A stretch of 64,000 nucleotides of DNA from the NCBI RefSeq assembly GCF_036588685.1, contig NC_086381.1:32364001-32428000 (forward strand), in the 5' to 3' direction. Position 1 is the first letter of the stretch, and the number at the start of each line of letters is the position of its first letter. Below are positions 1 through 64,000 of the stretch, piece after piece. Made by a program: the position numbers and the translations under genes. The stretch is from Mytilus trossulus (Eukaryota). The notes below the pieces were generated by a model. It was given only the letters and a program-made list of their open reading frames with translations, was not told the origin of the DNA and did no database searches.

Positions 1-3000
1 GGATTAAGCCTGATAACTGAAATTAGACTTTATTTTTTTTGTGTTCAAAGCGGCCAATAACAACCATAAAACACCCACTATCGGCTCCTTTGTTTAGAGG
101 TTAAGTAAGCTTAGTTAAGGACAAATTACAAGATTGATTGACTAAACATTTTCAATTATATTCTATCATATTTTAATGAATACCGACTTACGTAGCGTAC
201 AGTAATTCACAATTTGGAAAAATAAACTAAAACTAGTTTACATCTAATAGACAGTACAATTTGTCAACATATATATGTAATATAATCATAACATTAACAT
301 AATTGCTTAATACTTACACTTTCGAATCGGTTATTTGTTATGACAAAATCAATTCCTCCAAGGAATTTAAAACATATTTGTCACATGACAGACCACAATA
401 ATTAAAGCAAAGTAATTTTTTTTCTGTTTCTAAGGATGAGGAAAATGAAATAAGCAAACATATTTTTCATCACTTGATTTATTATTTTTTGTTGACATAT
501 TTCAAGGTGAGAGGTCACAACTTTACTTACAGCATAACATAAACTTTCCAGTCAAATCCGTCTTTGTACAATTAAAATAATAATAATTAATATGAGTATC
601 CGCAACAAGAATAATCTTTTTCTGCGAAAAAGGGTAGTAAATAAACAATACTAGCTGTATCTTGTTTTTTAATCTGTTAATATGGCTGTTTTTATGATGA
701 TTAATGACATTTGTTTATACTTTTCTATATGTGCGTCTTAAAAAAACACGACAATAAGGGAAAAGTGCATAACCTTCTAATTTTATAAAATTACTACGAA
801 GTCGTATATAGTATATACATTTAATATATTATTTCAATGAGAAGGATGTACTAAAGTCGATGCGTTTATTAAATACCTTTTTTGATTTAATAGTCCCATC
901 TCTAACCTAGAAAAATGTACGTTCTTTATGTTATAAACAAACAAAATAATTTTGTTAGGAGAATTTAAACTTGTACATTTATAAATCCAAAATCCGCATT
1001 TTTTGGCATTTGAATAGGTTGTTGTCATTACACTACGCTACATTGTTTCCAGGGCATTGCCAGATTAATTTAATATACAATACAATTGAGTTATGGGAAT
1101 TCTTTTAATATAATTTTTTCCACTTTTAAATTTTGTTTTTTGTTTTTTGAATATAGAACATGCGCGTATCTATTTAATGTTTAATGAATCAATACCCAAA
1201 TCGTATAAATTGTTATTTTAAAGATACAAAAAACAGCGCTGACGCCTATATTTGAAATAACATCTATGTGTATGGCAGATTTACATATTTTTACCCCTTT
1301 CATAAACGTAGTTTCTTTTATCAATCTTCTTTTTAATTGTTTGAGCGTAAAGCAAACCATAACCGACTAGAGGGATCTTGATTTATTCTTATTTATTGGA
1401 AAATCTGAGGGTTGATAATCACAAAGGCTTAAATAATCTCTGGAGATTTTGCTATTAAAAGGCCATTTTCAAGTCATTTTTTGTTTGTTTACTTCTGCAT
1501 ATAAATGTTTTGCAATTTTGAGTTTAGAACAATCGGTGTTCCTAATCCTTTTTAAATATACTTCACTTTGAAAATGCGTTATATTTTCTTAAATAAACGA
1601 CAAATGACCTGGGATTACTCTCAGATGTGTACGCCGTGTCTATGTGTTCTATGCATGTATATATTATTGAGTACCGTACACTTCCACTATTTGTTTCCGT
1701 CTTATACGTTACGACATTCCATATGTGCCTTTCCCAAATGAGGAGCCTGTTATTTAGTGGTTGTCGCTTGTTAATGTGTTACATATTGGTTTTTCGTTCA
1801 CTCTATTATACATAAATTAGATCGTCTGTTTTTTTTTAAATTGTTTTCCCTTTGTTATTTCGGGGCCTTTTATAGCTGACCATGTGGTATGTGCAGTATA
1901 GCCGTACAGTGATCTATAGTTGGTAATATCTAAGACATACGGTCTCTTATGGAGAGTTGTCTCATTGGCAACCATACCACATGTTCTTATTTTCAAGACC
2001 GAGCTTCATAAGTTCATTCTACCATAGTTTAATCTCTTTTAAAACGAGATTGTCTTTAATATAATGATTAGTCCTTATCATTACTAGGATATATAGATGT
2101 TTAATAAAGGAAAAAGGTGCTCATTGAAGGGAAAAAGTGAAATTTCAGCTATCCGATACCGCTCAAAAACTAGTTTTACAACCAACCTCGAGCTCACCCT
2201 TACAACATGCTGAATGTAAATGTCAATAACAGAACTACATTGCTTGATGGATTGTTGGTTGTTTAATTTCCAATGGCTCAATACATAAACGATAAAGCGA
2301 TAGGCAATTCCATAATACTTTTAAGTTTTGTTGATCAAATACTTCTCTGTGTCGCCCGAATAAGAGAGGCATTCCGGAATGAAAGTCGGGGATATTTGGA
2401 ATAACACTGTAAATTAAAGGTTGTATGCAGTAGGAAATACAATTAAACTTTCAATAGGCCACATACGGACCTTTATTACCAACAGTACAATCCCCAAGGT
2501 TTTCAACTCTCGGACACAATTATTAATGTTAAGCGAACAGCCGTCAACTTGGCAGTTTCTGTAACCAATGTATCCAACAATTAACCAATTCTATGAATAG
2601 GTAGGAACCTACGGTTAAATTATAAGATGACTTCTTCTACTGACTGTGAAATGGAAAACGCTACATGTGGGCTTTAAATACTCTGGATGTCTTATATAGA
2701 TATAAAAAGATGAAGATATGGTACGAGTTCCAATTTGACATCTCTCCATTCAAGTCACAATCTGTAAAACTAAACAATTATAGTAGGCCTTCAACACGGA
2801 GCCTTGGCACTCACTGGACAGCAAGCGCTGTTAAGGGTCGAAAACAATAATTAGTGTAATACCTTTCATACTGGAAAACGAACGGTTTAATCACTGTTAA
2901 AAAGGAGAACAGGAAACACTTTTGAACCACATCAACAAATGACAATTACAAATTACCATATCTCGGGAAATAATGAGGAACATACATTTTACAACGTTCA

Positions 3001-3556
3001 GTGTTCGATCGTAATTAATAGGGCAAAGGAACTTGACAAGAATATACATCCGTAATAAAGAAATCTTTCTTTGGTATATTAGGTTTAACCTTTTTGGGTT
3101 TTGAGCATTTTTGATGAAGGTAATTTTGACGCACGAAACTTTACGAACTATCAGCGCAATTTTCACGCTACATTACTGGGTCGATAATTATACCGGTGGA
3201 TCAGTTAGGTTTTCAGATATATGGTACTCACATGATTTAAAACATGTTTTCCTTCTTCTTACATTGTCTGTTTTTTTTTAGCCCAGGCTGACCTTACATG
3301 AATTTTCTTATTATTGTTATGTCCCTTTTAGCTTCTTATAACATTATGTCTAGTATTTGGCTTTCAATTGTTTAGGGTTTTAACGTTTCTGACGCATGCT
3401 GTTGTCAGCTCTATGGTCGGGTTGTTGTCTCTTTGGCACATTTCCCATTTCCATACTCAATTTATTAAGTATTAATTGCATTTAAGATATGCATTGTTCT
3501 TGTTAATAGCTTAACCATTTGTTGAACTCTTATCACATGTATCAAACGCCATTATA

Positions 3557-4039
3557 TAAATAACACATAGCTGAGAGGGTGATAGAGCAGATTGGTACCC
3601 CGAGAAAACATTCTTTTCGAGGGGTTCCAATCTGCTCTATCACCCTCTCAGCTATGTGTTATTTAATTTATTATACTGAATGTCCTGTCCTGTCATAATT
3701 GGCTTTTACAGATTACTTTTATTTAAAATATTTTGTATGACGTTCATAACAACGTTACGGTCATTAGAAACAGAAGAAAAAAAGTCAAGCAAGATGTTTT
3801 ATTTTATTTATTTTAACAGTCGATAATAAAATCGGAGCCAAAACGTAGAACTCAAGCATTGTATTTAATTCCTTGATGTAAATTCAATTCATTGTTCTAT
3901 GAATTATCGATTTCTGATTGGTCTAGACGAGAGGGTAACATTAAAAAAAAATTGTCACCCGCTCAGCCATGTGATAGAGTAAATTGACACCCTCGTCTTA
4001 GCCAATCAAAATATGGCATTTTAACGTGAAGTATAATAA
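3557..4039. repeat. Palindromic non-autonomous element (long hairpin 3557-3665 plus a TTATTATAC..GTATAATAA-bounded segment)
   Basis: About 45-bp near-perfect inverted arms TAAATAACACATAGCTGAGAGGGTGATAGAGCAGATTGG. Confidence 0.6.
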
Positions 4040-4861
4040 CAATAATTGGTGGATTGTTGTTGATTAGAAGAACCAATACATATTCAATTTGTAATAACGA
4101 CTATCCTGTTTATTTTTTTGTTAATCTTTCCGTCGAGGGGTGTGGCTATTTACAAACTTTTACACATCTTCAGCAACACGACGGATATCATTACTGCTCC
4201 AAATATAGCCTATATCATTCTTTAAAACATCCAATCAGCAACTTTTTTTTTCTACAAAGTTTTTTTTGGAGGGGGACTAAACTCACAAAACGAAAAGAAA
4301 AAGATACACAATAGTCCACGAAACATGACAAAAAAAAAGACGGAGCAACATGAATCCTACCAAAAAGCTGGGTTTATCTGATCCGCTTATTTAGGAACAT
4401 AAAGCATCTGAGGAATTTAAGATACAGCTTCCACCGCATCATTTAGCTGCAGTGGCAATCTCAGTACTTTATTTTATAACAAATCAGACGATAACAATTC
4501 TAAAAAATAATAATTTTTTTCTCATAAAAGAATTATATATTTCGCTACTTATACGATACTCAAGAGCTTATGAGTTCGCTATACGTCATCTGTATTCAAT
4601 CAAAACAATTTGTAGCCGGGATTTCACCAATAGCGTCCATTTGGTTTCATCATAAAGTTCACTGGAATGTACCAATACCTTATATATATTAAATGTCAAC
4701 TTCACACTTAATTCAGTATGGTCTTGAATTGTAGGTTATATGTGATAACGTTGTGTATTATTTCATTTATTTGACAGGTTTCCCTTAAATTTGTACTGGT
4801 AGGATGCTTTTGGTAGTGCCATTATTAAATTAAATTAATTCGGTACATGTACATGTAATAA

Positions 4862-5740
4862 CATTGAAGGTACAAATTTTTCTGCACCAGATGCGCATTT
4901 CCACAATACATGTATCTTCAACCAAATGCTAGTCTATTCATGTAAAATCAAAACGCTCGCCCAGATGTGTATAATCAAAAGCTAGACCAGACCTGTGCAA
5001 CTGAATGCTTTTAAAGATATATACAATTAAAAGCTAGTCCAGCAATATAATCATACCCCAACTACTTATTTTTTTTATGCAGACTAAGTTTAAGGATGAT
5101 GTTGCTGCAAACTACCCTATGTTTTATCCTGAACCTGAGTACAATAAAATAAAATTAACAGTACCAATTTTCTTGCACCAGATGCGCATTTCGACAATAC
5201 ATGTCTCTTCAGTGATGCTCGTGGCCAAAATATTTGAAAGCCAAAGCTTATATAAAAGATGAAGAATTATAATTCAAAAGGTTCTAAAAGTATAGCCAAA
5301 TCCGTAGAGAAATCAGTGCTTTGTATGTAGGAGATACATTCCTTAATTTATAATATTTTCTAACATTTTATAGCAGCAAATTTTAAAAACACAAAAATAT
5401 CAATATTTTCATGACAGTACCAAAGTACTTGCTACTGAGCTGGTGATACCCTAGGGGACTAACAGTCTAGCAGCAGACGCATCGACCCATTGGTAGTAAT
5501 AAAATTAACGGTACAAATTTTCCTGCACCAGATGCACATTTCGACAAAATATGTCTCTGCAGTGATGCTCGAGGCCAAAATATATGAAATCCAAAGCTTA
5601 CATAAAAGATGAAGAGCTATAATCCAAAAGGTCCTAAAAGTATAGCCAAATCTGTGAAGAAATCAGAGCGTTGCATGAGGGCGATGCATTACTTAATTTA
5701 TAATAATTTCTAACATTTTGTAGCAGCAAATTTCAGTAAC
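4862..5740 (-). mobile_element. Non-LTR retrozyme-type tandem repeat with a 350-nt unit
   Basis: Repeated units with hammerhead motifs at 5175 and 5525, exactly 350 nt apart, plus a degenerate partial copy at about 4884. Confidence 0.75.
5175..5218 (-). ncRNA. Minimal type I hammerhead ribozyme
   Basis: Minus strand reads GCAUCA CUGAAGA GAC-AUGUAUU-GUC GAAA UGCGCA UC UGGUGC: intact core, stems I and II, palindromic stem III. Confidence 0.85.
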
Positions 5741-6716
5741 GTGAATCCGTATAAGGGTTTTTAACTTTAACTTTGGACGTTCGGGATGCTGATGGGTTCT
5801 TATATTTATTTTAGACGCCTTATGTTTTCAGTGTTTTTTTTTATATTTGTATACCCTTTATTTATTCTTTTTTACTTAATGTGTATTTGACACATTCTCC
5901 ATTTCCATTCTCAATTCTTTTTAATGGGAAATAAATTATTTTATCCTACAATAATCACAAAAACTTGTTTGTTAGCATCGTTGTCTGATTTATTTGTATG
6001 TTTGTTTGTGTCGCTTTTCCTGGTATTGTTAAATTTATGGTACGTTTATCCTATTTTGACTATTAGTTAAAAAATATTGTCACGTAAACCTATTATTTCG
6101 GTTGCTCACACAAGACTCAAGAGTTTCGTATGTTAGAATCGCTTGTCAATATCTAGGAACTATAAACAGAATTTAATAACAATTGGCATTCGCAAACTTC
6201 AAAACAGGTACAACCTATGTATTGGTATCTGAAAATGTATGTACTGAGTCAAGAATATGACAATTCTTTTACATTTATTATGTTGACTGATATAGTCGAT
6301 CATAATGCTTTGTTTACATTTTTGTAAAAGACTTCCTATTCTTTTTACACTGTTTGAACTCAACTGCATTGTGCCGAACACATTTTCCACTTTCAAGAAC
6401 CAGATTGATACACAACTGAATGTGTGGGATAGACATAAATGTAGTGTTGAAGTTTGCATGTTGATTCCGGTGTTTTTTTTATCCTATACCAAAAATATAA
6501 ACTACAACAGTACACAAAAGAGAAATTGAAAATAGAGAACAAGGCGAAAATAAAACTAACATAAGTACATTACATAATCAGAAAAGTAAATTGAACCTAG
6601 TTAATAATTCATATTTTATTGATATAAAGTAGTTTAAGAAGGAATAACAAAGATATAAACATGTATTCACTGAACAAAATTAAGAATACACTAAAGAAAA
6701 CGGTTCAACATATTTT

Positions 6717-9700
6717 CTACACGTCTATTTTGTTATTATCTCCACAAATTCCTGATGTCGCCTCGTGGTCACAAAATGAAAACTCGGGTAGCTGCGTCAT
6801 ACACGCAGTTGACCGTTTAAAAATATCTTCATGTCTGAATTCGTAACCAAAATGGATATCAACATTACACATCTCTTGACCATCAGATTCCCTGCAAAAA
6901 AAATCAGCCGTTGTGTTAATGTGGTATGGACATCTTAAGTTTATCTCTCATTTTTGCATATGTGTTTTGTCTTTAGACTGTTTACATGCCAGTTATTTTG
7001 CTATGTTGGCATAATTGTTTGTTTTATAGTGATTCAGATTATAACACAATGTTGACTGATGTACATTACTTATAATATATGTTTGTTTCGTTCGCCCATT
7101 GTTGTTAACATGGTTAATATGATGGAATTGTAACCGACTGTCAAACAAGTGAGATGTTTAGCTAGATGTAAGACGCCATCTTAGCGTAAGAGAATGTCTG
7201 TATCAAGTCATGAATATGAAAACTGTTTTTCCATTCATTTGATGTGATCCTTACGTATTGTTTTAGCAATTTGTTATTGAACATTCTGTTTTTGAATTTT
7301 TCTTGGAGTTCGGAATCATTTGTAATATTATTAGTTTTCATAATTGGTGTAAAATAAACAGGTTCATAGATATAGGGAAAAAATATTGAATAGATACGTT
7401 GCATATTTATTCCGAGAAACAGTTTTTAAGTATGGTTCACTTGCTTTTCACCCATGAATCAACAATATCAAAGTAAATATATCAAACGACATTTTTTAGG
7501 GTGCAGCCAGTGAGGCAGGAATACAAACCCTTTCGGAAAACCTTATCAAGTTCAAACACATTGTTGTCCCTATCCATCTGAATTGAACTTTCGTGCTATT
7601 AAGTATTGTCTGATTTTTTCCGGCTATTATCGATCCATTTGCATTAACGCAAACAATACAGTTAGGTTCTGCTACTACATATATAAAGTACTCAATCTTA
7701 CCCGAATAGAATTGGCTTGTTATCTTTATTAATATACAGACACTTTGCAGCCTATAAATAAAAAAATGTACAGTTAATAGATTTTTTATTTTTTTAATAA
7801 TCGCTTTAAAATTTGAGCTTTTTGTATGATGTAATTACAATATAGGATTTACTTTAAATTGATTATTGTTTTTGTATACAGACACACGTAAGACCGCTGG
7901 TTTTCTTGTTTGAATGGTTTTACAAAAATTATGTTGGGGCCTTCTATAGCTTGCTGTTCGGTGTGAGCCAAGACTTTGTGATGTAGACGGTACCTTGACC
8001 TATCATTGTTTACTTTTTACAAATTGTACATTGCGTGGAGATTTGTTTAATTAACACTTATATCAAATTTACTTATATCTATTAACAAAAATCTCATAGT
8101 TGGCTGCTGAAATACAAAAACAAGTGGTCTATTTAGAATAAATGTATGCGTATTGGTCAGTTTCCCTAATCAATGTTATTAGCATATCATATTTCTTACC
8201 AGGACATCTCCATGTCGTACGTCAATTGCCCCTCCAGGTACTGGTAATAACACCTGTAAAAGGTCAAATGTTTCTTATTGAAATAGATAAAACTGTAATA
8301 AATATAGATGAGCTTTACACATATTTTATATATATCACTGAAAGCTAGATCAGAACGTGTCTTGCTTTTAAATATTTGAAATGGTGTAATTATGATTATA
8401 TAAAAAAGAAGATGTGGTATGATTGCCAATGAGACAACTATCCACAAACGACCAAAATGACACAGACATTAACAACTATAGTCCACCGTACGGCCTTCAA
8501 CAATGAGCCAAGCCCATACCGCATAGTCAACTATAAAAGGCCCCCATAAGACAATGTAAAACAATGATGGTTTAAATGCTTATTAAACTTTATATTAAAA
8601 AAAATGTTACGTATTCGTAAGCAAACCTGAATTTTTAATAACCTTATTCCTTTTTTCTTATTCATGAAATTTCATACAGCCTGAATCTACACATATAAAG
8701 CTATGTACGATCGAATGTGCAAATCTTATTTCATTCATATTCAATATGTTGACGTCAGTTTCTCGATATAAATCTAACATTCAGAACTATCGGATATACA
8801 AAAAGTTAAAGCCGCCATAAGGTTTAATATTTTTTTAATGTACCTTAAGAAAACAAAAATCGGTATATCAAGAACTTTATAGTACCAGTTATTCTCTCTT
8901 GTGCAATATCTGTAAAAATGTCTTTCTTTAGTTCGGAATATTGTTTTACTTATATTTGAATGTTTCTGTTTAATTTATTTACCATTTTTTTTCCAAATTC
9001 GGGATGATTTACAGTTTGGCATATTGGACACATGTCTATTGTTCATGTCTGTGTCGTTCTCTCTCTATATATTTTTGTTATTGTTGGCATTATGTTGCAT
9101 ACAAAGCGAAGTTCACCTCACGTTCCCCCCTTATTAATATTGTTTACATTTAGGTTATTCGAATGTTCAATAGAGACGAGAACAAAGTGATAAAATATGC
9201 TTAATTTCAACATTATCTTTGTTACTTTGTGCTTTGAAAGTGATGTCGCATGTGTTCATGTTGTGTTTATGATGATATGACAATCCTGCGTTCTTCTGTC
9301 TTAAATCAGCTGATGAAACTTCTGACTTCCAATTGTAAAATTGAGAATGGAAATTGGGAATGTGTCAACGAGACAACAACCCGACCATAGAAAAAAACAA
9401 CAGCAGAAGGTCGCTAACATGTCTTCAATATAGTGAGAAATTCTCGCACCCGGAGACGTCCTTCAGCTGGCACCTAAAAAAATATATACTTCTTAAGTGA
9501 TAATGAACGCCATACTAATTTGTTGAAGGTTTATTATGAGGTAAAAGATCTAGATTTATATAGGATCCTGAAAGATCTCTTAAAGAACGGAATATTGTGA
9601 GATCCTTGCAAACGGTAGTTTAGTGATATTGGTTTTAATATATCTGTATACACAACTAACCTTAGTTTGGCCTTGTGTTAACTGACTCGCCATTAAGGTC

Positions 9701-12700
9701 CAAGTACCGTTTCGAACTCTATACATTTCAGCCAAATATCCTGTTTAAAATACAATTTTAAAAATAAATTTGCATATAGAAATCACTTCAGAATCTACTA
9801 TATTTTACCATTAATAAGCATAATTCCAGCAATATTGGTTTTACCCTAGACAACAGAATGGACCGGAGTGTATTCTTCAGGTTACTTTAGATAAGAGAAA
9901 ACATGAAGTAACGATAACTGATGTTTCCTTGCATGGTCAAACTTTACAACAAAACGCTACAAATTTGTCTTTTGCTTTATATTTATTGAAATAAACTGAA
10001 TATGTATGATCATTGAAAAGTGTAACATAATGCAAGCTCTACTAATACTTACCATAATGATGTGTATGTAATTGAACAGCAAATGCAACAACATCAGGCT
10101 TACTCCAGCGACAAGCTGTTTCCGCAAAATATCCTACATCAAAATTAATATGCATGTATCTATAATTTATTAATATGTCATAGGTCTTGCTGAAGGGAAT
10201 CAAAAATAGTAAGTTTTTGTGAATGTGCTATACTTCAGTATAAATTATTAGCAGTATAAAATTTCAGAGATGTGGTAGCATTATCAATGAGATAACGAAA
10301 GTTGTAAAGGAAATGGATCGAAATATTACTAAGAGATTATCAACTTCCACAGTTAGAAGAAAAAAGAAGATGTGTTATGATTACTAATGAGACACCTCTA
10401 CAAGAAACCAAAAAGACACATATATAAAAACTATCGATCACTGTTCGACCTTCAACAATGAACAAAGACCATACCGCATTGTTAGCTATAAAATACTGCC
10501 AAATGACAAGTTTTCAACAATTCATTCGTCATATATATGCATATCTTTCCTGTGTGATTATGTTCAAGTAATCGATGTTGACTTATAAGAGGAAAAGCCA
10601 AACAAATTACAAATACATCAACAAAGAGCTCATATCACACTTAAAATAAACTTACAGGTAGAAATAAAATAGAAGCATCATTTTGTTTTAGAGAGCGCAA
10701 AAGCTGTAGGACGCAGCGTATTTCCAAAAAGTAGAACATATACATTTTCAGTCAAGAAAAATTTAAACAAACATTTTCCTTTACATCACGACAAAATTAA
10801 GACGATAGAATAAACGTACCCTTTTCCTTATTGGCGGGAATAAATCCTTCAGTCAACAGTAAATGAGTTTGGTAGTTATATTTGGTGCTGAGTGATAAAA
10901 ATAAAGTGTACATTAGTGTGAAGGAATTATCAACAAGAACAATATTATAAATATTTGTTTCCTACCCTTATCGTTTACCATTAAAAGTGATATTGACAAG
11001 GAACTTTCAGCAATTCTATTTTTCAACATACCATTTACCTCGATACATTATCTATCTATTTTATTAGAAGTTCAAGATAAGAACCACTACTACAAGGGGT
11101 AAAAGTCTGGTCTATTGTTCTTTCGTTTATGTGTTATTCTGGATGTGCTGTTGTTATTCCTTTTTTAATTCGAAATTGAAAGTAATAATTAACGATGTCT
11201 TGTTCATTTCAGCCATCAGTATTATTCAAAATCAAAATAAAGCTGGATTGTACAAAACAAACTTATAATAAGTTAATTTTAAGTAGTAGAATACATCAGA
11301 TGCTCAAGTTAATGAAGATAGTAATATGATATTTGACATATTTGTGTTTTAAGTAATTAAATTACTTACGGAGTTCTGGTAAATGTTAACGTTACATTCA
11401 CTAAGGGATAATGAAAATCTGAAATAAACGTCACAATTAATCAAACATTATTAAATCAAAGATCATTCGCTTTACCGTTAGATATGTGTTATTTCTATTA
11501 ATTAGTGAAGATTAACTCAAATGTTTGTCTATAAAAGGGTACGACCGTAATTACATGTAAACTGTTCGTGTTTACGAAATATTAAACATATGCTTAAAAA
11601 TCATTTGTTTAACTTTATTCGAAATTGACTTATTGATTGATGGAATGATGGATTGGTGTTTTATGTCCGGTGACAAGTATTGATGTTTGTTAAAGATGTG
11701 AACAAATTATATAGGTATCTGTTGTATTAGACATTTGGCATGCCACTTGAAAATCAGTATAGACTGGAAAAAGAAAGAAATTTGGTCGAGCAATAGGCAA
11801 AAGCCGACTAAATGCAACCCTGTGTATCGTAACATGTGTAACGTCCTTATTTAAACAACCGTTTATAGAATTCATTTGCTACTAATAAAGATAACCTTCC
11901 AAAATACAATTGTTCTCCTATTTTTTTTTACTCCAATTAAAACTAGCAAGTAAATGAAAATCACAAAAATACTGAACTCAGAGGAAAATTCAAAAAGAAA
12001 AAATCACTTATCATTAGTACACTATTTTCATTATGGAATATGAAAATAGTACAACAACACTTTTGTATACCTGTCACTGCTGCTTTAGCGTGCATCTCAA
12101 AAGTAATATGCCTCATTAGGGTGGAAAATCCGACTTTAAGTGATACGTCTGAAAAAAAAAGAAAAGCAATATGAATAAAAATAAAGTAACGAATAATTAT
12201 AAAAAATAATTGTATAGTGTTGGCATTTTTGTGTTCAAACAAATCCCTTAATATGCTCGACTACAGTCATATTGGGTCGATGATAATTATAGCTGAATTG
12301 GCTCCAGGCGACGACACATACTAGTTAGGCCTTTTTCAACTGATTTTTTTTTAGTTTGTTCTTATGTTGTATTGTTATACCACTGTTCAAGGTTAGGGGG
12401 ATGGTTAAGATTCTGCTAACAAGTTTTACCCCGCCATATTTAGTATGTATATGTCCTAAGTCAGGAGCCTGCAATTCAGTGGTTGTCGTTTGTTGATGTG
12501 TCACATATTTATTTGTCATTCATTTTGGTGTACATATGTGTAAATAATGCCGTTAGTTTTCTCGTTTTGAATTGTTTTACATTTGTCATTTTGGGGCCTT
12601 TTATAGCTGACAATACGGTATAGGATTTAATTTACATGTACGAAAACACATAAGACTAAAATTAGACTAATACATGACTAATTATTAACTTACTGTGTTA

Positions 12701-15700
12701 ATTGGTATTTAAATACATGTAACATCATATAACCCCTAAACTTAGTAATGTGAGGCGCATGGCCGTTATTTACCTTTAGGAAACGTCATTAAACCATCTT
12801 CAGGTTTGTAGTAGTCATCAAATATCAAAACGCTTACTGCCCCACCTTTGCAATATTTTCTGTTCTCCGTACATTCCCTACAATAATGTTTGAAATATGT
12901 CATAAAGGGTTATTTTTTTGTAATAAGAATCAGTTAACAATCAATATGCATATGTACTTGAATTATTGAGTTTGTAATGATGTCAATGTTTTCTAACCAC
13001 GAAAAGAATATCAAAATTAAATTGTAGTGTTGTAATTATTTTTCGTTTTTTTTCTCTTAAAAAACAGTGTATAAAAAAAAAAAATCCGGCGCATACTAAG
13101 ACTATCTAATGAAAAAAAACGGTATCATTTTTAAAGAATTCTATATAGATATTATTTATATTGAAACTCATTTTATCCATTTTTATTTTATATTAATGTG
13201 CATTGGATGATAGTCATGCAGTAGTTTACATAAGAGGAAACGATGGTTGTCCGTCGGAAGGGGACGATAAATGGCTGACCCGTGTTATTAGAGAGCCATA
13301 TCTCTTGCACGTTTAAGACACCCTTGTAGATTTCGGAAAAGAACAGGCTAATGCCGCTACAAGGCAGCACTCGCACTCGGAAAGTGAAAAGGTATTAATA
13401 TAAGTTTCAAAAAACTTGTTTCCCAATCCACTATAAATAAATATGTTTAAACTTAACTAGTAATTTACAGTTGTCTCTTCTGATCTCAAAATAGTCCTGC
13501 GGAAATCAATACAATTTTACTCATGATAAATCATTTTTTTAGTAGTTAATAAAAAATGTTTTGTTAATTGAATACATATTTTGTTTTTAAAAATGTCCAG
13601 ACTGAAATATCTTACCATGGTCGATGACTTGCATTATCTTCAAGTTCTTCACAAAAACTTAAAGCTGCATGATGTACATATTCATGATTAATTTCAATTA
13701 AGGTGCTCACTGAAAGGTATAAAATCATTTACATAATAGTAATTGAGGTCTGTAATTGAAATTTTGGAGTTTATTTGAATGTATACGGTGACGAAACTTG
13801 GTCTCAAGATGTTAATTTGATGGATAATATAGGACCAACATCAACATTATTTTTCATTCTAAAGCAAAACTAATTTGGCGATCCTTTCAAGTATAGTTGA
13901 CATTAGACAGATTAAATCATTTGCCCGAGAAAGGCCATTTTATGTGTAATCATTAATTTGATAACTGCCATTTTTGTTTAAATTGTTTGCTCGAGAAATC
14001 CCATATCTGGCTACTGACATTATTCTTGGGAATACCAAGTAATTTTCAATAGGAACGTTGCAAGCATCCATATGATTATTTTGAAAAGGTGAACAAATCT
14101 ATTGTATTGAAACTGAAGATGTATTTACTCGTGTCTTCAATGATATGCAGAACGTTATATTTTGACAATAATCAAGGATTTTGGTCATTTTTCCAATATA
14201 TTCTCGGCACCTCATCTATTGATCTAGTACTTACAGACATATACTTCGTCCAGTTCTTCTAAATATCTTGTGTAGCAAAAATATTGGTCGGGCTTCAAAA
14301 AAGGGTTAAATAATACAGTTAATCGTTATAGACGTAGACAGATACCAACGGAATGCAATTCGTTTCACAAAAAAAAACGTTAAGGTGGCTCGTGGGTACA
14401 AAAATTTTAGCAAAAAATTAAACCTTTATTTTGTCATTACAAATTTTATTTATTACACTTTTAGTTGTAACTTTATGATATGGTACAAAAAAACAACCCA
14501 AAAAATGATTTGGTTTGGCCCCAAATGATTTTAAAAATTGAAAAAGCTCCAAATTATCTCCCTTTGGTGCAAAAATGCCATTTTTTGGCCTTAAATTTGA
14601 AATATCTTTTTTAACTCATCGGTGACCTATATTTTTTATTATTATTTTCAAATTAGCTGTACATAAACTACATAATTGTAAAATTTAAGCGATTTCTTAT
14701 ATTAGATTATTTTTTTATTTCGATATTTCCTCTTTTTCTCCTATTAGTTCAACAGAAAAAAAGGACATTAACAAAAATGTATGCTTCTTCCAGAGGCAGA
14801 TTTTAGCTTAAATGAACGGTGACTCCATTTTTTTATTTCATTTTTTTTTTAAAGTATATGATAAAGTTCATTTATGAAAAAATATAGCGAAATCCTATAT
14901 TAGAAAAAAAAACAACATTTATACCCAGGAGCCCCCTTAAATGTACAAAATGTAGTAAGTCTTATCAAAATTTTAATATCATAAGTTATACTATGTGTGT
15001 TTCGCTACTGACCCCCTTCGGACCCAAATAGGGTTAGTAGAATCCCCATGAATTTAATTCACCCTCTATGGATACGTACGGGGTCAGTAGTTAACCTATA
15101 ACGAATTTATCGCACGCTAGACTTTATCTACTGCGTTTTGTTGAAAAATAAACAATGAAACACAACAACATCAATAAATGACGTCACCATTAACTCGTCT
15201 TGAACCCCCTATGAAATTTACTACCCCCTACGGTCTCATATGGTGTCACCACGTGACGGCATTTAACCATGCACAACGTGATAATTTACCCGGGGTGCGA
15301 TAATGTGAAATATGGACCTTAATCGCTAAGTGAATAAAAAAGGCAACAGTAGTATACCGCTGTTCAAAACTCATAAATCCATGGACAAAAAACAAAATCG
15401 GGGTAACAAACTAAAACCGAGGGAAACACATTAAATATAAGAGGAGAACAACGACATAACATTCAAATGTAACACACACAGATGTAAACTGTTATACATA
15501 TTTGAATTTGAAATTTTGAATACATCAAAAGGAAAATATTATATTTGAACTATAAATTTAGACTTTTATTTTTAGCAACGATATTTAATTAAATAAACTC
15601 ATCATAGATACCATAATTGAAATTTTATATTTGCACCTGACGCGCGTTTCGTCTTCAAAAGACGCATCAGTGACGCTCAACTAAAAAAATGTCAAAACGG

Positions 15701-17294
15701 ACAAACAAAGAACGAAGGTGAAGAGTATTGTTTCGACATATCTTGTATAACGTTTAACCCTTCTAAAGATCGTAAGTAGGATAGAAATGAGATTCTAAAT
15801 TCACACCTGTGAGAAAATAATCACAATCTTATCAATAGATATAGTTTTAAAAGACACCTTGTCCATTGTAAACTATTGTTGAATTCATCATAGATATACT
15901 TAATATTTAATTTAAGAGTAAGAATGGGCAAAATTGTTACTAGCGCAATGTCAGGTACCCTATGAAAATTATATTACGGATAATTGGCTTTTTAATAATA
16001 ACCATCTCGATAAAGGCTGAGCTTTATACCTAAGTAAGGCTTCTGAATACGTGCATGTTAGTACTTTCATTTCTTCAACCCTTTCATGTTGTTTTGCAGA
16101 CATTATTTTTAGTTGTCCGAACCAGTTTGCATATATTAACATAATAATAATGAAAGATGTGGTATGATTTCTTATAATAAAACTCTCCACCATGGAACAA
16201 TGGAATTGAATTAACAATGATAGGTCATCGTACGGGCTTCAATATTAAGCGAAATCATCTGAAATACCAACGTTACCCCTTGACAGTTGCGTTCTCTGTC
16301 ATTGAATGGGTTCCTGGCCTGATTTGATGATATCAAGCTAGTAAGTTAAGTTTAATTATCAAGTGACAATCGTCTTTAAATATGTCAGAATGTTGTTTTC
16401 TTAGCTGTTGAAACGAATTAACTGTAGGCCAAACACCTTTTATTGTGCACTGCTGTTTTATAATTATATTTTGGAAGAATAATGAGGTTTTGATTTTGCC
16501 ATTTGAACAGGGACCTTCAATTTAGATTTTTTTCTTGGGAGTTCCGTATTTTTTATATTTAATTCTTACACATAACGACAAAGAAAGTTCAAACGTATCA
16601 TATTTTTAATCGTTAAAACAAAGTAGTACCTACTTCATATATCTTGATAGATGGGTATGATAGCTTCATTTTATAAACTTCTTGTCCATTCTCTCCATAA
16701 TGAGCTGTTATATATGGTATCTCCCTCACACCTGATACTACAAACAAATTAGATAATGATTTGACAAGCCGAGGTTTGACAGAATTTAGAAATGTTTTAT
16801 CTGAGACAATGGTATGAATACTTTTGACCAGACGTTTCAAGAAAAATATAGTCTAAGATTCAAACCAACATATTATTTCAAACAAAATAAAAGACATTAT
16901 TCTATAATTCATCGCTTTAGAATTTAGACTATCTGTAAAATTATTGTTTTTTCGGCTATGCCGCTTGTGTGCAAAATTTCCTTCAGTATAACGTGGCTAG
17001 ATTCCAAAATGTTCACCTGATAAGTTACAGCTATGTAATTTTCTTCGGTTTTATCGGGAATTGAATTTAGTAAATAGTAAATGAAATACAATTAGAGTCA
17101 GAAAACAACTTCTGAAACTCAATAGATGTAAATATAAAACCATGCGACGGACACTTAAATTTTTTTATTCACCCTAGGCTAAGCCCTATTCTGTATATAC
17201 ATGATTATGCTGGGCTTGAAATAAAAATTATGTATTATTAGAAATTCTTACCTGCAACAGGTAGAACAAAAAGCCACATAGCGAATTTATTCAT
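6717..17294 (-). CDS. Secreted PHM-like copper type II ascorbate-dependent monooxygenase, paralog A (13 exons, 345 aa)
   Basis: Exons 17294-17252, 16737-16634, 14292-14235, 13709-13616, 12877-12774, 12148-12071, 11418-11370, 10887-10820, 10133-10053, 9740-9661, 8253-8200, 7751-7702, 6891-6717. All introns GT-AG, phases compatible, 1038 nt, no internal stop. Signal peptide MNKFAMWLFVLPVAVSG, then PDQYFC, YVHHAALSFC, FEMH, AFAVQLHTHHYG, YRVRNGTWTL, GDVLAAKC, EMCN. These align with rat PHM DTYFC, TVHHMLLFGC, LQVH, FAYRVHTHHLG, YRVRNGQWTL, GDILAARC, EMCN. AATAAA on the minus strand at 6615-6620. Confidence 0.92.
8400..8565. repeat. Representative copy of the abundant AAGAAGATGTGGTATGATTGCCAATGAGACAAC interspersed repeat
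   Basis: Related copies near 1720-1990, 7890-8080, 10365, 12325-12620, 26010, 31375, 33185, 38100, 44520, 45060, 53150 and 53608. Confidence 0.8.
13225..13450 (+). mobile_element. SINE body fragment (conserved central-domain type) in a PHM-like A intron
   Basis: GTCCGTCGGAAGGGGACGATAAATGG..GCACGTTTAAGACACCC..GAAAAGAACAGG resembles Deu/Meta-type SINE cores; no tRNA head visible. Confidence 0.4.
14384..14936. mobile_element. Non-autonomous TTAA-targeting DNA transposon (Kolobok-like) in a PHM-like A intron
   Basis: TTAA on both sides; imperfect TIRs GGTGGCTCGTGGGTACAAA and TTTATACCCAGGAGCCCCC. Confidence 0.65.
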
Positions 17295-18548
17295 ATTTAG
17301 ATAGTCTGACCAAACGTTCAGTTTAACCAATATGAAATGTTTGAAAAATATTGTTTTCTTTAATACGTTCTGGAAAATGAGTTTCGAGAAATGCGCATCC
17401 TTTTTTTTGATACGCAAAAACTGAAAACAATACAGGACACGAATTAAATCATTGTTTACCTTAGATACAAATGTGATAAAAATAGAACATGAAAACGAGA
17501 ACATCAACAATAAACAAATTCATCAATGTCAAACTTACGAAATAAGTTACGACTACGATAGCATGTTGTTAGGGGAGACTCTGTTGTATTAGAAAATATG
17601 ATAGCTCTCACGTTATAGTTTCTAATTCTGGTATACATGATATATAATCGTTTCGGTTCAATTAATATTTTAGAAACAATATATTAAAGATTTCAATAAG
17701 AAAAAAAACCCTTCAGACATAGATTGGGATTAGAACTATTTATGTTCGATATTACATATCGAGCACCTTTTAATTTGCAATATTGTTTTCGGCTAAATTG
17801 TAGCACCCAAGTCTGAATTGATCACAGCTTAATGAGCACAAAATATAAGAAACAAATTAAACACTAAACAAAAACTGTGTGTTGAAATGTCACGAATACA
17901 ATAAAAGTACTTTACCCAAATCATCGACTAACTACATAGCTTTATTTATGTTCATATACAGTATTTTCGAATAATAAAAAAAAGATGACAATGCTGTCCT
18001 GAACTAGATACTAGTTTTGGTAGGCCTTATACATACTGTTTTGCAGATACAAAAAGTTATTGCGATGAAAACGGCAGTTGGAGCTATAGCTATCTGTACC
18101 ATGTTATATTGGACAAAATACAAAAGCGGGAAACTACATGCTCAGGCGAAATAACCTTTAGACTTTTAAATACAGTTGTCAAAAAGTATTATTATCACAT
18201 GTCTTAAAATGTTAGATTAATTATCATACTTAAGAACATTGTCCGGTAACTAGGATGTCGGTTGTTGTCAACAACAGTAAAAAGGGAAGTCGTTTATGAT
18301 TGTAAACAAAAACAACACCAAGCAATAAATCAAAGCTTTACTATTTCGTAGAACCATACGATTAAAATTTCACAGAAATACTTAAACACCTTATGTGTAA
18401 TTTATCATCATGTTTATATCCGTATTTTTTCGGTCGAAACTTTGTATATATAGGTATAAACTTTACCATTATTGTTCATAATCAACATATCAAGACAAAC
18501 AGTGTATTGTGACTGATTTAACATTGCTTTTTCTCTACTGTCTCTACT
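17295..18548. promoter_or_regulatory. Divergent (head-to-head) intergenic region shared by PHM-like A and the prepropeptide gene
   Basis: ATG at 17294 (-) and ATG at 18549 (+) point away from each other about 1.25 kb apart; TATAAA at 18455 for the + gene. Confidence 0.55.
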
Positions 18549-21500
18549 ATGTCTACCATGAATTCCAGATCACTACTTCGTTTTTGTTCCATTCTAATTT
18601 GTAAGTATATTTTGACTGTCTTTTTCCATGATTACTAATAAAAATAGAAAAAATACAAATTAAAAGAAAAAATAATAATAAAAAAAATGTTTATGTTATC
18701 TAAAATACTCTGAAAGTTTATTTTTTATTTTTATATCAGTTACTCTCTTTTACTAATACAATTTTTTCTATGTCATATATTTTACTGTTTTACAAATTTC
18801 TACTGATCCTTTCTTGCAAATCCTTATGATGATAATACTTTTCCAATTAACGAAGTTGTACCACACAGCGTATTCCGTTTCGATATTTGTGGAAGGATCC
18901 AAATCCAACGGAGCTTTAAAAGTTTGTAAGAGTGGGTATTCTAAATCTTTAACATTACCCCGTAACGTAACTCCTCCGTTAGAATCGTATCCAGCTTTTA
19001 AGTAACCATCGTTACAAACTTTTGATTGATTGATCTTAGGGGTAGGGATATAGAAACACCCAGTGAGCTATCTCAGTGTAACTGTTACATTTCAAACGGT
19101 AATGTTAAATAATTGTATAGGTCTTTCTGTAAACGCACACAATTGCCTGTCACTGCTTTATGCATTTAGCTACAACACCTCGTTATTGTGTATAATTATA
19201 TATAAGGATTTATATTTCTTTGCTTAATATTGCCATTGTAGTAGCAAGTATTCATGGTCACCTCTTTTAGAAGTCTATCTTTTAAAAAACTGAAAACAAA
19301 TCTAATTAGGTCCTATTTTGTAACTAAATTAAAACAAAACGAAGATGTGTTATGACCGATAATAAAGCAACATTCAACAAGAAACTAACAATGAGTAGAG
19401 TAAATACCTTTTTCGTGAACTCACTTATGATCCCTGACTTTTTATAGGTTAGACAATACTTGGTCATGTTTTATGAAGATCCAGACCAAGGCGAAGCCAA
19501 GGGCTTAAATCTTCATAAAACATGACCACGTATTGTCTGACCAATTTAGAACATATTCACACTTTCGAGTGACCTTTCACAATTATACTTTCCCATTGTA
19601 ATAGTCAAACGTAAATAAGAGTTCACTTTTTATAATGAATTAAATGTAAAACATAGGTACTGATCATTTCTATGGATGAAATGAAATAGCACTCGTTTTA
19701 CTTCTGCTTCAGGTGAAATTTAATACTTATATATATTTATATTTTTTTATTTTAAAAAACAACACAATGTTATATGAATCCCCTTTTTATTTTTTTTATT
19801 TTTTTATAAATATAAAACTCTCTTTGTGAATTTTTGAATTCAGACCATTCAACATTAAATCCTTACTTTTTATTGATAAATTTAAATGTATTATGTTTCT
19901 CCGATAACAATCCTTTGCTTTATATATCAGCAGTCTAGCATTGTGTTTTTTTTTTAATGTAAGGTATATAAATTAAATAAATATCATTTTATTTATCCTT
20001 ACCATTTTTTTTGTGTATTCTATATATGTGTACTATAAGAAAATGCATGAAATTTTCCAAAATTCAAAATATTTTTTATTTTAATCTTTGCTCTTTCATC
20101 TTTAATGGATTTGTAGACTATTTTCCCAATGATATTGCTTTAGGGGATTGTAACCTTCGTTAGTGCAGTTCATAATTAACTGACAATGAAAAGTCATACA
20201 TGTATAACATTTCATAGTGCATAGAAAACCATGTACTATGAAAATTAGAGAAAAAAAAAACCCTGACTTTTCATTGGACGAGAAGGGATGAGTATGTTCT
20301 AATAAATGATAATGTTTGGGCGTTTCCAAATAAGAGTTCTCAAGACAAAACGGTAAAAACGAACAAAATTATAAAACGATTATTTCATTTAGTAGCACTG
20401 GTACTGGTGCGGCATCGGTTTCTTTTCAAAATATTAAGAAATCATCTATAAACTAAGGTCAATTTCCATCAGGCAAGCATGGCCGTATTTCAATTTCTAT
20501 CCTTTTTTTGGTCATATAGCTCAAAACAATTTACGAATATATGCATTCCTGGCGTATAAATGTTTAGGTTTAGGCGTTCCTAATTAGAAAAATCGACAAA
20601 ACTCTTTTTCTTTTATAAAATTAGTACTTTTTAATTTTTTTAAGATAACTCATACATACATATCATATGTATAAATATAACAGCAATTTAAGATTTGGAC
20701 TCAAAGTTTGAAATGGAAGTTTCGTACTTGAATTTATATATTAGGGACATATTCTGAATAGTTCTTGTTCATCATTATTTTAACCGTTATTGTAATCTTC
20801 TATTTTTTCAATCAGATAACAGATAATTGAATGTTTAAGTTATTAACCAGTACACAGTCTTTTTAGTAATGACTAATATTTCCAAATATGGATCTGCAAA
20901 CTTTAATTAAACATTTTTTTTTTAAAGTTTACCATAGCATGTGACGGTATATTCATACTAAATATTTACAACATTTATTATCAGGCTATATTTTTTTCAG
21001 TTGTTATACTTGCTGTTAACTCTGTTCCCCTGAGTTCAGAATATGATTTAAGGGAAAAGAGAGAAGCTGTTCCGTCCGTTAAAGCCGTTAACGTAGATTT
21101 GGAAGATGGTTTGAGAAAGAAACGTGAAGCTGTACCGTCTGTCAAAGCCGTCAACGTCGACTTAGAAGATGGTTTGAGAAAGAAACGTGAAGCTGTACCG
21201 TCAGTCAAAGCCGTCAATGTAGACTTAGAGGATGGTTTGAGAAAGAAACGTGAAGCTGTACCGTCTGTCAAAGCCGTCAACGTCGACTTAGAAGATGGTT
21301 TGAGAAAGAAACGTGAAGCTGTACCGTCAGTCAAAGCCGTCAATGTAGACTTAGAAGATGGTTTGAGAAAGAAACGTGAAGCTGTACCGTCTGTCAAAGC
21401 CGTCAACGTCGACTTAGAAGATGGTTTGAGAAAGAAACGTGAAGCTGTACCGTCAGTCAAAGCCGTCAATGTAGACTTAGAAGATGGTTTGAGAAAGAAA

Positions 21501-22124
21501 CGTGAAGCTGTACCATCTGTCAAAGCCGTCAACGTCGACTTAGAAGATGGTTTGAGAAAGAAACGTGAAGCTGTACCGTCAGTCAAAGCCGTCAATGTAG
21601 ACTTAGAAGATGGTTTGAGAAAGAAACGTGAAGCTGTACCGTCAGTCAAAGCCATCAACGTCGATTTAGAAGATGGTTTGAGAAAGAAACGTGAAGCTGT
21701 ACCATCTGTCAAAGCCGTCAACGTCGATTTAGAAGATGGTTTGAGAAAGAAACGTGAAGCTGTACCGTCTGTCAAAGCCGTCAACGTCGATTTAGAAGAT
21801 GGTTTGAGAAAGAAACGTGAAGCTGTACCGTCAGTCAAAGCCGTCAACGTTGATTTAGAAGATGGTTTGAGAAAGAAACGTGAAGCTGTACCGTCAGTCA
21901 AAGCCGTCAACGTTGATTTAGAAGATGGTTTGAGAAAGAAACGTGAAGCTGTACCGTCAGTCAAAGCCGTCAACGTCGATTTAGAAGATGGTTTGAGAAA
22001 GAAACGTGAAGCTGTACCGTCAGTCAAAGCCGTCAATGTCGATTTAGAAGATGGTTTGAGAAAGAAACGTGAAGCTGTACCGTCAGTCAAAGCCGTTAAT
22101 GTCGATTTAGAAGATGGTTTGTGA
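18549..22124 (+). CDS. Secreted multi-copy prepropeptide (2 exons, 391 aa): signal peptide plus 17 x EAVPSVKAVNVDLEDGL separated by R-K/E-K-R convertase sites
   Basis: Exon 1 18549-18600 (ATG to phase-1 donor GTAAGT at 18601), 2400-bp intron, acceptor TTTTTTTCAG ending at 21000, exon 2 21001-22124 in frame with the 63-bp repeat ORF. Spliced N-terminus MSTMNSRSLLRFCSILIFVILAVNS-VPLSSEYDLREKR-EAVPSV... TATAAA at 18455-18460; AATAAA at about 22439 and 22464. Confidence 0.88.
19447..19542. repeat. Inverted-repeat hairpin in the prepropeptide intron
   Basis: 34-bp arms GGTTAGACAATACTTGGTCATGTTTTATGAAGAT and ATCTTCATAAAACATGACCACGTATTGTCTGACC around GGCGAAGCC. Confidence 0.65.
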
Positions 22125-23770
22125 AAAAAGCGTGAAGCCGAAATATTTTAATCGTCTAGTGCGGAATGTGAACAAATGAGCGTACATGAAGCTTTGTAAT
22201 ACAGACATGATTATGTATATAAATGTACGTATACGTTTCAATACTTGTGGTCTCGTTTATTTTATTTATTCATTACGACAGCATGCGTTTGTTTTCGTAA
22301 TATATTGTCTTCATTTTGATTTGTTGATTGTCTTTGTTTTGTAAAAGATTGCTTGTTATATAAAAATTATATTCTTTGTTTTTTGTATATTTATCTATTA
22401 TAAAAGTCAACCATAAGAGTTCATTGAAAAAAAAATCAAATAAAATCACGCTAAGAAAGTTTTAATAAATTTGTTATCTACGTGTATATTACTAAAATAA
22501 AGAGGTCCAATTTGTCAGCCGGTATGACTTTATAAACGACGAAACAAATAATTCAACTTTTCATATACCTTATATAGGACAATGGCGTTGGATAAACATA
22601 ACATCATTCCAGGCCTTTTTGTTTTACAAATAAATAATATTTTAAACAACTGACAAGTTCCGGGGAGATGGTTTCATACATAATAATTCTGAAAGCAGGG
22701 AAAACTGAACACCTTATAAAAAGCATTAATTTATCAGATGACAATACGAATACTAAAAGCACAGGCTAGAAATAAGGCATTGGTACTTTGATTCAGTAAC
22801 TGACCTGCGAGGTCGAGGGAATGTGCTAGTACTTTCTATATATTCAAATAAAATAAGGAAAAAATACTATTATATAAGAATAACCGAGATATGGGATGTT
22901 TTGTCCCTATTTTTTCAACAAGTAAATTTGAGGAATTTTTTCGTAAACAGTTAAACTTTGTTATCATTGTCTAATCATTCTTTGAATAAGACCAAGCCCA
23001 TTATACTTATCACCGGGGTTATATTTAAATGAGCAACACGACGGATGTCACAAATGGAACACAATCTCCTTTCCCTACCGAAGCACATAAAATGACCCCG
23101 GTTTTTGTCGGGGTTCATGTTTTGTATACCTTTTCTTTCTTTACCAGTGCATTGTCAGTTTATCTACGACTTACAAGTTTAAACGACCCTTTTAGTATTC
23201 TTTAATCACAAAAATAGATATTTATAAAAAAAAAAAAAGGGGTCATATCAGATTTACTCAAGCAGACGGATATTAACTCTATACTCCATCACTTATAATT
23301 TCTGTATCTAATTTCTTCACGAAAATCAAATGCTGATCTTAAACCATGATAAGATGCCACGATTAGGTGAAGTTGGCCTCACACGTGTATGTTGTTGTCA
23401 AATGATATTATCATTCAGATGCAGAAAACCTATTTCTCACAAAAGCTGAAAAACAAATCTTGTTTTCAAAAAAGTTATATTCCAGTCATTTTCTCATTTG
23501 CACTACATTTTTAGACACAGAATACAGACATGTACAAGATATAAACTTATAACTAAACGTTCCTAGCTGCATGCCACCACCCATACCCTTTAAATATAAA
23601 GATTTGTACAGAAGGTTCACACAAGAGTCTATTGCCTTCGAACTATCATCGCAATTTGCTTGATTAAAATTGAGTATAATTGACAGGGAAAAAAAGAAAT
23701 GGAGATAAAAATGTAGGAAAGATGGAAGTAACTGTCAATACAATCATCATAGATACCAGGACTAGTATAT

Positions 23771-23814
23771 ACGCCAGACGCGCGTTTCGTCTTCAAAAGA
23801 CTCATCAGTGACGC
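23771..23814 (-). ncRNA. Minimal type I hammerhead ribozyme, second family
   Basis: Minus strand reads GCGUCA CUGAUGA GUC-UUUUGAA-GAC GAAA CGCGCG UC UGGCGU. Degenerate copies at 15633-15676 (CUGAUGC) and 37953-37996 (CUUAUAA). Confidence 0.85.
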
Positions 23815-24079
23815 TCGAATCCCAAAAAGTTAAAAACGCCAAATAAAGTACAAAGTTGAAGAGCAATTGAGGACCAAAATTCGCACAAGTTTTGCAAAAT
23901 ACAGCTTAGGTATTTACAGATGTTTTGCTTACAGAAATGAGAACATCTTATTTAAAGAAAAAAGATTTGCAATTTATTGCGAAATAACAGTTAGACCTGT
24001 TCTAAGGAATACATTAAATCATATGCTAATTAAAGCAACTCTATTAATTTAACATTACATACAAGTAAATAAACTGACT

Positions 24080-24910
24080 ATAGTCTAGTCTATTCGTGCA
24101 GATTTTTTACAAAATTGCCTTGATTGTGGTAGAAGCATGACTTTTGGCATTATAGTAGTATATATCATGGACAACATTTTAAGCTATGGACCTAACCTGA
24201 AAATCGAAAATGGCGGAAGAAGCGGCCATTTTAAAACGGCGGCCGTTTGATCTCAATAGATTAATAATAAAATATAATATGAAATGATATTAGAGAAGAT
24301 ATTGACATGAATTTTGGTTAATAGAATAACAGTGTGAATCCAATTGTCTTGTAGAACAAAGTTTTTGGGAATATTACCTATATTGAATGGCGGCCATCTT
24401 GAGAATGATTTTTTTACATAGAATAACAAATATACGTACAAATAAAGCAAGAACATATTTTTATACTTGTCGTTTATAATAGTTGGCTAATTACTGGATA
24501 ATTCGTTTTGTTGATATTGTTCATTTGAGACAACTTTCAAAAACCTTGATTGCAGACATAATACATTTTATATCATACAAGTAATATTATAAGATAATCA
24601 ACTGCTCAAATCTTCACAATTGACGTTTACATTATCTCACAGTAAATGAAATATACATGTTTTGTCAAACCACACTCTGTTTATCATATTCTATCACATT
24701 GTCCTCCACATTAACATAGAGTAGTACAACTTAATACTGCCTTTACACATTTGCATTTCTTTAGTATCCATGTTCACTTTAACTTATAAGTTAAGCGCTT
24801 GCTTCAGGAAATTATTATATAGTCATATGGTATATTCATCACAAATGATAAGGACATATATATTGATTTTTAGGTTGCCATTTTGAATGATGGCCATTTT
24901 GAAAGCACGA
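24080..24910 (-). mobile_element. DNA transposon relic with C-terminal Cys-rich zinc-finger remnant (Academ-like)
   Basis: Minus strand 24684-24810 reads PEASA..KCKCVKAVLSCTTLC*CGGQC; repeated AAAATGGCGGC-type subterminal motifs; TAG-starting end. Confidence 0.45.
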
Positions 24911-26816
24911 ATATCCAATATTTCATTATTCGTTAATCTAATAATTCACTGTTTGCATTCGTAGTTTTTTTTACTAATTTATATTAGATATTCACAAAGA
25001 GGTCAGATAAGGCATGCACATGTTTACAAAATTAAGATATCAGTATCAACATTTCTGTTACTTACACGTTTGCTTAAGTTACTTTTTAAAACAGAAATGA
25101 AGTATATATTATATATTTTATGACCGAAAATGTTTTTTTGGAAAAGGTGAAAATTGTCGATATCAGAAAAACGTAATGGGCAATAAGACTGGAAGGAATG
25201 TGTGAAACGGCAAAAGAGGACATGGAAGGGTTTGCAATGCCGACCAGATACACACAGAACAGTCATAGACATTTGCGCTGGCAATAAGGTCATGTTTTAA
25301 CTTTTTCTATTACTTGTACATGCTGATCCTTGGCATATTGGCAAGAGATTTACACCAAATTACAACTTGCAATTTGTCGTAACTGGACATTTTTTCTACG
25401 AAGTTGTACGCTTCAATAAAACATTTAATTGGAGTTTTCTACTCTCAAATGTTTACCAATAAGATGTTTGGTCGATATATGAATGGATAACAAATATCAT
25501 ATACAACAAAAAACGATAACCCCTCCAGGCTACAAAACATGTGAAAGTCATACTGTTTATGATAGAAGCAATTACCTGATCAGATACAAAATATATATAT
25601 CAACAAATAAAGGCAACAATAGTATACCGCTGTTCAAAACTCATAAATCCAGGGACAAAAAACAAAATCGGGGTAACAAACTAAAACCGAGGGAAACGCA
25701 TTAAATATAAGAGGAGAACAACGACCGAACACTGAAATGAACACACACAGAGGAGGACCAAGCACTAGACAAAATCCCACGAGAACAACAAATATCGACA
25801 AGTACCGTGACACGTCTTATCGCAATTTGAATTTTCACTCAAAAATAAGAGAAAACAAACGACGCAACGTCAAAATGTAAAACACACAGAAACGAATAAT
25901 AATATAACAATGAACACAGACAAAATTGTTCTATCATAATTATGATATTAGTTGATTACTCTCAACTATATTTGAAATCGTTTGTTTGTTGTTGTTCGAA
26001 TAATATATAAAAAGAAGATGTGACATAAGTGCTGAGGAGACAACTCACCAAAAGAGACGGCATAGTTATAAAAGGCCCCGAAATGACAATGAAAAAAATT
26101 TAAACGAGAAAACTGACAATTACCATGCATACATATTACTCATTGTCATGGTTTGGCTTAACATATGGTCATTTTTGGTTTTATCAGCTTTTAAACACTT
26201 GTTTTTGGTTATCTGACAATTGCAGATAACAGCAAGACAATAAAAATCAAAACTAAGGACATAAAGACTCATACAACCAAACCACATTTACATCAACAGT
26301 TATAAAAGATAAATAAGAATCAACATGAACTCCACTAAAAACCAGGAGTAAAATCAGGTGCTCCGGAAGGATAAGCATTTCCTGCACCGTATACGGCACC
26401 CGTCGTGTTATTTCTTTGGTATGTTCGGTAATGATGGAGGGTTATAATGACCGAGGAAGAATATCAGATATGATTGCTTTTCCTAGATTTTGATATTTCA
26501 GTTTTGCATTGTGTAGGACAAAAATCAATTAGTGTAGTCTATGTATAAGTTGAGATTTCGTTACATCAAATTGCGCAAAACCTCACAGGAGGGTTGATCT
26601 CTGCCAAGCATGCTTATCCCGATCACATTATTAATGTGCCTCCCAGTGATATCACACTACTGTAAATGAAACTACTTTAATAAACAGAATAAAAAGAAGC
26701 GTCACATTTGAGTGTCATTAAGTCACAAGACACATATTTGATAAAATGACGCAACGAAGGTCGTTAAATTTATGAGTCATTACGTCATTGGACACAGATT
26801 GTAGACAATATAGATC

Positions 26817-27415
26817 AACACAGACTTGAGAGTCATGATGTCAACACCGACTTGTGAGTCATGATGTCAACACCGACTTGTGAGTCATGATGTCAACACA
26901 GACTTGTGAGTCATGATGTCAACACAGACTCAGAGTCATGATGTCAACACAGACTCAGAGTCATGATGTCAACACAGACTTGAGAGTCATGATGTCAACA
27001 CAGACTTGAGAGTCATGATGTCAACACAGACTTGTGAGTCATGATGTCAACACAGACTTGTGAGTCATGATGTCAACACAGACTCAGAGTCATGATGTCA
27101 ACACAGACTCAGAGTCATGATGTCAACACAGACTTGAGAGTCATGATGTCAACACAGACTTGTGAGTCATGATGTCAACACAGACTTGTGAGTCATGATG
27201 TCAACACAGACTCAGAGTCATGATGTCAACACAGACTCAGAGTCATGATGTCAACACAGCCTTGAGAGTCATGATGTCAACACAGACTTGTGAGTCATGA
27301 TGTCAACACAGCCTTGAGAGTCATGATGTCAACACAGACTCAGAGTCATGATGTCAACACAGACGCAGAGTCATGATGTCAACACAGACTTGAGAGTCAT
27401 GATGTCAACACAGAC
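26817..27415. repeat. 25-26-bp minisatellite, about 23 copies
   Basis: ACACAGACT(TGA/TGT/CA)GAGTCATGATGTCA units. Confidence 0.95.
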
Positions 27416-28169
27416 ACAGATTTGTGGAAAGGATAGAAACAAAGCGCCATACATTTAAGTGTAATGACGTCAATTGACACAGATCTGAAGCTTTAGGCAA
27501 GATACAGATTTGAGGCCGAAATTTTATATGTCTCAAATGATAAATAGGAAGAAAATGTGTCAAATCTAGATACTGTACAATTGTTTGCATTCATCTTTCT
27601 TAATCAGAACCAATTATAACTATACCATTACCAGTTATTCTGTAGCAGTTCATAAACTTATCTTCATGGAGCTTGTTTTAAGGTTCCCAAACATATTAGT
27701 TTTTACTAAATGCTTTCTCTAAAATATATCAAAATGACCTTCAAAGTTGAACAAAGGGCTTAAATTAAATATAATTGAACTGCAAAATTTAACACTATGA
27801 ATATTAAGAGTACAATGGAAGAAAAGATTTAACGAAAATTATTACCATTGACTGCTACATACATGTCTTCCTGTGAACAATTATCTGTTAAGATTGTATA
27901 TTATAAATTAAACCCAGAGTGTTGGTCAAGAACAAAGCTGGCTACATCTAAAGTTTAGTAACATATCGTCCTAAACATGCATTTGATATTTCCTATTGGA
28001 CAATAAGAAGGCTACAGACTTGTTTTACCCCAAGAAAATGCTTTAAGTGGAATTGTACAGTTAAAAATATTCATCTTGCGTATTGTCGTAGTATGAACAG
28101 TGCCACACATAATGGATACATATAATACTCCGTCAACTTTTAATTGTGAATATTCGACGTTTAGATATG

Positions 28170-28945
28170 ATCCCTATGACCATTATTATTACTGGGGACC
28201 TCGATATCGTCTAGGACAGAGAACTGATTTTTTTTAAAACAGGACCAAAATATCGTCCTCCATCTTCTAAAATAGATTGGCAACAGTGTCGTTAGGTCAC
28301 CAAAGACGCTATCTTTCCTCGTTTTGTATAAATTGGTGTAAACGGGAAAAATCTGACCTATTGGTCTAAACTACACATCAAACCAGTAAAATATCGTTTC
28401 ATCTCGGTCTCTAGTAAGTGTTCTTAAACTAACATAACGATTCTTTAAGCAAGTTCCTTAACAACTATTAAATAACTTTTCATAAACTGTTGTAATAAAA
28501 TATAGGAAAATAGTGGAATTATTTTTTAGTGTAAACATTTTTTTTTATATTTTAGATAAATTACATGCCTTTGATGGTCCTGTTAATTCTGTTGACTTTT
28601 CTACTCTTTCCACTACACTGCATTACACAACAACACAATCTCATCAAACAGAAGTTTTCCTATTTGTTTAAATTGTCGAATGATAAATCGGAATGTAAAT
28701 ATATTTGGTGCAATTCGTATAACGCTTGCTTCTCCAATGAGAAAGGTAATATGCTAGATATACTTAGTGGGATTATGATTAGATGATGAAGCTGGTAACT
28801 TTATACTTGATGATTTTATGTACGTTTTGGCAACAAAGTGTATCTGCAGGTTGTAGGTATTCTAATGGACACTAATTGCGCCCCTTTTTAGCAGAATATT
28901 TTGGTACTGTTATGAATCACGGTTTATGACTAAACTCAGTAAAAA
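28170..28945 (+). mobile_element. Degenerate Penelope-like RT fragment, same family as 54592-55251
   Basis: Broken frames HIITGDLDIV, TGPKYRPP, RFISVSSKCS, DFSTL, VRFGNKVYLQVVGILMDTNCAP, YCYESRFMTKLSK. Confidence 0.7.
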
Positions 28946-29138
28946 GCGGCATAAATGTTTTTTTTCTTATCTTAACGAATGTTATCTATGTATCACTGAA
29001 AAATTCTCCATTTGAAATTATTTCGAATTTTGTTTACAGTAAATTTGAAGAAGACAATGCCTGTATTTTCATGTCATTGTCGAAGTACCGGATACTAGGG
29101 CAATGCTATGCCTTGAACTTGAAGTCCACAGGCAAATA

Positions 29139-29961
29139 TACTGAGCCAAAAAAGTTTAGCAACAAAAATATGAAGTTTTATTTTATTACAAAATTGTAAC
29201 AATATATGATTTTAATAATAAAAAAAATAAATTATGACATGTCAGAAGCAACATGAATGTTTATCACTCACATTCATTAGGATTTTCTTTGTATGGAGCG
29301 CGGGAGGGTAAAAATGCGAAAATGAGTATAGTGTTATTCAAAATCAATTTCTCGGTCATGCCCTAAGTGCATCAATGAAGGATTGCCAGACACTCCAGCA
29401 GCTGTCCTTAGTCAATGCACTACTCTTGTGGCTGGAAAAAACTTATCACGTGTTGATGCAAGGGGAAAGCAGCGCTCCTCCCTTGACGATAGTTTTTCAT
29501 GGTCTACGACATATCGACCTATCCCGTGCAGTTGCAATTTATCGATATCTGTTTGTTAGTCTCTAAACTGTTGACTTATGCACATTTAATCAAGCCATGA
29601 CATCAGAAACACTCATTCTGGCATCAACCATTCCAATAGCCTTCGGATGGTCATTTTCGGGAAGGCCAGGTTGACGGCCCATGCATTTTTTCAAACGTTT
29701 TTGTGTTTTTCTTACCAATGGTGTGTTTTTAAACGCAAGAGAACAAAAAAAAATTGTTTTAAAAGTACAGGTACAGAAGGTAAAACATCAATTTAACATG
29801 GAAAGCTTAAATGGCGCGATATCAATCATCCAGAAAAAAGTAAGACTGTTAAAAATTACAGGTAAAGGTAAGGATTATATCAATGATGTTTAAAAAAGAA
29901 TTGCAGAAACAACAAAAGAAAAATTGCAAAAAAAGTGTTGCTAAACTTTTTTGGCTCAGTA
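29139..29961 (-). mobile_element. Internally deleted Tc1/mariner transposon
   Basis: 26-bp TIRs TACTGAGCCAAAAAAGTTTAGCAACA in TA context. Decayed N-terminal HTH from ATG 29682: AIGMVDARMSVSDVMA*LNVHKSTV*RLTNRYR*IATARDR. Confidence 0.8.
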
Positions 29962-30668
29962 TATATAAAGTTTGTGATAGAAATGATATAAATGATACTA
30001 CTTTTACTACCACTGATGCGTATTCTAATAATGTATGTCGTTTTAGTGATGCTCACTGACAAATATTTGAAATTCAAAAATCTAAAACAAAAGTGTTAGA
30101 GCTGATAAAAAAAGTGAATAAATATCCTGAGTTCAAAACGCCTTTCTTGATTTGTTTTCATCAGGAACGCTCAAACGAAAATATTTGAAAGGTAAGTAAG
30201 TACACTCATATAACAGTTAAAAAGCTATATACAATTTAAAGAACCCAAAGATATAGCCAAATACATCAAAGGTCAACAGTGTCTGTCTTATTTACGGTTA
30301 AGGTTAGAAAGGTTTGTTAGGCACCGAGTTAATGACTATCCTCAAGTACTGAAAGTCACCAAAAGAGGTATTTATTCGGATATAAAAGGAAAACAACACG
30401 TAATAAATTACATGCGTTAAAAAGCATTTATTCAATAAAAAGAAAGAAAGAAAAAACTTTTGAGAGATTATTTGTTCAGTTATTAGAAAAAAAGTAGGAT
30501 GCATAATTGGGGATCCTGTATTTTCCAGCTAGTCACATTAGATATGACGTTAAAGATTAAAGTCAAAAGTATTAGTCCACTACTGAGAAGCTTCACTGAT
30601 AATGTTCGATTATGTTAACATGTTATTAAAAAATAATAGCATATCAAAGTTACGCCGATCATAATAAT

Positions 30669-33600
30669 TTATCTATCACAAACAGCTGCTGTCTTGTCGT
30701 TACTGCAGAAGGTGAAATCCGGTGAGTTCGAAATGCAGCCAGGTGGACGGGCAAAATACTCCTGGTATTGTATGTCATATGCAATACTCAGCTGGAATAT
30801 ACAGGTATCTTCTGACCTAAAAATAATTAAACAGTCATTGTAATTGAAAATAAATTTGACAAATACATATTTGCAATAAATCAAACACGGCGACTGTACT
30901 TATCTATTCAATGTAAAAATCGCATTCGCCAGCACTTATATATATATTGTAGATATAAAATTATATGTTATTCGGGTCTCAGACGGGGTATATACTGTGA
31001 CATTGCCAGCACATAGTTTATACCCCTGATCCGGGAATGTCGCTCTGCACTCATATTGAATTTACTGACCCCGTTTATATCATATAAGGTCACTAACACA
31101 CTATGTAACTAATAATATAGTCGTAAAAAGTGCACCAGCGTAGATGCATATATTAATAAAATGAATAGTAAGATAAGTAAAAAAAATATTTTGAAATTGT
31201 TAATGATAAATGGATATATATCCATCTCTCTACAGTATATATTAAAAGTTTTTTCGTTTAATTCATCAATTTTGTTAGCTGAAGTCACCAGTAACGTACG
31301 AATGGTCCGATGTATTCATGTTATTGCAGGTTTTGATATTACTATAGTTTGAATTAACTTTTTACCAGAAATATAAAAAGAAGATGTGGTATCATTACCA
31401 ACTAGACAACTCTCCACAATAGGCCAAAGTGACACAGACGAATATAAATTTCTTTGTGATTATCAGTTAGCCATCAGGCGAAAAATTAGGATTGTTACCA
31501 GGTCAAAGAGCAAATATTTTTCGCTGTTCATATTTTTAGTGTTAGGATCCATCGTGTAGTGGGTTGTTACCTTCAATTGCCACACTATAATCCACAGTTT
31601 ATCTGATTTAGTTCTAGATCTGTGACACTCATCTTGTTTTTAATTTGAGTTTTTGTGCATGAATAATAAAGACATGCAACTCTCTTCTTATTGTCAGCCC
31701 ATTTATACTTACTTAAGATCGATCGTTTTCCCTTCGTTATTGATAAACAGACAACGTGAAGCCTGCAATCAAAATCACAAAAATAGTCACAGTTGTCAAT
31801 TTAAAAAAAAGTAAAAAGGAACAAGCTGTATGCAAAACTAAATTCCGAGAACACTAAGCGAGGTACTGTAACTGAATATCTTTCATTTGAAACAAATAAG
31901 GATGCAAATATTAATATTTTCTGAACCAATCTTAATAAAAAAAAATACGAAGAAGATAACCACAGTTATTGAGATAACGTTATCAGGGTAATTTTGAAGT
32001 CGTGATATTAAGACTTTCAGAAAAAAAAATACCGAATTCCGAGGAAAAATTAAAACGGAAACTACGTAATCAAATAGCAAAACCAAAAGCTCAAACACAT
32101 CAAATATATTGATAACTGTCATATTCCTGACTTGGTACACGCATTTTTGTATTTAGAACTAGGTGGATTGAACATGTAGCTAGCTAAACCTTTTACTTGT
32201 ATGACAGTCACATCAAATTCCATTATATTGACAACGATGAGTGAACAAAACAACCAGACATAACAGGTAAAAATGTAAAAAAAAAAAGGATACAACAGTC
32301 AACATCGTGATATAATCCTAATCACTTTACAAAACAAACAAATATGTAACAAAGACGCACAAAAAGGCATATATCAAATATATCAAATGTATTCATTGCT
32401 TTTTTATTATTCGACTTTATCTATGTATGTTAACTCTTTCCATGAAGGATTGAAAGATTTGTAGTTTTGGGATTCAATAACCATTACAGGCTCATGGTAA
32501 GGTTAACATTTAGTAGAATATAGAATCGAGCGTTTCAGATGTGGTATGATTATCAGTTGATTAACATGTAAACGTCACACAGGTAGAAACAAAATAAATT
32601 TGTCGTTCAAGGATCTTTCCGATTTGAATTTTCAGTGTTTTGTGATTTTACATTTTAAACAAATTTATATGCTTCATATGGTAGGAGTAAACTTGCTTTT
32701 ATTCGACTTGGAATCATTATGGGACTTGTTTTGTCTTCAAAATTAAGTTGTCATTTAACCGTTGAAGTTTCTACCAAAAAAATAGTTTCATGACTGTTTT
32801 AAAGTGAAATAAAAGAGAATATATTAATTCTATCATCAAATTAATAACTCATAATACTTACTAAAACGTCACCAGGTCGTATTTCTATCGGTCCGTTTAC
32901 GATATCATACCATACCTAAAGATAAAAAGATTTATCATATGTTTTGACATATTAAACAAAACATGTGGCTAAAATAACTCTATACCATAAAGGTAGCGAT
33001 TTACTTGTATAATTAGTGCGTTTTGTACATATAACTTGTGTTTTGCTTAAAATAATTCAGAAGATCAAAAGCAAATTAAAAAAAATGAAACAACACAAAA
33101 CAAAACACCAAGATGAATCATTAAATTATAAAACCCCAATCTAGTAACTATCTTGAAAATCCTAAAACATTGTGACGAGAAAATAGATACAGGAAGATGT
33201 GGTGTGAGCGCCAAATTGACAACTTTCCATCCAAATACATAAAAAAGTAAACCATTATAGGTCAAACACCGTTTTAGAATAAATTATTTGTCTCTGAATT
33301 TGCGAAAAAAATGTAATCACAATCTAATAATGGTAGTTTTGTGTTTTATTGTAAAACTGTAAACAATATAGCAAATGTATAGCTCGTGCATACATACTTA
33401 TTTATAACTATTTCAAAATGAGATTTTCATACTTAGTAAAGTGTGCGATTATCCACTTCCTGTCATATTTATTTAAAAAAAAAAAGTGCAAATGTGTTAC
33501 ATGTGAAATAATTCTTGAACATATGCTATGTTTCGGAATTTTTACATTCTGTCTTCTTTTAATGGCATAACATTCTATATATCAATATCTAAAAAAAAAA

Positions 33601-36600
33601 AAATGATCCATATATACACCTCAATTTTTTCTATGCATAAAATATGCAGACAAAAAATTAAATCTATCTGAAAAACAGTTTTTGTCGATAAAGAAACATA
33701 GATATGTCCTTCTAAATTATATTTAAAAAAACACCTTTTGCCTTTCCCTTGTTTTCTGACCACCAAGGTATATCCAACTGTTATTTCGAATAAGAAATCC
33801 TTCAGCAAAAATACCTGAATTAGAAGTAAATTAAACAAGTTATATAGTGATCAACAAGACAAATTATCATTCGTAAATAAGACATCCTATTTGAATATGT
33901 TCGAGAAAATCTTCTACAATGTAGTCATTTGTTTTGAACAAACAAAAGATTAGCATTTTTCTCAATTAAAAGTAAATCTAGATGAATAGAACGGGTATCA
34001 CATGTGGAGCAGAATCAGAAATAATCAATTTCGACCTCTTGAGTTCACAACGGTCTTCTCCCTACTGAATCTTTATTTGGTAAGTACAGTTTTGAAAAGT
34101 TTTGTTGATACATATGTTCAAATTAATGTCAATAACGAAAAAACGCTGTAAGATTAGCAAATAATAACAGATATAAAACATTGATGCAAACGCGGTTTGC
34201 ACTTCTATGATATAAATTATGAGTATGCTTTTTAACAAATGTAATTAAGTTTTTTGAGATTAAATTCAAATTACTCACCATGTACATGTGTATGGGCATA
34301 ATAATGAAAGGCAATCACTTTAGGTCTTTTCCATTCGCAACCAACATGTGTGAAGAAACCTAAATAAAGATGATATAATGGTCTACTGTTACAAACTTTG
34401 ACTTAAATGAAGAGTTGTCTTAATGACATTCACAATACATCTTCTTATGGCCATATTACCTCATCTGATGTTTTCAATATTTGTGTACATGTACTCATTC
34501 TATAAATTCGTTTTATAGTAAGATGTTTTATAATGTTAAACCTTTTTTCACGTAGAAATAGCATTCATTCTAGCTACACAGGCCACTGTATTTGATGTTA
34601 CTCTACATATTACCGTAGAGATAAAATCAGTATTTAATAAATTGAGTGTGACCAAGCCTTGTTCCTGAACTTCTTCACCTAAAACGTTTTACAAAAGAAA
34701 TTTGAAAAGCAAAGTTGAGAACAGAAATGCAGAATATATCCACCTTAAGGGCATAAAACAGCCGAATGCAACCAATAGGTCATTAGCCAAGCAAATAACT
34801 CCATCAACAGGAGGCGGTTTACAGCCAGCCCATGAACAAAAATAGGTATTTGTTCCTTGAAAACGAAAAATACGTACTTGAATAAGTAACAATTTCTAGA
34901 ATGATAAGCCAAATTTATTTTAAGTGAACTTAACATAAGTTATTGGTACCTTAGTTTTTGCCTACTTTCAAATATAAAAAATAGAATATTATTACTGGCA
35001 GTAACGCATTTGACTTCTGAGCTGATGATACCATCGATAGCTAGTAGCACACCAGCAGTTTCTAGTGTGTTACTAAAGCATAATTACCGTAATCCATTTG
35101 AATTGTAGATAGGTTTGGACCAACTTTAGCAAACCATGCTTCTTCAAATTTGGGGGCTACTGAATATGTAATTAACGAAATTGTCCCTATCTTCGTATTT
35201 TTTTGTAATACTGTATTTATAAGTAACATTTCGAACTTGCACAAGTACATACCATTTGGTTTATTGGCAGGAATAAAACCGCTATTGCAAAGTAGGAATT
35301 TCTGGTAGTTATACTTTGTTCTAAAATCAATTGAACAATAAATTATATTTCTAATAAGCTGTGTGCATATTTTTGGATTATTATTAAAAACAAGGGAGAC
35401 TGCTTATGCCAATTTGTCTTCTTTGTTCAAAATGACGTGGATCAGTTCAATTCTTACATACCATATGAACAAGAAGCTGATACATGGTACAAGACACTAA
35501 TTGAGGAACAATTTGTTAACAGCAATCTTGGAGATTCAATATGGTAAACATGATGCGCGTACTATCATATTCATCTTAGTTCTCATCATCCTTCTATCAT
35601 TATGGGTAGACTTTACATAGATAAATTCAGCCGTATAAGAAAAGCAAAATGAGAATGTTAAATTAATGTATGCCTTTTTGTGCTTCTTTGTTACATTTGT
35701 TGTTTATGTAGAGATATTAAGATGATAACACAATATTGACTGTTGTACCCCTATTTTTGACATTTTTACTCTTTGAGTATGTTTGTTTTGTTCATGCATC
35801 GTTGACAATTTAATGGAATTTGATGCGACTGTCATATAAGTGAGAGGTTTAGCTAGCTATAAAACCAGGTTCAATCCACCATTTTCTACATTAGAAAATG
35901 CCTGTACCAAGTCAGGAATATGACAGTTGTTACCCATTCGTTTGATGTGTTTGGACTTTTGATTTTGCCTTTTGATTTTTGATTTTCCTTTTTTGAATTT
36001 TCCTCGGAGTTCGGTATTTTTGTGTTTTTACTTTTTTTTATATCGGTCCTACATTTGTGAATTTCAAGCTTCAGATTTGCATGTGAACAGTTATAAACAA
36101 TTGAACATAGAAAGAACATCAAATGCTGTTGTTTCGTCGACTTATGCATTTGGAATTCCATATAATATATTTGTTAGCAATAAGATAATACAATTGAGTT
36201 TTAAATATTAGAAATATCATCTTTTGAATTAAAAAACTTAAACAATTTGAGCAAATTTGTACGAATAATTAAACACCCGGGAAATTAAGTTTCATCAAGT
36301 TTTTGATAAAATTGATTTTGAATAAATCAATTCTTAGATCTTACCAAAATTGTTACATAAGAGTATTTTTAACTTACGGTCGTTTCGTAAAAGTTAAAGT
36401 TATATTAGCCGGCGATGCAGGTTCTGTAATAAAATAAACACTTTAGTTACGATTGGTACTTTAGAAAATACATATACATAAATTTGTAATCAAATTTCAA
36501 CATGCTGGGGATGCAACTTTACCCTGAGAACACTTGATTTTGTGTAAAGGTATCCAAGTGTTTATACTTTCAAGATTGTCAGCTATCAATATTACCACCT

Positions 36601-38765
36601 TATTGATTTATTTTACAATTTTATTGTTCCGAAAAAAATAAAATCACAAAAATACTGAACTTAGAGGAATATCAATTCGGAAAGTCCATAATCACATGGC
36701 AAAATCAAATAACAAAACGCATCAAAAACGAATTGACAAGAACTGTCAGAATCCTGACTTGGTACAGGCATTTTCAAATGTAGAAAATGGTGGATTAAAC
36801 CTGGTTCAATAGCGCTAACCCTCTCACTTTAACGACAGTCTCATCAAATTCCGTTATATTTACATTGATGCGTTAAATATACAGACACAATAAATAAGAT
36901 AGTCAAAATATGGGTACATCAGTCATCATCGTATAACAATTTTAAAAGGAACAATTTAACAAAACACATAAACATACAATATCTACAACACATTGAATGA
37001 GTTGGTTTTTTTTTTGTTGGCTACTTTCTTGAGAAAGTTTACCTTTTTGTTTCTACGCTGGACGATTAGGTCTGAAATCACCCTCTCTTTCTGTAAGATT
37101 TCGTTTTGATCATATTTCGTCTTGTTGTGTAGTGATTTATAGCTTGTGGTTTGTTTTTCTGTCGTTTTTCTTTTTGGCCATTATAATACATTAATTATGC
37201 ACGAGTAACATACATAAAACACCCTCCCATAGTAGCATCCTTTTTATGTAAAAGCCGATTATACTGAAGATATGTCTAGGTTGAGTAGCAATTTTTTTCT
37301 CCATTACATTACATATTTTAGTAAAGTACAAATATTCATTGAAAACCATTATATTTCAATTGTTTCTTTATTTCAGGTAATGATTTACAATACCTGTTAA
37401 TGGTGTGTAGAGATGCATTTGAACAATTAAGAAATATTTCTTTCCATTTCCACCAACCTTTGATGATACATCTAAAATATAATTTAATTTCAAACTTCAA
37501 TTCTGTTGTTTCCAAAATACAATGTATTTGATTCATCTAATATATCTTAAAGATACATACATATTGTCGTTGGTTCATGTCTGTCATCTTTCTTTTTTCT
37601 TTTTGGTAAATGGTTTCGTTATAATTTAGGCATTATATTGACAACGATGTGTTGACCCGTTATGGTGATCACCTCGTCAGATCTTCCAAATCTTTTTAAG
37701 GTTCCGAGGTAGGGACTACATTTTTAAACAGGTTGTTTTTTTGACAAGAACTCAATTAATCATGTCAGTACAGAATCACTAAATACGGACCTAGTGATAT
37801 GGGGACTAGTTGTCAATCAAAAATAGTTTTGACCCAGTGCCAAGTTAGATTTGATAATTTTCAAGTTTCCTAGGATTCTTTACGAATTTCATTTGGTTAC
37901 CTTGTTTTAAAGGTGTTAATAGTTATCAAAGGTACCAGGATGATAATTTAGTACGCCAGACGCGCGTTTCGTCTACATAAGACTTATAAGTGCCGCTCAT
38001 ATCAAAATATTTATAAAGCCAAACAGGTACAAATTTTTGAGTATTGAGGATCCAAAACTCTAAAAAATTGTTCCAAATACGGTTAAGGTAATCTTTAGAT
38101 ATAGGAAGATGTGGTGTGAGTGCCAATGAGACAATTCTCCATACAAATAACAATTTAAAAAAAAGTAAACTAGTATAGGTCAATAATAAGAAAATCCTTA
38201 GTTTTTCGAAAAATTCAAAGTTTCAAACAGATCCAATATATATAAGACGATGTGGTATACGTGCCAGTGATAAAACTTCCCATCCAAGTAATTATTTGTT
38301 AAAGTAAACCATTATTGTTTACGGTCTTCAAAACGGAGCCTTGGCTCTCACCGAAAAGTAAGCACAGTACACTTACAAAAAAACTTTTACGAACAGTACT
38401 GTAATTGTAGTGGCAGAAAATATTGGAAAGTCACGATATTAAATAACGAGGCTATAAAAATTTCCTTACATTGTTATGTTTTAGCTCGAACAAAAATGAA
38501 AATGACATCACAGGCTGTCAGTTATGTTTTTTTCTGTACTAGTTCCACGCAAATATTTTGCCACGCATGTATATGGATAACCGTTTAATAATTTTGGAAA
38601 GAAGTATGACCATATTTCTGTTGTAAACTTACCCGTAATTTTTAAAGCACTGATTAGTAATTACCTTTGGGAAGAACGTAGAGTGGTTTATCATTAGACT
38701 GGAAATTGTCTGTAACACTAAACTCAACATCATCACCTTTACATGCTAGTCCTCTTTGACAATCC
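30669..38765 (-). CDS. PHM-like copper monooxygenase, paralog B (exons 5-13 recovered, about 234 aa; exons 1-4 not found)
   Basis: Exons 38765-38665, 37471-37394, 36423-36378, 35320-35253, 34359-34279, 33814-33735, 32915-32862, 31762-31713, 30816-30669. Same phases and almost the same sizes as paralog A exons 5-13; frame open. Motifs KVGGNGKKYFLIVQMH, TKYNYQKFLLCNSGFIPANK, AFHYYAHTHVHG, IRNNSW, IRPGDVLASRC, SEDTCIFQL. Confidence 0.85.
35660..36040. repeat. Representative copy of a second interspersed repeat family (AAAATCACAAAAATACTGAACTCCGAGGAAAATTC end)
   Basis: Related copies near 7000-7330, 11960, 32020-32350, 36640-36960, 47215 and 51160-51380. Confidence 0.75.
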
Positions 38766-39303
38766 CTAAACAATTATAAACGTGCAATTTACTATGTGCC
38801 TTGTTATGTCAGTAATTGGAAAGTTGTCTCTTGTTTAATGATGTGGATACTTTTAAAGAGAGCAGCAATTTTTGAAGTATTACCTCTTTAATTTTGTAAA
38901 AATTCATTGACACCAAAATTAATTTTATTGGAAATACTTCTTTAAACTAACTGTATCAGGTAAGGTAACTGAAAACTACTAAATTAAAAAAGGCTTAATT
39001 ATTGAAAACAACGTTATGAATCAAGAATCCTAAGAGTGCAACAATCCTCAATTAGATTTGAAAATACATAGTGTTTTTTTAATGAGAGATCTATAGGTAT
39101 CCTGTCACGTTCACCTTGTGTTTTTGTTCGATTTATTTTCTGTTTTGTATCTGACCCCTTTTCAATTGTTTGTTATATTTTCCCCTTATGTTGTATAGTT
39201 ACTCCATGGTCCCTGTTTAGGGGTGAGATTTGTGCTATCAAACAGATTAACTCCAGTCATATTATATGTGTCCATATCCGGAGCATGTAATTAAGTATCA
39301 ATA

Positions 39304-41637
39304 ATTTGTATCAATCGTTCTCCGAATAAACTTTCAGACCACATTTATTTGATACATAAGAAAGCGATCGTAGTACGATTCGTGTTTTATTTGAAAATAG
39401 TTAATGTGAATTAGACCTAATTCGCTATTAGACACATCCCCGCGAAATGTTATTTTCTCGCTGATTGGATATTCATGTCTTTGATATTGTCATTTAGATC
39501 CTATTCGTTATTTATAAGAATTTTTATGAAAGCTATCATTTACATAAAAATAGACTAACTGAAATGTTAGAAGGATTACAAAGGCTCATTCTGTTACCAA
39601 ATAATTTTCATGTTATTTGTTTTTGTTTAGAAGAATCATTGATAAAACTAAACTTTTCGGTGGATAGTTGCCCGTTGGCAATCATACAACATTTCCTTAT
39701 TTACATATTCTATAAAAATATATTACAAATCAGTCAGTGGCGCGCGGAAGTCCTCAAGAAGACAGTATTTTTTTTCGGGTGCTGACAGGATACACATAAT
39801 CGTTATTAGTTTAAACTTCAGGATACTTATGCAAGCAAATTTTATAAACAATTATTTTTTACGTTTTTGTATGTTTTTACTTTAAATTGGGCTTTATCGC
39901 TGATCTTGTTTCTGGGTGCAAAATTGTGGTTTTACATATTTCACCTTTAGCAATATTAGGATAACTGTTTGAACGATTCCATATATTATGTTTTAGGTTA
40001 TTTTACATTCATTGTCTAGTTTATGTATATTATTAAGATGGTTGTCTGCGAGAAATTAAATCATTTTTCTAATAATGTAACTAAATTCGAAACCAATATA
40101 AACATAGTGAACATATATATTATATTTAACTGAGTAATTTTATCAGAATGGGAATGACAACATACACCTAAAATTCATTTTGGCCTACCCCGTTTACACA
40201 TGATATTTGCACGGTAATTTCTTCCATTGACCAACATAATTTAAGTTGGATTATGGCAATGATATATAAATTGTGTTTTGATGTAATGTGATAGGATTTA
40301 ATGTGATATGCTTTGCTTCTTCTCCTACAGTACATTATTTGACATCAGGTTTGTACACATTAAAAGTCTCTAGTCTAGTCAGAGCTGAAGTACAGCTAGC
40401 ATATCCCATCATATAATTTCAACCAACAAATACAACTGATTTACACTACAATTGTTGAACTATATAAATATATATATACCAGGTGGTCGTGTGGTCTAGC
40501 GGGACGGCTGCAGTGCAGGCGATTTGGTGTCACGATATCACAGTAGCATGGGTTCGAATCCCGGCGAGGGAAGAACCAAAAATTTGCGAAAGCAAATTTA
40601 CAGATCTAACATTGTTGGGTTGATGTTTAGACGAGTTGTATATACATTATGTACACAGCCATGTATCACCATCATTGATGGCGATCCGATGGATACATCT
40701 GTTGTAGGGTTGTCACTGACTCAGACGTACTTATGAATATAATTATTTTCTGTGACTGTATCTTACATTAATTTGTAGGATCCTTTACTATAGATAATTT
40801 AGCTGATCTGTAACAATAACATCTTCATGCCTTATATATCATGTACTGTAGTACGCCGCTAGATTAAAACTGACGTGGAAAGGTAACATATGGCCACCGA
40901 AAGCTCTTTTTTTGAGAGCCCAGGTGGTCGTGTGGTCTAGCGGGACGGCTGCAGTGCAGGCGATTTGGTGTCACGATATCACAGTAGCATGGGTTCGAAT
41001 CCCGGCGAGGGAAGAACCATAAATTTGCGAAAGCAAATTTACAGATCTAACATTGTTGGGTTGATGTTTAGACGAGTTGTATATACATTATATACACAGC
41101 CATGTATCACCATCATTGATGGCGATCCGATGGATACATCTGTTGTAGGGTTGTCACTGACTCAGACGTACTTATGAATATAATTATTTTCTGTGACTGT
41201 ATCTTACATTAATTTGTAGGATCCTTTACTATAGATAATTTAGCTGATCTGTAACAATAACATCTTCATGCCTTATATATCATGTACTGTAGTACGCCGC
41301 TAGATTAAAACTGACGTGGAAAGGTAACATATGGCCACCGAAAGCTCTTTTTTTGAGAGCCCAGGTGGTCGTGTGGTCTAGCGGGACGGCTGCAGTGCAG
41401 GCGATTTGGTGTCACGATATCACAGTAGCATGGGTTCGAATCCCGGCGAGGGAAGAACCAAAAATTTGCGAAAGCAAATTTATAATTCTAACATTGTTGG
41501 GTTGATGTTTAGACGAGTTGTATATATATATATATATATATATTAATTTATTAAATGTCATTCCAGTCCCTTCAACTAGCACAATTAATGAAATCGGTGT
41601 AGATTTTGCAAAGATGATGGACAGTGGCGGATCCAGG
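39304..41637 (+). repeat. Local segmental duplication, copy 1 (direct repeat of 58263-59490, interrupted by the 441-bp array)
   Basis: Near-identical from ATTTGTATCAATCGTT to CAGTGGCGGATCCAGG; duplicate spurious ORFs at 39564 and 58523. Confidence 0.9.
40479..41520 (+). mobile_element. tRNA-headed tandem element (441-bp unit, about 2.4 copies) inserted in a (TA)n microsatellite
   Basis: Units start at 40479, 40920 and 41361. A-box-like TGGTCGTGTGG and perfect B box GGTTCGAATCC. TA runs on both sides. Absent from the paralogous segment at about 59390. Confidence 0.75.
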
Positions 41638-43229
41638 GGTGTCCCTTTTATAAATGACTGGATCCGCTCCTGATGAAAGTGTTTAACGACATTGACTGAC
41701 TATACAGACCTCGAAAGGTTGGCTCGGTGCCCAAAGTGTTTGATGAGCGTTTAAATATTTTCATGCATAACGATGAAACATTGGAAAGGACGGCATCCAT
41801 TTTGGTTTGATAAGATCTTTTAGGTATGTTGACTATTTTGTTGTTGTTCACTGCCTTTACAGCGGCTGCTTTCAGGGCAACATGCAACGTAAATGTGATT
41901 GGTTATCAAATAATACAAAAATAATGCATGAAACGTTGAAGAAGAAATCATTTCATCAAATAGATGGGATTTTCACTTTCGACACGAATAGGTCGAGTTG
42001 ACATTTCTGTCATCGGAGATAGTATTGAGATAAATGGGATAAAACGGACCGTCAAAAAGGTCTAGAGAAGCACATCAGTAGAACCTTAACAATAATAAGT
42101 AATACTTACTAACATTTCTCTAATTGATAAACTATAGAACTGAAAGATAACGGTAAATAATTATGTTGATAGTGATGATGCTGGTTAAATTGGCGCGAAA
42201 AAATATTCTCACTCCTATTGCTTCAGGTTAAAAAAAAATGAATAGAATTGAATTCGACTACAGTTCAGCATAAAAAAACGTGAATATGCAAAAGCCTGGT
42301 AATATGTTAATGATAAAGTGTGTATAAATTTTCGTAAACGAAGTTACCCGTATACTTCACCAAGAATTACATTTGAGCGCAAAGATCTGTATGTGTGATT
42401 CGGTTTATGTAACATCGTAGAACTCAGGGTGTTTATATTAACGTAATGTTTTGCGTTGCTATTAAATCATTGAGGCCACGTGATTGAGGCCATCTATTTG
42501 TATTGCGGGTTCCACATATTTAAATCGAAATTATAGAAAAAATGGAATGTTGTGAGCAGAATCAAAACAGAAATGATGAACACTGCAACATTTCCAGCAA
42601 AATATAAATAGGATGGAGGATATGTGTATTCACATTATTTGTAAAACTCTCCTTATTCCTGTGAAGCGTGTGCTTTACATCGAGGCTTATTATGCTAATC
42701 ATCGACGCCACAATACTTCAACCAATCAGACAATGTTTATTTGGGACATTCGATCTATTTTAACTCAGATTTTGGAATATTTTAATCGAAATTATAGCAA
42801 AATGGAATGTTGTTAGTACATATGAAATAGAAAATGATGAATACTTTTAGCTAAAGATAATTTGGATGGATGTTCTGTGTATTCACATTATTTGCACAAC
42901 TCTCCTTACTGATGCCATATTTTGGAATTTCCGTGACCTAAATGGTTCGCGAAAATTAATATTTGTATACATAGTATAGTAACAAGCTGACGTTGACATT
43001 TTACAGAAATCTTATACATCCTTCCTGTTTTCAAGTTTTCGTACATGACTTAAAGCCTTATCGGATAAATGTTTTTGTCATATTGAAATTTCCGTTTTAG
43101 TAACAACAAATCCCAAAAAGTTATATTGTTTTATCATCTCAATGTTAGTATCATTGTAAGAAAATCGGAGTTGTTCTGGCTTCCGTTCAAAAAAACACCT
43201 CACTAAGACTTAAATTTTGACAACTTTCC

Positions 43230-43500
43230 TTTCAAGTTTCAAGCCTTACAATAATCATGGAAAGCATTGAGTTGAGTCTGCAGGTCCTGTGCTGTTTCAG
43301 CCAACAACACCGTGTCATCTGCAAACAATATGACAAAACACTTAAGATATATTTCTAATTCTCTTTCCAGATCTTCTGGTATAGTTCTGTTAAGTCATGT
43401 AATATTTCTAGTTACTAAGAAATTATTTTAGTCAATCAAAAGTAAATAAAATAGGAAAGGTGATAAGTTATCTCCTTGTCGAACACCATTGTCACAAGCA
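43230..43500 (-). mobile_element. LINE reverse transcriptase relic
   Basis: Minus-strand NGVRQGDNLSPFLF and LFADDTVLLAETAQDLQTQLNAFHDYC, with stops. Confidence 0.75.
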
Positions 43501-45449
43501 AGAAAAGTATTCCGAATTATAATTACTATCGTGTATCATCGGTACAGCTTTGTAGGTACTTCGAAGCATCAAAACTATATACCGTACATTCATTTTACTA
43601 TGCACCGTACAGAAGGATTCATGTGGTCAGCTATACACAACGCTTCGTGTCGGAATAAAATATCGAAAAATAACATATGTACAAAATATTTCAATGCCAA
43701 TTATTGAAACAGCTAGACTTATAACGCACAAACAGTGGCCTTCTATCAGAAAAAGAGTTGCAATGAATATAGAATAATATCGGATGAGACGAGCGCCAAC
43801 TTCTTTGACAAGTATTTGCACATGTTTTTAGTAAGGATTCTTGTTTTAGGCAAATAGTGAGACTTCTCTAATCACCAACCTACGACAAAATCATTTCTTA
43901 AAACAACAAATATGTTTAGATTGAAGTTCACATTGATGTAAACAAAACAAAGATTTTCGTACCGTGTCAGAAGAAAAATCGATCACGACCCCTTGGTTAG
44001 TACCTATATCCGCTGTACCGATGATACAAAGAGACGCCAGCGATTGGGCAAGTGTTGAAACAAAGAGTGATGAAACAGTTATAAGGTGGACACAGTAATA
44101 ACAAAGTTAATGCTTTTTTTTTAAAGAGACGAAAAAGAGGAACAAAATGCAAAAGACAGGCGTCACCCCATTCATCTCGAAAATAAAAATATTAAATACC
44201 CTAAATTGAAAAAAAGTGTGGCAAAGTGTGATTTTCAGTGGTTTCTCCCCCTTTTAACTCAATAACTGTATCGTCTACGTAAAATCCGTTGCCATTTCCG
44301 AAAAGAATCAAAATAAGTACCACAAAGGTAAAATCCGATATAATCGGACGAAAAATTAAATCTAAAACACTTCATCAGGAATCAACCCCTTATATCTCAG
44401 AAATCGTTGACGCTACTCCAAATCTGTTGACATACTAGTACTAATCTTTCAGAATTTTATAAGCAATTAAAAAAATCTCCATTAAAATAAGTTGAAAATA
44501 AACAATCTGTATATGCCAATATGTGCTCATTGTTGAAGACCGTATGGTGACCTATAGTTATTAGTTTCTGTGTAATTTGGTCTATTGTGGAGAGTTGTCT
44601 CATTAGCAAAGATACCACTTTTTCATTTTTTATAATTTCCCACATAGCCATTTCGCATTTTGTGGGCACTACGTCGATTAAGCTTGCAGTCTTCGAAATT
44701 GGATATTTTCTCACATAATTGGCATTTTCTGTGGAAAAAAAGATCGGTTCAAAGACAAATTAAAAGTCCTATCACACATATTTCCGACTTGGTATGGTTT
44801 TAGAGGAGTTGCGGCTCAATGAAATCGGTCTACTTCTTTAGTAGCATAGATTATATGATATACTAGATGTAATATCATTGTACCTATTCAATACTACATT
44901 ATACATCTTATCATTTATAGATTAATATTATTCAATTACATTTAATAAAACAAACCATTTAGCCATAGTATGCATCAGTAGATAATTTTATAGCTATTGT
45001 TATGAAATATTTTTGAAACAGACTGTGATTTCAATGGTGTCTTTTGCAATGAATAGAAATAAGCAGATGTGGTATGAGAGCCAAAGAGACAACTCACCAT
45101 CCAAGTAAATATTTGTAAGAAGAAACAATTATAGGTCATAGTACGAGTCTATGCTTAAACCGAATAGCAAGTAATAAAAGGCTCTTATTTGTTATCATTT
45201 TCTCCACAGCCCGATATTTCTTCAACTAGCTCCTTTATTAACTGATTTTAATCTTCAACCGAAATGTTTGAAACGTTGATTTTGTGAAATTGCTTTGTCT
45301 CAATTCCCCTATAAATTGCACTTTCGCTAGAGAAAGACACATATTTGAGCCGGGTTAATAGTTTACAGAAGCAGATAGGAATCAGTTATGACGTAGACAG
45401 TAAATATTCTAATCGTAATCATGTTCATTGACCATAACGACGATGAAAG

Positions 45450-45992
45450 CACATCATATAATGACGTTTCGACATCATATAATGAAGTAAACCTAACCAT
45501 ATAATATAAGATTACAAGCACATAATATAATGACACAACCACATCATATAAAGATGTTTGCACGTAATATAAGGGAAACTGCACATCATATAAGGATATG
45601 TACACACCATATAAAGATCTTTGCATATCATATAAGGATCTTTGCACATAATATAAGTACATTTGCACATCATGTAATAATGTTTGCACATCATATAAGA
45701 ATGTTTGCACATCATATAAGTATATTTGCACATCATATAAGTATATTTGTACATCATATAAGTATATTTGCACATCATATGAGTATATATGTACATCATA
45801 TAAGTATGTTTGCATATACTGTAATGATATTTGCACAACCTATAAGGATATTTGCACATCATATAAGGATATTTGCACATCATGTAGAGGTGTTTGCACA
45901 TAATATAATGACAAGTGCATATCATATAAAGGTAAAAGCACAGCATATAAAGGTAAATGCACATCATATAAAGGTAAATGCACATCATATAA
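45450..45992. repeat. Degenerate 21-bp minisatellite
   Basis: TTTGCACATCATATAAG(T/G)ATA units; explains the overlapping heptad ORFs at 45363-46033. Confidence 0.9.
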
Positions 45993-47335
45993 TGAAAATG
46001 GTCATAACAAGACAGTGTTGGCGTTCATATTGAAACACTAAAACCGTCATTTCCTAATATATTTAGGCAAAAGTTGTTTACCACTGTCCATATCTCATAA
46101 CTCGTTTTAGAAGATACAAATCAACGAAACAAATACATCCTTAGTGAATCGTATGGACTCTAAAAGGAGCGGGACCTGGTTCATCTACAAAAATGCAAGC
46201 ATGAACTGACAAGTCCAATCAAAACTCAGGCAAACTGTCACAAGCTATCAATTAATGAGAAGACGACTATAGATTCTGGTATTGGAAGAACTATAACTGT
46301 GAATTTGAGATACAGAAATATTGTATCTGTCACCCAATGTGTGATGGTGACAGTACAATTTATGCTGTGTCCTTTGTCCTCGTAATTCCAGAGTAGCATG
46401 TTTTTGTGCAAGGAGCACCAAGGGCTAATAAATCCGTATAGTTTCAACATACACACTAGAGCAACATTTACGTTACTGAGTACTTACATTATTTGCCTTA
46501 GCTGATTAATGAATGCACACATACGTTGCATACTGTCGAGCTAATCTATATTTATGTGTTTGATTTGTTATTGTTATTTCCACAACGTAATCGTTTTCGT
46601 TTGTAATAAATAAAACCATATATACTTTTAATAATAGAATTATAAATGAAATTTCCAATAAGAAAAAATGAAACAAGCAACATTTGATGCTGAATTCATA
46701 TCTCATGTTAGTAATTTTCATAAACTAGTGGCGCAGAAATAAAGAGGAAAACCCAGATTGCATGGCCAAAAGAAAAAAACAGCAAAAAGAACATCACAAA
46801 GAAAACTAACGACTGAGCTACAATTATCTAACAAAAAGACCAGAATAAAATCAGCACTTTGGAACGGAAAGCAGATCCTGATCCACTCGGGGAGGCCATC
46901 ATGGTGATCGTGGTAAGTAAAAAGTTTGCGAAACGTCGTATTCGGTGATGTTACAATCTAGGAAAAGAGGACGCAATTTTGGCTATAATTTAGTAAATGG
47001 ATTTTTAAAAGTTCTCAATTCACCGTGGTCACTTTTTATGTTTAAGTCAAGATATGAGGCCGACAAACTGTATCTGTTGTATCCTTTATTCCATGTTTGA
47101 TGGGATGTGATCAATAAAGTAACCAAACTTTGAACTATTTTTTAAGCGACCATCTTCTATATAGCGTGATTAAAAAAAGGTAGTACTAACTGTGTTTTAA
47201 TAATTCTTGAGAAGTAAAATAACAAAAATACTGAACTCCGAGGAATTTTTTTAAACGGAAACCTCCTAAGCAAATGGCAAAATCAATAGCTCAAACACCA
47301 CTTCAAACGAATGGATAACATATTCCTGACTTGGT

Positions 47336-47569
47336 ACAATATGATATACAGTGTATATTGAGAACATATTTGCTACATTTGAAGGAAGCATCTTCAGTAG
47401 ACAATCGTCTCTTTAAACTTTAAGCAACTCTTCATAGTCTACCTCCTATGCAACAGGTCGGTAGAATGATAAACACAACTAGTTAATATAAAAGAGACGA
47501 TTGTCAACTGAAGATGCTTCCTTAAATTTTAGCAAATATGTTCTCAATATACCCTGTATATCATATTGT
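47336..47569. mobile_element. Foldback MITE with about 80-bp inverted arms
   Basis: ACAATATGATATACAGTGTATATTGAGAAC...GTCTCTTT is mirrored by AAAGAGAC...GTTCTCAATATACCCTGTATATCATATTGT. Confidence 0.7.
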
Positions 47570-49793
47570 TCATATAAATCTGTGTTTTTGCTAGTAGTTT
47601 TTTTTACTTAACTTTAATTTCCTTTAAGAATCTTGCAGTTTTGAATTCGAAAGTAGTCTCATTTTGAAAGATAAAACAGTTTTATCGAAAACGCATGTAA
47701 TTAAAGTAATAAGAAACCTCAAATTAAAAAAAAACATGCATATGTTTTTTATAACTAAATAGATAGTTTTCATTATACAACTTATGTACATATACTTTTA
47801 TCTGAAGAAAGTTTTTTAATTTGACCACATTTAAATGAATTTTACCTATTTTTAATTGCTTGCTCCCAGGAAGCAATTCGCTGACATATTTTTCGTATGC
47901 ATAGTGACCTGAGCGTAACCCTCCTCGTAAAAGTCCGGTGATCGCAATACGCATGAATATGTCATTAGAATAAACAATTATCTGATTGTACATGTTAAAC
48001 ACGTGCTCAATATCCATGCTTTTTTGTTATTTGTTTATTATAAGGTGACAATTGGTAAACTTCGGCTTCAAAACACGGCATTTAATGAGCAGCCATATTT
48101 GATAAATCATAACAAACAGAGTGAAAAAAAATTTGACAATTATACGATATGTTTGCGTAAAAAATCATAAAATTGTGGACAGAGGACTAAGTTAATAATT
48201 TGTAAATGCATCGGTTCAAGAATTGGATAAACATTATGTTTCACCACTCACTGGTTTCATATGACTTTAAATATTATTTTGTATGAATATTCTTTCAGTT
48301 CCCATTTTTTTCTACCTTTTTTAACCATCGTCACTTCTGAAAACAGCAGACAAATTTGTACATAGTTTGAATGCAATTAAATACCCTGCCTCGTCCTCGT
48401 CCGGTCTGTTTTTTTTATATGTTTTTTCTGCTTTGAATCGATCTGATGAGTTACGCCCTTTACAACTGATTTTTATAGTTTGTTCTTATGTTGTTCTCTT
48501 ACACTACGGCCTCTGGTTAGTGGGAGGGTGCGCCAGCAAACAAGTTAAGGGTATATAGTACTAAGTATGTGTTATTTGTTTAAGTCAATTAACAAATCTC
48601 ATTCTCATTCTCATTCTGCATTATTTGTCTCACATCTTGAAAACAATAAAAGATTTAAAAATCCGTCGCAAAACAATGATCAGTAATACAAGATATATGT
48701 TTTGGACAGTAGTGAGAATCCAGGCTAATATGGGATCTTGTTCGCTTTGAAGTAGAATGCCATTATCGTTTGATGAAGATATTCTTAAATATTAAAATGT
48801 TTTATGTTTTCTTTGTATTACAATTGGATCAACTTTATCGCTTTTAGATAAAAAAAACCACCAAAAACAACACTAGCAAATTTGTACATATACTCAGTTG
48901 TTGCTCTTTGATAAATTGCAGCAGTAAAATTACATATCAAGATAAGATAATTCTAATTTTTTTGAGATCTAAATAATTTTTAAATTGAAAACAAATAGGT
49001 GTAGGCTCATGCTTTTGTTTTGTCGCAACGGGTAATGATTTATAAATTGCCTAGAACGACATCCAACTTTTAAGACAAATTAACTACTATTTTATTTTAT
49101 TTCTTAATCACATATTTAACTTCACCTAGGATTTGTTCGTCGGTCAACTGACAGTTTTGTAAGTTATAAACGTATTACTTAGCTGTATATCAGTACATTT
49201 TTGTCTTATCTTTCTTATACCCGAGCGAGCGTTCTTTATTTTAATTTAAAAGGTCTTATCAACTTCTCACTAACACAGCAAGCCACGAGTAACAAAATTA
49301 TTGATAAGAATTATAACTGCATTCACAGTTATTCCATTTTAGATTACCGGATCCGCTTAATGTATGTTTTTGCAGTCAGAGATAAGTGTTTTTGTATATT
49401 TAAAAGCAATACAAACAATCGACAAAATTTGTAAGTACACTAAACAATTTGTACAAATACATGCATGACAAGGTACGATAGATGTATTGTAAAATCAGCA
49501 GTCACTCGAGTATAAATCTTGTTTATTGAGATAATTGCATAAGCCAACCATAAAGCTATAAAAGCTATTTGCATAGTTTATTGTCTTTTTTGACAAGATT
49601 TACATTTGTCATCTTTCTCATATACGTATACATCAAATATGCGAACATATTTTCATTTAAAGTATATTGCAGTTTAATAGTTCAAATCAAAACATCCGTA
49701 CCATATGTTAAGTAGAAACCATGATTAAGACAATAAGTCAATGTTTTTTCTTTATTCAGGAATACATATTTTAATTGACAAAACCTCATTATG

Positions 49794-50009
49794 GAGTACA
49801 CGATTAGTTAAGAATAAAAAGAGTACACGATTAGTTAAGAATAAAAAGAGTACACGATTAGTTAAGAATAAAAAGAGTACACGATTAGTTAAGAATAAAA
49901 AGAGTATACGATTAGTTAAGAATAAAAAGAGTACACGATTAGTTAAGAATAAAAAGAGTACACGATTAGTTAAGAATAAAAAGAGTACACGATTAGTTAA
50001 GAATAAAAA
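49794..50009. repeat. 27-bp minisatellite, 8 copies
   Basis: GAGTACACGATTAGTTAAGAATAAAAA x8. Confidence 0.95.
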
Positions 50010-50254
50010 AAATCTCTATTAGAAAACACCAGATATCCTAAATCATGACTTTTTATTTTAGTTAAGATTATAAAACATAAAGAGAACAAATAAGCTTGCC
50101 ATCTTTTAAAGATGGCCTGTAGTAGATGCATATGCACCTTCGTTTAATAAAACGTATGATACAAGTTTTATTTATACATGTGACGTATATCTTTAAAAGC
50201 ATTCAGCCGATACCATCGAGTGTAAAATTTAAATACAGTCTATTTCATTCAGAA

Positions 50255-50740
50255 ACTCCTGCATGTGGAAGACATATCACCCAGTTGATACGACATTATA
50301 TAGCTTACATTTCCTCTCATGATTTCATTGATAGAGGGTTGCTGCTTACAAGGAATATATTGAATCAAGAGTTCTAAGTTGTGAAGTTAAATTCATACCT
50401 CAGAACATTTACGGACGTCATCAAGAGTTGGTTGACCATTATGGAATATCTGTTGCACAGATGAGAACGGATCTGTTCCATCTGTTACTAATACAATCCC
50501 TTCTTCTTTTACTTGAATGTGACTTACCTATCTTAACACCACTAGAGACACCAGGGTTGTACTTCTATTAGCAACACGGTGGGTGCCATACGAGAAAGAT
50601 CTGCTTGCTTACTTTTCAAAAGCACCTGATATCAACCCAGGTTTAAGGTGAGGTTCAGTCCTTAGTTTTCCATGTTGTGTTTTGTATACTGTTGTTTGTC
50701 TTTTAATCGTTTTGGTTTTTTGCGACTTATGAGTTTGAAT
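50255..50740 (+). mobile_element. Degenerate Penelope-like RT C-terminus and tail
   Basis: PACGRHITQLIRH..HDFIDRGLLLTRNILNQEF..FYGRHQELVDHYGISVAQM; a similar remnant (YISLLIRYSRA) lies near 4535. Confidence 0.6.
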
Positions 50741-52079
50741 GTGCCTGTGGTATATTTCGCCAATTTTAAAACGAAATCCAGATTCTCGACGAATAAACAT
50801 ATATATGTTTTCGCTTAATCGATTTATGACTATTGAACAGCTCTATACTACTGTTGACCTTCATTCAGTACAATCACATAAAGTATGAACTGGATCATCT
50901 CTTGAGTTTAACACCTTATTTCTGTAAAGTATCGATGATAACGCAAATTCATTTCTTATCATTACTAGTGTTTCTTATTATAATCATAAAGAATAATTCA
51001 GTGTTAATTTGGCCCATAAGAGTAAGTAATAACTTCTAGCCAAATTACTGTTTACATTATGTTTGATTTTGTATATGTTATAATAAATAAAACCTTTATA
51101 AAGGTAATATCTGCTAGCCTCATTTGCATAAATTCTTTGACTTTTCAGTTGTAAATGCGTTGTCTATATAGTTGTAAATAAAATAGAATTTTATGCGAAT
51201 GTGATACAGGTGACAGGTTTACCTAGCTATAAAACCATTTTGAATCCACCGTTTTCGACATACGGAAATGCCTGCACCAAGTCAGGTATATGACAGTTGT
51301 TTTCCATTCGTTAGATCTGTTTAAGCTTTTGATTTTGCCATTTGATAAGTCTTTCCGTTTGAATTGTCCTTGGAGTTCGTTTTTTTGCTGGTGTCGAAAG
51401 AACAACCAGACATATTAATCTTTAGACACCCCTGTGTTATAACAACCAATAAAGTGATAGTTTAAAATTTCAGCTGATTTAATCTGCATCTCTGTAATTT
51501 TTTTTTAATAAAACATCAGATTGAATAACATCGACATCCACAAAAAAGATGATTTCTTATGAATAATTGATATACAACTTATTTTGTAATATACATATAT
51601 GTTTGATTTATTAGTTTAATTTTGATATGACGATGTCCACGCTTATCATTTATTCACTCTTCTGTCTGGTTTTGTTTTAACGCATTCATGTTCTAATCCC
51701 AACATAGCATAAGATAAACGTGCGTGACTTCACAAACGTTGTATTTTGAGCAAAGCTGGGATTTAAAATCAATTTGTTGTTGGAGTTCTGCGGTATGCAA
51801 ATAAATCTTCTTTAAATTATGCGATGTGTATGTTGGAATTGTGAACGTTTTCAATTGTTTAAATCAAAATTGCTGCTTTTCGAATGTGTCTGATATTTCA
51901 TCTATAGTTTTAAGAATCTAAATAGTTCCTTCATGGTAAATCGATAGATGGAAAAATATTTAAATTGTTTTCCATGTTGAAACAACGGAAGAACATGAAA
52001 TGAAGGAATTCTGTCTTCATGGAAAATGACAACACAGTGGAACTTGTCTACATATAGTCATATTTGAATACAAAAATCA

Positions 52080-55000
52080 TCAATATTCCAAGATTCTTTT
52101 TTCACACAAAAATGCTCCTTTATAGGTTAACCATAGATCATGCCATTTATAGCCATCATATCTTTTCATACCAATGATTTCGTCAACCTGATGTAAAGTC
52201 TTTTCAGGCTGAGTTGGGTGCCAATTAAAATAAGACATAATTGACCCATCGTTATAGTACCAATGTAACTCGTCTGTACGATGATATCCTTGGAACAAAA
52301 TCCATGTTGTAATTTGGAACTGATCTACAAAATTAAAACAACGACAGCAGTAATTTACAAAATGTATTTGTTTCGTGTTTTGTTTTTGATTTATTGTTCC
52401 TATTGTATCAAATAATGCATTTATATCAGTAGACACATTCTCTGTCTATGTATCCTGTCTCGCTCCATTTTTCAATTAACTGACCTGTTTCCCTTAAGGT
52501 AAATTAACAGCAAATGTATTTTCAACGAAAAACTACAGTCATCTCTTATGATCCATTCTTTTATTGGGTCTTATTGACATAAGTCTATTTATATACATTA
52601 AACAGAATATTGACTATTTATTTGTCATTCGGACGTCAAAACTGATTTAACATTTAAGAAGGAAATGTTTAGAATTAAATTAGTTTTTGGTTTGTTTTCT
52701 AAACAGTAGAACTAGACAGGAACCCGGTTTAAAATGACATATGTTTGAAAATAATAATGTTATATGTAGCGAAATTGATTCCGTTAATGTTATTTCTGTT
52801 TGCTAATTGTTTTTGTTTAATCAGTTTTTACCGGTTGTTGGATTGATGATAGTTGTTACAATAATTAACTCGTTTATTAGAAACAAAATAAAAACAACAC
52901 ACATGTTTTTTAAATACTGGAATTATAATGGTGATGGGGGTTAAACTTAATACAATATTATATTTTAGGATCAATTTTACATTCCTCAGTTGTATTTGCA
53001 GTAAATCCAAATGCATACATAGTTATTTAATATTGTGGATACAGATCAAGACAGATCGAACGTAATAGAGAAGAATAAAATATTTCGAATTATTATTCAT
53101 GAAAAAAAAAATTTATCCGAATAATAATGATCTATTTTTGAATAGATATAGCAAGATGTGGTAAGAGTGCCAATGAGAAAACTCCCCATCCAAGTCACAA
53201 TATGTAAAAGAAAACCATTATAGGTCAAAGTACGGTATTCAACATGTAGCCTCGGCCTACACTGAACAGCAAGGTATAAAGGACCCCGAAAATGACAAAT
53301 TCAAACTGGAAAACCAACGGTCTAATCTATATAAAAACGAGAAACAGCGAGAAACACTTATGAACCACATCAACAAACGACAACCACTAAAGAACAAGTT
53401 CCTGACTAAGGACAGGTGGGTGCAAACAAATGCAACGGGTTTAAACTTTTTAACAGGCGCCATTCTTTACCCTAACTTGAAATAATAATGTAACATCACA
53501 ACATAGAAAGACACACTATAAAATATCAATTGAAATGGCTTAACTCAATCAAAAAACAGATTTACAAAAACAAGTAAACATACTCTGAACGAATAAAATT
53601 TGATCTATATAAAAAAGAAGATGTGGTATGATTGCCAATGAGACAACTATCCACAAAAGACCAAAATGACACAAACATTAACAATTATAGGTCACTGTAC
53701 GGTCTTCAACAATGAGCAAAGCCCATACCGCATATAGTCAGCTATAAAAGGCCCCGAAAAGACAATGTAAAACAATTTAAGCGAGAAAACTAACGGCCTT
53801 ATTTATGTAAAAAAATGAACGAAAAACAAATATGTAACACTTTAACAAACGACAACCACTGAATTACAGGCTCCTGACTTTGGACAGGCACATACATAAA
53901 TAATGTGGCGGGGTTAAACATGTTAGCGGGATCCCAACCCTTCCCCTAACCTGCGATAGTGGTATAACAGTACAACATAAGAACGAACTATAGAAATCAG
54001 TTGAAAAAGGCTTAACTCATCAGATAGACAAAAAATAAAAGTGGACGTGGCCGTGTACTTGTACATCCCGACACAAAAAGACCCAATGAACAGATCTGAG
54101 AGTACTCGCAGCTATTTGACAGCTAGTTCAAAGCCATAAACAACTAATAAAAAAATCATGCCTCTAAGACTTAGCAATCAATCCGTACACATCCAATATA
54201 CAATGGATTTAGTGTAAAGACGTCATACACAGCCAGAGAAAAACATGAACTTGTGCAATGCCAAGTTACAGGTGTCGACAGCTTGTAGATGCATGAAAAT
54301 GTATATGTATATAACATACTAGTAATATTTAGTTAGCTTTTAATCTTCTTATAACAAAGTCAATATTTATACCAATAAAACAATATTCAATGATCTTATC
54401 ACAGTGTTGAATAGGTAACTTTTAAGAATAAGTTTATTTAAAGGAGCAACAAGTTTACATGGATCATTTCTAAATTTCAGGGCACGGTTAACAACATTTC
54501 CGTAAAAATGAGGATGTGCTATCCCGTTTGAAATAAGTTTTCTACAGGTACAATCAAACTTCAAAACCAAATCTTTATATCTATGGAAAAATTAAGTAAA
54601 GGTTTTAAGTAATTTATGGTAACGATATCCCTGGTTTAATAATTTATCAGTAATACATAGGTTACGTTCGTTAAAATCAAAAACGTCACAACAGACATGG
54701 GCATAGCGAACAAGTTGTGAAATATAAACACCGTAAGATGGTGCCAAAGGAACATCACCATTTAAAAATGGAAAATTAACAATAGGGAACGAAAAATCGT
54801 CTCTTTTGTCGTAAATTTTAGTGTGTAGTTTCCCGTTTAAAACCGAAATATCTAAATCCAGGAAAGGACAGTTATTACCGAATACATTTGATTTATTAAA
54901 AGTAAGTTCCTTGGGGTAAATTTCAGCAGTATATTGAGAAAATTCTTGATAATTTAACGAAAAAATATCATCAAGATAACGGTAAGTGTTGTTGAATTTA

Positions 55001-58000
55001 TCAATTAAATGCAATTTCGACGGGTCTTTACTGAGTTTAGTCATAAACTGTGATTCGTAACAGTACAAAAACAAGTATGCTATTAAAGGGGCACAATTAG
55101 TGGCCATGGGGATACCTACAACCTGTCGATAAACTTTGTTGCCGAAACGTACGTTAACATTAACAAGGAGAATATTAACAGCCTCAATCATCTCATCACA
55201 CCTCCAGTAAGTATATCTAGCATATTTAGCTTTCTCATTAGAGAAGAACAATGCAAATAAAAAATTAATAAAAAAACAACTTGTAATAGATATTATGTAA
55301 TAAAATATTTGGATTGATACGGATTAAACTATTGGTCTACCTTTATCAAAGCATAAATATGAAACTTATAGAAAAGATACATAACATGAATTTAAAAAAG
55401 ATAAACTTTTGAGTTTTATAACCAATAACTAGAAAAAGTTTAAGAATTTAGAAACTTCAACACTATAAATGTTGTATTTTCTTTTTATTATGTCGAACTG
55501 ATAAGAGACAGTGTGATAGATTTTAGGGAAGACGATTCAATTACTTCATGGTCTAGAAGGTGGGAATCGATTTATCACGGTTTGAAAACAAAATATTTTC
55601 AAACGGGTGAAAAAAGAAGATATTGAACCAAGTTTTCTTTTTAAAAAATACAAACCAAGAAAATCTGTAATATGTTGTTGTTTCTTCTCTGAATCAATTT
55701 TCATAAGTTCACCTCCTTCATTTCCACAGAAAGGACTATAATCAGCATATGATAAGGAAGCGTTTTCCGGTTGGAGCTTGTAGCAACTGTTAAATATTTT
55801 GCTATACACATAGCCAGATTCTCTGGAACAGCGTTCTAATAAAGGAAAAACACAATATGTTTTACACATTTACGTGTTTATACTGTCGCCTCAATTTAAA
55901 CACTAGTTTAACAAAAATAAAAAAATAAAAAAATTCAGGTTACTGCAAATTCAGAAATAATGCGTGCATTTATGATTGTGAATCATTGATTACTGGTAAA
56001 TATGCGCAGTCTAAATAATGCGATTGCAAACATTTTTTGAAGGAAAATTACTACTGAAATTTGAATGTCTCATTGTTTGCATCATTATAAACTTGCAATG
56101 GATTTTGAACTTACAGTTTTCAAATTTATTCAGGAAAATACTGCAATGAGACGAAAAAATATAATGTTTTGCATAAAAGAGACATGTTTACTAGTAAAAT
56201 TAATACAATTGTTGTTTGCAAATATTACCCCCCTCAAAAACTTTATTGAAGCCTACTGCTCCATTACTGATAATAGTCAAAGTTAGGACAACAATAAAAC
56301 CTGCTTGAGATCTGGAGCTGACATGTCAGTAACTGGTAGTAGTCCTGTGTTAATTTATGTATCATTGTAACTTTGCTAAGTTTCTTTTGTTACCTATTCT
56401 GACATCGGACTTAGACTTCTTTTTAACTGAGTTTTACTTCTCTTGCCTTTATGCTTTTTAATTGGTGTTTATTTATATGTTTTAGAATTTAGTGTGACGT
56501 CCATTTTCACTGAACCAGTACACATTTTTATTTAGGGGCCAGCTGAAGCCGGCCTGCTGGTGCAGGATTTTCTCGCTGTATTGAAGATCCATTGGTGGCT
56601 TGCGGATGTTATCTTGATAGATAACTGTATGTCCATACAAATGTACATACATAAAGGATATTTAGTAAGAATCAATGTTACCTTTCTTATTAAAACTCAA
56701 AGTATGTCCCTTATCATGACATAGAACAGTTGCAGTTGTTGGGGAAGCCAGGAGCGGTTATTTCTATTTTCCCTTGAAGAAATATTTTACATGCTAGGTT
56801 TGAATATAGCTGTCTTGGATGTATGAAAGTTATATATCTATGTTTAAATCATATTTAATCAAATGAATGTTGATTTTATTTAATTGTGCTTATGTAGTAG
56901 ATGAAATTGTATATTCAAGAATTCAATAATTGATTACTGAACAGAAAATAGTTATAAGTTCGATGAGCTAAAGGTGTGTATAAAAGGTAAATATTTGAAA
57001 TACAAAATGACTAAATCAAAGTATTGTTACCGGAGTGTCAACTTATCACATTACCTTATTTTACCTTTTGATACAAATGGGATTTAGTTTTGTAATGGTA
57101 AATTTGATATACGTTAAGGCCGTATAATGTGAACATGCACGACAGCAACATTTAGTTGAGATATACGGTGGATAAATGGCTATATCACTGCTAATTAATG
57201 GGAATTTGTGTTGCTTATATTTATATCGACGTAATTCAGACTCTTAAAGATGATTATATTTTGGGCAATTATACCACATCCACTTATTTCTATATTGCTG
57301 AGCGAGTCCAACCACACTTGGTAGTGTTAGTTAGTTCAGCAGTTTTGCATAGAAATTCATCTCTCAGGCAAAGTGTTACAATCGGGAATAGAACACATTC
57401 GATAAAAGGACAGATTATGCGACTATTTGAGTATCTGAAGATCAAAGGCTGGGAAATCATAGCACTATCAAGTTAATACATAGACATACTGTATCGGTCA
57501 ACCAATTTTTGATGGGGTCGATTTCAGTCGTTTTTCCACATTATGATATTCGAACAGCTATAATCAACTAACTATAGGTCATCATACAACCTTCAACAAT
57601 GAACAAAGCTTATAACGTATAGTCAGTTATATGATTTGTCGGAAAACAATTATATTAAGTCTTCAATATACCACGTTTGAAGCAGACTAACAAAAAGGAC
57701 TTTATCTGAACAATTATTTCCATTTATGCTTGACCTTCCTTTTTATCGTCTTTTTTGGCAAGTTCTCTTATGTCATTTCCATTGGAATAGTTATATTGTG
57801 TTCTTACTTAAATGATTGTATACAATACAGCAGAGTATGTCGACAAAAAACCCTAACACATATTCAGATACTTCCTACTTAAATACCGAATTTAACAAAC
57901 GTTTCTTACCGTCTAAAATCAAATAATAGTTCCACCCAGCAACACGCTGACCTAATGCTGAAGGTCTCTTTATGTATCCAGTGTTAATGCAAATACACTT

Positions 58001-58204
58001 TTGAGCAGGTCCATTGTAGAACATAGACATAGACTCATCCATAATAGCACAATGCGATGTGCATGCAGCAAGGCTTCCATGAGCAAATGGATAAAAAGGT
58101 TCATCGATGAACCAGTCTTTCAAATGTACTTGATTTTCTCCTTTGAGGACAGCTGTACCCTCCAACCGAGGAAAGAAAATCAAATTGAGGCTAAATAATA
58201 GCAT
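52080..58204 (-). CDS. Secreted PAN/apple-like plus C-type lectin domain protein (3 exons, about 239 aa)
   Basis: Exons 58204-57910, 55835-55656, 52324-52080 joined by phase-1 GT-AG introns. Exon 1: CTSHCAIMDESMSMFYN...KCIC (PAN-like). Exons 2-3: CSRESGY..SCYKL..C..EGGELMKIDS..WILFQG..FNWHPTQPE..KWHD..AFLCE (C-type lectin domain). Alternative in-frame ATG at 58303. Confidence 0.8.
53608..55251 (-). mobile_element. 5'-truncated Penelope-like retroelement (RT C-terminal part plus 3' tail) in lectin intron 2
   Basis: ORF 54592-55251: YRQVVGIPMATNCAPLIA, RYLDDIF, FLDLDI, IYDKRDDFSFPIVNFPFL, YGVYISQLVRY. Continues in another frame at 54367-54570. The tail merges with the abundant AAGAAGATGTGGTATGATTGCCAATGAGACAAC repeat. 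Confidence 0.8.
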
Positions 58205-58262
58205 TATTGTGCTTTTTTCTAAAATCCCTTTTTTAAAAAGCTGAATCAAGGTAAATGTTATG

Positions 58263-59490
58263 ATTTGTATCAATCGTTTTCCGAATAAACTTTCAGACCA
58301 CATTCATTTGATACATAAGAAAGCGGTCGTAGTACGCTTCGTGTTTTATTTGAAAATAGTTAATGTGAATTAGACCTAATTCGCTATTAGACACATCCAC
58401 GCGAAATGTTATTTTCTCGCTGATTGGATATTCATGTCTTTGATATTGTCATTTAGATCCTATTCGTTATTTATAAGAACTTTTATGAAAGATATCATTT
58501 ACATAAAAATAGACTAACTGAAATGTTAGAAGGATTACAAAGGCTCATTCTGTTATCAAATAATTTTCATGTTAATTTTTTTTGTTTAGAAGAATCATTG
58601 ATAAAACTAAACTTTTCGGTGGATAGTTGCCCGTTGGCAATCATACAACATTTCCTTATTTACATATTCTATAAAAAATATATTACAAATCAGTCAGTGG
58701 CGCGCGGAAGTCCTCAAGAAGACAATATTTTTTCCCGGGTGTTGACAGGATACACATGAGCGTTATTAGTTTAAACTTCAGGATACTTATGCAAGCAAAT
58801 TTTATAAACAATGATTTTTTACGTTTTTTTTGTATGTTTTTACTTTACATTGGGCTTTATCGCTGATCTTATTTCTGGTGCAAAATTGTGGTTTTACATA
58901 TTTCACCTTTATCAATGTAAGGATAACTGTTTGAACGATTCCATATATTATGTTTTAGGTTATTTTACATTCATTGTCTAGTTTATGTATATTAATATGG
59001 TTGTCTGCGAGAAATGAATCCTTTTTCTAATCATGTAACTAAATTCGAAACCAATATAAACATAGTGAACATATATATTATATTTAACTGTGTAAATTTA
59101 TCGGAATGTGAATGACAACATACACCTAAAATTCATATCGGCCTACCCCGTTTACACATGACATTTGCGCGGGAATTTCTTCCTTTGACATCGCAATATA
59201 ATTTAATTTGGATTATTGCAATGTGATATACTTTGCTTCTTCTCCTACAGTACATTATTTGACATCAGGTTTGTACACATTAAAAGTCTCTTGTCTAGTC
59301 AGACCTGAAGTACAGCTAGCATATCCCATCATATAATTTCAACCAAAAAATACAACTAATTAACACTACAACTGTTGAATAAACCTCACAGTATATATAT
59401 ATATTAAATGTCATTACAGTCCTTTCAACTAGCACAATCAACAAAACCGGTGTAAATTTTTCAAAGATGATGGACAGTGGCGGATCCAGG
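58263..59490 (+). repeat. Local segmental duplication, copy 2 (upstream region of the lectin gene)
   Basis: About 1.2 kb matching 39304-41637 once the tandem insertion is removed. Confidence 0.9.
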
Positions 59491-59744
59491 TCGAATGCAA
59501 TAAGTTTGATTGTTTATTTAATTTTTCATACTTTGTTAAAAATAGTATACTATCTAGCCATCATAGCTAAAAAAATTAGAGCAATGCAGAGGTAGGTACA
59601 CGTGGAAGTTGTATTTTGATTTAGATTCAACCTAAAGGTAGCTATAAATAATTTGGTCTTCTGTACAACGATAAAAATATAACACAAGAGAAACATGTTT
59701 TATAAACTGATCTCTTAAGCATAACAATTCTAACTATGGCAACA

Positions 59745-62700
59745 TTATTTTTTGTATTTTTCAGGAATATCTTTAGTGCGATATTTATTGGGATCTCCAC
59801 CATTTTGTCCATGTCTGTTAGCCTCTTGGTCTTTAGCGGAATCAGCAGCATATTCATCGTATCCTTTGTCACTTACTTTCCCAATTACATTTTTTCTTTT
59901 TTGATATGCCGTTTGATAAGCTTCTCTTACATCACTAAAACACAAGAAAAAAATACAGTTTCAAGTTTGATAAAAAAAAAACCAACACTTTCTTACGTCT
60001 TTTCTATCCTTATTTTAATAAAGATAGACAACTCATTATAATTTTTTTATAATATGAATAATTATCATAGATGAATAGGATTTACTTGATTTACATTTAT
60101 ATAAAACACTGTTGTTTCTAACTGTATTTTTTTCATGTGTTAGCATATAAACTTAAAATCAATTTTCTAAAAGCATTACAACATCTTTGTTCTTGTTTTC
60201 AATGACTGTGAGTAGTCAAAGATCGGAATGTTTTGCCATTTGTGTTTTTGTGTTTTTTGTTTTTTTTCTTAGTACCGGTCTGACGAGTCAAGCTCTTTCC
60301 AACGTGTTATTATGGTTTTTATGTTGTGTTGTTACACCACTGACAAGTGAATGTTTCACAAACATGTTAAACCCCTTCAGATTGTTCATGCCCCTGTTAA
60401 AAGACAAAAGACAATTATTCAATAACTTGTTGATTGTAAGCTGTCCATTATTTTCTTTAGCTTATTATGGTGGTAAGCATTAATCAGGACATTTGTGTTT
60501 CTCTCTTTCTTTAATAGATTGTTTTAGCTTGCTATACGGTAGGGGTTTTGATCATAGTTGAATGTTGTATACATACCAGTTCTTTGGTTTCTGGCTGACG
60601 GTTTACTCATCAATATTAAAAATGGTAAAACTTGAAAATATATATTTCTAACTAACAGAGTTATGATCTTTTTCTTATACAGGTGAATATATTAATGTCA
60701 TTGGTTCATGTCTTTCATATTTATTTTTAATAAATTGTTTTGTAATGCACAAGGCCTTCAGTTTCTCAATTAAATGATCACATATTTTGTCAGGTCAGAG
60801 CCTTTTATAGCCTACTACACGTATGGGTTTTTCTCATTATTAAAGTCTGTAGGGTTGCCTTTACTTGCTTGCATCCACTTCAATTGATATTTGGTTGATA
60901 GTTACCTCACCGCGTAGGCATGGTTACTTCTCCTTCTTTTCACAATAATGACATTTGTTCTATTTCTAAATCATTTGCACCATTCATATAATTTTCTCTC
61001 TGTTTTGCAATAAAAAAAAGTGATATGGCTATGGCAGAAATGATATGGCCCAAGTCAGTTATCCCAAGCAGATCTCATGTCCACTCCGTCGAACAGTTTA
61101 TTGCAATATTTGACTGGGTGAGATATTAACGGTATATGGGTTTTATCATTGTTCATTTTATTGAACCGAGTGGTCGAAGGATCTATAATAGACTGTTTGT
61201 GGATGATCATTTCTCTTATTTCATGAGGATATAGTTACCTGATATGCTTTGCCGCTGCTTTACCACCAGGACCATGTTGTGCTGCCTTGAAGTTGGCTTT
61301 TGCATGGAAGTACTTGTCTGCTCCTTTTGCACTTTTGTCATCTTTTACCATTTGTTTAGTGACAGTTTTCATTTCACTGATTATATGTTAAATATATTAT
61401 ACGCCATTTTATACATTATTTAAAGATCTAGGCAAAATATATATTTTGTTGTGTGTGCTCATAGTCGAAGGAATTCAATCTTGAAAATGTTTGATAGATC
61501 TCTCTTATAGGTAATGTATATTTAGTCATAATGCACTGACGAAGGACAGTCGCCAATATTAGAAAGTTGAACGTCATGACCTCTTTGCCAGTAGGTTAGG
61601 TTCTATAAATTATCATTCAATAATGTCAAGTATTTTTTTTTATACAGTATTACATTTGTACTGATTGTAAACAATACATGTATTTAGATATATACTAGTC
61701 AACAAAAGAAACGATACACGACTTTGAAATAAAATTTATCAAAAAATATTAAATATAAAACAAAATGAGATACACTATATTAAAAAGCTTTCATTTGCAA
61801 TGTATGCACATATGATAATGAAAATCAAAAACCTGTCGAAAAATAATAAATTCTGTGAAAACAATCATAGGGTGCAAATTACTTTTGCGGAAAATTGGAT
61901 AGAAAATCGACACACAATTTTCTAAGTACTAAATGAATTTTCAAATTTTTTAAAAATTATCCAATATGCTAATCAAGTTATGTTCATGTTGTAACTAATG
62001 GGTTGAAATATTGTTTTTTTTTTTAATTTTTGGTAAAAAACAGTGTTTATAGAAATCTCAAAAAATGCAAAAACATTTTTTTTTCTTCATCTGAAATCAA
62101 TGCCATAGATATGGAAACAACACACTGTAAATTTGGAACCTTTCAGATAAGTTTTAAGATTGTAACAGCTTTTTAAATTCGCTTTACAGATACTGTCTAT
62201 GGCAAATCAATTGATAATGTATACGATTTCTTTTATGGAGCCGAACTTTGCTTTAGAAATAAACGAAGAAACTGTATGATTTAAAAAAAATAATTAATGG
62301 CAAACATTGTCCAGTGGTTGGCATCATTCTTTGGAAGTTCTGTTTTTAAAATTGTCGTTTTATGTCAATTTTGTCAAAAAAGTAAAATTACGCCAAATGG
62401 CGTCATGAAAGCCAAAAAAAATTGTTTTTTTTAAAAAGAATTGATATATCCATGGTCATAAAGTATTACTACCTTCAATATTGGTCCTAGAAACAGAAAA
62501 CTTTATCTTTAATTTGAAAAAAGTCTTGTATCGTTTCTTTTGTTGACTAGTATATATACATTAACAGCAATTTTGACACTAACTATCACCATATAGTTAT
62601 AAATACGTGTATTCTCGTACGATACTTTTATGATGCTTTTTTTTAATTCCATAAATCAAGATTTTGCATGAAGAATTTGCCTTTAGACATCAAGCAACCA

Positions 62701-63131
62701 AAAATCGGGTAATTGTTAATTCAGATTGATCAAACTTACTTATATGTGCTGTGCATCTCTTTTGCGCCATTAACGTAACCTTTCACATAATCCTTTGCCT
62801 CTTTCGTCTTTGCTTTTACAGTAGCAATGACTCCACCTATTGCCCCTTTCACTTTATCAATAACACTTGATTTTGGCTTTTCTTGTTTCTGAACTGACTT
62901 TGTCGCTGACGAAGAACCGGATCTACTGGAACTAGATCTCCTACTACCACCCCACCACCCTCCGCCACTTTTCCGGTTTGTGTTTGAAAAACCAGATCTA
63001 CTCGATGACCTGGATGATTCGCTACTTCTAGAACTAGAACGAGAACTTCCACCTCCTCCAAACCAGGCATGTGTTTCTCTAGTACAAACAACTAGGAGTA
63101 CGACGAAAGTCAGTAATAGTGCACATTTCAT
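59745..63131 (-). CDS. SAA: Serum amyloid A-like protein with long Ser/Gly/Arg-rich N-terminal extension (3 coding exons, 239 aa)
   Basis: Coding exons 63131-62740, 61376-61239, 59934-59745 (both introns phase 2, GT-AG). SAA signatures: GAKEMHSTYNEM, GADKYFHAKANFKAAQHGPGG..AAKHISDVRE, AADSAKDQEANRHGQNGGDPNKYRTKDIPEKY. Signal peptide MKCALLLTFVVLLVVCTRETHA. Probable non-coding exon ending at 63652 (donor GTAAGT) spliced to an acceptor at 63141. Confidence 0.9.
61693..62552. mobile_element. Tc1/mariner-type MITE in the SAA intron
   Basis: Perfect 26-bp TIRs TACTAGTCAACAAAAGAAACGATACA flanked by TA. Confidence 0.8.
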
Positions 63132-63696
63132 GATTAAAATCTACAAAGTAAATGATTTTTGATTCAAGTGTTCAATTTGTCAAAATATTATTCAAGTGAG
63201 TAATAACTAACACTTATTAATTGAAAAACAAAATAAATGAACATAATTTACATTAATTGAAAGATATGGAATGCCTCGTTGTGTCATAAACTTGTGTTAC
63301 CTGTTTATATATGTGTATTTGTTTTTGTTCGCTTAAAATCCTTTTTAATTTCATTTCATATATATTTATTGGTTGTTTATTCAGTTTCTGGTACTTATTA
63401 TGTTTATGACATCTTGAACTTAATTTCTTAAATAAACCCATTACAATGAGCTTCTTATACGATCAGAGCACTAACTGTGCACCAACAAAACAAAATATAT
63501 GAAACTGAAGATTGAGCAACATCAAAGCAGCACACTTCTACCTAAAACAAACTTTGAAGAAAACTTGTGATCCTTTTAGCTTAAAATATATATACTTAAT
63601 TTAAAAAAAAGTAGGTCGTTTTACTTTTGAAAGATTAAAAAAAATACTTACTCCTTCAGATATTGTTATAACAATGGTCGAAGTTATAATTGTCCA

Positions 63697-63950
63697 TATT
63701 TATAACGACTGAGACCCGTGATATTTTGCGTATCCTGCTTATTTCCCTGTAAAAATATCTGGAACGTGTCATCGATCCTGTATCTGTAGTATAAACGCGC
63801 CCTTTTCCTTACGTAATTAAAGATATTGCAAAAAGCATGTTTGACGTAATACACAATATAAATATGTTTTATGTAACTGATATTATCATTTGCATAACAA
63901 CTATTGTGGTTGTAGAATTTCATCAATATGTATACACATGCTTGCAAAAA
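63697..63950 (-). promoter_or_regulatory. Putative SAA promoter: TATA box and a cluster of C/EBP- and PAR-bZIP-like sites
   Basis: TATAAATA on the minus strand at 63697-63704; TTACGTAA 63809, TTGCAAAA 63826, TGACGTAA 63842, TTATGTAA 63869, TTGCATAA 63890, TTGCAAAA 63942. Confidence 0.45.
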
Positions 63951-64000
63951 AATGAACCCTTAGGCGTTACAAATTGTTTGAAACTTAGAACAAATTTCGC

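Follow-up and report, generated by a model that had tools for sequence, protein, structure and literature searches.

A multicopy peptide precursor gene beside PHM-like enzyme genes in the mussel Mytilus trossulus

Introduction

Peptidylglycine alpha-hydroxylating monooxygenase (PHM, the PHM domain of PAM, EC 1.14.17.3; rat structures 1PHM, 1OPM, and 1SDW) is the only known route to peptide amidation in animals, and its chemistry is thought to be restricted to C-terminal glycine. The two-domain beta-sandwich fold holds two copper sites, CuH (three His) and CuM (two His and one Met); Met314 is essential for catalysis, Arg240 forms a salt bridge to the C-terminal carboxylate of the substrate, and Tyr318 and Asn316 make secondary substrate contacts (PMC12164859). 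Dopamine beta-hydroxylase (DBH), tyramine beta-hydroxylase (TBH), and MOXD1-type paralogues belong to the same superfamily and are examples of the fold acting on substrates other than peptidylglycine. In the fungal dikaritin or Kex2-processed repeat (KEP) RiPP clusters (ustiloxin, asperipin, and phomopsin), a precursor with a signal peptide and many identical cores separated by basic cleavage sites is encoded next to secretory-pathway oxidases, namely, UstYa/DUF3328 proteins and tyrosinases; such clusters are not established in animal genomes. Yeast alpha-factor and honeybee apidaecin precursors also carry a signal peptide, tandem identical peptides, and basic cleavage sites, with units beginning with X-Ala/X-Pro dipeptides, but their genes are not known to be paired with a dedicated oxidase.

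Here we describe a window of 64,000 nucleotides of Mytilus trossulus (GCF_036588685.1, contig NC_086381.1, here C9, positions 32,364,001 to 32,428,000), in which a multicopy peptide precursor gene lies head-to-head with a gene for a PHM-like enzyme. An initial annotation, made from sequence alone, had proposed a RiPP-type cluster with a 17-core precursor between two noncanonical PHM-like tailoring enzymes, A and B. We found all three genes where it had placed them and on the strands it had given, although B is incomplete; its interpretation was supported only in part.

Results

The precursor (18549 to 22124, plus strand) is a real two-exon gene. Tandem repeat analysis (TRF) found a 63-bp unit in 17.1 copies at 21063 to 22138 with 95% matches, and the plus-strand frame is open from the acceptor at 21001 to the TGA at 22122 to 22124. 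RNA-derived contigs of three runs from three studies (X1, X2, and X6) join 18600 to 21001 across a GT..AG intron of 2,400 nt (18601 to 21000), at word depths of 3615, 2552, and 903; the coding part of exon 1 is therefore 18549 to 18600, comprising the ATG plus the first 17 codons and 1 nt of the signal-like sequence. The coding part of exon 2 (21001 to 22124) encodes the end of this sequence, a short pro-piece ending in REKR, and 17 near-identical cores of 17 amino acids, 16 of them followed by RKKR and the last by the stop codon. After splicing, the N terminus has a short polar start with Arg, about 15 hydrophobic residues, and a small-residue cleavage region, as judged from the residues alone without a signal-peptide predictor. 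Of the 35 differences between repeats, 34 are synonymous and 1 is nonsynonymous, consistent with selection at the protein level. A probable 3' untranslated region (UTR) with AATAAA motifs near 22438 and 22495 extends over 22125 to 22480, an end point that does not rest on mapping, and RNA-like runs hold up to 75% of the sampled words of 21001 to 22480.

PHM-like A (6717 to 17294, minus strand, including the stop) has 13 exons of 43 to 172 nt, at 17294-17252, 16737-16634, 14292-14235, 13709-13616, 12877-12774, 12148-12071, 11418-11370, 10887-10820, 10133-10053, 9740-9661, 8253-8200, 7751-7702, and 6891-6720, with the stop at 6719-6717. All have GT-AG borders, and each translates to a consecutive stretch of RefSeq XP_063399192.1 ("PAM-like"; here P0027), covering residues 1 to 345. 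The joint between exons 1 and 2 (17252/16737) is seen in RNA contigs, and a contig of run X1 reaches 17383, giving a minimum 5' UTR of 17295 to 17383. An open frame at 12343 to 12453 (minus strand) in intron 5 resembled the exon carrying the rat H172 equivalent, but copies with stop codons occur on both strands, in the window and elsewhere, and it is a dispersed repeat that is not part of the gene; the true exons are at 12071-12148 and 11370-11418, the former found through conservation among A1 (the A gene of the window), A3 (that of the third unit described below), and the B type.

In Pfam profile searches, P0027 scored 59.7 bits for the C-terminal domain PF03712 (curated gathering cutoff, 23; E value, 3e-16) but only 25.9 bits for the N-terminal domain PF01082, below the cutoff of 30 (E value, 1.3e-5), although this domain aligns over its whole length to rat PHM. 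A matches rat PHM with an E value of 4e-26 at only about 25% identity. An AF2 model (pLDDT, 80.6; pTM, 0.78) matched about 25 PHM entries in Foldseek, with E values of 1e-19 to 1e-22 and TM scores of 0.61 to 0.78, indicating a predicted PHM fold. All six copper ligands are kept: H81 and H82 in exon 4 (13616 to 13709), H154 in exon 6 (12071 to 12148), H222 and H224 in exon 9 (10053 to 10133), and M295 in exon 13 (6720 to 6891) align to rat H107, H108, H172, H242, H244, and M314. In contrast, Gln220 (exon 9) replaces Arg240 and Asp299 (exon 13) replaces Tyr318, while Asn316 is kept as N297 (exon 13). A has a signal-like N terminus and ten cysteines, a count similar to that of PHM, but no PAL domain, membrane anchor, or DOMON domain. 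It matches DBH much less well than PHM: the 91%-identical M. edulis orthologue (P0002) gave E values of 4e-4 and 2e-25, respectively, and the A1 model gave Foldseek E values of 5e-15 and 1e-22. Many copies of the DBH, TBH, and MOXD1-type paralogues exist in this genome. Homologues of A at 39 to 45% identity were found in Saccostrea (oyster), Mya, and Pinctada, and the positions of Arg240 and Tyr318 are also non-Arg and non-Tyr in these proteins; that of Arg240 is Tyr or Phe in the related bivalve proteins and in the B type.

The start codons of A and the precursor are 1,255 bp apart. Between the two transcripts lies a divergent intergenic region of about 1.1 kb (17384 to 18487), bounded by contig ends at 17383 and 18488, the latter followed by adapter sequence, and a TATA-like element at 18445 to 18460 lies about 30 nt before the precursor transcript start. 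The initial annotation had proposed RNA data on splicing and coexpression as a check, and both genes are transcribed and spliced in the same libraries: the spliced contig of A is in X1 and X2, and an exon 2 contig is in X6, with depths of 610, 374, and 142, i.e., 5.9- to 6.8-fold below those of the precursor. This is weak evidence for coexpression, because contig depth is a poor measure and the runs were chosen for holding the precursor.

PHM-like B in the window (B1; 30669 to 38764, minus strand) has exons 5 to 13 only, with in-frame cores at 38666-38743, 37398-37472, 36377-36433, 35260-35319, 34286-34357, 33747-33806, 32862-32903, 31721-31762, and 30678-30812. No match to B exons 1 to 4, which hold the signal peptide and the HH copper ligands, was found anywhere in the window, because colinearity with duplicate unit 2 stops at 39280, a breakpoint inside intron 4 of B, as shown by blastn of the window against C9:32500001-32620000. 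Thr replaces the CuM methionine in B1, and the B type as a whole has Thr or Ala at this position and also lacks the equivalents of Asn316, Tyr318, and Arg240; the B-type protein P0028 scored 32.2 bits for PF03712, and the B type gave no hit to PF01082. An intact B-type gene (B') lies just left of the window (C9:32350958 to about 32363800).

The module recurs twice more downstream, with the order B'-A-precursor-B occurring twice and A-precursor a third time within 250 kb. The last exon of A matches only 7 places in the genome, and the precursor in near-identical form matches only 3, all within C9:32.35-32.60 Mb. The intergenic spacer is 97% identical to that of unit 2 and 70 to 76% alignable to that of unit 3, in which the start codons are 1,233 bp apart. 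The units are colinear by blastn at 84 to 98% identity, with a dS of 0.05 between units 1 and 2 and 0.45 to unit 3; A is under purifying selection (dN/dS of 0.26 between A1 and A3 at a dS of 0.45), and dN/dS between B' and B is 0.12 to 0.13. The third precursor copy has an open frame of 1,150 amino acids with about 53 units; in the 50 units analyzed, synonymous and nonsynonymous differences numbered 181 and 31, and much of the nonsynonymous part is K/R exchange that keeps R-x-K/R-R. Every one of the roughly 80 linkers in the three copies, except one RKKH, keeps this furin consensus, and the last unit ends exactly after the core in all three genes. Diverged precursor paralogues 1.08 Mb away (C9:31.306-31.310 Mb) keep the core motif but have no dibasic linkers in one gene, and no PHM-like gene was found within 31.29-31.33 Mb; a diverged paralogue (L048:6438-7471, minus strand) keeps the core motif but has RPQN-type linkers. 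No precursor homologue was found in the one protein search made, which covered proteins of 205 to 650 amino acids; an apidaecin precursor cluster was the nearest look-alike in the ESM Atlas (score, 0.77), which we regard as a lead only. No paper in the literature searched contained the core sequence.

Discussion

Our analyses show a gene module, seen so far only in Mytilus, in which a spliced and abundantly transcribed multicopy precursor gene is paired divergently with a gene for a protein consisting only of the PHM catalytic core, with both copper sites intact but without the Arg/Tyr pair that classical PHM uses to hold the C-terminal carboxylate of peptidylglycine. The pair has been amplified to three copies, two of them accompanied by an intact B' copy and a damaged B copy that lack the CuM methionine. 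That both products are secreted is suggested by their signal-like N termini, whereas release of the peptide, catalysis by A, and any modification of the neighboring peptide by A are inferred. The initial annotation was correct on gene order and orientation, on the signal-like sequences, on the missing substrate anchors of A, and on the cores ending in Leu rather than Gly; its proposal of two enzymes was not supported, as B in this window is a 5'-truncated copy that is not a credible enzyme.

The explanation we tentatively favor, although we consider it somewhat less likely than not, is that the precursor enters the ER, that a furin-type convertase cuts after REKR and after each RKKR, and that a carboxypeptidase trims the basic residues, which would leave 17 copies of a 17-residue anionic peptide ending in Asp-Gly-Leu. 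Its N-terminal Glu-Ala and Val-Pro dipeptides may be removed by a dipeptidyl peptidase, as in alpha-factor and apidaecin precursors. A would be made in the same cells, travel the same route, and use Cu, ascorbate, and O2 to oxidize this peptide or its intermediates at a site other than a C-terminal glycine, candidates being the C-alpha of the penultimate Gly or a side chain; this would not be classical amidation, for which the adjacent precursor offers no Gly-terminal product. The purifying selection, intact ligands, and predicted fold suggest, from sequence alone, that A is probably active, and the linkage is kept in three paralogous units, one of them old. However, no chemistry or peptide has been observed, and a complex prediction gave no verdict on physical interaction. 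The homologues in other bivalves, set against the lack of a precursor homologue in the length-limited search, suggest that the enzyme subfamily is probably older than this peptide and may have another substrate; linkage in three units can be explained by segmental duplication alone; and, with dozens of Cu2-monooxygenase exon hits in this genome, one chance adjacency to a repeat precursor is, by our rough estimate, not very unlikely.

It is almost as plausible that the genes are coexpressed neighbors but not enzyme and substrate. In this view, A belongs to a bivalve-wide PHM-derived subfamily acting on another peptide, a protein, or a small amine, as for DBH/TBH, and the repeat precursor arose later in Mytilus beside it, perhaps borrowing the same gland-specific regulatory region, before segmental duplication copied the whole block. 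The shared pocket changes in oyster, Mya, and Pinctada, the derivation of all three units from one block, and the related precursor genes without a PHM-like neighbor are consistent with this, and the acidic residue at the Tyr318 position would suit an amine rather than a peptide carboxylate. Conversely, the only known substrates of the PHM branch are secretory peptides released at basic sites, which is what the neighboring gene appears to encode; A matches PHM far better than DBH; the head-to-head spacing is kept after a dS of 0.45; and, if both are made in the same cells, A will meet this peptide in large excess.

We consider it unlikely that the repeat gene product remains intact as a secreted structural, adhesive, or mineral-associated protein, with the RKKR runs serving as charge blocks and A either irrelevant or modifying the intact protein. 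The RPQN-type linkers of the diverged paralogue, which convertases would not cut, the size of the third copy, typical of structural repeat proteins, and the very high transcript abundance would fit this reading, but the near-invariant furin consensus, the REKR end of the pro-piece, the ending of the last unit exactly after the core, and the Glu-Ala/Val-Pro start, which matches dipeptidyl-peptidase trimming signals, speak against it. That both flanking PHM-like genes are dedicated tailoring oxidases, with B performing a second oxidative step, is very unlikely. B-type genes are conserved under purifying selection, stay in the cluster, and are expressed as full-length transcripts in some mussels (P0028 and P0009, from Logan assemblies); however, the copy in this window lacks a signal peptide and the HH ligands, which contradicts the idea for this copy, its sister copy B2 has an in-frame TAG in the last exon, and all B-type proteins have Thr or Ala for the essential Met314.

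The comparison with fungal RiPP clusters is by logic only, with no homology of any component apparent, and the resemblance to alpha-factor and apidaecin precursors is likewise without sequence homology, the peptide here being anionic and neither a Pro/Arg-rich antimicrobial peptide nor a pheromone. A more far-reaching possibility, which we regard as unlikely but which is not excluded, is that this locus is an animal counterpart of a RiPP gene cluster, in which a PHM-derived copper monooxygenase that has lost the carboxylate anchor carries out nonamidating oxidative chemistry on the peptide encoded head-to-head with it. This might be C-alpha hydroxylation of the penultimate Gly of the Asp-Gly-Leu end, followed by cleavage to an Asp-amide, or a side chain hydroxylation, with enzyme and substrate genes coregulated and coamplified as a unit.

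A conserved, selected, and expressed PHM paralogue with intact copper sites but no carboxylate anchor points to a second, unknown reaction for this fold, and its position beside an abundant peptide precursor that cannot be amidated supplies an obvious candidate substrate. Even without the link, the precursor, which appears to be unannotated, is one of the most abundant transcripts in some mussel RNA libraries, making its inferred 13- to 17-residue peptide of interest in itself. If the link holds, the locus would be a rare example in animals of a peptide and its tailoring enzyme inherited and amplified as one genomic module, as in fungal and bacterial RiPP clusters.

The repeat precursor gene

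The window occupies C9:32364001-32428000 of an AT-rich genome of 1.3 Gb, C9 being the contig that carries it, and it encodes one of two RefSeq proteins of Mytilus trossulus found in our searches, XP_063399192.1 (here P0027). A tandem repeat search (TRF) reported a 63-bp unit in 17.1 copies at 21063-22138. Read in the + frame, this array encodes 16 cores of 17 aa (EAVPSVKAVNVDLEDGL; one has Ile for Val), each followed by RKKR, and a 17th core that ends at TGA. An acceptor lies at 21000/21001, and the frame upstream from the cores encodes the tail of a hydrophobic segment and a pro-piece ending REKR. An ATG at 18549 opens 17 codons that end in a consensus donor at 18600/18601, and contigs of three sequencing runs, from three studies and with two organism labels, join 18600 to 21001, skipping 2400 nt with GT..AG ends, at word depths of 3615, 2552, and 903. 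These runs therefore contain RNA, and the two-exon model is correct. One contig ends at 18488 and is followed by adapter sequence, about 30 nt after a TATA-like element, which suggests the transcript start.

Among 16 units, 34 of 35 differences from the consensus are at third positions and synonymous. We also considered the - strand open frame through the repeat (20981-22090), which shares third codon positions with the + frame and is equally silent in this array; it was rejected because it fits the larger paralogous array less well (157:55, against 181:31 for the + frame) and because the splice joint is GT..AG on the + strand. No protein of 205 to 650 aa in a collection of 5.8 billion proteins resembles the product, and no paper in the literature searched contains the core sequence; the gene appears to be unannotated.

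PHM-like A

Comparison of stop-free segments of the two flanks of the precursor revealed colinear paralogous pieces with HTH and EMC motifs. Genome-wide and exon-level searches were uninformative: genome-wide six-frame Pfam searches with PF01082 and PF03712 gave no hit in the window at E <= 10, exon-wise Pfam searches gave only E 0.095 for one exon, and exon-wise single-sequence and profile searches of PDB sequences gave nothing relevant. The exons are too short and divergent, so these results said nothing against homology. RNA contigs gave the first junction, 17252/16737, with GT..AG on the - strand, at depths of 610, 374, and 4.9. At 17286-17290, RNA contigs of three runs (X1, X2, and X11) differ from the window at the second and third codons of A, in a manner that matches the "MI.." start of A2 (the copy of A in a second unit of the cluster) and of the M. 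edulis and M. galloprovincialis orthologues, so the contigs come from the paralogue or from sister species as well.

An open frame at 12343-12453 (-), first taken for the exon carrying the equivalent of rat H172, was rejected as a dispersed repeat whose translation mimics a conserved exon ending in a Gln-His motif; copies at 48467-48529 (-), at 53889-53999 (+), and at several places in two further loci (L035 and L047) carry stop codons and lie on both strands.

The exons of A were not joined for any search. Instead, an alignment of the last exon from six paralogues was searched against 1.84 billion representative proteins and returned full-length mussel proteins, among which P0027 matches the window exon by exon, with 13 exons of 43 to 172 nt, all with AG/GT borders, covering residues 1 to 345; all full-length analyses used this database protein. 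P0027 scores 59.7 bits with PF03712 and 25.9 bits with PF01082, the latter below its cut-off. It matches rat PHM at E 4e-26, while its M. edulis orthologue P0002 matches PHM at 2e-25 and DBH only at 4e-4, and an AlphaFold2 model (pLDDT 80.6) matches PHM structures at a Foldseek E value of 1e-22. In the alignment to rat PHM, H81/H82/H154 and H222/H224/M295 stand at the six ligand positions and N297 stands at Asn316, whereas Gln220 replaces Arg240 and Asp299 replaces Tyr318. A review states that the substrate carboxylate forms a salt bridge to Arg240, with secondary contacts to Tyr318 and Asn316, and that Met314 is essential (PMC12164859). The initial annotation, which had described A as a PHM-like copper monooxygenase lacking the Gly-anchoring residues, was therefore right on this gene. 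The gene itself is already annotated as "PAM-like" in four Mytilus species, but literature searches on mussel PAM-like genes returned nothing specific. Its orthologues include XP_071120582.1 (M. edulis), XP_076113533.1 (M. galloprovincialis), genes of M. californianus and M. coruscus, XP_062619988.1 (Saccostrea), and WAR05015.1 (Mya).

The canonical PAM gene of this genome was sought for comparison. The best Pfam locus, which holds the strongest Cu2_monoox_C hit of the genome (L051; C2:96349001-96358500, near 96.35 Mb), looks DBH-like (HHM..FHC and HTHMTG motifs) rather than like the canonical PHM, so no claim is made about the housekeeping PHM. The genome holds many Cu2-monooxygenase exon hits in tandem arrays on C2.

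PHM-like B

The window has B-type exons 5 to 13 only. Full-length B-type proteins exist (P0028 and P0009, from transcript assemblies) and match rat PHM at E 3.5e-16, but they have Thr or Ala for Met314 and also lack the equivalents of Asn316, Tyr318, and Arg240. Colinearity between the window and its sister unit ends at window position 39280, inside intron 4 of B, and no trace of B exons 1 to 4 was found in the window. The sister copy, B2, is complete but has an in-frame TAG in its last exon (L039:9451-9585, -, within one of the loci of the second unit), shortly after the position of the lost CuM methionine. Two intact copies of the related B' type exist, one of which ends about 200 bp left of the window. 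B' and B differ by a dS of about 0.5 with a dN/dS of 0.12 to 0.13; the Met-less type has therefore been kept by selection, perhaps as a non-catalytic protein, but the copy in the window is a fragment.

The larger cluster

The last exon of A matches seven places in the genome, all on the - strand of C9 between 32.351 and 32.575 Mb, and the precursor matches in near-identical form three places on the + strand. In 140 kb of additional sequence from this region, two more copies of the module were found (loci L036-L040, C9:32505463-32561298, and L042-L044, C9:32575161-32593613). The order is B'1, A1, P1, and truncated B1 in unit 1; B'2, A2 (RefSeq XP_063399196.1), P2 (a precursor with 11 cores), and B2 with its stop in unit 2; and A3 and P3, a precursor whose second exon is an 1150-aa open frame with about 53 cores, in unit 3. 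Units 1 and 2 are young (dS 0.05 to 0.07). They might be uncollapsed haplotypes; intron identity of 84 to 95%, a dS of 0.05, and different B structures make true paralogy more likely, although this is not settled. A3 is old (dS 0.45, dN/dS 0.26), and A3-type orthologues occur in M. edulis and M. galloprovincialis, so this duplication predates those species.

P3 has the same two-exon structure as the precursor of unit 1. Its ATG lies 1233 bp from that of A3, against 1255 bp in unit 1, and the spacer is still 70 to 76% alignable. The core peptide is identical in all three genes, although their signal and pro-pieces differ. Two diverged paralogues of the precursor with the same exon-2 start lie at C9:31.306-31.310 Mb (L048:6438-7471, -, and L048:9434-9748, -): one repeats a related core motif joined by uncleavable RPQN-type linkers instead of dibasic sites, and the other has RRKR/RKNR sites. 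No PHM-like exon is present within 31.29-31.33 Mb.

Other features of the window

A 441-bp tandem repeat (2.4 copies, 98% matches) at 40479-41536 begins with a tRNA-like stretch, although ARAGORN calls no tRNA; the same repeat lies next to A3 at C9:32573738-32574844. Minisatellites of 26, 21, and 27 bp lie at 26815-27415, 45495-45992, and 49794-50009, and the 21-bp array produces three overlapping open frames of 157 to 167 aa that are artefacts of the repeat. A 131-aa open frame at 62736-63131 (-) has a signal-like start and a Gly/Ser/Arg-rich body, with a weak Pfam match to the New_glue family (E 0.003, below cut-off), and may be another small secreted protein gene. Open frames at 54592-55251 (-) and 52080-52436 (-) look by eye like a retroelement polymerase fragment and a C-type-lectin-like fragment, respectively, but neither has a Pfam hit at E <= 0.01.

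Discussion

Our results show that the precursor and PHM-like A are both real, intact, and selected genes that are divergently arranged, present as spliced RNA in the same libraries, and co-amplified, and that both families are confined to this chromosomal neighbourhood. The initial annotation, which saw a 17-core repeat precursor between two PHM-like genes, was borne out as an observation. Its interpretation, that both enzymes may be dedicated to oxidative tailoring of the peptide, is only partly supported. Processing of the precursor by a convertase, a carboxypeptidase, and a dipeptidyl peptidase is inferred, as are the catalytic activity of A and any action of A on the peptide. The precursor/A depth ratios of 5.9, 6.8, and 6.4 in three runs are suggestive but rest on contig depths in runs chosen for holding the precursor, and a complex prediction for A residues 18 to 345 with two repeat units scored 0.01, which is evidence neither for nor against binding.

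We tentatively regard a tailoring relation between A and the neighbouring peptide as the leading possibility, although we consider it less likely than not. A-like proteins with the same pocket changes occur in oyster, Mya, and Pinctada, so the enzyme subfamily is probably older than this peptide, and this keeps the alternative, in which the two genes are neighbours but not partners, nearly as likely as the tailoring model. It is unlikely that the repeat product remains an uncleaved repetitive protein, and very doubtful that B acts as a second tailoring enzyme.

A is an annotated but uncharacterised PHM paralogue, in which Gln and Asp stand at the positions of Arg240 and Tyr318, whereas the multi-copy precursor and the repeated A-precursor module appear to be undescribed. 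PHM paralogues and multi-copy propeptides are each of a known kind.

What the first reader, a model, noticed from the sequence alone, without database searches (positions are those of the whole stretch)
6717..17294. PHM-like A keeps all six copper ligands but has lost the peptidylglycine-binding residues
By motif alignment to rat PHM, H107/H108 (VHH), H172 (EMH), H242/H244 (HTH), M314 (EMCN), Y79 and N316 are retained. R240 is Q (AVQLHTH vs AYRVHTH), Y318 is D (EMCNVD vs EMCNLY) and Q170 is E. R240 and Y318 bind the substrate C-terminal carboxylate in PHM. No PAL lyase or transmembrane segment follows. This predicts an active oxygenase with a new substrate, possibly basic or internal given the acidic substitutions (the core has one Lys).
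Basis: partly seen in the sequence, partly recalled or inferred. Interest (0 to 1): 0.8.

Follow-up and report, generated by a model that had tools for sequence, protein, structure and literature searches.

The report
Mussel PHM-like oxygenase, altered substrate pocket
A mussel gene encodes a secreted copper enzyme built like the peptide-amidating enzyme PHM that keeps all its copper-binding residues but has lost the residues that grip a peptide's terminal glycine, and each copy of it sits head-to-head with a gene for a many-times-repeated small peptide that may be its real substrate.

Summary
Window 6717-17294 (minus strand) is a 13-exon gene of Mytilus trossulus. Its product is identical to RefSeq XP_063399192.1, a 345-aa "PAM-like" protein. 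Seven introns are confirmed by spliced contigs from four public runs.

Against rat PHM (E 2e-25; Foldseek TM 0.65-0.76) it keeps Y79, H107, H108, H172, H242, H244, M314, N316 and four of five disulfides. It reads Q for R240, D for Y318 and E for Q170. It ends 50 residues after the CuM Met, with no PAL domain and no membrane segment.

The same genome has two canonical PHM genes that keep R240, N316 and Y318. The gene belongs to a bivalve clade (Mytilus, Saccostrea, Mya) in which no aligned member that covers those positions has R240 or Y318. Three M. trossulus paralogs share the exon plan, with dN/dS of 0.26-0.35.

New here: each of the three paralogs lies head-to-head with a 63-bp-repeat gene encoding (EAVPSVKAVNVDLEDGL-RKKR)n. 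Among 79 units there are 263 synonymous and 39 non-synonymous changes.

Best reading: an active copper oxygenase with a non-glycine-terminal substrate, with the neighbouring peptide as the leading candidate. Activity and substrate are untested. This scan had not reported it on other DNA.

The parts
17252..17294 (-). Gene A exon 1: ATG and signal-like hydrophobic N-terminus (MNKFAMWLFVLPVA)
   Evidence: Exact threading of P0022; the top Kyte-Doolittle windows are all at residues 3-8.
16634..16737 (-). Gene A exon 2
   Evidence: Exact threading of P0022 with GT-AG borders.
14235..14292 (-). Gene A exon 3; holds Y53 (rat Y79) and C55 (rat C81)
13616..13709 (-). Gene A exon 4; CuH ligands H81 and H82 (rat H107, H108) in YVHHAALSFC
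12774..12877 (-). Gene A exon 5; C102 and C109 (rat C126, C131)
12071..12148 (-). Gene A exon 6; FEMH with E152 (rat Q170) and CuH ligand H154 (rat H172)
   Evidence: the donor at 12071 is confirmed by the spliced joint 11418/12071.
11370..11418 (-). Gene A exon 7 (linker between the two domains)
   Evidence: Both borders are seen as joints in the run contigs; threading.
10820..10887 (-). Gene A exon 8 (start of the C-terminal domain; hydrophobic pocket LLL aligned to rat L206-M208)
   Evidence: Joints.
10053..10133 (-). Gene A exon 9; AFAVQLHTHHYG with Q220 (rat R240) and CuM ligands H222 and H224 (rat H242, H244), plus C207 (rat C227)
   Evidence: Joints.
9661..9740 (-). Gene A exon 10 (YRVRNGTWTL, shared with rat PHM)
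   Evidence: Joints.
8200..8253 (-). Gene A exon 11
   Evidence: Joints.
7702..7751 (-). Gene A exon 12; C275 (rat C293)
   Evidence: Joints.
6717..6891 (-). Gene A exon 13, coding part: QEMCNVD with M295 (rat M314), C296, N297 (rat N316) and D299 (rat Y318); family-specific C328 and C337; stop TAG at 6717-6719
   Evidence: Acceptor joint.
6600..6716 (-). Gene A 3' untranslated region with AATAAA near 6618
   Evidence: Sequence read; a run-X2 contig covers 6601-6890.
17295..18548 (.). 1.25-kb divergent intergenic region between the start codons of gene A (minus strand) and the repeat-peptide gene (plus strand)
   Evidence: Coordinates. The blocks 17244-17537 and 18170-18624 are 76% and 70% conserved at the older paralog locus A3.
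18549..18600 (+). Repeat-peptide gene, predicted exon 1 (MSTMNSRSLLRFCSILI, donor GTAAGT at 18601)
   Evidence: Sequence read. The splice is predicted from GT..AG and frame only; it was not checked against RNA.
21001..22124 (+). Repeat-peptide gene, predicted exon 2: end of the signal peptide, VPLSSEYDLREKR, then 17 units of EAVPSVKAVNVDLEDGL+RKKR; the last unit ends EDGL-stop
   Evidence: TRF finds a 63-bp period, 17.1 copies and 0% indels. ORF. Across 79 units, 268 of 304 differences fall at third codon positions, with 263 synonymous against 39 non-synonymous changes in this frame.

Best explanation
Gene A encodes a secreted protein consisting of the PHM core only. It belongs to a bivalve-specific offshoot of the peptidylglycine alpha-hydroxylating monooxygenase lineage.

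Both copper sites are intact: CuH is H81/H82/H154 and CuM is H222/H224/M295. So it most likely still carries out ascorbate- and O2-dependent C-H hydroxylation at CuM (inferred).

The clamp that fixes a C-terminal glycine carboxylate in PHM, R240 and Y318, is replaced by Gln and Asp. The backbone-binding Asn (N316) and the hydrophobic pocket are kept. It is therefore predicted to bind a peptide-like substrate whose target carbon is not a free C-terminal glycine (inferred).

The leading candidate substrate is the peptide EAVPSVKAVNVDLEDGL. It is released from the head-to-head neighbour gene by cleavage at RKKR. Its conserved -Gly-Leu end would put a glycine one residue in from the carboxylate (speculative).
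For: Shown here:
- Exact 13-exon threading of XP_063399192.1.
- Spliced contigs in four runs, and no intronless copy in the genome.
- Cu2_monoox_C at 59.7 bits against a cut-off of 23.
- Rat PHM at E 2e-25 against human DBH at 4e-4.
- AF2 model with pLDDT 83 and pTM 0.79. Its best PDB matches are all PHM, TM 0.65-0.76.
- All six copper ligands, N316 and four of five PHM disulfides are present; R240->Q and Y318->D.
- No aligned clade member that covers those positions has R240 or Y318, while the HH, H, HTH and, in A-type, EMC motifs persist in Mytilus, Saccostrea and Mya.
- Canonical PHM genes with AYRTHxH and EMCNFY exist on C4.
- Paralogs A, A2 and A3 have identical exon lengths and dN/dS of 0.26-0.35.
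- The A and A3 lineages are each kept in M. edulis, M. galloprovincialis and M. trossulus.

For the candidate substrate:
- The 63-bp array lies upstream of A, A2 and A3, and occurs nowhere else in that form.
- It is about 90% conserved between the A and A3 loci, where flanking non-coding DNA is 70-76%.
- There are 263 synonymous against 39 non-synonymous changes.
- The final unit of the A and A2 arrays stops right after Gly-Leu.

The role of R240, Y318 and N316 is taken from PMC12164859.
Against: - No activity data exist.
- The N-domain Pfam score is under its cut-off (25.9 against 30 bits).
- dN/dS of 0.26-0.35 is rather relaxed for an enzyme.
- I could not inspect the model's coordinates, so a compensating Arg, Lys or Tyr is not excluded. 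One candidate is the family-conserved R314 in F-x-R.
- The gene adjacency was copied by segmental duplication, so three loci are not three independent observations.
- Diverged relatives of the peptide gene at C9:31.307-31.310 Mb have no PHM-like neighbour within about 20 kb.
- Expression of the peptide gene was not tested, and no database protein matched it.
- The peptide is net acidic, which does not fit an acidified pocket.
Confidence: 0.55

Rival explanations
1. It is still a peptidylglycine alpha-hydroxylase. Other residues, or a looser pocket, hold the glycine carboxylate, and the clade is simply a secreted extra amidating enzyme.
For: - Overall it is closest to PHM.
- N316 and the hydrophobic pocket are kept.
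- Oyster P0007 and Logan P0010 carry Lys or Arg two places earlier on the same strand (rat position 238) and Tyr or Phe at position 240, which could re-create a clamp.
- A family-conserved Arg (R314) exists.
Against: - Mytilus A has Ala at 238, Gln at 240 and Asp at 318, so neither the original nor the shifted clamp is present.
- Two canonical PHM genes already cover amidation.
- The neighbouring peptide does not end in Gly.
Confidence: 0.15
2. It hydroxylates a small cationic molecule, such as an amine like the DBH and TBH substrates, rather than a peptide. The neighbouring peptide gene is unrelated.
For: - The strand reads A-x-Q-L-H-T-H. Human DBH and the mussel TBH-like gene read ASQLHTH, so both have Gln at the R240 place.
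- Two neutral-to-acidic changes, Y318D and Q170E, face the cleft region.
Against: - It has no DOMON domain.
- DBH is a far weaker match than PHM: 22 against 92 bits and TMt 0.40.
- N316, a backbone contact in PHM, is kept, whereas the DBH-like genes of this genome have hydrophobic residues there.
- The genome already holds many DBH-like genes.
Confidence: 0.15
3. It is a non-catalytic protein, such as a copper-binding or structural secreted protein, or a slowly decaying duplicate.
For: - dN/dS is moderately high at 0.26-0.35.
- The adjacent B paralogs have lost the CuM Met.
- The N-domain Pfam score is below threshold.
Against: - All six ligands are retained in every A-type sequence across three or more Mytilus species, and in oyster.
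- The frames are intact and the exon plan is identical in three paralogs.
- Spliced transcripts are present at appreciable depth.
Confidence: 0.1

Closest known systems
Rat/mammalian PHM catalytic core (PAM residues about 42-356; PDB 1PHM, 1OPM, 1SDW)
   Same: - Two-domain beta-sandwich fold (Foldseek TM 0.65-0.76).
- 25-26% identity.
- CuH His3 and CuM His2Met sites, N316, E313, and four of five disulfides.
   Different: - R240->Q, Y318->D and Q170->E.
- The C47-C186 disulfide is lost, and a new C-terminal Cys pair (C328, C337) is gained.
- Three extra residues lie between the Met and the last shared Cys.
- There is no PAL domain, membrane anchor or cytosolic tail.
Canonical PHM genes of the same genome (C4:88.03-88.05 Mb and C4:89.115-89.124 Mb)
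   Same: The same superfamily and the same ligand motifs: VAHHM, QVHY, HxH, EMC.
   Different: - They keep AYRTHxH (R240) and EMCNFY (N316, Y318).
- Gene A is too diverged from them for exon-level hits at E<=1.
Human dopamine beta-hydroxylase (PDB 4ZEL) and the DBH/TBH/MOXD-like genes of the mussel
   Same: Copper type II monooxygenase fold and ligands; Gln at the R240 place (ASQLHTH against AVQLHTH).
   Different: - The match is much weaker (E 4e-4).
- DBH has a DOMON domain and a dimerisation domain.
- The DBH-like genes here read EMC-[ILVF]-[SAG]-[YF], that is, no Asn at 316 and an aromatic at 318.
Kex2/furin-processed multi-core precursors next to their tailoring oxidases (fungal RiPPs such as ustiloxin). 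This comparison comes from my own knowledge and was not tested here.
   Same: A secreted precursor with many identical core copies separated by dibasic sites, placed beside an oxidising enzyme gene; the pair is duplicated together.
   Different: - This is an animal genome.
- The enzyme is a PHM-type two-copper monooxygenase.
- No modification has been shown.
- Relatives of the precursor exist without such a neighbour.

Membership tests
Copper type II ascorbate-dependent monooxygenase superfamily (Pfam PF03712 + PF01082) | C-terminal domain HMM above the gathering score | tested here: met
   P0022 scores 59.7 bits against a cut-off of 23, E 3e-16.
Copper type II ascorbate-dependent monooxygenase superfamily (Pfam PF03712 + PF01082) | N-terminal domain HMM above the gathering score | tested here: inconclusive
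   P0022 scores 25.9 bits against a cut-off of 30, E 1.3e-5, covering profile positions 13-122 of 130. Clade member Mya P0017 reaches 40.4 bits.
Copper type II ascorbate-dependent monooxygenase superfamily (Pfam PF03712 + PF01082) | Two-domain beta-sandwich fold | tested here: met
   AF2 model with pLDDT 83 and pTM 0.79. The top 29 ranks of the Foldseek PDB search are PHM structures, then DBH.
Copper type II ascorbate-dependent monooxygenase superfamily (Pfam PF03712 + PF01082) | CuH His-His...His and CuM His-x-His...Met ligands | tested here: met
   H81, H82, H154, H222, H224 and M295 align with rat H107, H108, H172, H242, H244 and M314.
Peptidylglycine alpha-hydroxylating monooxygenase (PHM, EC 1.14.17.3) | Closest solved relatives are PHM rather than DBH | tested here: met
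   92.5 bits to rat PHM against 22.5 bits to DBH.
Peptidylglycine alpha-hydroxylating monooxygenase (PHM, EC 1.14.17.3) | Arg240 salt bridge to the substrate's C-terminal carboxylate | tested here: not met
   Gln220 (CAA, 10074-10072) in an ungapped alignment. The role of R240 is taken from PMC12164859.
Peptidylglycine alpha-hydroxylating monooxygenase (PHM, EC 1.14.17.3) | Tyr318 contact to the substrate carboxylate | tested here: not met
   Asp299 (GAT, 6860-6858).
Peptidylglycine alpha-hydroxylating monooxygenase (PHM, EC 1.14.17.3) | Asn316 contact to the substrate | tested here: met
   Asn297 (AAT, 6866-6864).
Peptidylglycine alpha-hydroxylating monooxygenase (PHM, EC 1.14.17.3) | Hydroxylation of C-terminal glycine of peptides | not testable with these tools
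   This needs an enzyme assay.
Bifunctional PAM (PHM + PAL + membrane anchor) | PAL lyase domain and transmembrane segment after the PHM core | tested here: not met
   The stop is at 6717-6719, followed by a 3' UTR with AATAAA. The RefSeq product is 345 aa. No hydrophobic window lies outside residues 3-26.
DBH / TBH / MOXD branch | N-terminal DOMON domain and best similarity to DBH | tested here: not met
   Pfam finds no DOMON domain, and DBH is a weak match.
Enzyme-precursor gene pair (RiPP-like logic) | The precursor gene is protein-coding and physically linked to the enzyme gene in every copy | tested here: met
   263 synonymous against 39 non-synonymous changes. Arrays lie head-to-head with A, A2 and A3 only. 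However, the copies arose by duplication, and diverged precursor relatives lack such a neighbour.
Enzyme-precursor gene pair (RiPP-like logic) | Co-expression, and modification of the peptide by the enzyme | not tested

The most novel reading that the evidence does not exclude
The PHM-like A genes and their head-to-head repeat-peptide genes are enzyme-substrate pairs. The altered pocket accepts the conserved -Gly-Leu (or -Gly-Phe) end. The enzyme then oxidises the penultimate glycine, or another residue of the core, to give a modified, for example Asp-amidated, secreted peptide. That would be an animal, genome-encoded, RiPP-like system built on a repurposed amidating enzyme.
Probability: 0.2. 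Interest if true: 0.85.

Novelty: new variant of a known kind. Interest (0 to 1): 0.62.

Why it matters
Only a few substrate classes are known for the two-copper PHM/DBH enzyme family: C-terminal glycine, phenylethylamines and the orphan MOXD enzymes. This is a natural, conserved clade that keeps the catalytic metal sites but rebuilds the substrate clamp. That gives a direct handle on how specificity is set in these enzymes. It also points to an unknown peptide modification in bivalves. The co-duplicated repeat-peptide gene makes the question testable with one recombinant enzyme and one synthetic 17-mer. RefSeq's label 'PAM-like' probably misstates the function of these genes.

Tried and rejected
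- Exon-by-exon Pfam scans gave only one weak hit, E 0.095.
- Six-frame Pfam searches of the whole genome found about 80 exon hits elsewhere and none in the window, because the exons are 16-35 codons long and diverged.
- BLAST of window reading frames against those loci returned mostly interspersed repeats and short motif matches.
- The loci L001-L028 turned out to be DBH/TBH/MOXD-like, not canonical PHM.
- The word-indexed protein search found only Mytilus relatives, even with an alignment as query. It found nothing for the repeat peptide. That blank is weak evidence: the query is repetitive and the search has a length window.
- Literature searches found no paper on this clade or its accessions, and none on a repeat-peptide precursor of this kind.
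- A rooted tree including canonical PHM was not built.
- I rejected the idea that the 63-bp array is a mere minisatellite, because its changes are overwhelmingly synonymous in one frame.
- I rejected a retrocopy as the source of the spliced contigs, because no intronless copy exists in the genome.
Full report
**What is there**

The window is AT-rich animal DNA. It is C9:32364001-32428000 of a 1.3-Gb assembly.

Scanning those stretches one by one against Pfam gave only one weak Cu2_monoox_C hit. Six-frame Pfam searches of the whole genome found many copper-monooxygenase exons elsewhere but none in the window. So sequence-family tools alone could not settle the gene.

**Transcript evidence**

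I laid contigs of four public runs (two organism labels, two studies) on window 6600-12300. This gave seven consecutive joints with GT..AG ends on the minus strand. After adjustment to the canonical dinucleotides, they define these exons:
- 11370-11418
- 10820-10887
- 10053-10133
- 9661-9740
- 8200-8253
- 7702-7751
- 6717-6891

All are in one frame without stops.

The runs are only guessed to be RNA. However, no intronless copy of the gene exists in the genome, so the joined contigs are best read as mRNA.

**How the spliced model was handled**

I searched the model exon by exon and did not send a joined model to any tool.

The last exon alone (57 aa) was searched against the representative protein library. 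That search returned full-length database proteins. One cluster member, P0022 (XP_063399192.1, Mytilus trossulus, 'peptidyl-glycine alpha-amidating monooxygenase-like', 345 aa), threads onto the window without a mismatch. It uses 13 GT-AG exons from 17294 to 6717. All later protein-level work used this database protein or its ortholog P0002.

Inside scripts the exons were strung together only to count codon changes. No joined sequence was printed or typed.

**The residues**

P0002 (91% identical, same length) aligns to rat PHM chains at E 2e-25 over residues 38-312. The alignment has no gaps around the motifs. Human DBH scores E 4e-4.

Rat numbering is chain index +44, checked at Y79, H107/108, H172, C186, C227 and R240. 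In P0022 numbering and window codons:

| Rat PHM | Gene A | Note |
|---|---|---|
| Y79 | Y53 | kept |
| H107, H108 | H81, H82 | kept |
| Q170 | E152 | changed |
| H172 | H154 | kept |
| R240 | Q220 | changed |
| H242, H244 | H222, H224 | kept |
| E313, M314, C315, N316 | E294, M295, C296, N297 | kept |
| Y318 | D299 | changed |

Eight of the ten cysteines match rat C81, C114, C126, C131, C227, C293, C315 and C334. The C47-C186 pair is absent on both sides. Two further cysteines (C328, C337) are invariant in the family.

A review states that the substrate carboxylate forms a salt bridge with Arg240, with secondary contacts to Tyr318 and Asn316. It also places Gln170 on a proposed electron path (PMC12164859).

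The protein ends 50 residues after the CuM Met. A 3' UTR with AATAAA follows. The only hydrophobic stretch is the N-terminal signal-like segment.

**Fold**

An AlphaFold2 model of P0022, built with a 14-sequence family alignment, has mean pLDDT 83 and pTM 0.79. Its best PDB matches are all PHM structures: TM 0.65-0.76 and 25-26% identity over about 305 columns. DBH follows.

I had no access to the model's coordinates.

**Is this the mussel's ordinary PHM?**

No. Two other genes on C4 carry:
- VAHHM(L/N)L(Y/F)GC
- VLQVHY
- (F/I)AYRTH(A/S)H
- DEMCNFYIM

They therefore keep R240, Q170, N316 and Y318. The many strong Pfam hits elsewhere are DBH/TBH/MOXD-like, reading QHAHLLG and EEMC-x-x-[YF].

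**The family**

Gene A sits in a minus-strand cluster on C9:
- three A-type genes: A; A2 at 32.526-32.536 Mb; A3 at 32.575-32.587 Mb;
- interleaved B-type genes that read EDTC instead of EMC.

A2 and A3 are identical to P0021 and P0024. They have the same 13 exon lengths as A.

Pairwise Nei-Gojobori values:

| Pair | dS | dN/dS |
|---|---|---|
| A-A2 | 0.053 | 0.35 |
| A-A3 | 0.45 | 0.29 |
| A2-A3 | 0.52 | 0.26 |

This is purifying selection, though not tight.

Relatives occur in M. edulis, M. galloprovincialis, M. californianus, M. coruscus, Saccostrea cucullata and Mya arenaria. In a midpoint-drawn tree, the A and A3 lineages each contain M. edulis, M. galloprovincialis and M. trossulus. A-A2 is a recent M. 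trossulus duplication.

Across the family the HH, H and HTH motifs persist. A-type, oyster and Mya proteins keep EMCN. No aligned sequence that covers these positions has Arg at 240 or Tyr at 318:
- Position 240 is Gln (Mytilus A), Tyr or Phe.
- Position 318 is Asp, Glu or Gln.

The oyster protein and P0010 carry Lys or Arg two places earlier on the same strand. This might re-create a clamp further from CuM. Mytilus A has Ala there.

**A DBH-like detail**

Human DBH and the mussel TBH-like gene read ASQLHTH. Gene A reads AVQLHTH. So Gln at the R240 place is also the state of the amine hydroxylases. This keeps a small-amine substrate alive as a rival, although everything else about A is PHM-like.

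**The neighbour**

The start codon of a plus-strand gene lies 1.25 kb from A's start codon, in the opposite direction.
- Predicted exon 1 is 18549-18600.
- Predicted exon 2 is 21001-22124.
- Exon 2 holds 17 units of 63 bp, each encoding EAVPSVKAVNVDLEDGL followed by RKKR.

The same array stands upstream of A2 (11 units) and A3 (about 51-53 units). In that form it occurs nowhere else in the genome.

Among 79 units, 268 of 304 differences from the consensus are at third codon positions. In this frame 263 are synonymous and 39 are not. Four of the other five frames give the reverse pattern; one minus-strand frame is also mostly synonymous (221 against 65) but less so than this frame. There are no indels. 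The last unit of the A and A2 arrays ends in a stop codon directly after Gly-Leu.

Between the A and A3 loci the array is about 90% identical, while the flanking non-coding blocks are 70-76%.

The array is therefore a protein-coding, selected, multi-copy propeptide, not a minisatellite. Its splice and its expression were not checked, because the read-laying run was already used.

Two cautions apply:
- The three enzyme-peptide pairs arose by duplication, so they are not independent.
- Diverged relatives of the peptide gene at C9:31.3065-31.3097 Mb (cores VKSVNVDLENGL and SVKSFNVDMVDGF) have no PHM-like gene within about 20 kb.

**Mechanism proposed**

Shown:
- a secreted PHM-core protein with complete copper sites;
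- an altered carboxylate clamp;
- selection and transcription.

Inferred: it is an active ascorbate-dependent oxygenase that does not use a free C-terminal glycine.

Speculative:
- Its substrate is the neighbouring peptide. The conserved Gly-Leu/Phe end would place the glycine one residue in from the carboxylate. That would match the removal of the bulky Arg and Tyr and the retention of Asn316 and the hydrophobic pocket.
- Oxidation of that glycine could end in an amidated ...LED peptide.

**Novelty**

The gene is annotated automatically in RefSeq as PAM-like. I found no paper on the clade, on its accessions, or on a repeat-peptide precursor of this kind. I file it as a new variant of a known kind.

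- Model coordinates could not be read.

Noticed in passing
window 18549-18600 and 21001-22124 (+): A two-exon gene for a secreted precursor with 17 copies of EAVPSVKAVNVDLEDGL separated by RKKR. Its substitution pattern (263 synonymous, 39 non-synonymous) shows it is coding. No database protein matched it.
   Followed up: partly
window 30672-38764 (-): PHM-like B. Residues 104-337 of the B-type protein P0028 are found in nine exons at 75-89% identity. Residues 1-103, which include the HH exon, are not found at E<=0.01. The last exon reads SEDTC, so there is no CuM Met, and Ile replaces N316.
   Followed up: partly
G000 C9:32.35-32.59 Mb: A cluster of at least three A-type and four B-type PHM-like genes, all on the minus strand. 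It includes a recent duplication of the B-A-peptide-B block spaced about 155 kb apart; the block is 96% identical over the 4.6 kb upstream of A and A2.
   Followed up: partly
G000 C9:31306501-31309748 (-), loci L041: Diverged relatives of the repeat-peptide gene. Their cores are VKSVNVDLENGL (spacer RPQNEVAQSTSAVPV, not dibasic) and SVKSFNVDMVDGF. A Val/Gln-rich repeat (VVPVVQTAVKQSK) follows. No PHM-like gene lies nearby.
   Followed up: partly
G000 C2, C1, C27, C13, C10, C7, C6 (loci L001-L028): A large expansion of DBH/TBH/MOXD-like copper monooxygenase genes, many in tandem arrays, for example six or more copies at C2:99.30-99.46 Mb.
   Followed up: no
window 26815-27415: A 26-bp tandem repeat, about 23 copies, with higher-order periods of 128 and 154 bp, lying between the peptide gene and B.
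   Followed up: no
window 8319-8700, 9274-9655, 11948-12138: Intronic stretches of gene A with very high contig depth in all four runs, and many loose ends. They are interspersed repeats that also occur in introns of other copper-monooxygenase genes.
   Followed up: no
window 62736-63131 (-), 52080-52436 (-), 54592-55251 (-): Three open frames: a small secreted Gly/Ser/Arg-rich protein with a clear signal peptide, a C-type-lectin-like fragment, and a reverse-transcriptase-like fragment.
   Followed up: no

Follow-up and report, generated by a model that had tools for sequence, protein, structure and literature searches.

A two-exon gene in Mytilus trossulus encodes a tandem peptide array

The window is the whole 64,000-nucleotide stretch analysed here (Mytilus trossulus, contig NC_086381.1, positions 32,364,001 to 32,428,000, forward strand). 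Its plus strand carries a two-exon gene with coding sequence at 18549–18600 and 21001–22124, separated by a GT-AG intron. The computed translation of the spliced frame comprised 391 codons plus a stop, with no internal stops. Exon 1 contributes 52 coding nucleotides and ends in phase 1; the donor GTAAGT begins at 18601 and the acceptor AG occupies 20999–21000. Exon 2 is a 405-codon open frame that ends with TGA at 22122–22124. A further in-frame ATG at 18558 is the start common to three of the four other gene copies (L022 and both diverged copies, see below). The features of the locus are as follows, where X1, X2, X6 and X9 denote sequencing runs.

18455–18460, plus strand: candidate TATA box (TATAAA), read from the sequence; one X2 contig starts 28 bases further on, at 18488, although contigs cannot show transcription starts
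18488–18600, plus strand: exon 1, comprising the 5' UTR and 52 coding bases from the ATG at 18549, which encode the first part of the predicted signal peptide; covered in X1, X2 and X6
18601–21000, plus strand: phase-1 GT-AG intron of 2400 bases, skipped in contigs of three of four runs (X1, X2 and X6; not X9)
21001–21023, plus strand: remainder of the predicted signal peptide, from hydropathy, with a putative cleavage site
21024–21062, plus strand: short pro-segment and first basic site (REKR, 21051–21062), from the translation
21063–22121, plus strand: 17 tandem 63-bp units, each encoding EAVPSVKAVNVDLEDGL followed by RKKR; the final unit lacks the linker and unit 10 carries V9I
22122–22124, plus strand: stop codon, located where a further linker would have its first Arg codon, with a linker remnant in the 3' UTR
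22125–22501, plus strand: 3' UTR with AATAAA at 22439, 22464 and 22496; X1 and X2 contigs cover parts of it with 0–1 differences, and the 3' end is predicted

The N-terminal leader is hydrophobic, reaching a Kyte-Doolittle peak of 4.0 at residue 18, and is conserved in five gene copies. It is predicted to be a signal peptide, with cleavage placed by eye after Ser25. Downstream of the pro-segment, a tandem-repeat search delimited the array at about 21063–22138, with a 63-bp period, 17.1 copies and 95% matches. The 17 copies claimed in the original prediction were all present in the array, except that one departs from the shared sequence: 16/17 units encode an identical peptide and unit 10 carries V9I. 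Relative to the majority unit, codon differences among the window's 17 units comprised 38 synonymous changes, one V>I and one stop. Direct reading agreed with the earlier statement that Cys and aromatic residues are absent from the unit and that it does not end in Gly.

Several other features were observed in the window. A serum amyloid A (SAA)-like gene lies at 61235–63140 on the minus strand; its exon at 61235–61387 matched Pfam SAA over the cut-off (E = 1.3e-10), and its upstream exon encodes a hydrophobic leader plus an unusual Ser/Gly/Arg-rich extension. Frames at 52080–58303 (minus strand) looked by eye like exons of a PAN/C-type-lectin-like gene, with unconvincing Pfam results on single exons. 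A 243-codon frame at 54592–55323 (minus strand) resembled by eye a retroelement reverse-transcriptase fragment and had no Pfam match. A 441-bp unit is repeated 2.4 times at 40479–41536 with 98% identity, its start resembling by eye a tRNA-derived SINE head, and minisatellites occur at 26815–27420 (26 bp), 45495–45992 (21 bp) and 49794–50009 (27 bp).

Paralogues and diverged copies

Two intact paralogues were found on C9, about 155 and 205 kb downstream of the window gene. The first, L021 (G000:C9:32534000–32543999), has 11 units. Outside the array it is ~95% identical to window positions 14937–24681, a figure that holds over 6 kb of upstream and intron sequence, and just 84–88% identical in the early 3' UTR. 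The ~95% identity could reflect either a recent duplication or an uncollapsed haplotype. The second, L022, has 53 units, and its identity to the window is about 71–74% in the exon 1 region and 3' UTR.

Two diverged copies, A and B, lie ~1.1 Mb away (L023:3214–7714, minus strand; G000:C9, about 31.306–31.311 Mb) and have exon 1 and the phase-1 intron in common with the window gene. The exon 1 sequence recurred at three other places in a DNA search and in a fifth copy identified by BLAST, and intron donor and phase were identical in L021, L022 and both diverged copies. One unit can still be recognised in copy A. Copy B has a frameshift, its repeats of the core lack basic linkers, and it contains a further run of short Val/Gln/Lys-rich repeats; it may be a pseudogene. 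It corresponds to XP_063401415.1, an uncharacterised Mytilus trossulus protein and the only named relative of the family. When the downstream frame of copy B was used as a query, many satellite-like arrays on C5 and C10 were retrieved, which we treated as compositional. A 1651-codon open frame ~6 kb from the diverged copies (L024:3906–8861, minus strand) looked by eye like an LTR-retrotransposon gag-pol.

Transcription and splicing

Twenty-four sequencing runs were searched; the stretch or part of it was present in 20, with half of its words or more in six. Eight of the 24 (X1, X2, X6, X9, X11, X14, X21 and X23) were compared with the gene. The runs were guessed to be RNA, none being on record as such. 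Summed depth in wholly intronic bins was 0–48 versus thousands in exons, and these near-empty bins argue that the runs are spliced RNA.

The spliced precursor claimed in the original prediction is real. The 18600/21001 junction (GT..AG) was present in contigs of X1, X2 and X6, at contig depths of 2552, 3615 and 903, respectively, which represent three studies and organism labels A and B. The shorter side of the junction spanned 30, 28 and 43 letters in these runs, so only X6 meets a 31-letter bridge rule. The junction was not found in the contigs of X9, where array depth was merely 3–33. Runs X11 and X14, which carry labels C and D, covered the array plus a 3' UTR, with many differences from the window; by eye, these sequences resemble the L022 paralogue, and one X14 contig uses the 18600 donor. 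X21, from the same study as X6, yielded a single array contig of depth 6. In X23 (small-RNA raw reads, 13% read), 19 reads fitted partly, and the junction, start and end were not found among them.

Altogether, runs of four organism labels carried the array. The gap in signal between runs exceeded 100-fold, with the caveat that depth in contigs tracks expression poorly. This suggests that expression is restricted to a tissue, stage or condition, or that the gene is absent in some animals; X21, for example, could be without the gene rather than silent.

The encoded peptide is under purifying selection

In the three intact genes, which together hold 81 units (17 + 11 + 53), pairwise pS was 0.313 and pN 0.011 on the 17-mer, giving a pN/pS of 0.034. 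Among distinct alleles of the 21-codon unit, 22 of the 44 synonymous changes that could occur were seen, versus 13 of 145 non-synonymous ones (binomial P = 7e-7, which ignores that the units are homogenised by repeat turnover and hence non-independent). The peptide is under purifying selection, and a synonymous bias of this size is not how a satellite behaves.

This bears on the extremely improbable explanation that the locus is a satellite with the look of coding sequence or a product of faulty assembly, or that a 388-codon antisense frame is the true gene. The antisense frame (20981–22147) is indeed open, and the near-identity of L021 over 6 kb upstream could come from an uncollapsed haplotype. 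Against this, the plus strand combines a GT-AG junction, a leader and the synonymous bias, and L022 is just 71–74% or so identical to the window in the exon 1 region and 3' UTR. With splicing and leader both on the plus strand, the antisense frame is best read as a shadow. For the window gene itself, the junction in contigs ruled out satellite, artefact and antisense origins.

Relatives in sequence databases

A HMMER search against 1.84 billion representative proteins returned nine hits. Read individually, P0001, P0002, P0003 and P0005 were relatives, whereas P0004 and P0006–P0009 were set aside as unrelated repeats. P0001 and P0002 are two frames of one 1400-base JGI contig, of which this genome has no close copy (best match here 68–75%). 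They differ from the unit at 5/17 positions, and keep the linkers, the 21-residue period, the EA-xP pattern and the K-x-V-N-V core.

Other searches found no further members. Exon 2 and an 83-residue piece gave no match as queries in word-indexed protein searches; a profile search among proteins of 29–100 residues recovered nothing beyond its inputs, P0001 and P0002; an Atlas search with P0003 gave no usable match; and a metagenome pattern scan returned five loci, each a single match without the unit. Pfam hits on the array (CENP-F_leu_zip and seven others) were rejected as sums over repeats, as none reached the cut-off on four units; one of the eight has stretches that pass on their own.

The original prediction had recognised no molluscan neuropeptide family in the unit, and no described family came up in Pfam, the PDB, the literature and four neuropeptide catalogue supplements. 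A PDB sequence search with one unit returned no hits. Full-text literature searches with two exact motifs also returned none, in an index outside which most subscription papers and supplements lie, so that a mention in a proteome table is possible. Descriptive literature searches found no account of the gene in titles or the starts of abstracts. Motif searches did not find the unit in the accessible portions of the supplements of PMC6425005 (six files, two of them partial), PMC8398477, PMC8557429 and PMC5996578.

Predicted processing of the precursor

The original prediction placed RKKR, as a furin-type site, before every unit. Convertase-type basic sites are indeed the rule, as the upstream linkers of 80/81 units read R-x-x-R, a furin-type preference; RKKR is not universal, and the window's first linker is REKR. 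The 81 linkers comprised 58 RKKR, 18 RKRR, two RRKR, two REKR and one RKKH. Save for this one R>H, substitutions were limited to the two middle positions, and the diverged linkers RKER and RRNR also keep the outer Arg. Retention of the outer Arg while the inner positions vary points to a furin-type site preference.

It is very unlikely that the product is instead a secreted, uncut polyampholyte in which the basic tetrads serve as charge blocks. Basic and acidic blocks do alternate along the chain, with a net charge of +1 per unit, and processing is predicted from sequence. However, REKR, RKER and RRNR lose charge yet keep R-x-x-R, and charge alone needs no outer Arg. In all three intact genes (window, L021 and L022), moreover, the stop codon falls where a further linker would begin with Arg, which fits cutting too.

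With the stop placed there, the last residue of the final peptide is the very Leu that would become terminal in the other copies after carboxypeptidase trimming, which speaks for a 17-mer whose C-terminal Leu is free. We envisage that a signal peptide would be removed from a secreted repeat precursor, that a furin-type convertase would cut after each R-x-K/R-R to give 17 acidic 17-residue peptides, and that a carboxypeptidase E-type enzyme would strip the basic residues, leaving the Leu free. Taken jointly, these three steps very probably occur; furin-type cutting into the 17-mer is made likely by a pN/pS of ~0.03, the 80/81 linkers and the position of the stop. The proposal that loss of the last Leu might expose a substrate for amidation was not supported: the stop follows Leu directly in all three genes, and the variants have a hydrophobic residue there as well. 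In each of the 81 units the residue preceding the linker or stop is L or F, and Gly directly before a basic site or stop is absent.

The fate of the EA and VP dipeptides is less clear-cut. The alpha-factor-like code noted earlier held in part: the X-Ala-X-Pro pattern is whole in 76/81 units and present in P0001/P0002 (EA-LP), but broken in five units, which have ET or EV, in copy A (EI-VS) and in P0005 (ET-VS). The core is kept in both of the latter, and the pattern is also missing from the first unit of copy B. Retention of EA-xP in P0001 is weak evidence, given that 12/17 positions are kept anyway. Non-synonymous alleles numbered three in 8.7 sites over the first four residues versus seven in 30 over the core; on these small numbers the first four residues are no freer than the core and are not marked as a disposable spacer. 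DPPIV_N matches over the cut-off occurred at three genome loci, a domain that also takes in non-secretory and inactive relatives.

A dipeptidyl aminopeptidase may take off EA, then VP, to yield a 13-mer; otherwise the 17-mer would be the product. We judge this stepwise loss to have a chance slightly below even. The calculated masses are about 1755, 1555 and 1359 Da for the 17-, 15- and 13-mer, respectively. Glu1 did not vary among the 81 units, nor in the first unit of any diverged form, which suggests that the 17-mer itself may be the product. N-terminal pyroglutamate is possible on such a 17-mer.

Candidate functions of the released peptide

We tentatively favour, at slightly below even confidence, a bulk-secreted signalling ligand, pheromone- or hormone-like, cut from the furin-type repeat precursor. 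The peptide would act on a receptor, with the repeats raising output per transcript, a role to which we give somewhat less than an even chance. That 17 copies imply high-dose output, as first proposed, is a reasonable inference. Near-invariance across genes and four organism labels is a better fit to a receptor ligand than to the linear antimicrobial peptides of mussels, in which the mature region varies extremely (PMC5577615). Neuropeptides commonly have aromatic residues and an amide, and the lack of both in this peptide counts against the ligand reading. In yeast, the number of alpha-factor repeats varies and raises output, with the gain levelling off near six repeats (PMC5850478, in the part available); given this plateau, 17–53 repeats fit a bulk material at least as well.

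The same cutting could therefore free a peptide that self-assembles or serves as matrix in mucus, byssus, shell or egg coat, an explanation that we regard as unlikely, though as a serious contender. Here, a nearly neutral, uncut precursor would stay soluble until cleavage released an acidic, beta-strand-prone peptide, and cutting would indeed shift net charge from +1 for the uncut 21-mer to -3 for the 17-mer. Every variant has hydrophobic residues in alternation at positions 9, 11 and 13, flanked by Lys7 on one side and by acidic residues on the other, and a chain of up to 53 units suggests bulk material. In the degenerate copy B the core is repeated with no basic linkers in between, a point weakened by its possible status as a pseudogene. 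An AlphaFold model of three units was helical rather than stranded, albeit at low confidence (pLDDT 70.5, pTM 0.30, no alignment). Mussel adhesives cross-link through Tyr, His and Cys chemistry, and the unit has none of these residues.

A defence precursor of the apidaecin/hymenoptaecin type, freeing an anionic antimicrobial or immune-modulating peptide, is rather improbable. Insect multipeptide antimicrobial precursors share the plan (PMC3415428, excerpts), the family shows recent duplication and copy-number change, and the serum amyloid A gene lies ~40 kb away, although gene neighbourhood counts for little in animal genomes. The peptide itself argues the other way, being anionic (-3), small, devoid of Cys and aromatics and nearly invariant, in contrast to the cationic, hypervariable myticalins (PMC5577615, excerpts).

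Returning to the signalling ligand, its boldest form, a waterborne mussel pheromone acting as a gamete attractant or as a spawning or settlement cue and matured by three enzymes as in alpha-factor, is distinctly improbable. Up to 53 copies per chain would offset dilution in seawater. The egg chemoattractants of M. galloprovincialis were still unidentified in 2017 (PMC6121861, in the part available). If the pheromone proposal were true, the peptide would be a synthesisable chemoattractant candidate and would matter for the control of spawning and for how hybridising mussels recognise gametes; if the peptide self-assembles, a cleavage-triggered material would be added to mussel biomaterials. More broadly, a strongly conserved and at times very abundant family of predicted secreted peptides has been missed by homology and domain annotation in a farmed, much-studied bivalve. 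Its predicted products of 13–17 residues are easy to synthesise, which opens direct tests of processing and function.

Comparison with known multi-copy precursors

Precursors of FMRFamide, buccalin and pedal peptide/orcokinin are secreted and carry many short copies between basic sites. Compared with these molluscan multi-copy neuropeptides, the mussel unit lacks a Gly-basic amidation signal and an aromatic residue. Short, unamidated, exocrine peptides are known from sea urchins (sperm-activating peptides) and the cuttlefish reproductive tract, and the speract precursor is multi-copy.

The myticalins are likewise a Mytilus multigene family with a signal peptide, a convertase site and no Cys (PMC5577615, excerpts). 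As described there, however, each myticalin precursor yields one cationic, hypervariable mature peptide from three exons, with a different signal consensus, whereas the mussel array has many anionic, near-identical units and two exons. The myticalin plan of a single cationic peptide, a dibasic site and an anionic extension also differs from the 17 anionic units, of -3 each, found here.

Parallels in architecture come from Hymenoptera. Apidaecin and ant hymenoptaecin genes likewise hold all repeats in a single exon, with one intron near the start, and one ant has up to 23 repeats; the spacer after the basic site is EAEP or EANP in Hymenoptera and EAVP in the mussel (PMC3415428, excerpts). Hymenoptaecin units are 97 residues long and antibacterial, whereas the mussel unit has 13–17 residues, is anionic, comes from a different phylum and showed no detected homology.

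Yeast alpha-factor (MFalpha1, processed by Kex2, Kex1 and a dipeptidyl aminopeptidase) similarly combines a signal, a pro-segment and tandem peptides behind basic sites with X-Ala/X-Pro (PMC3415428, excerpts). A sequence relationship to alpha-factor was not found, and the mussel precursors differ in having 11–53 units rather than 2–6, tetrabasic furin-type linkers and an acidic peptide. The mussel peptide family is real and apparently undescribed, built on a precursor plan that is already known.
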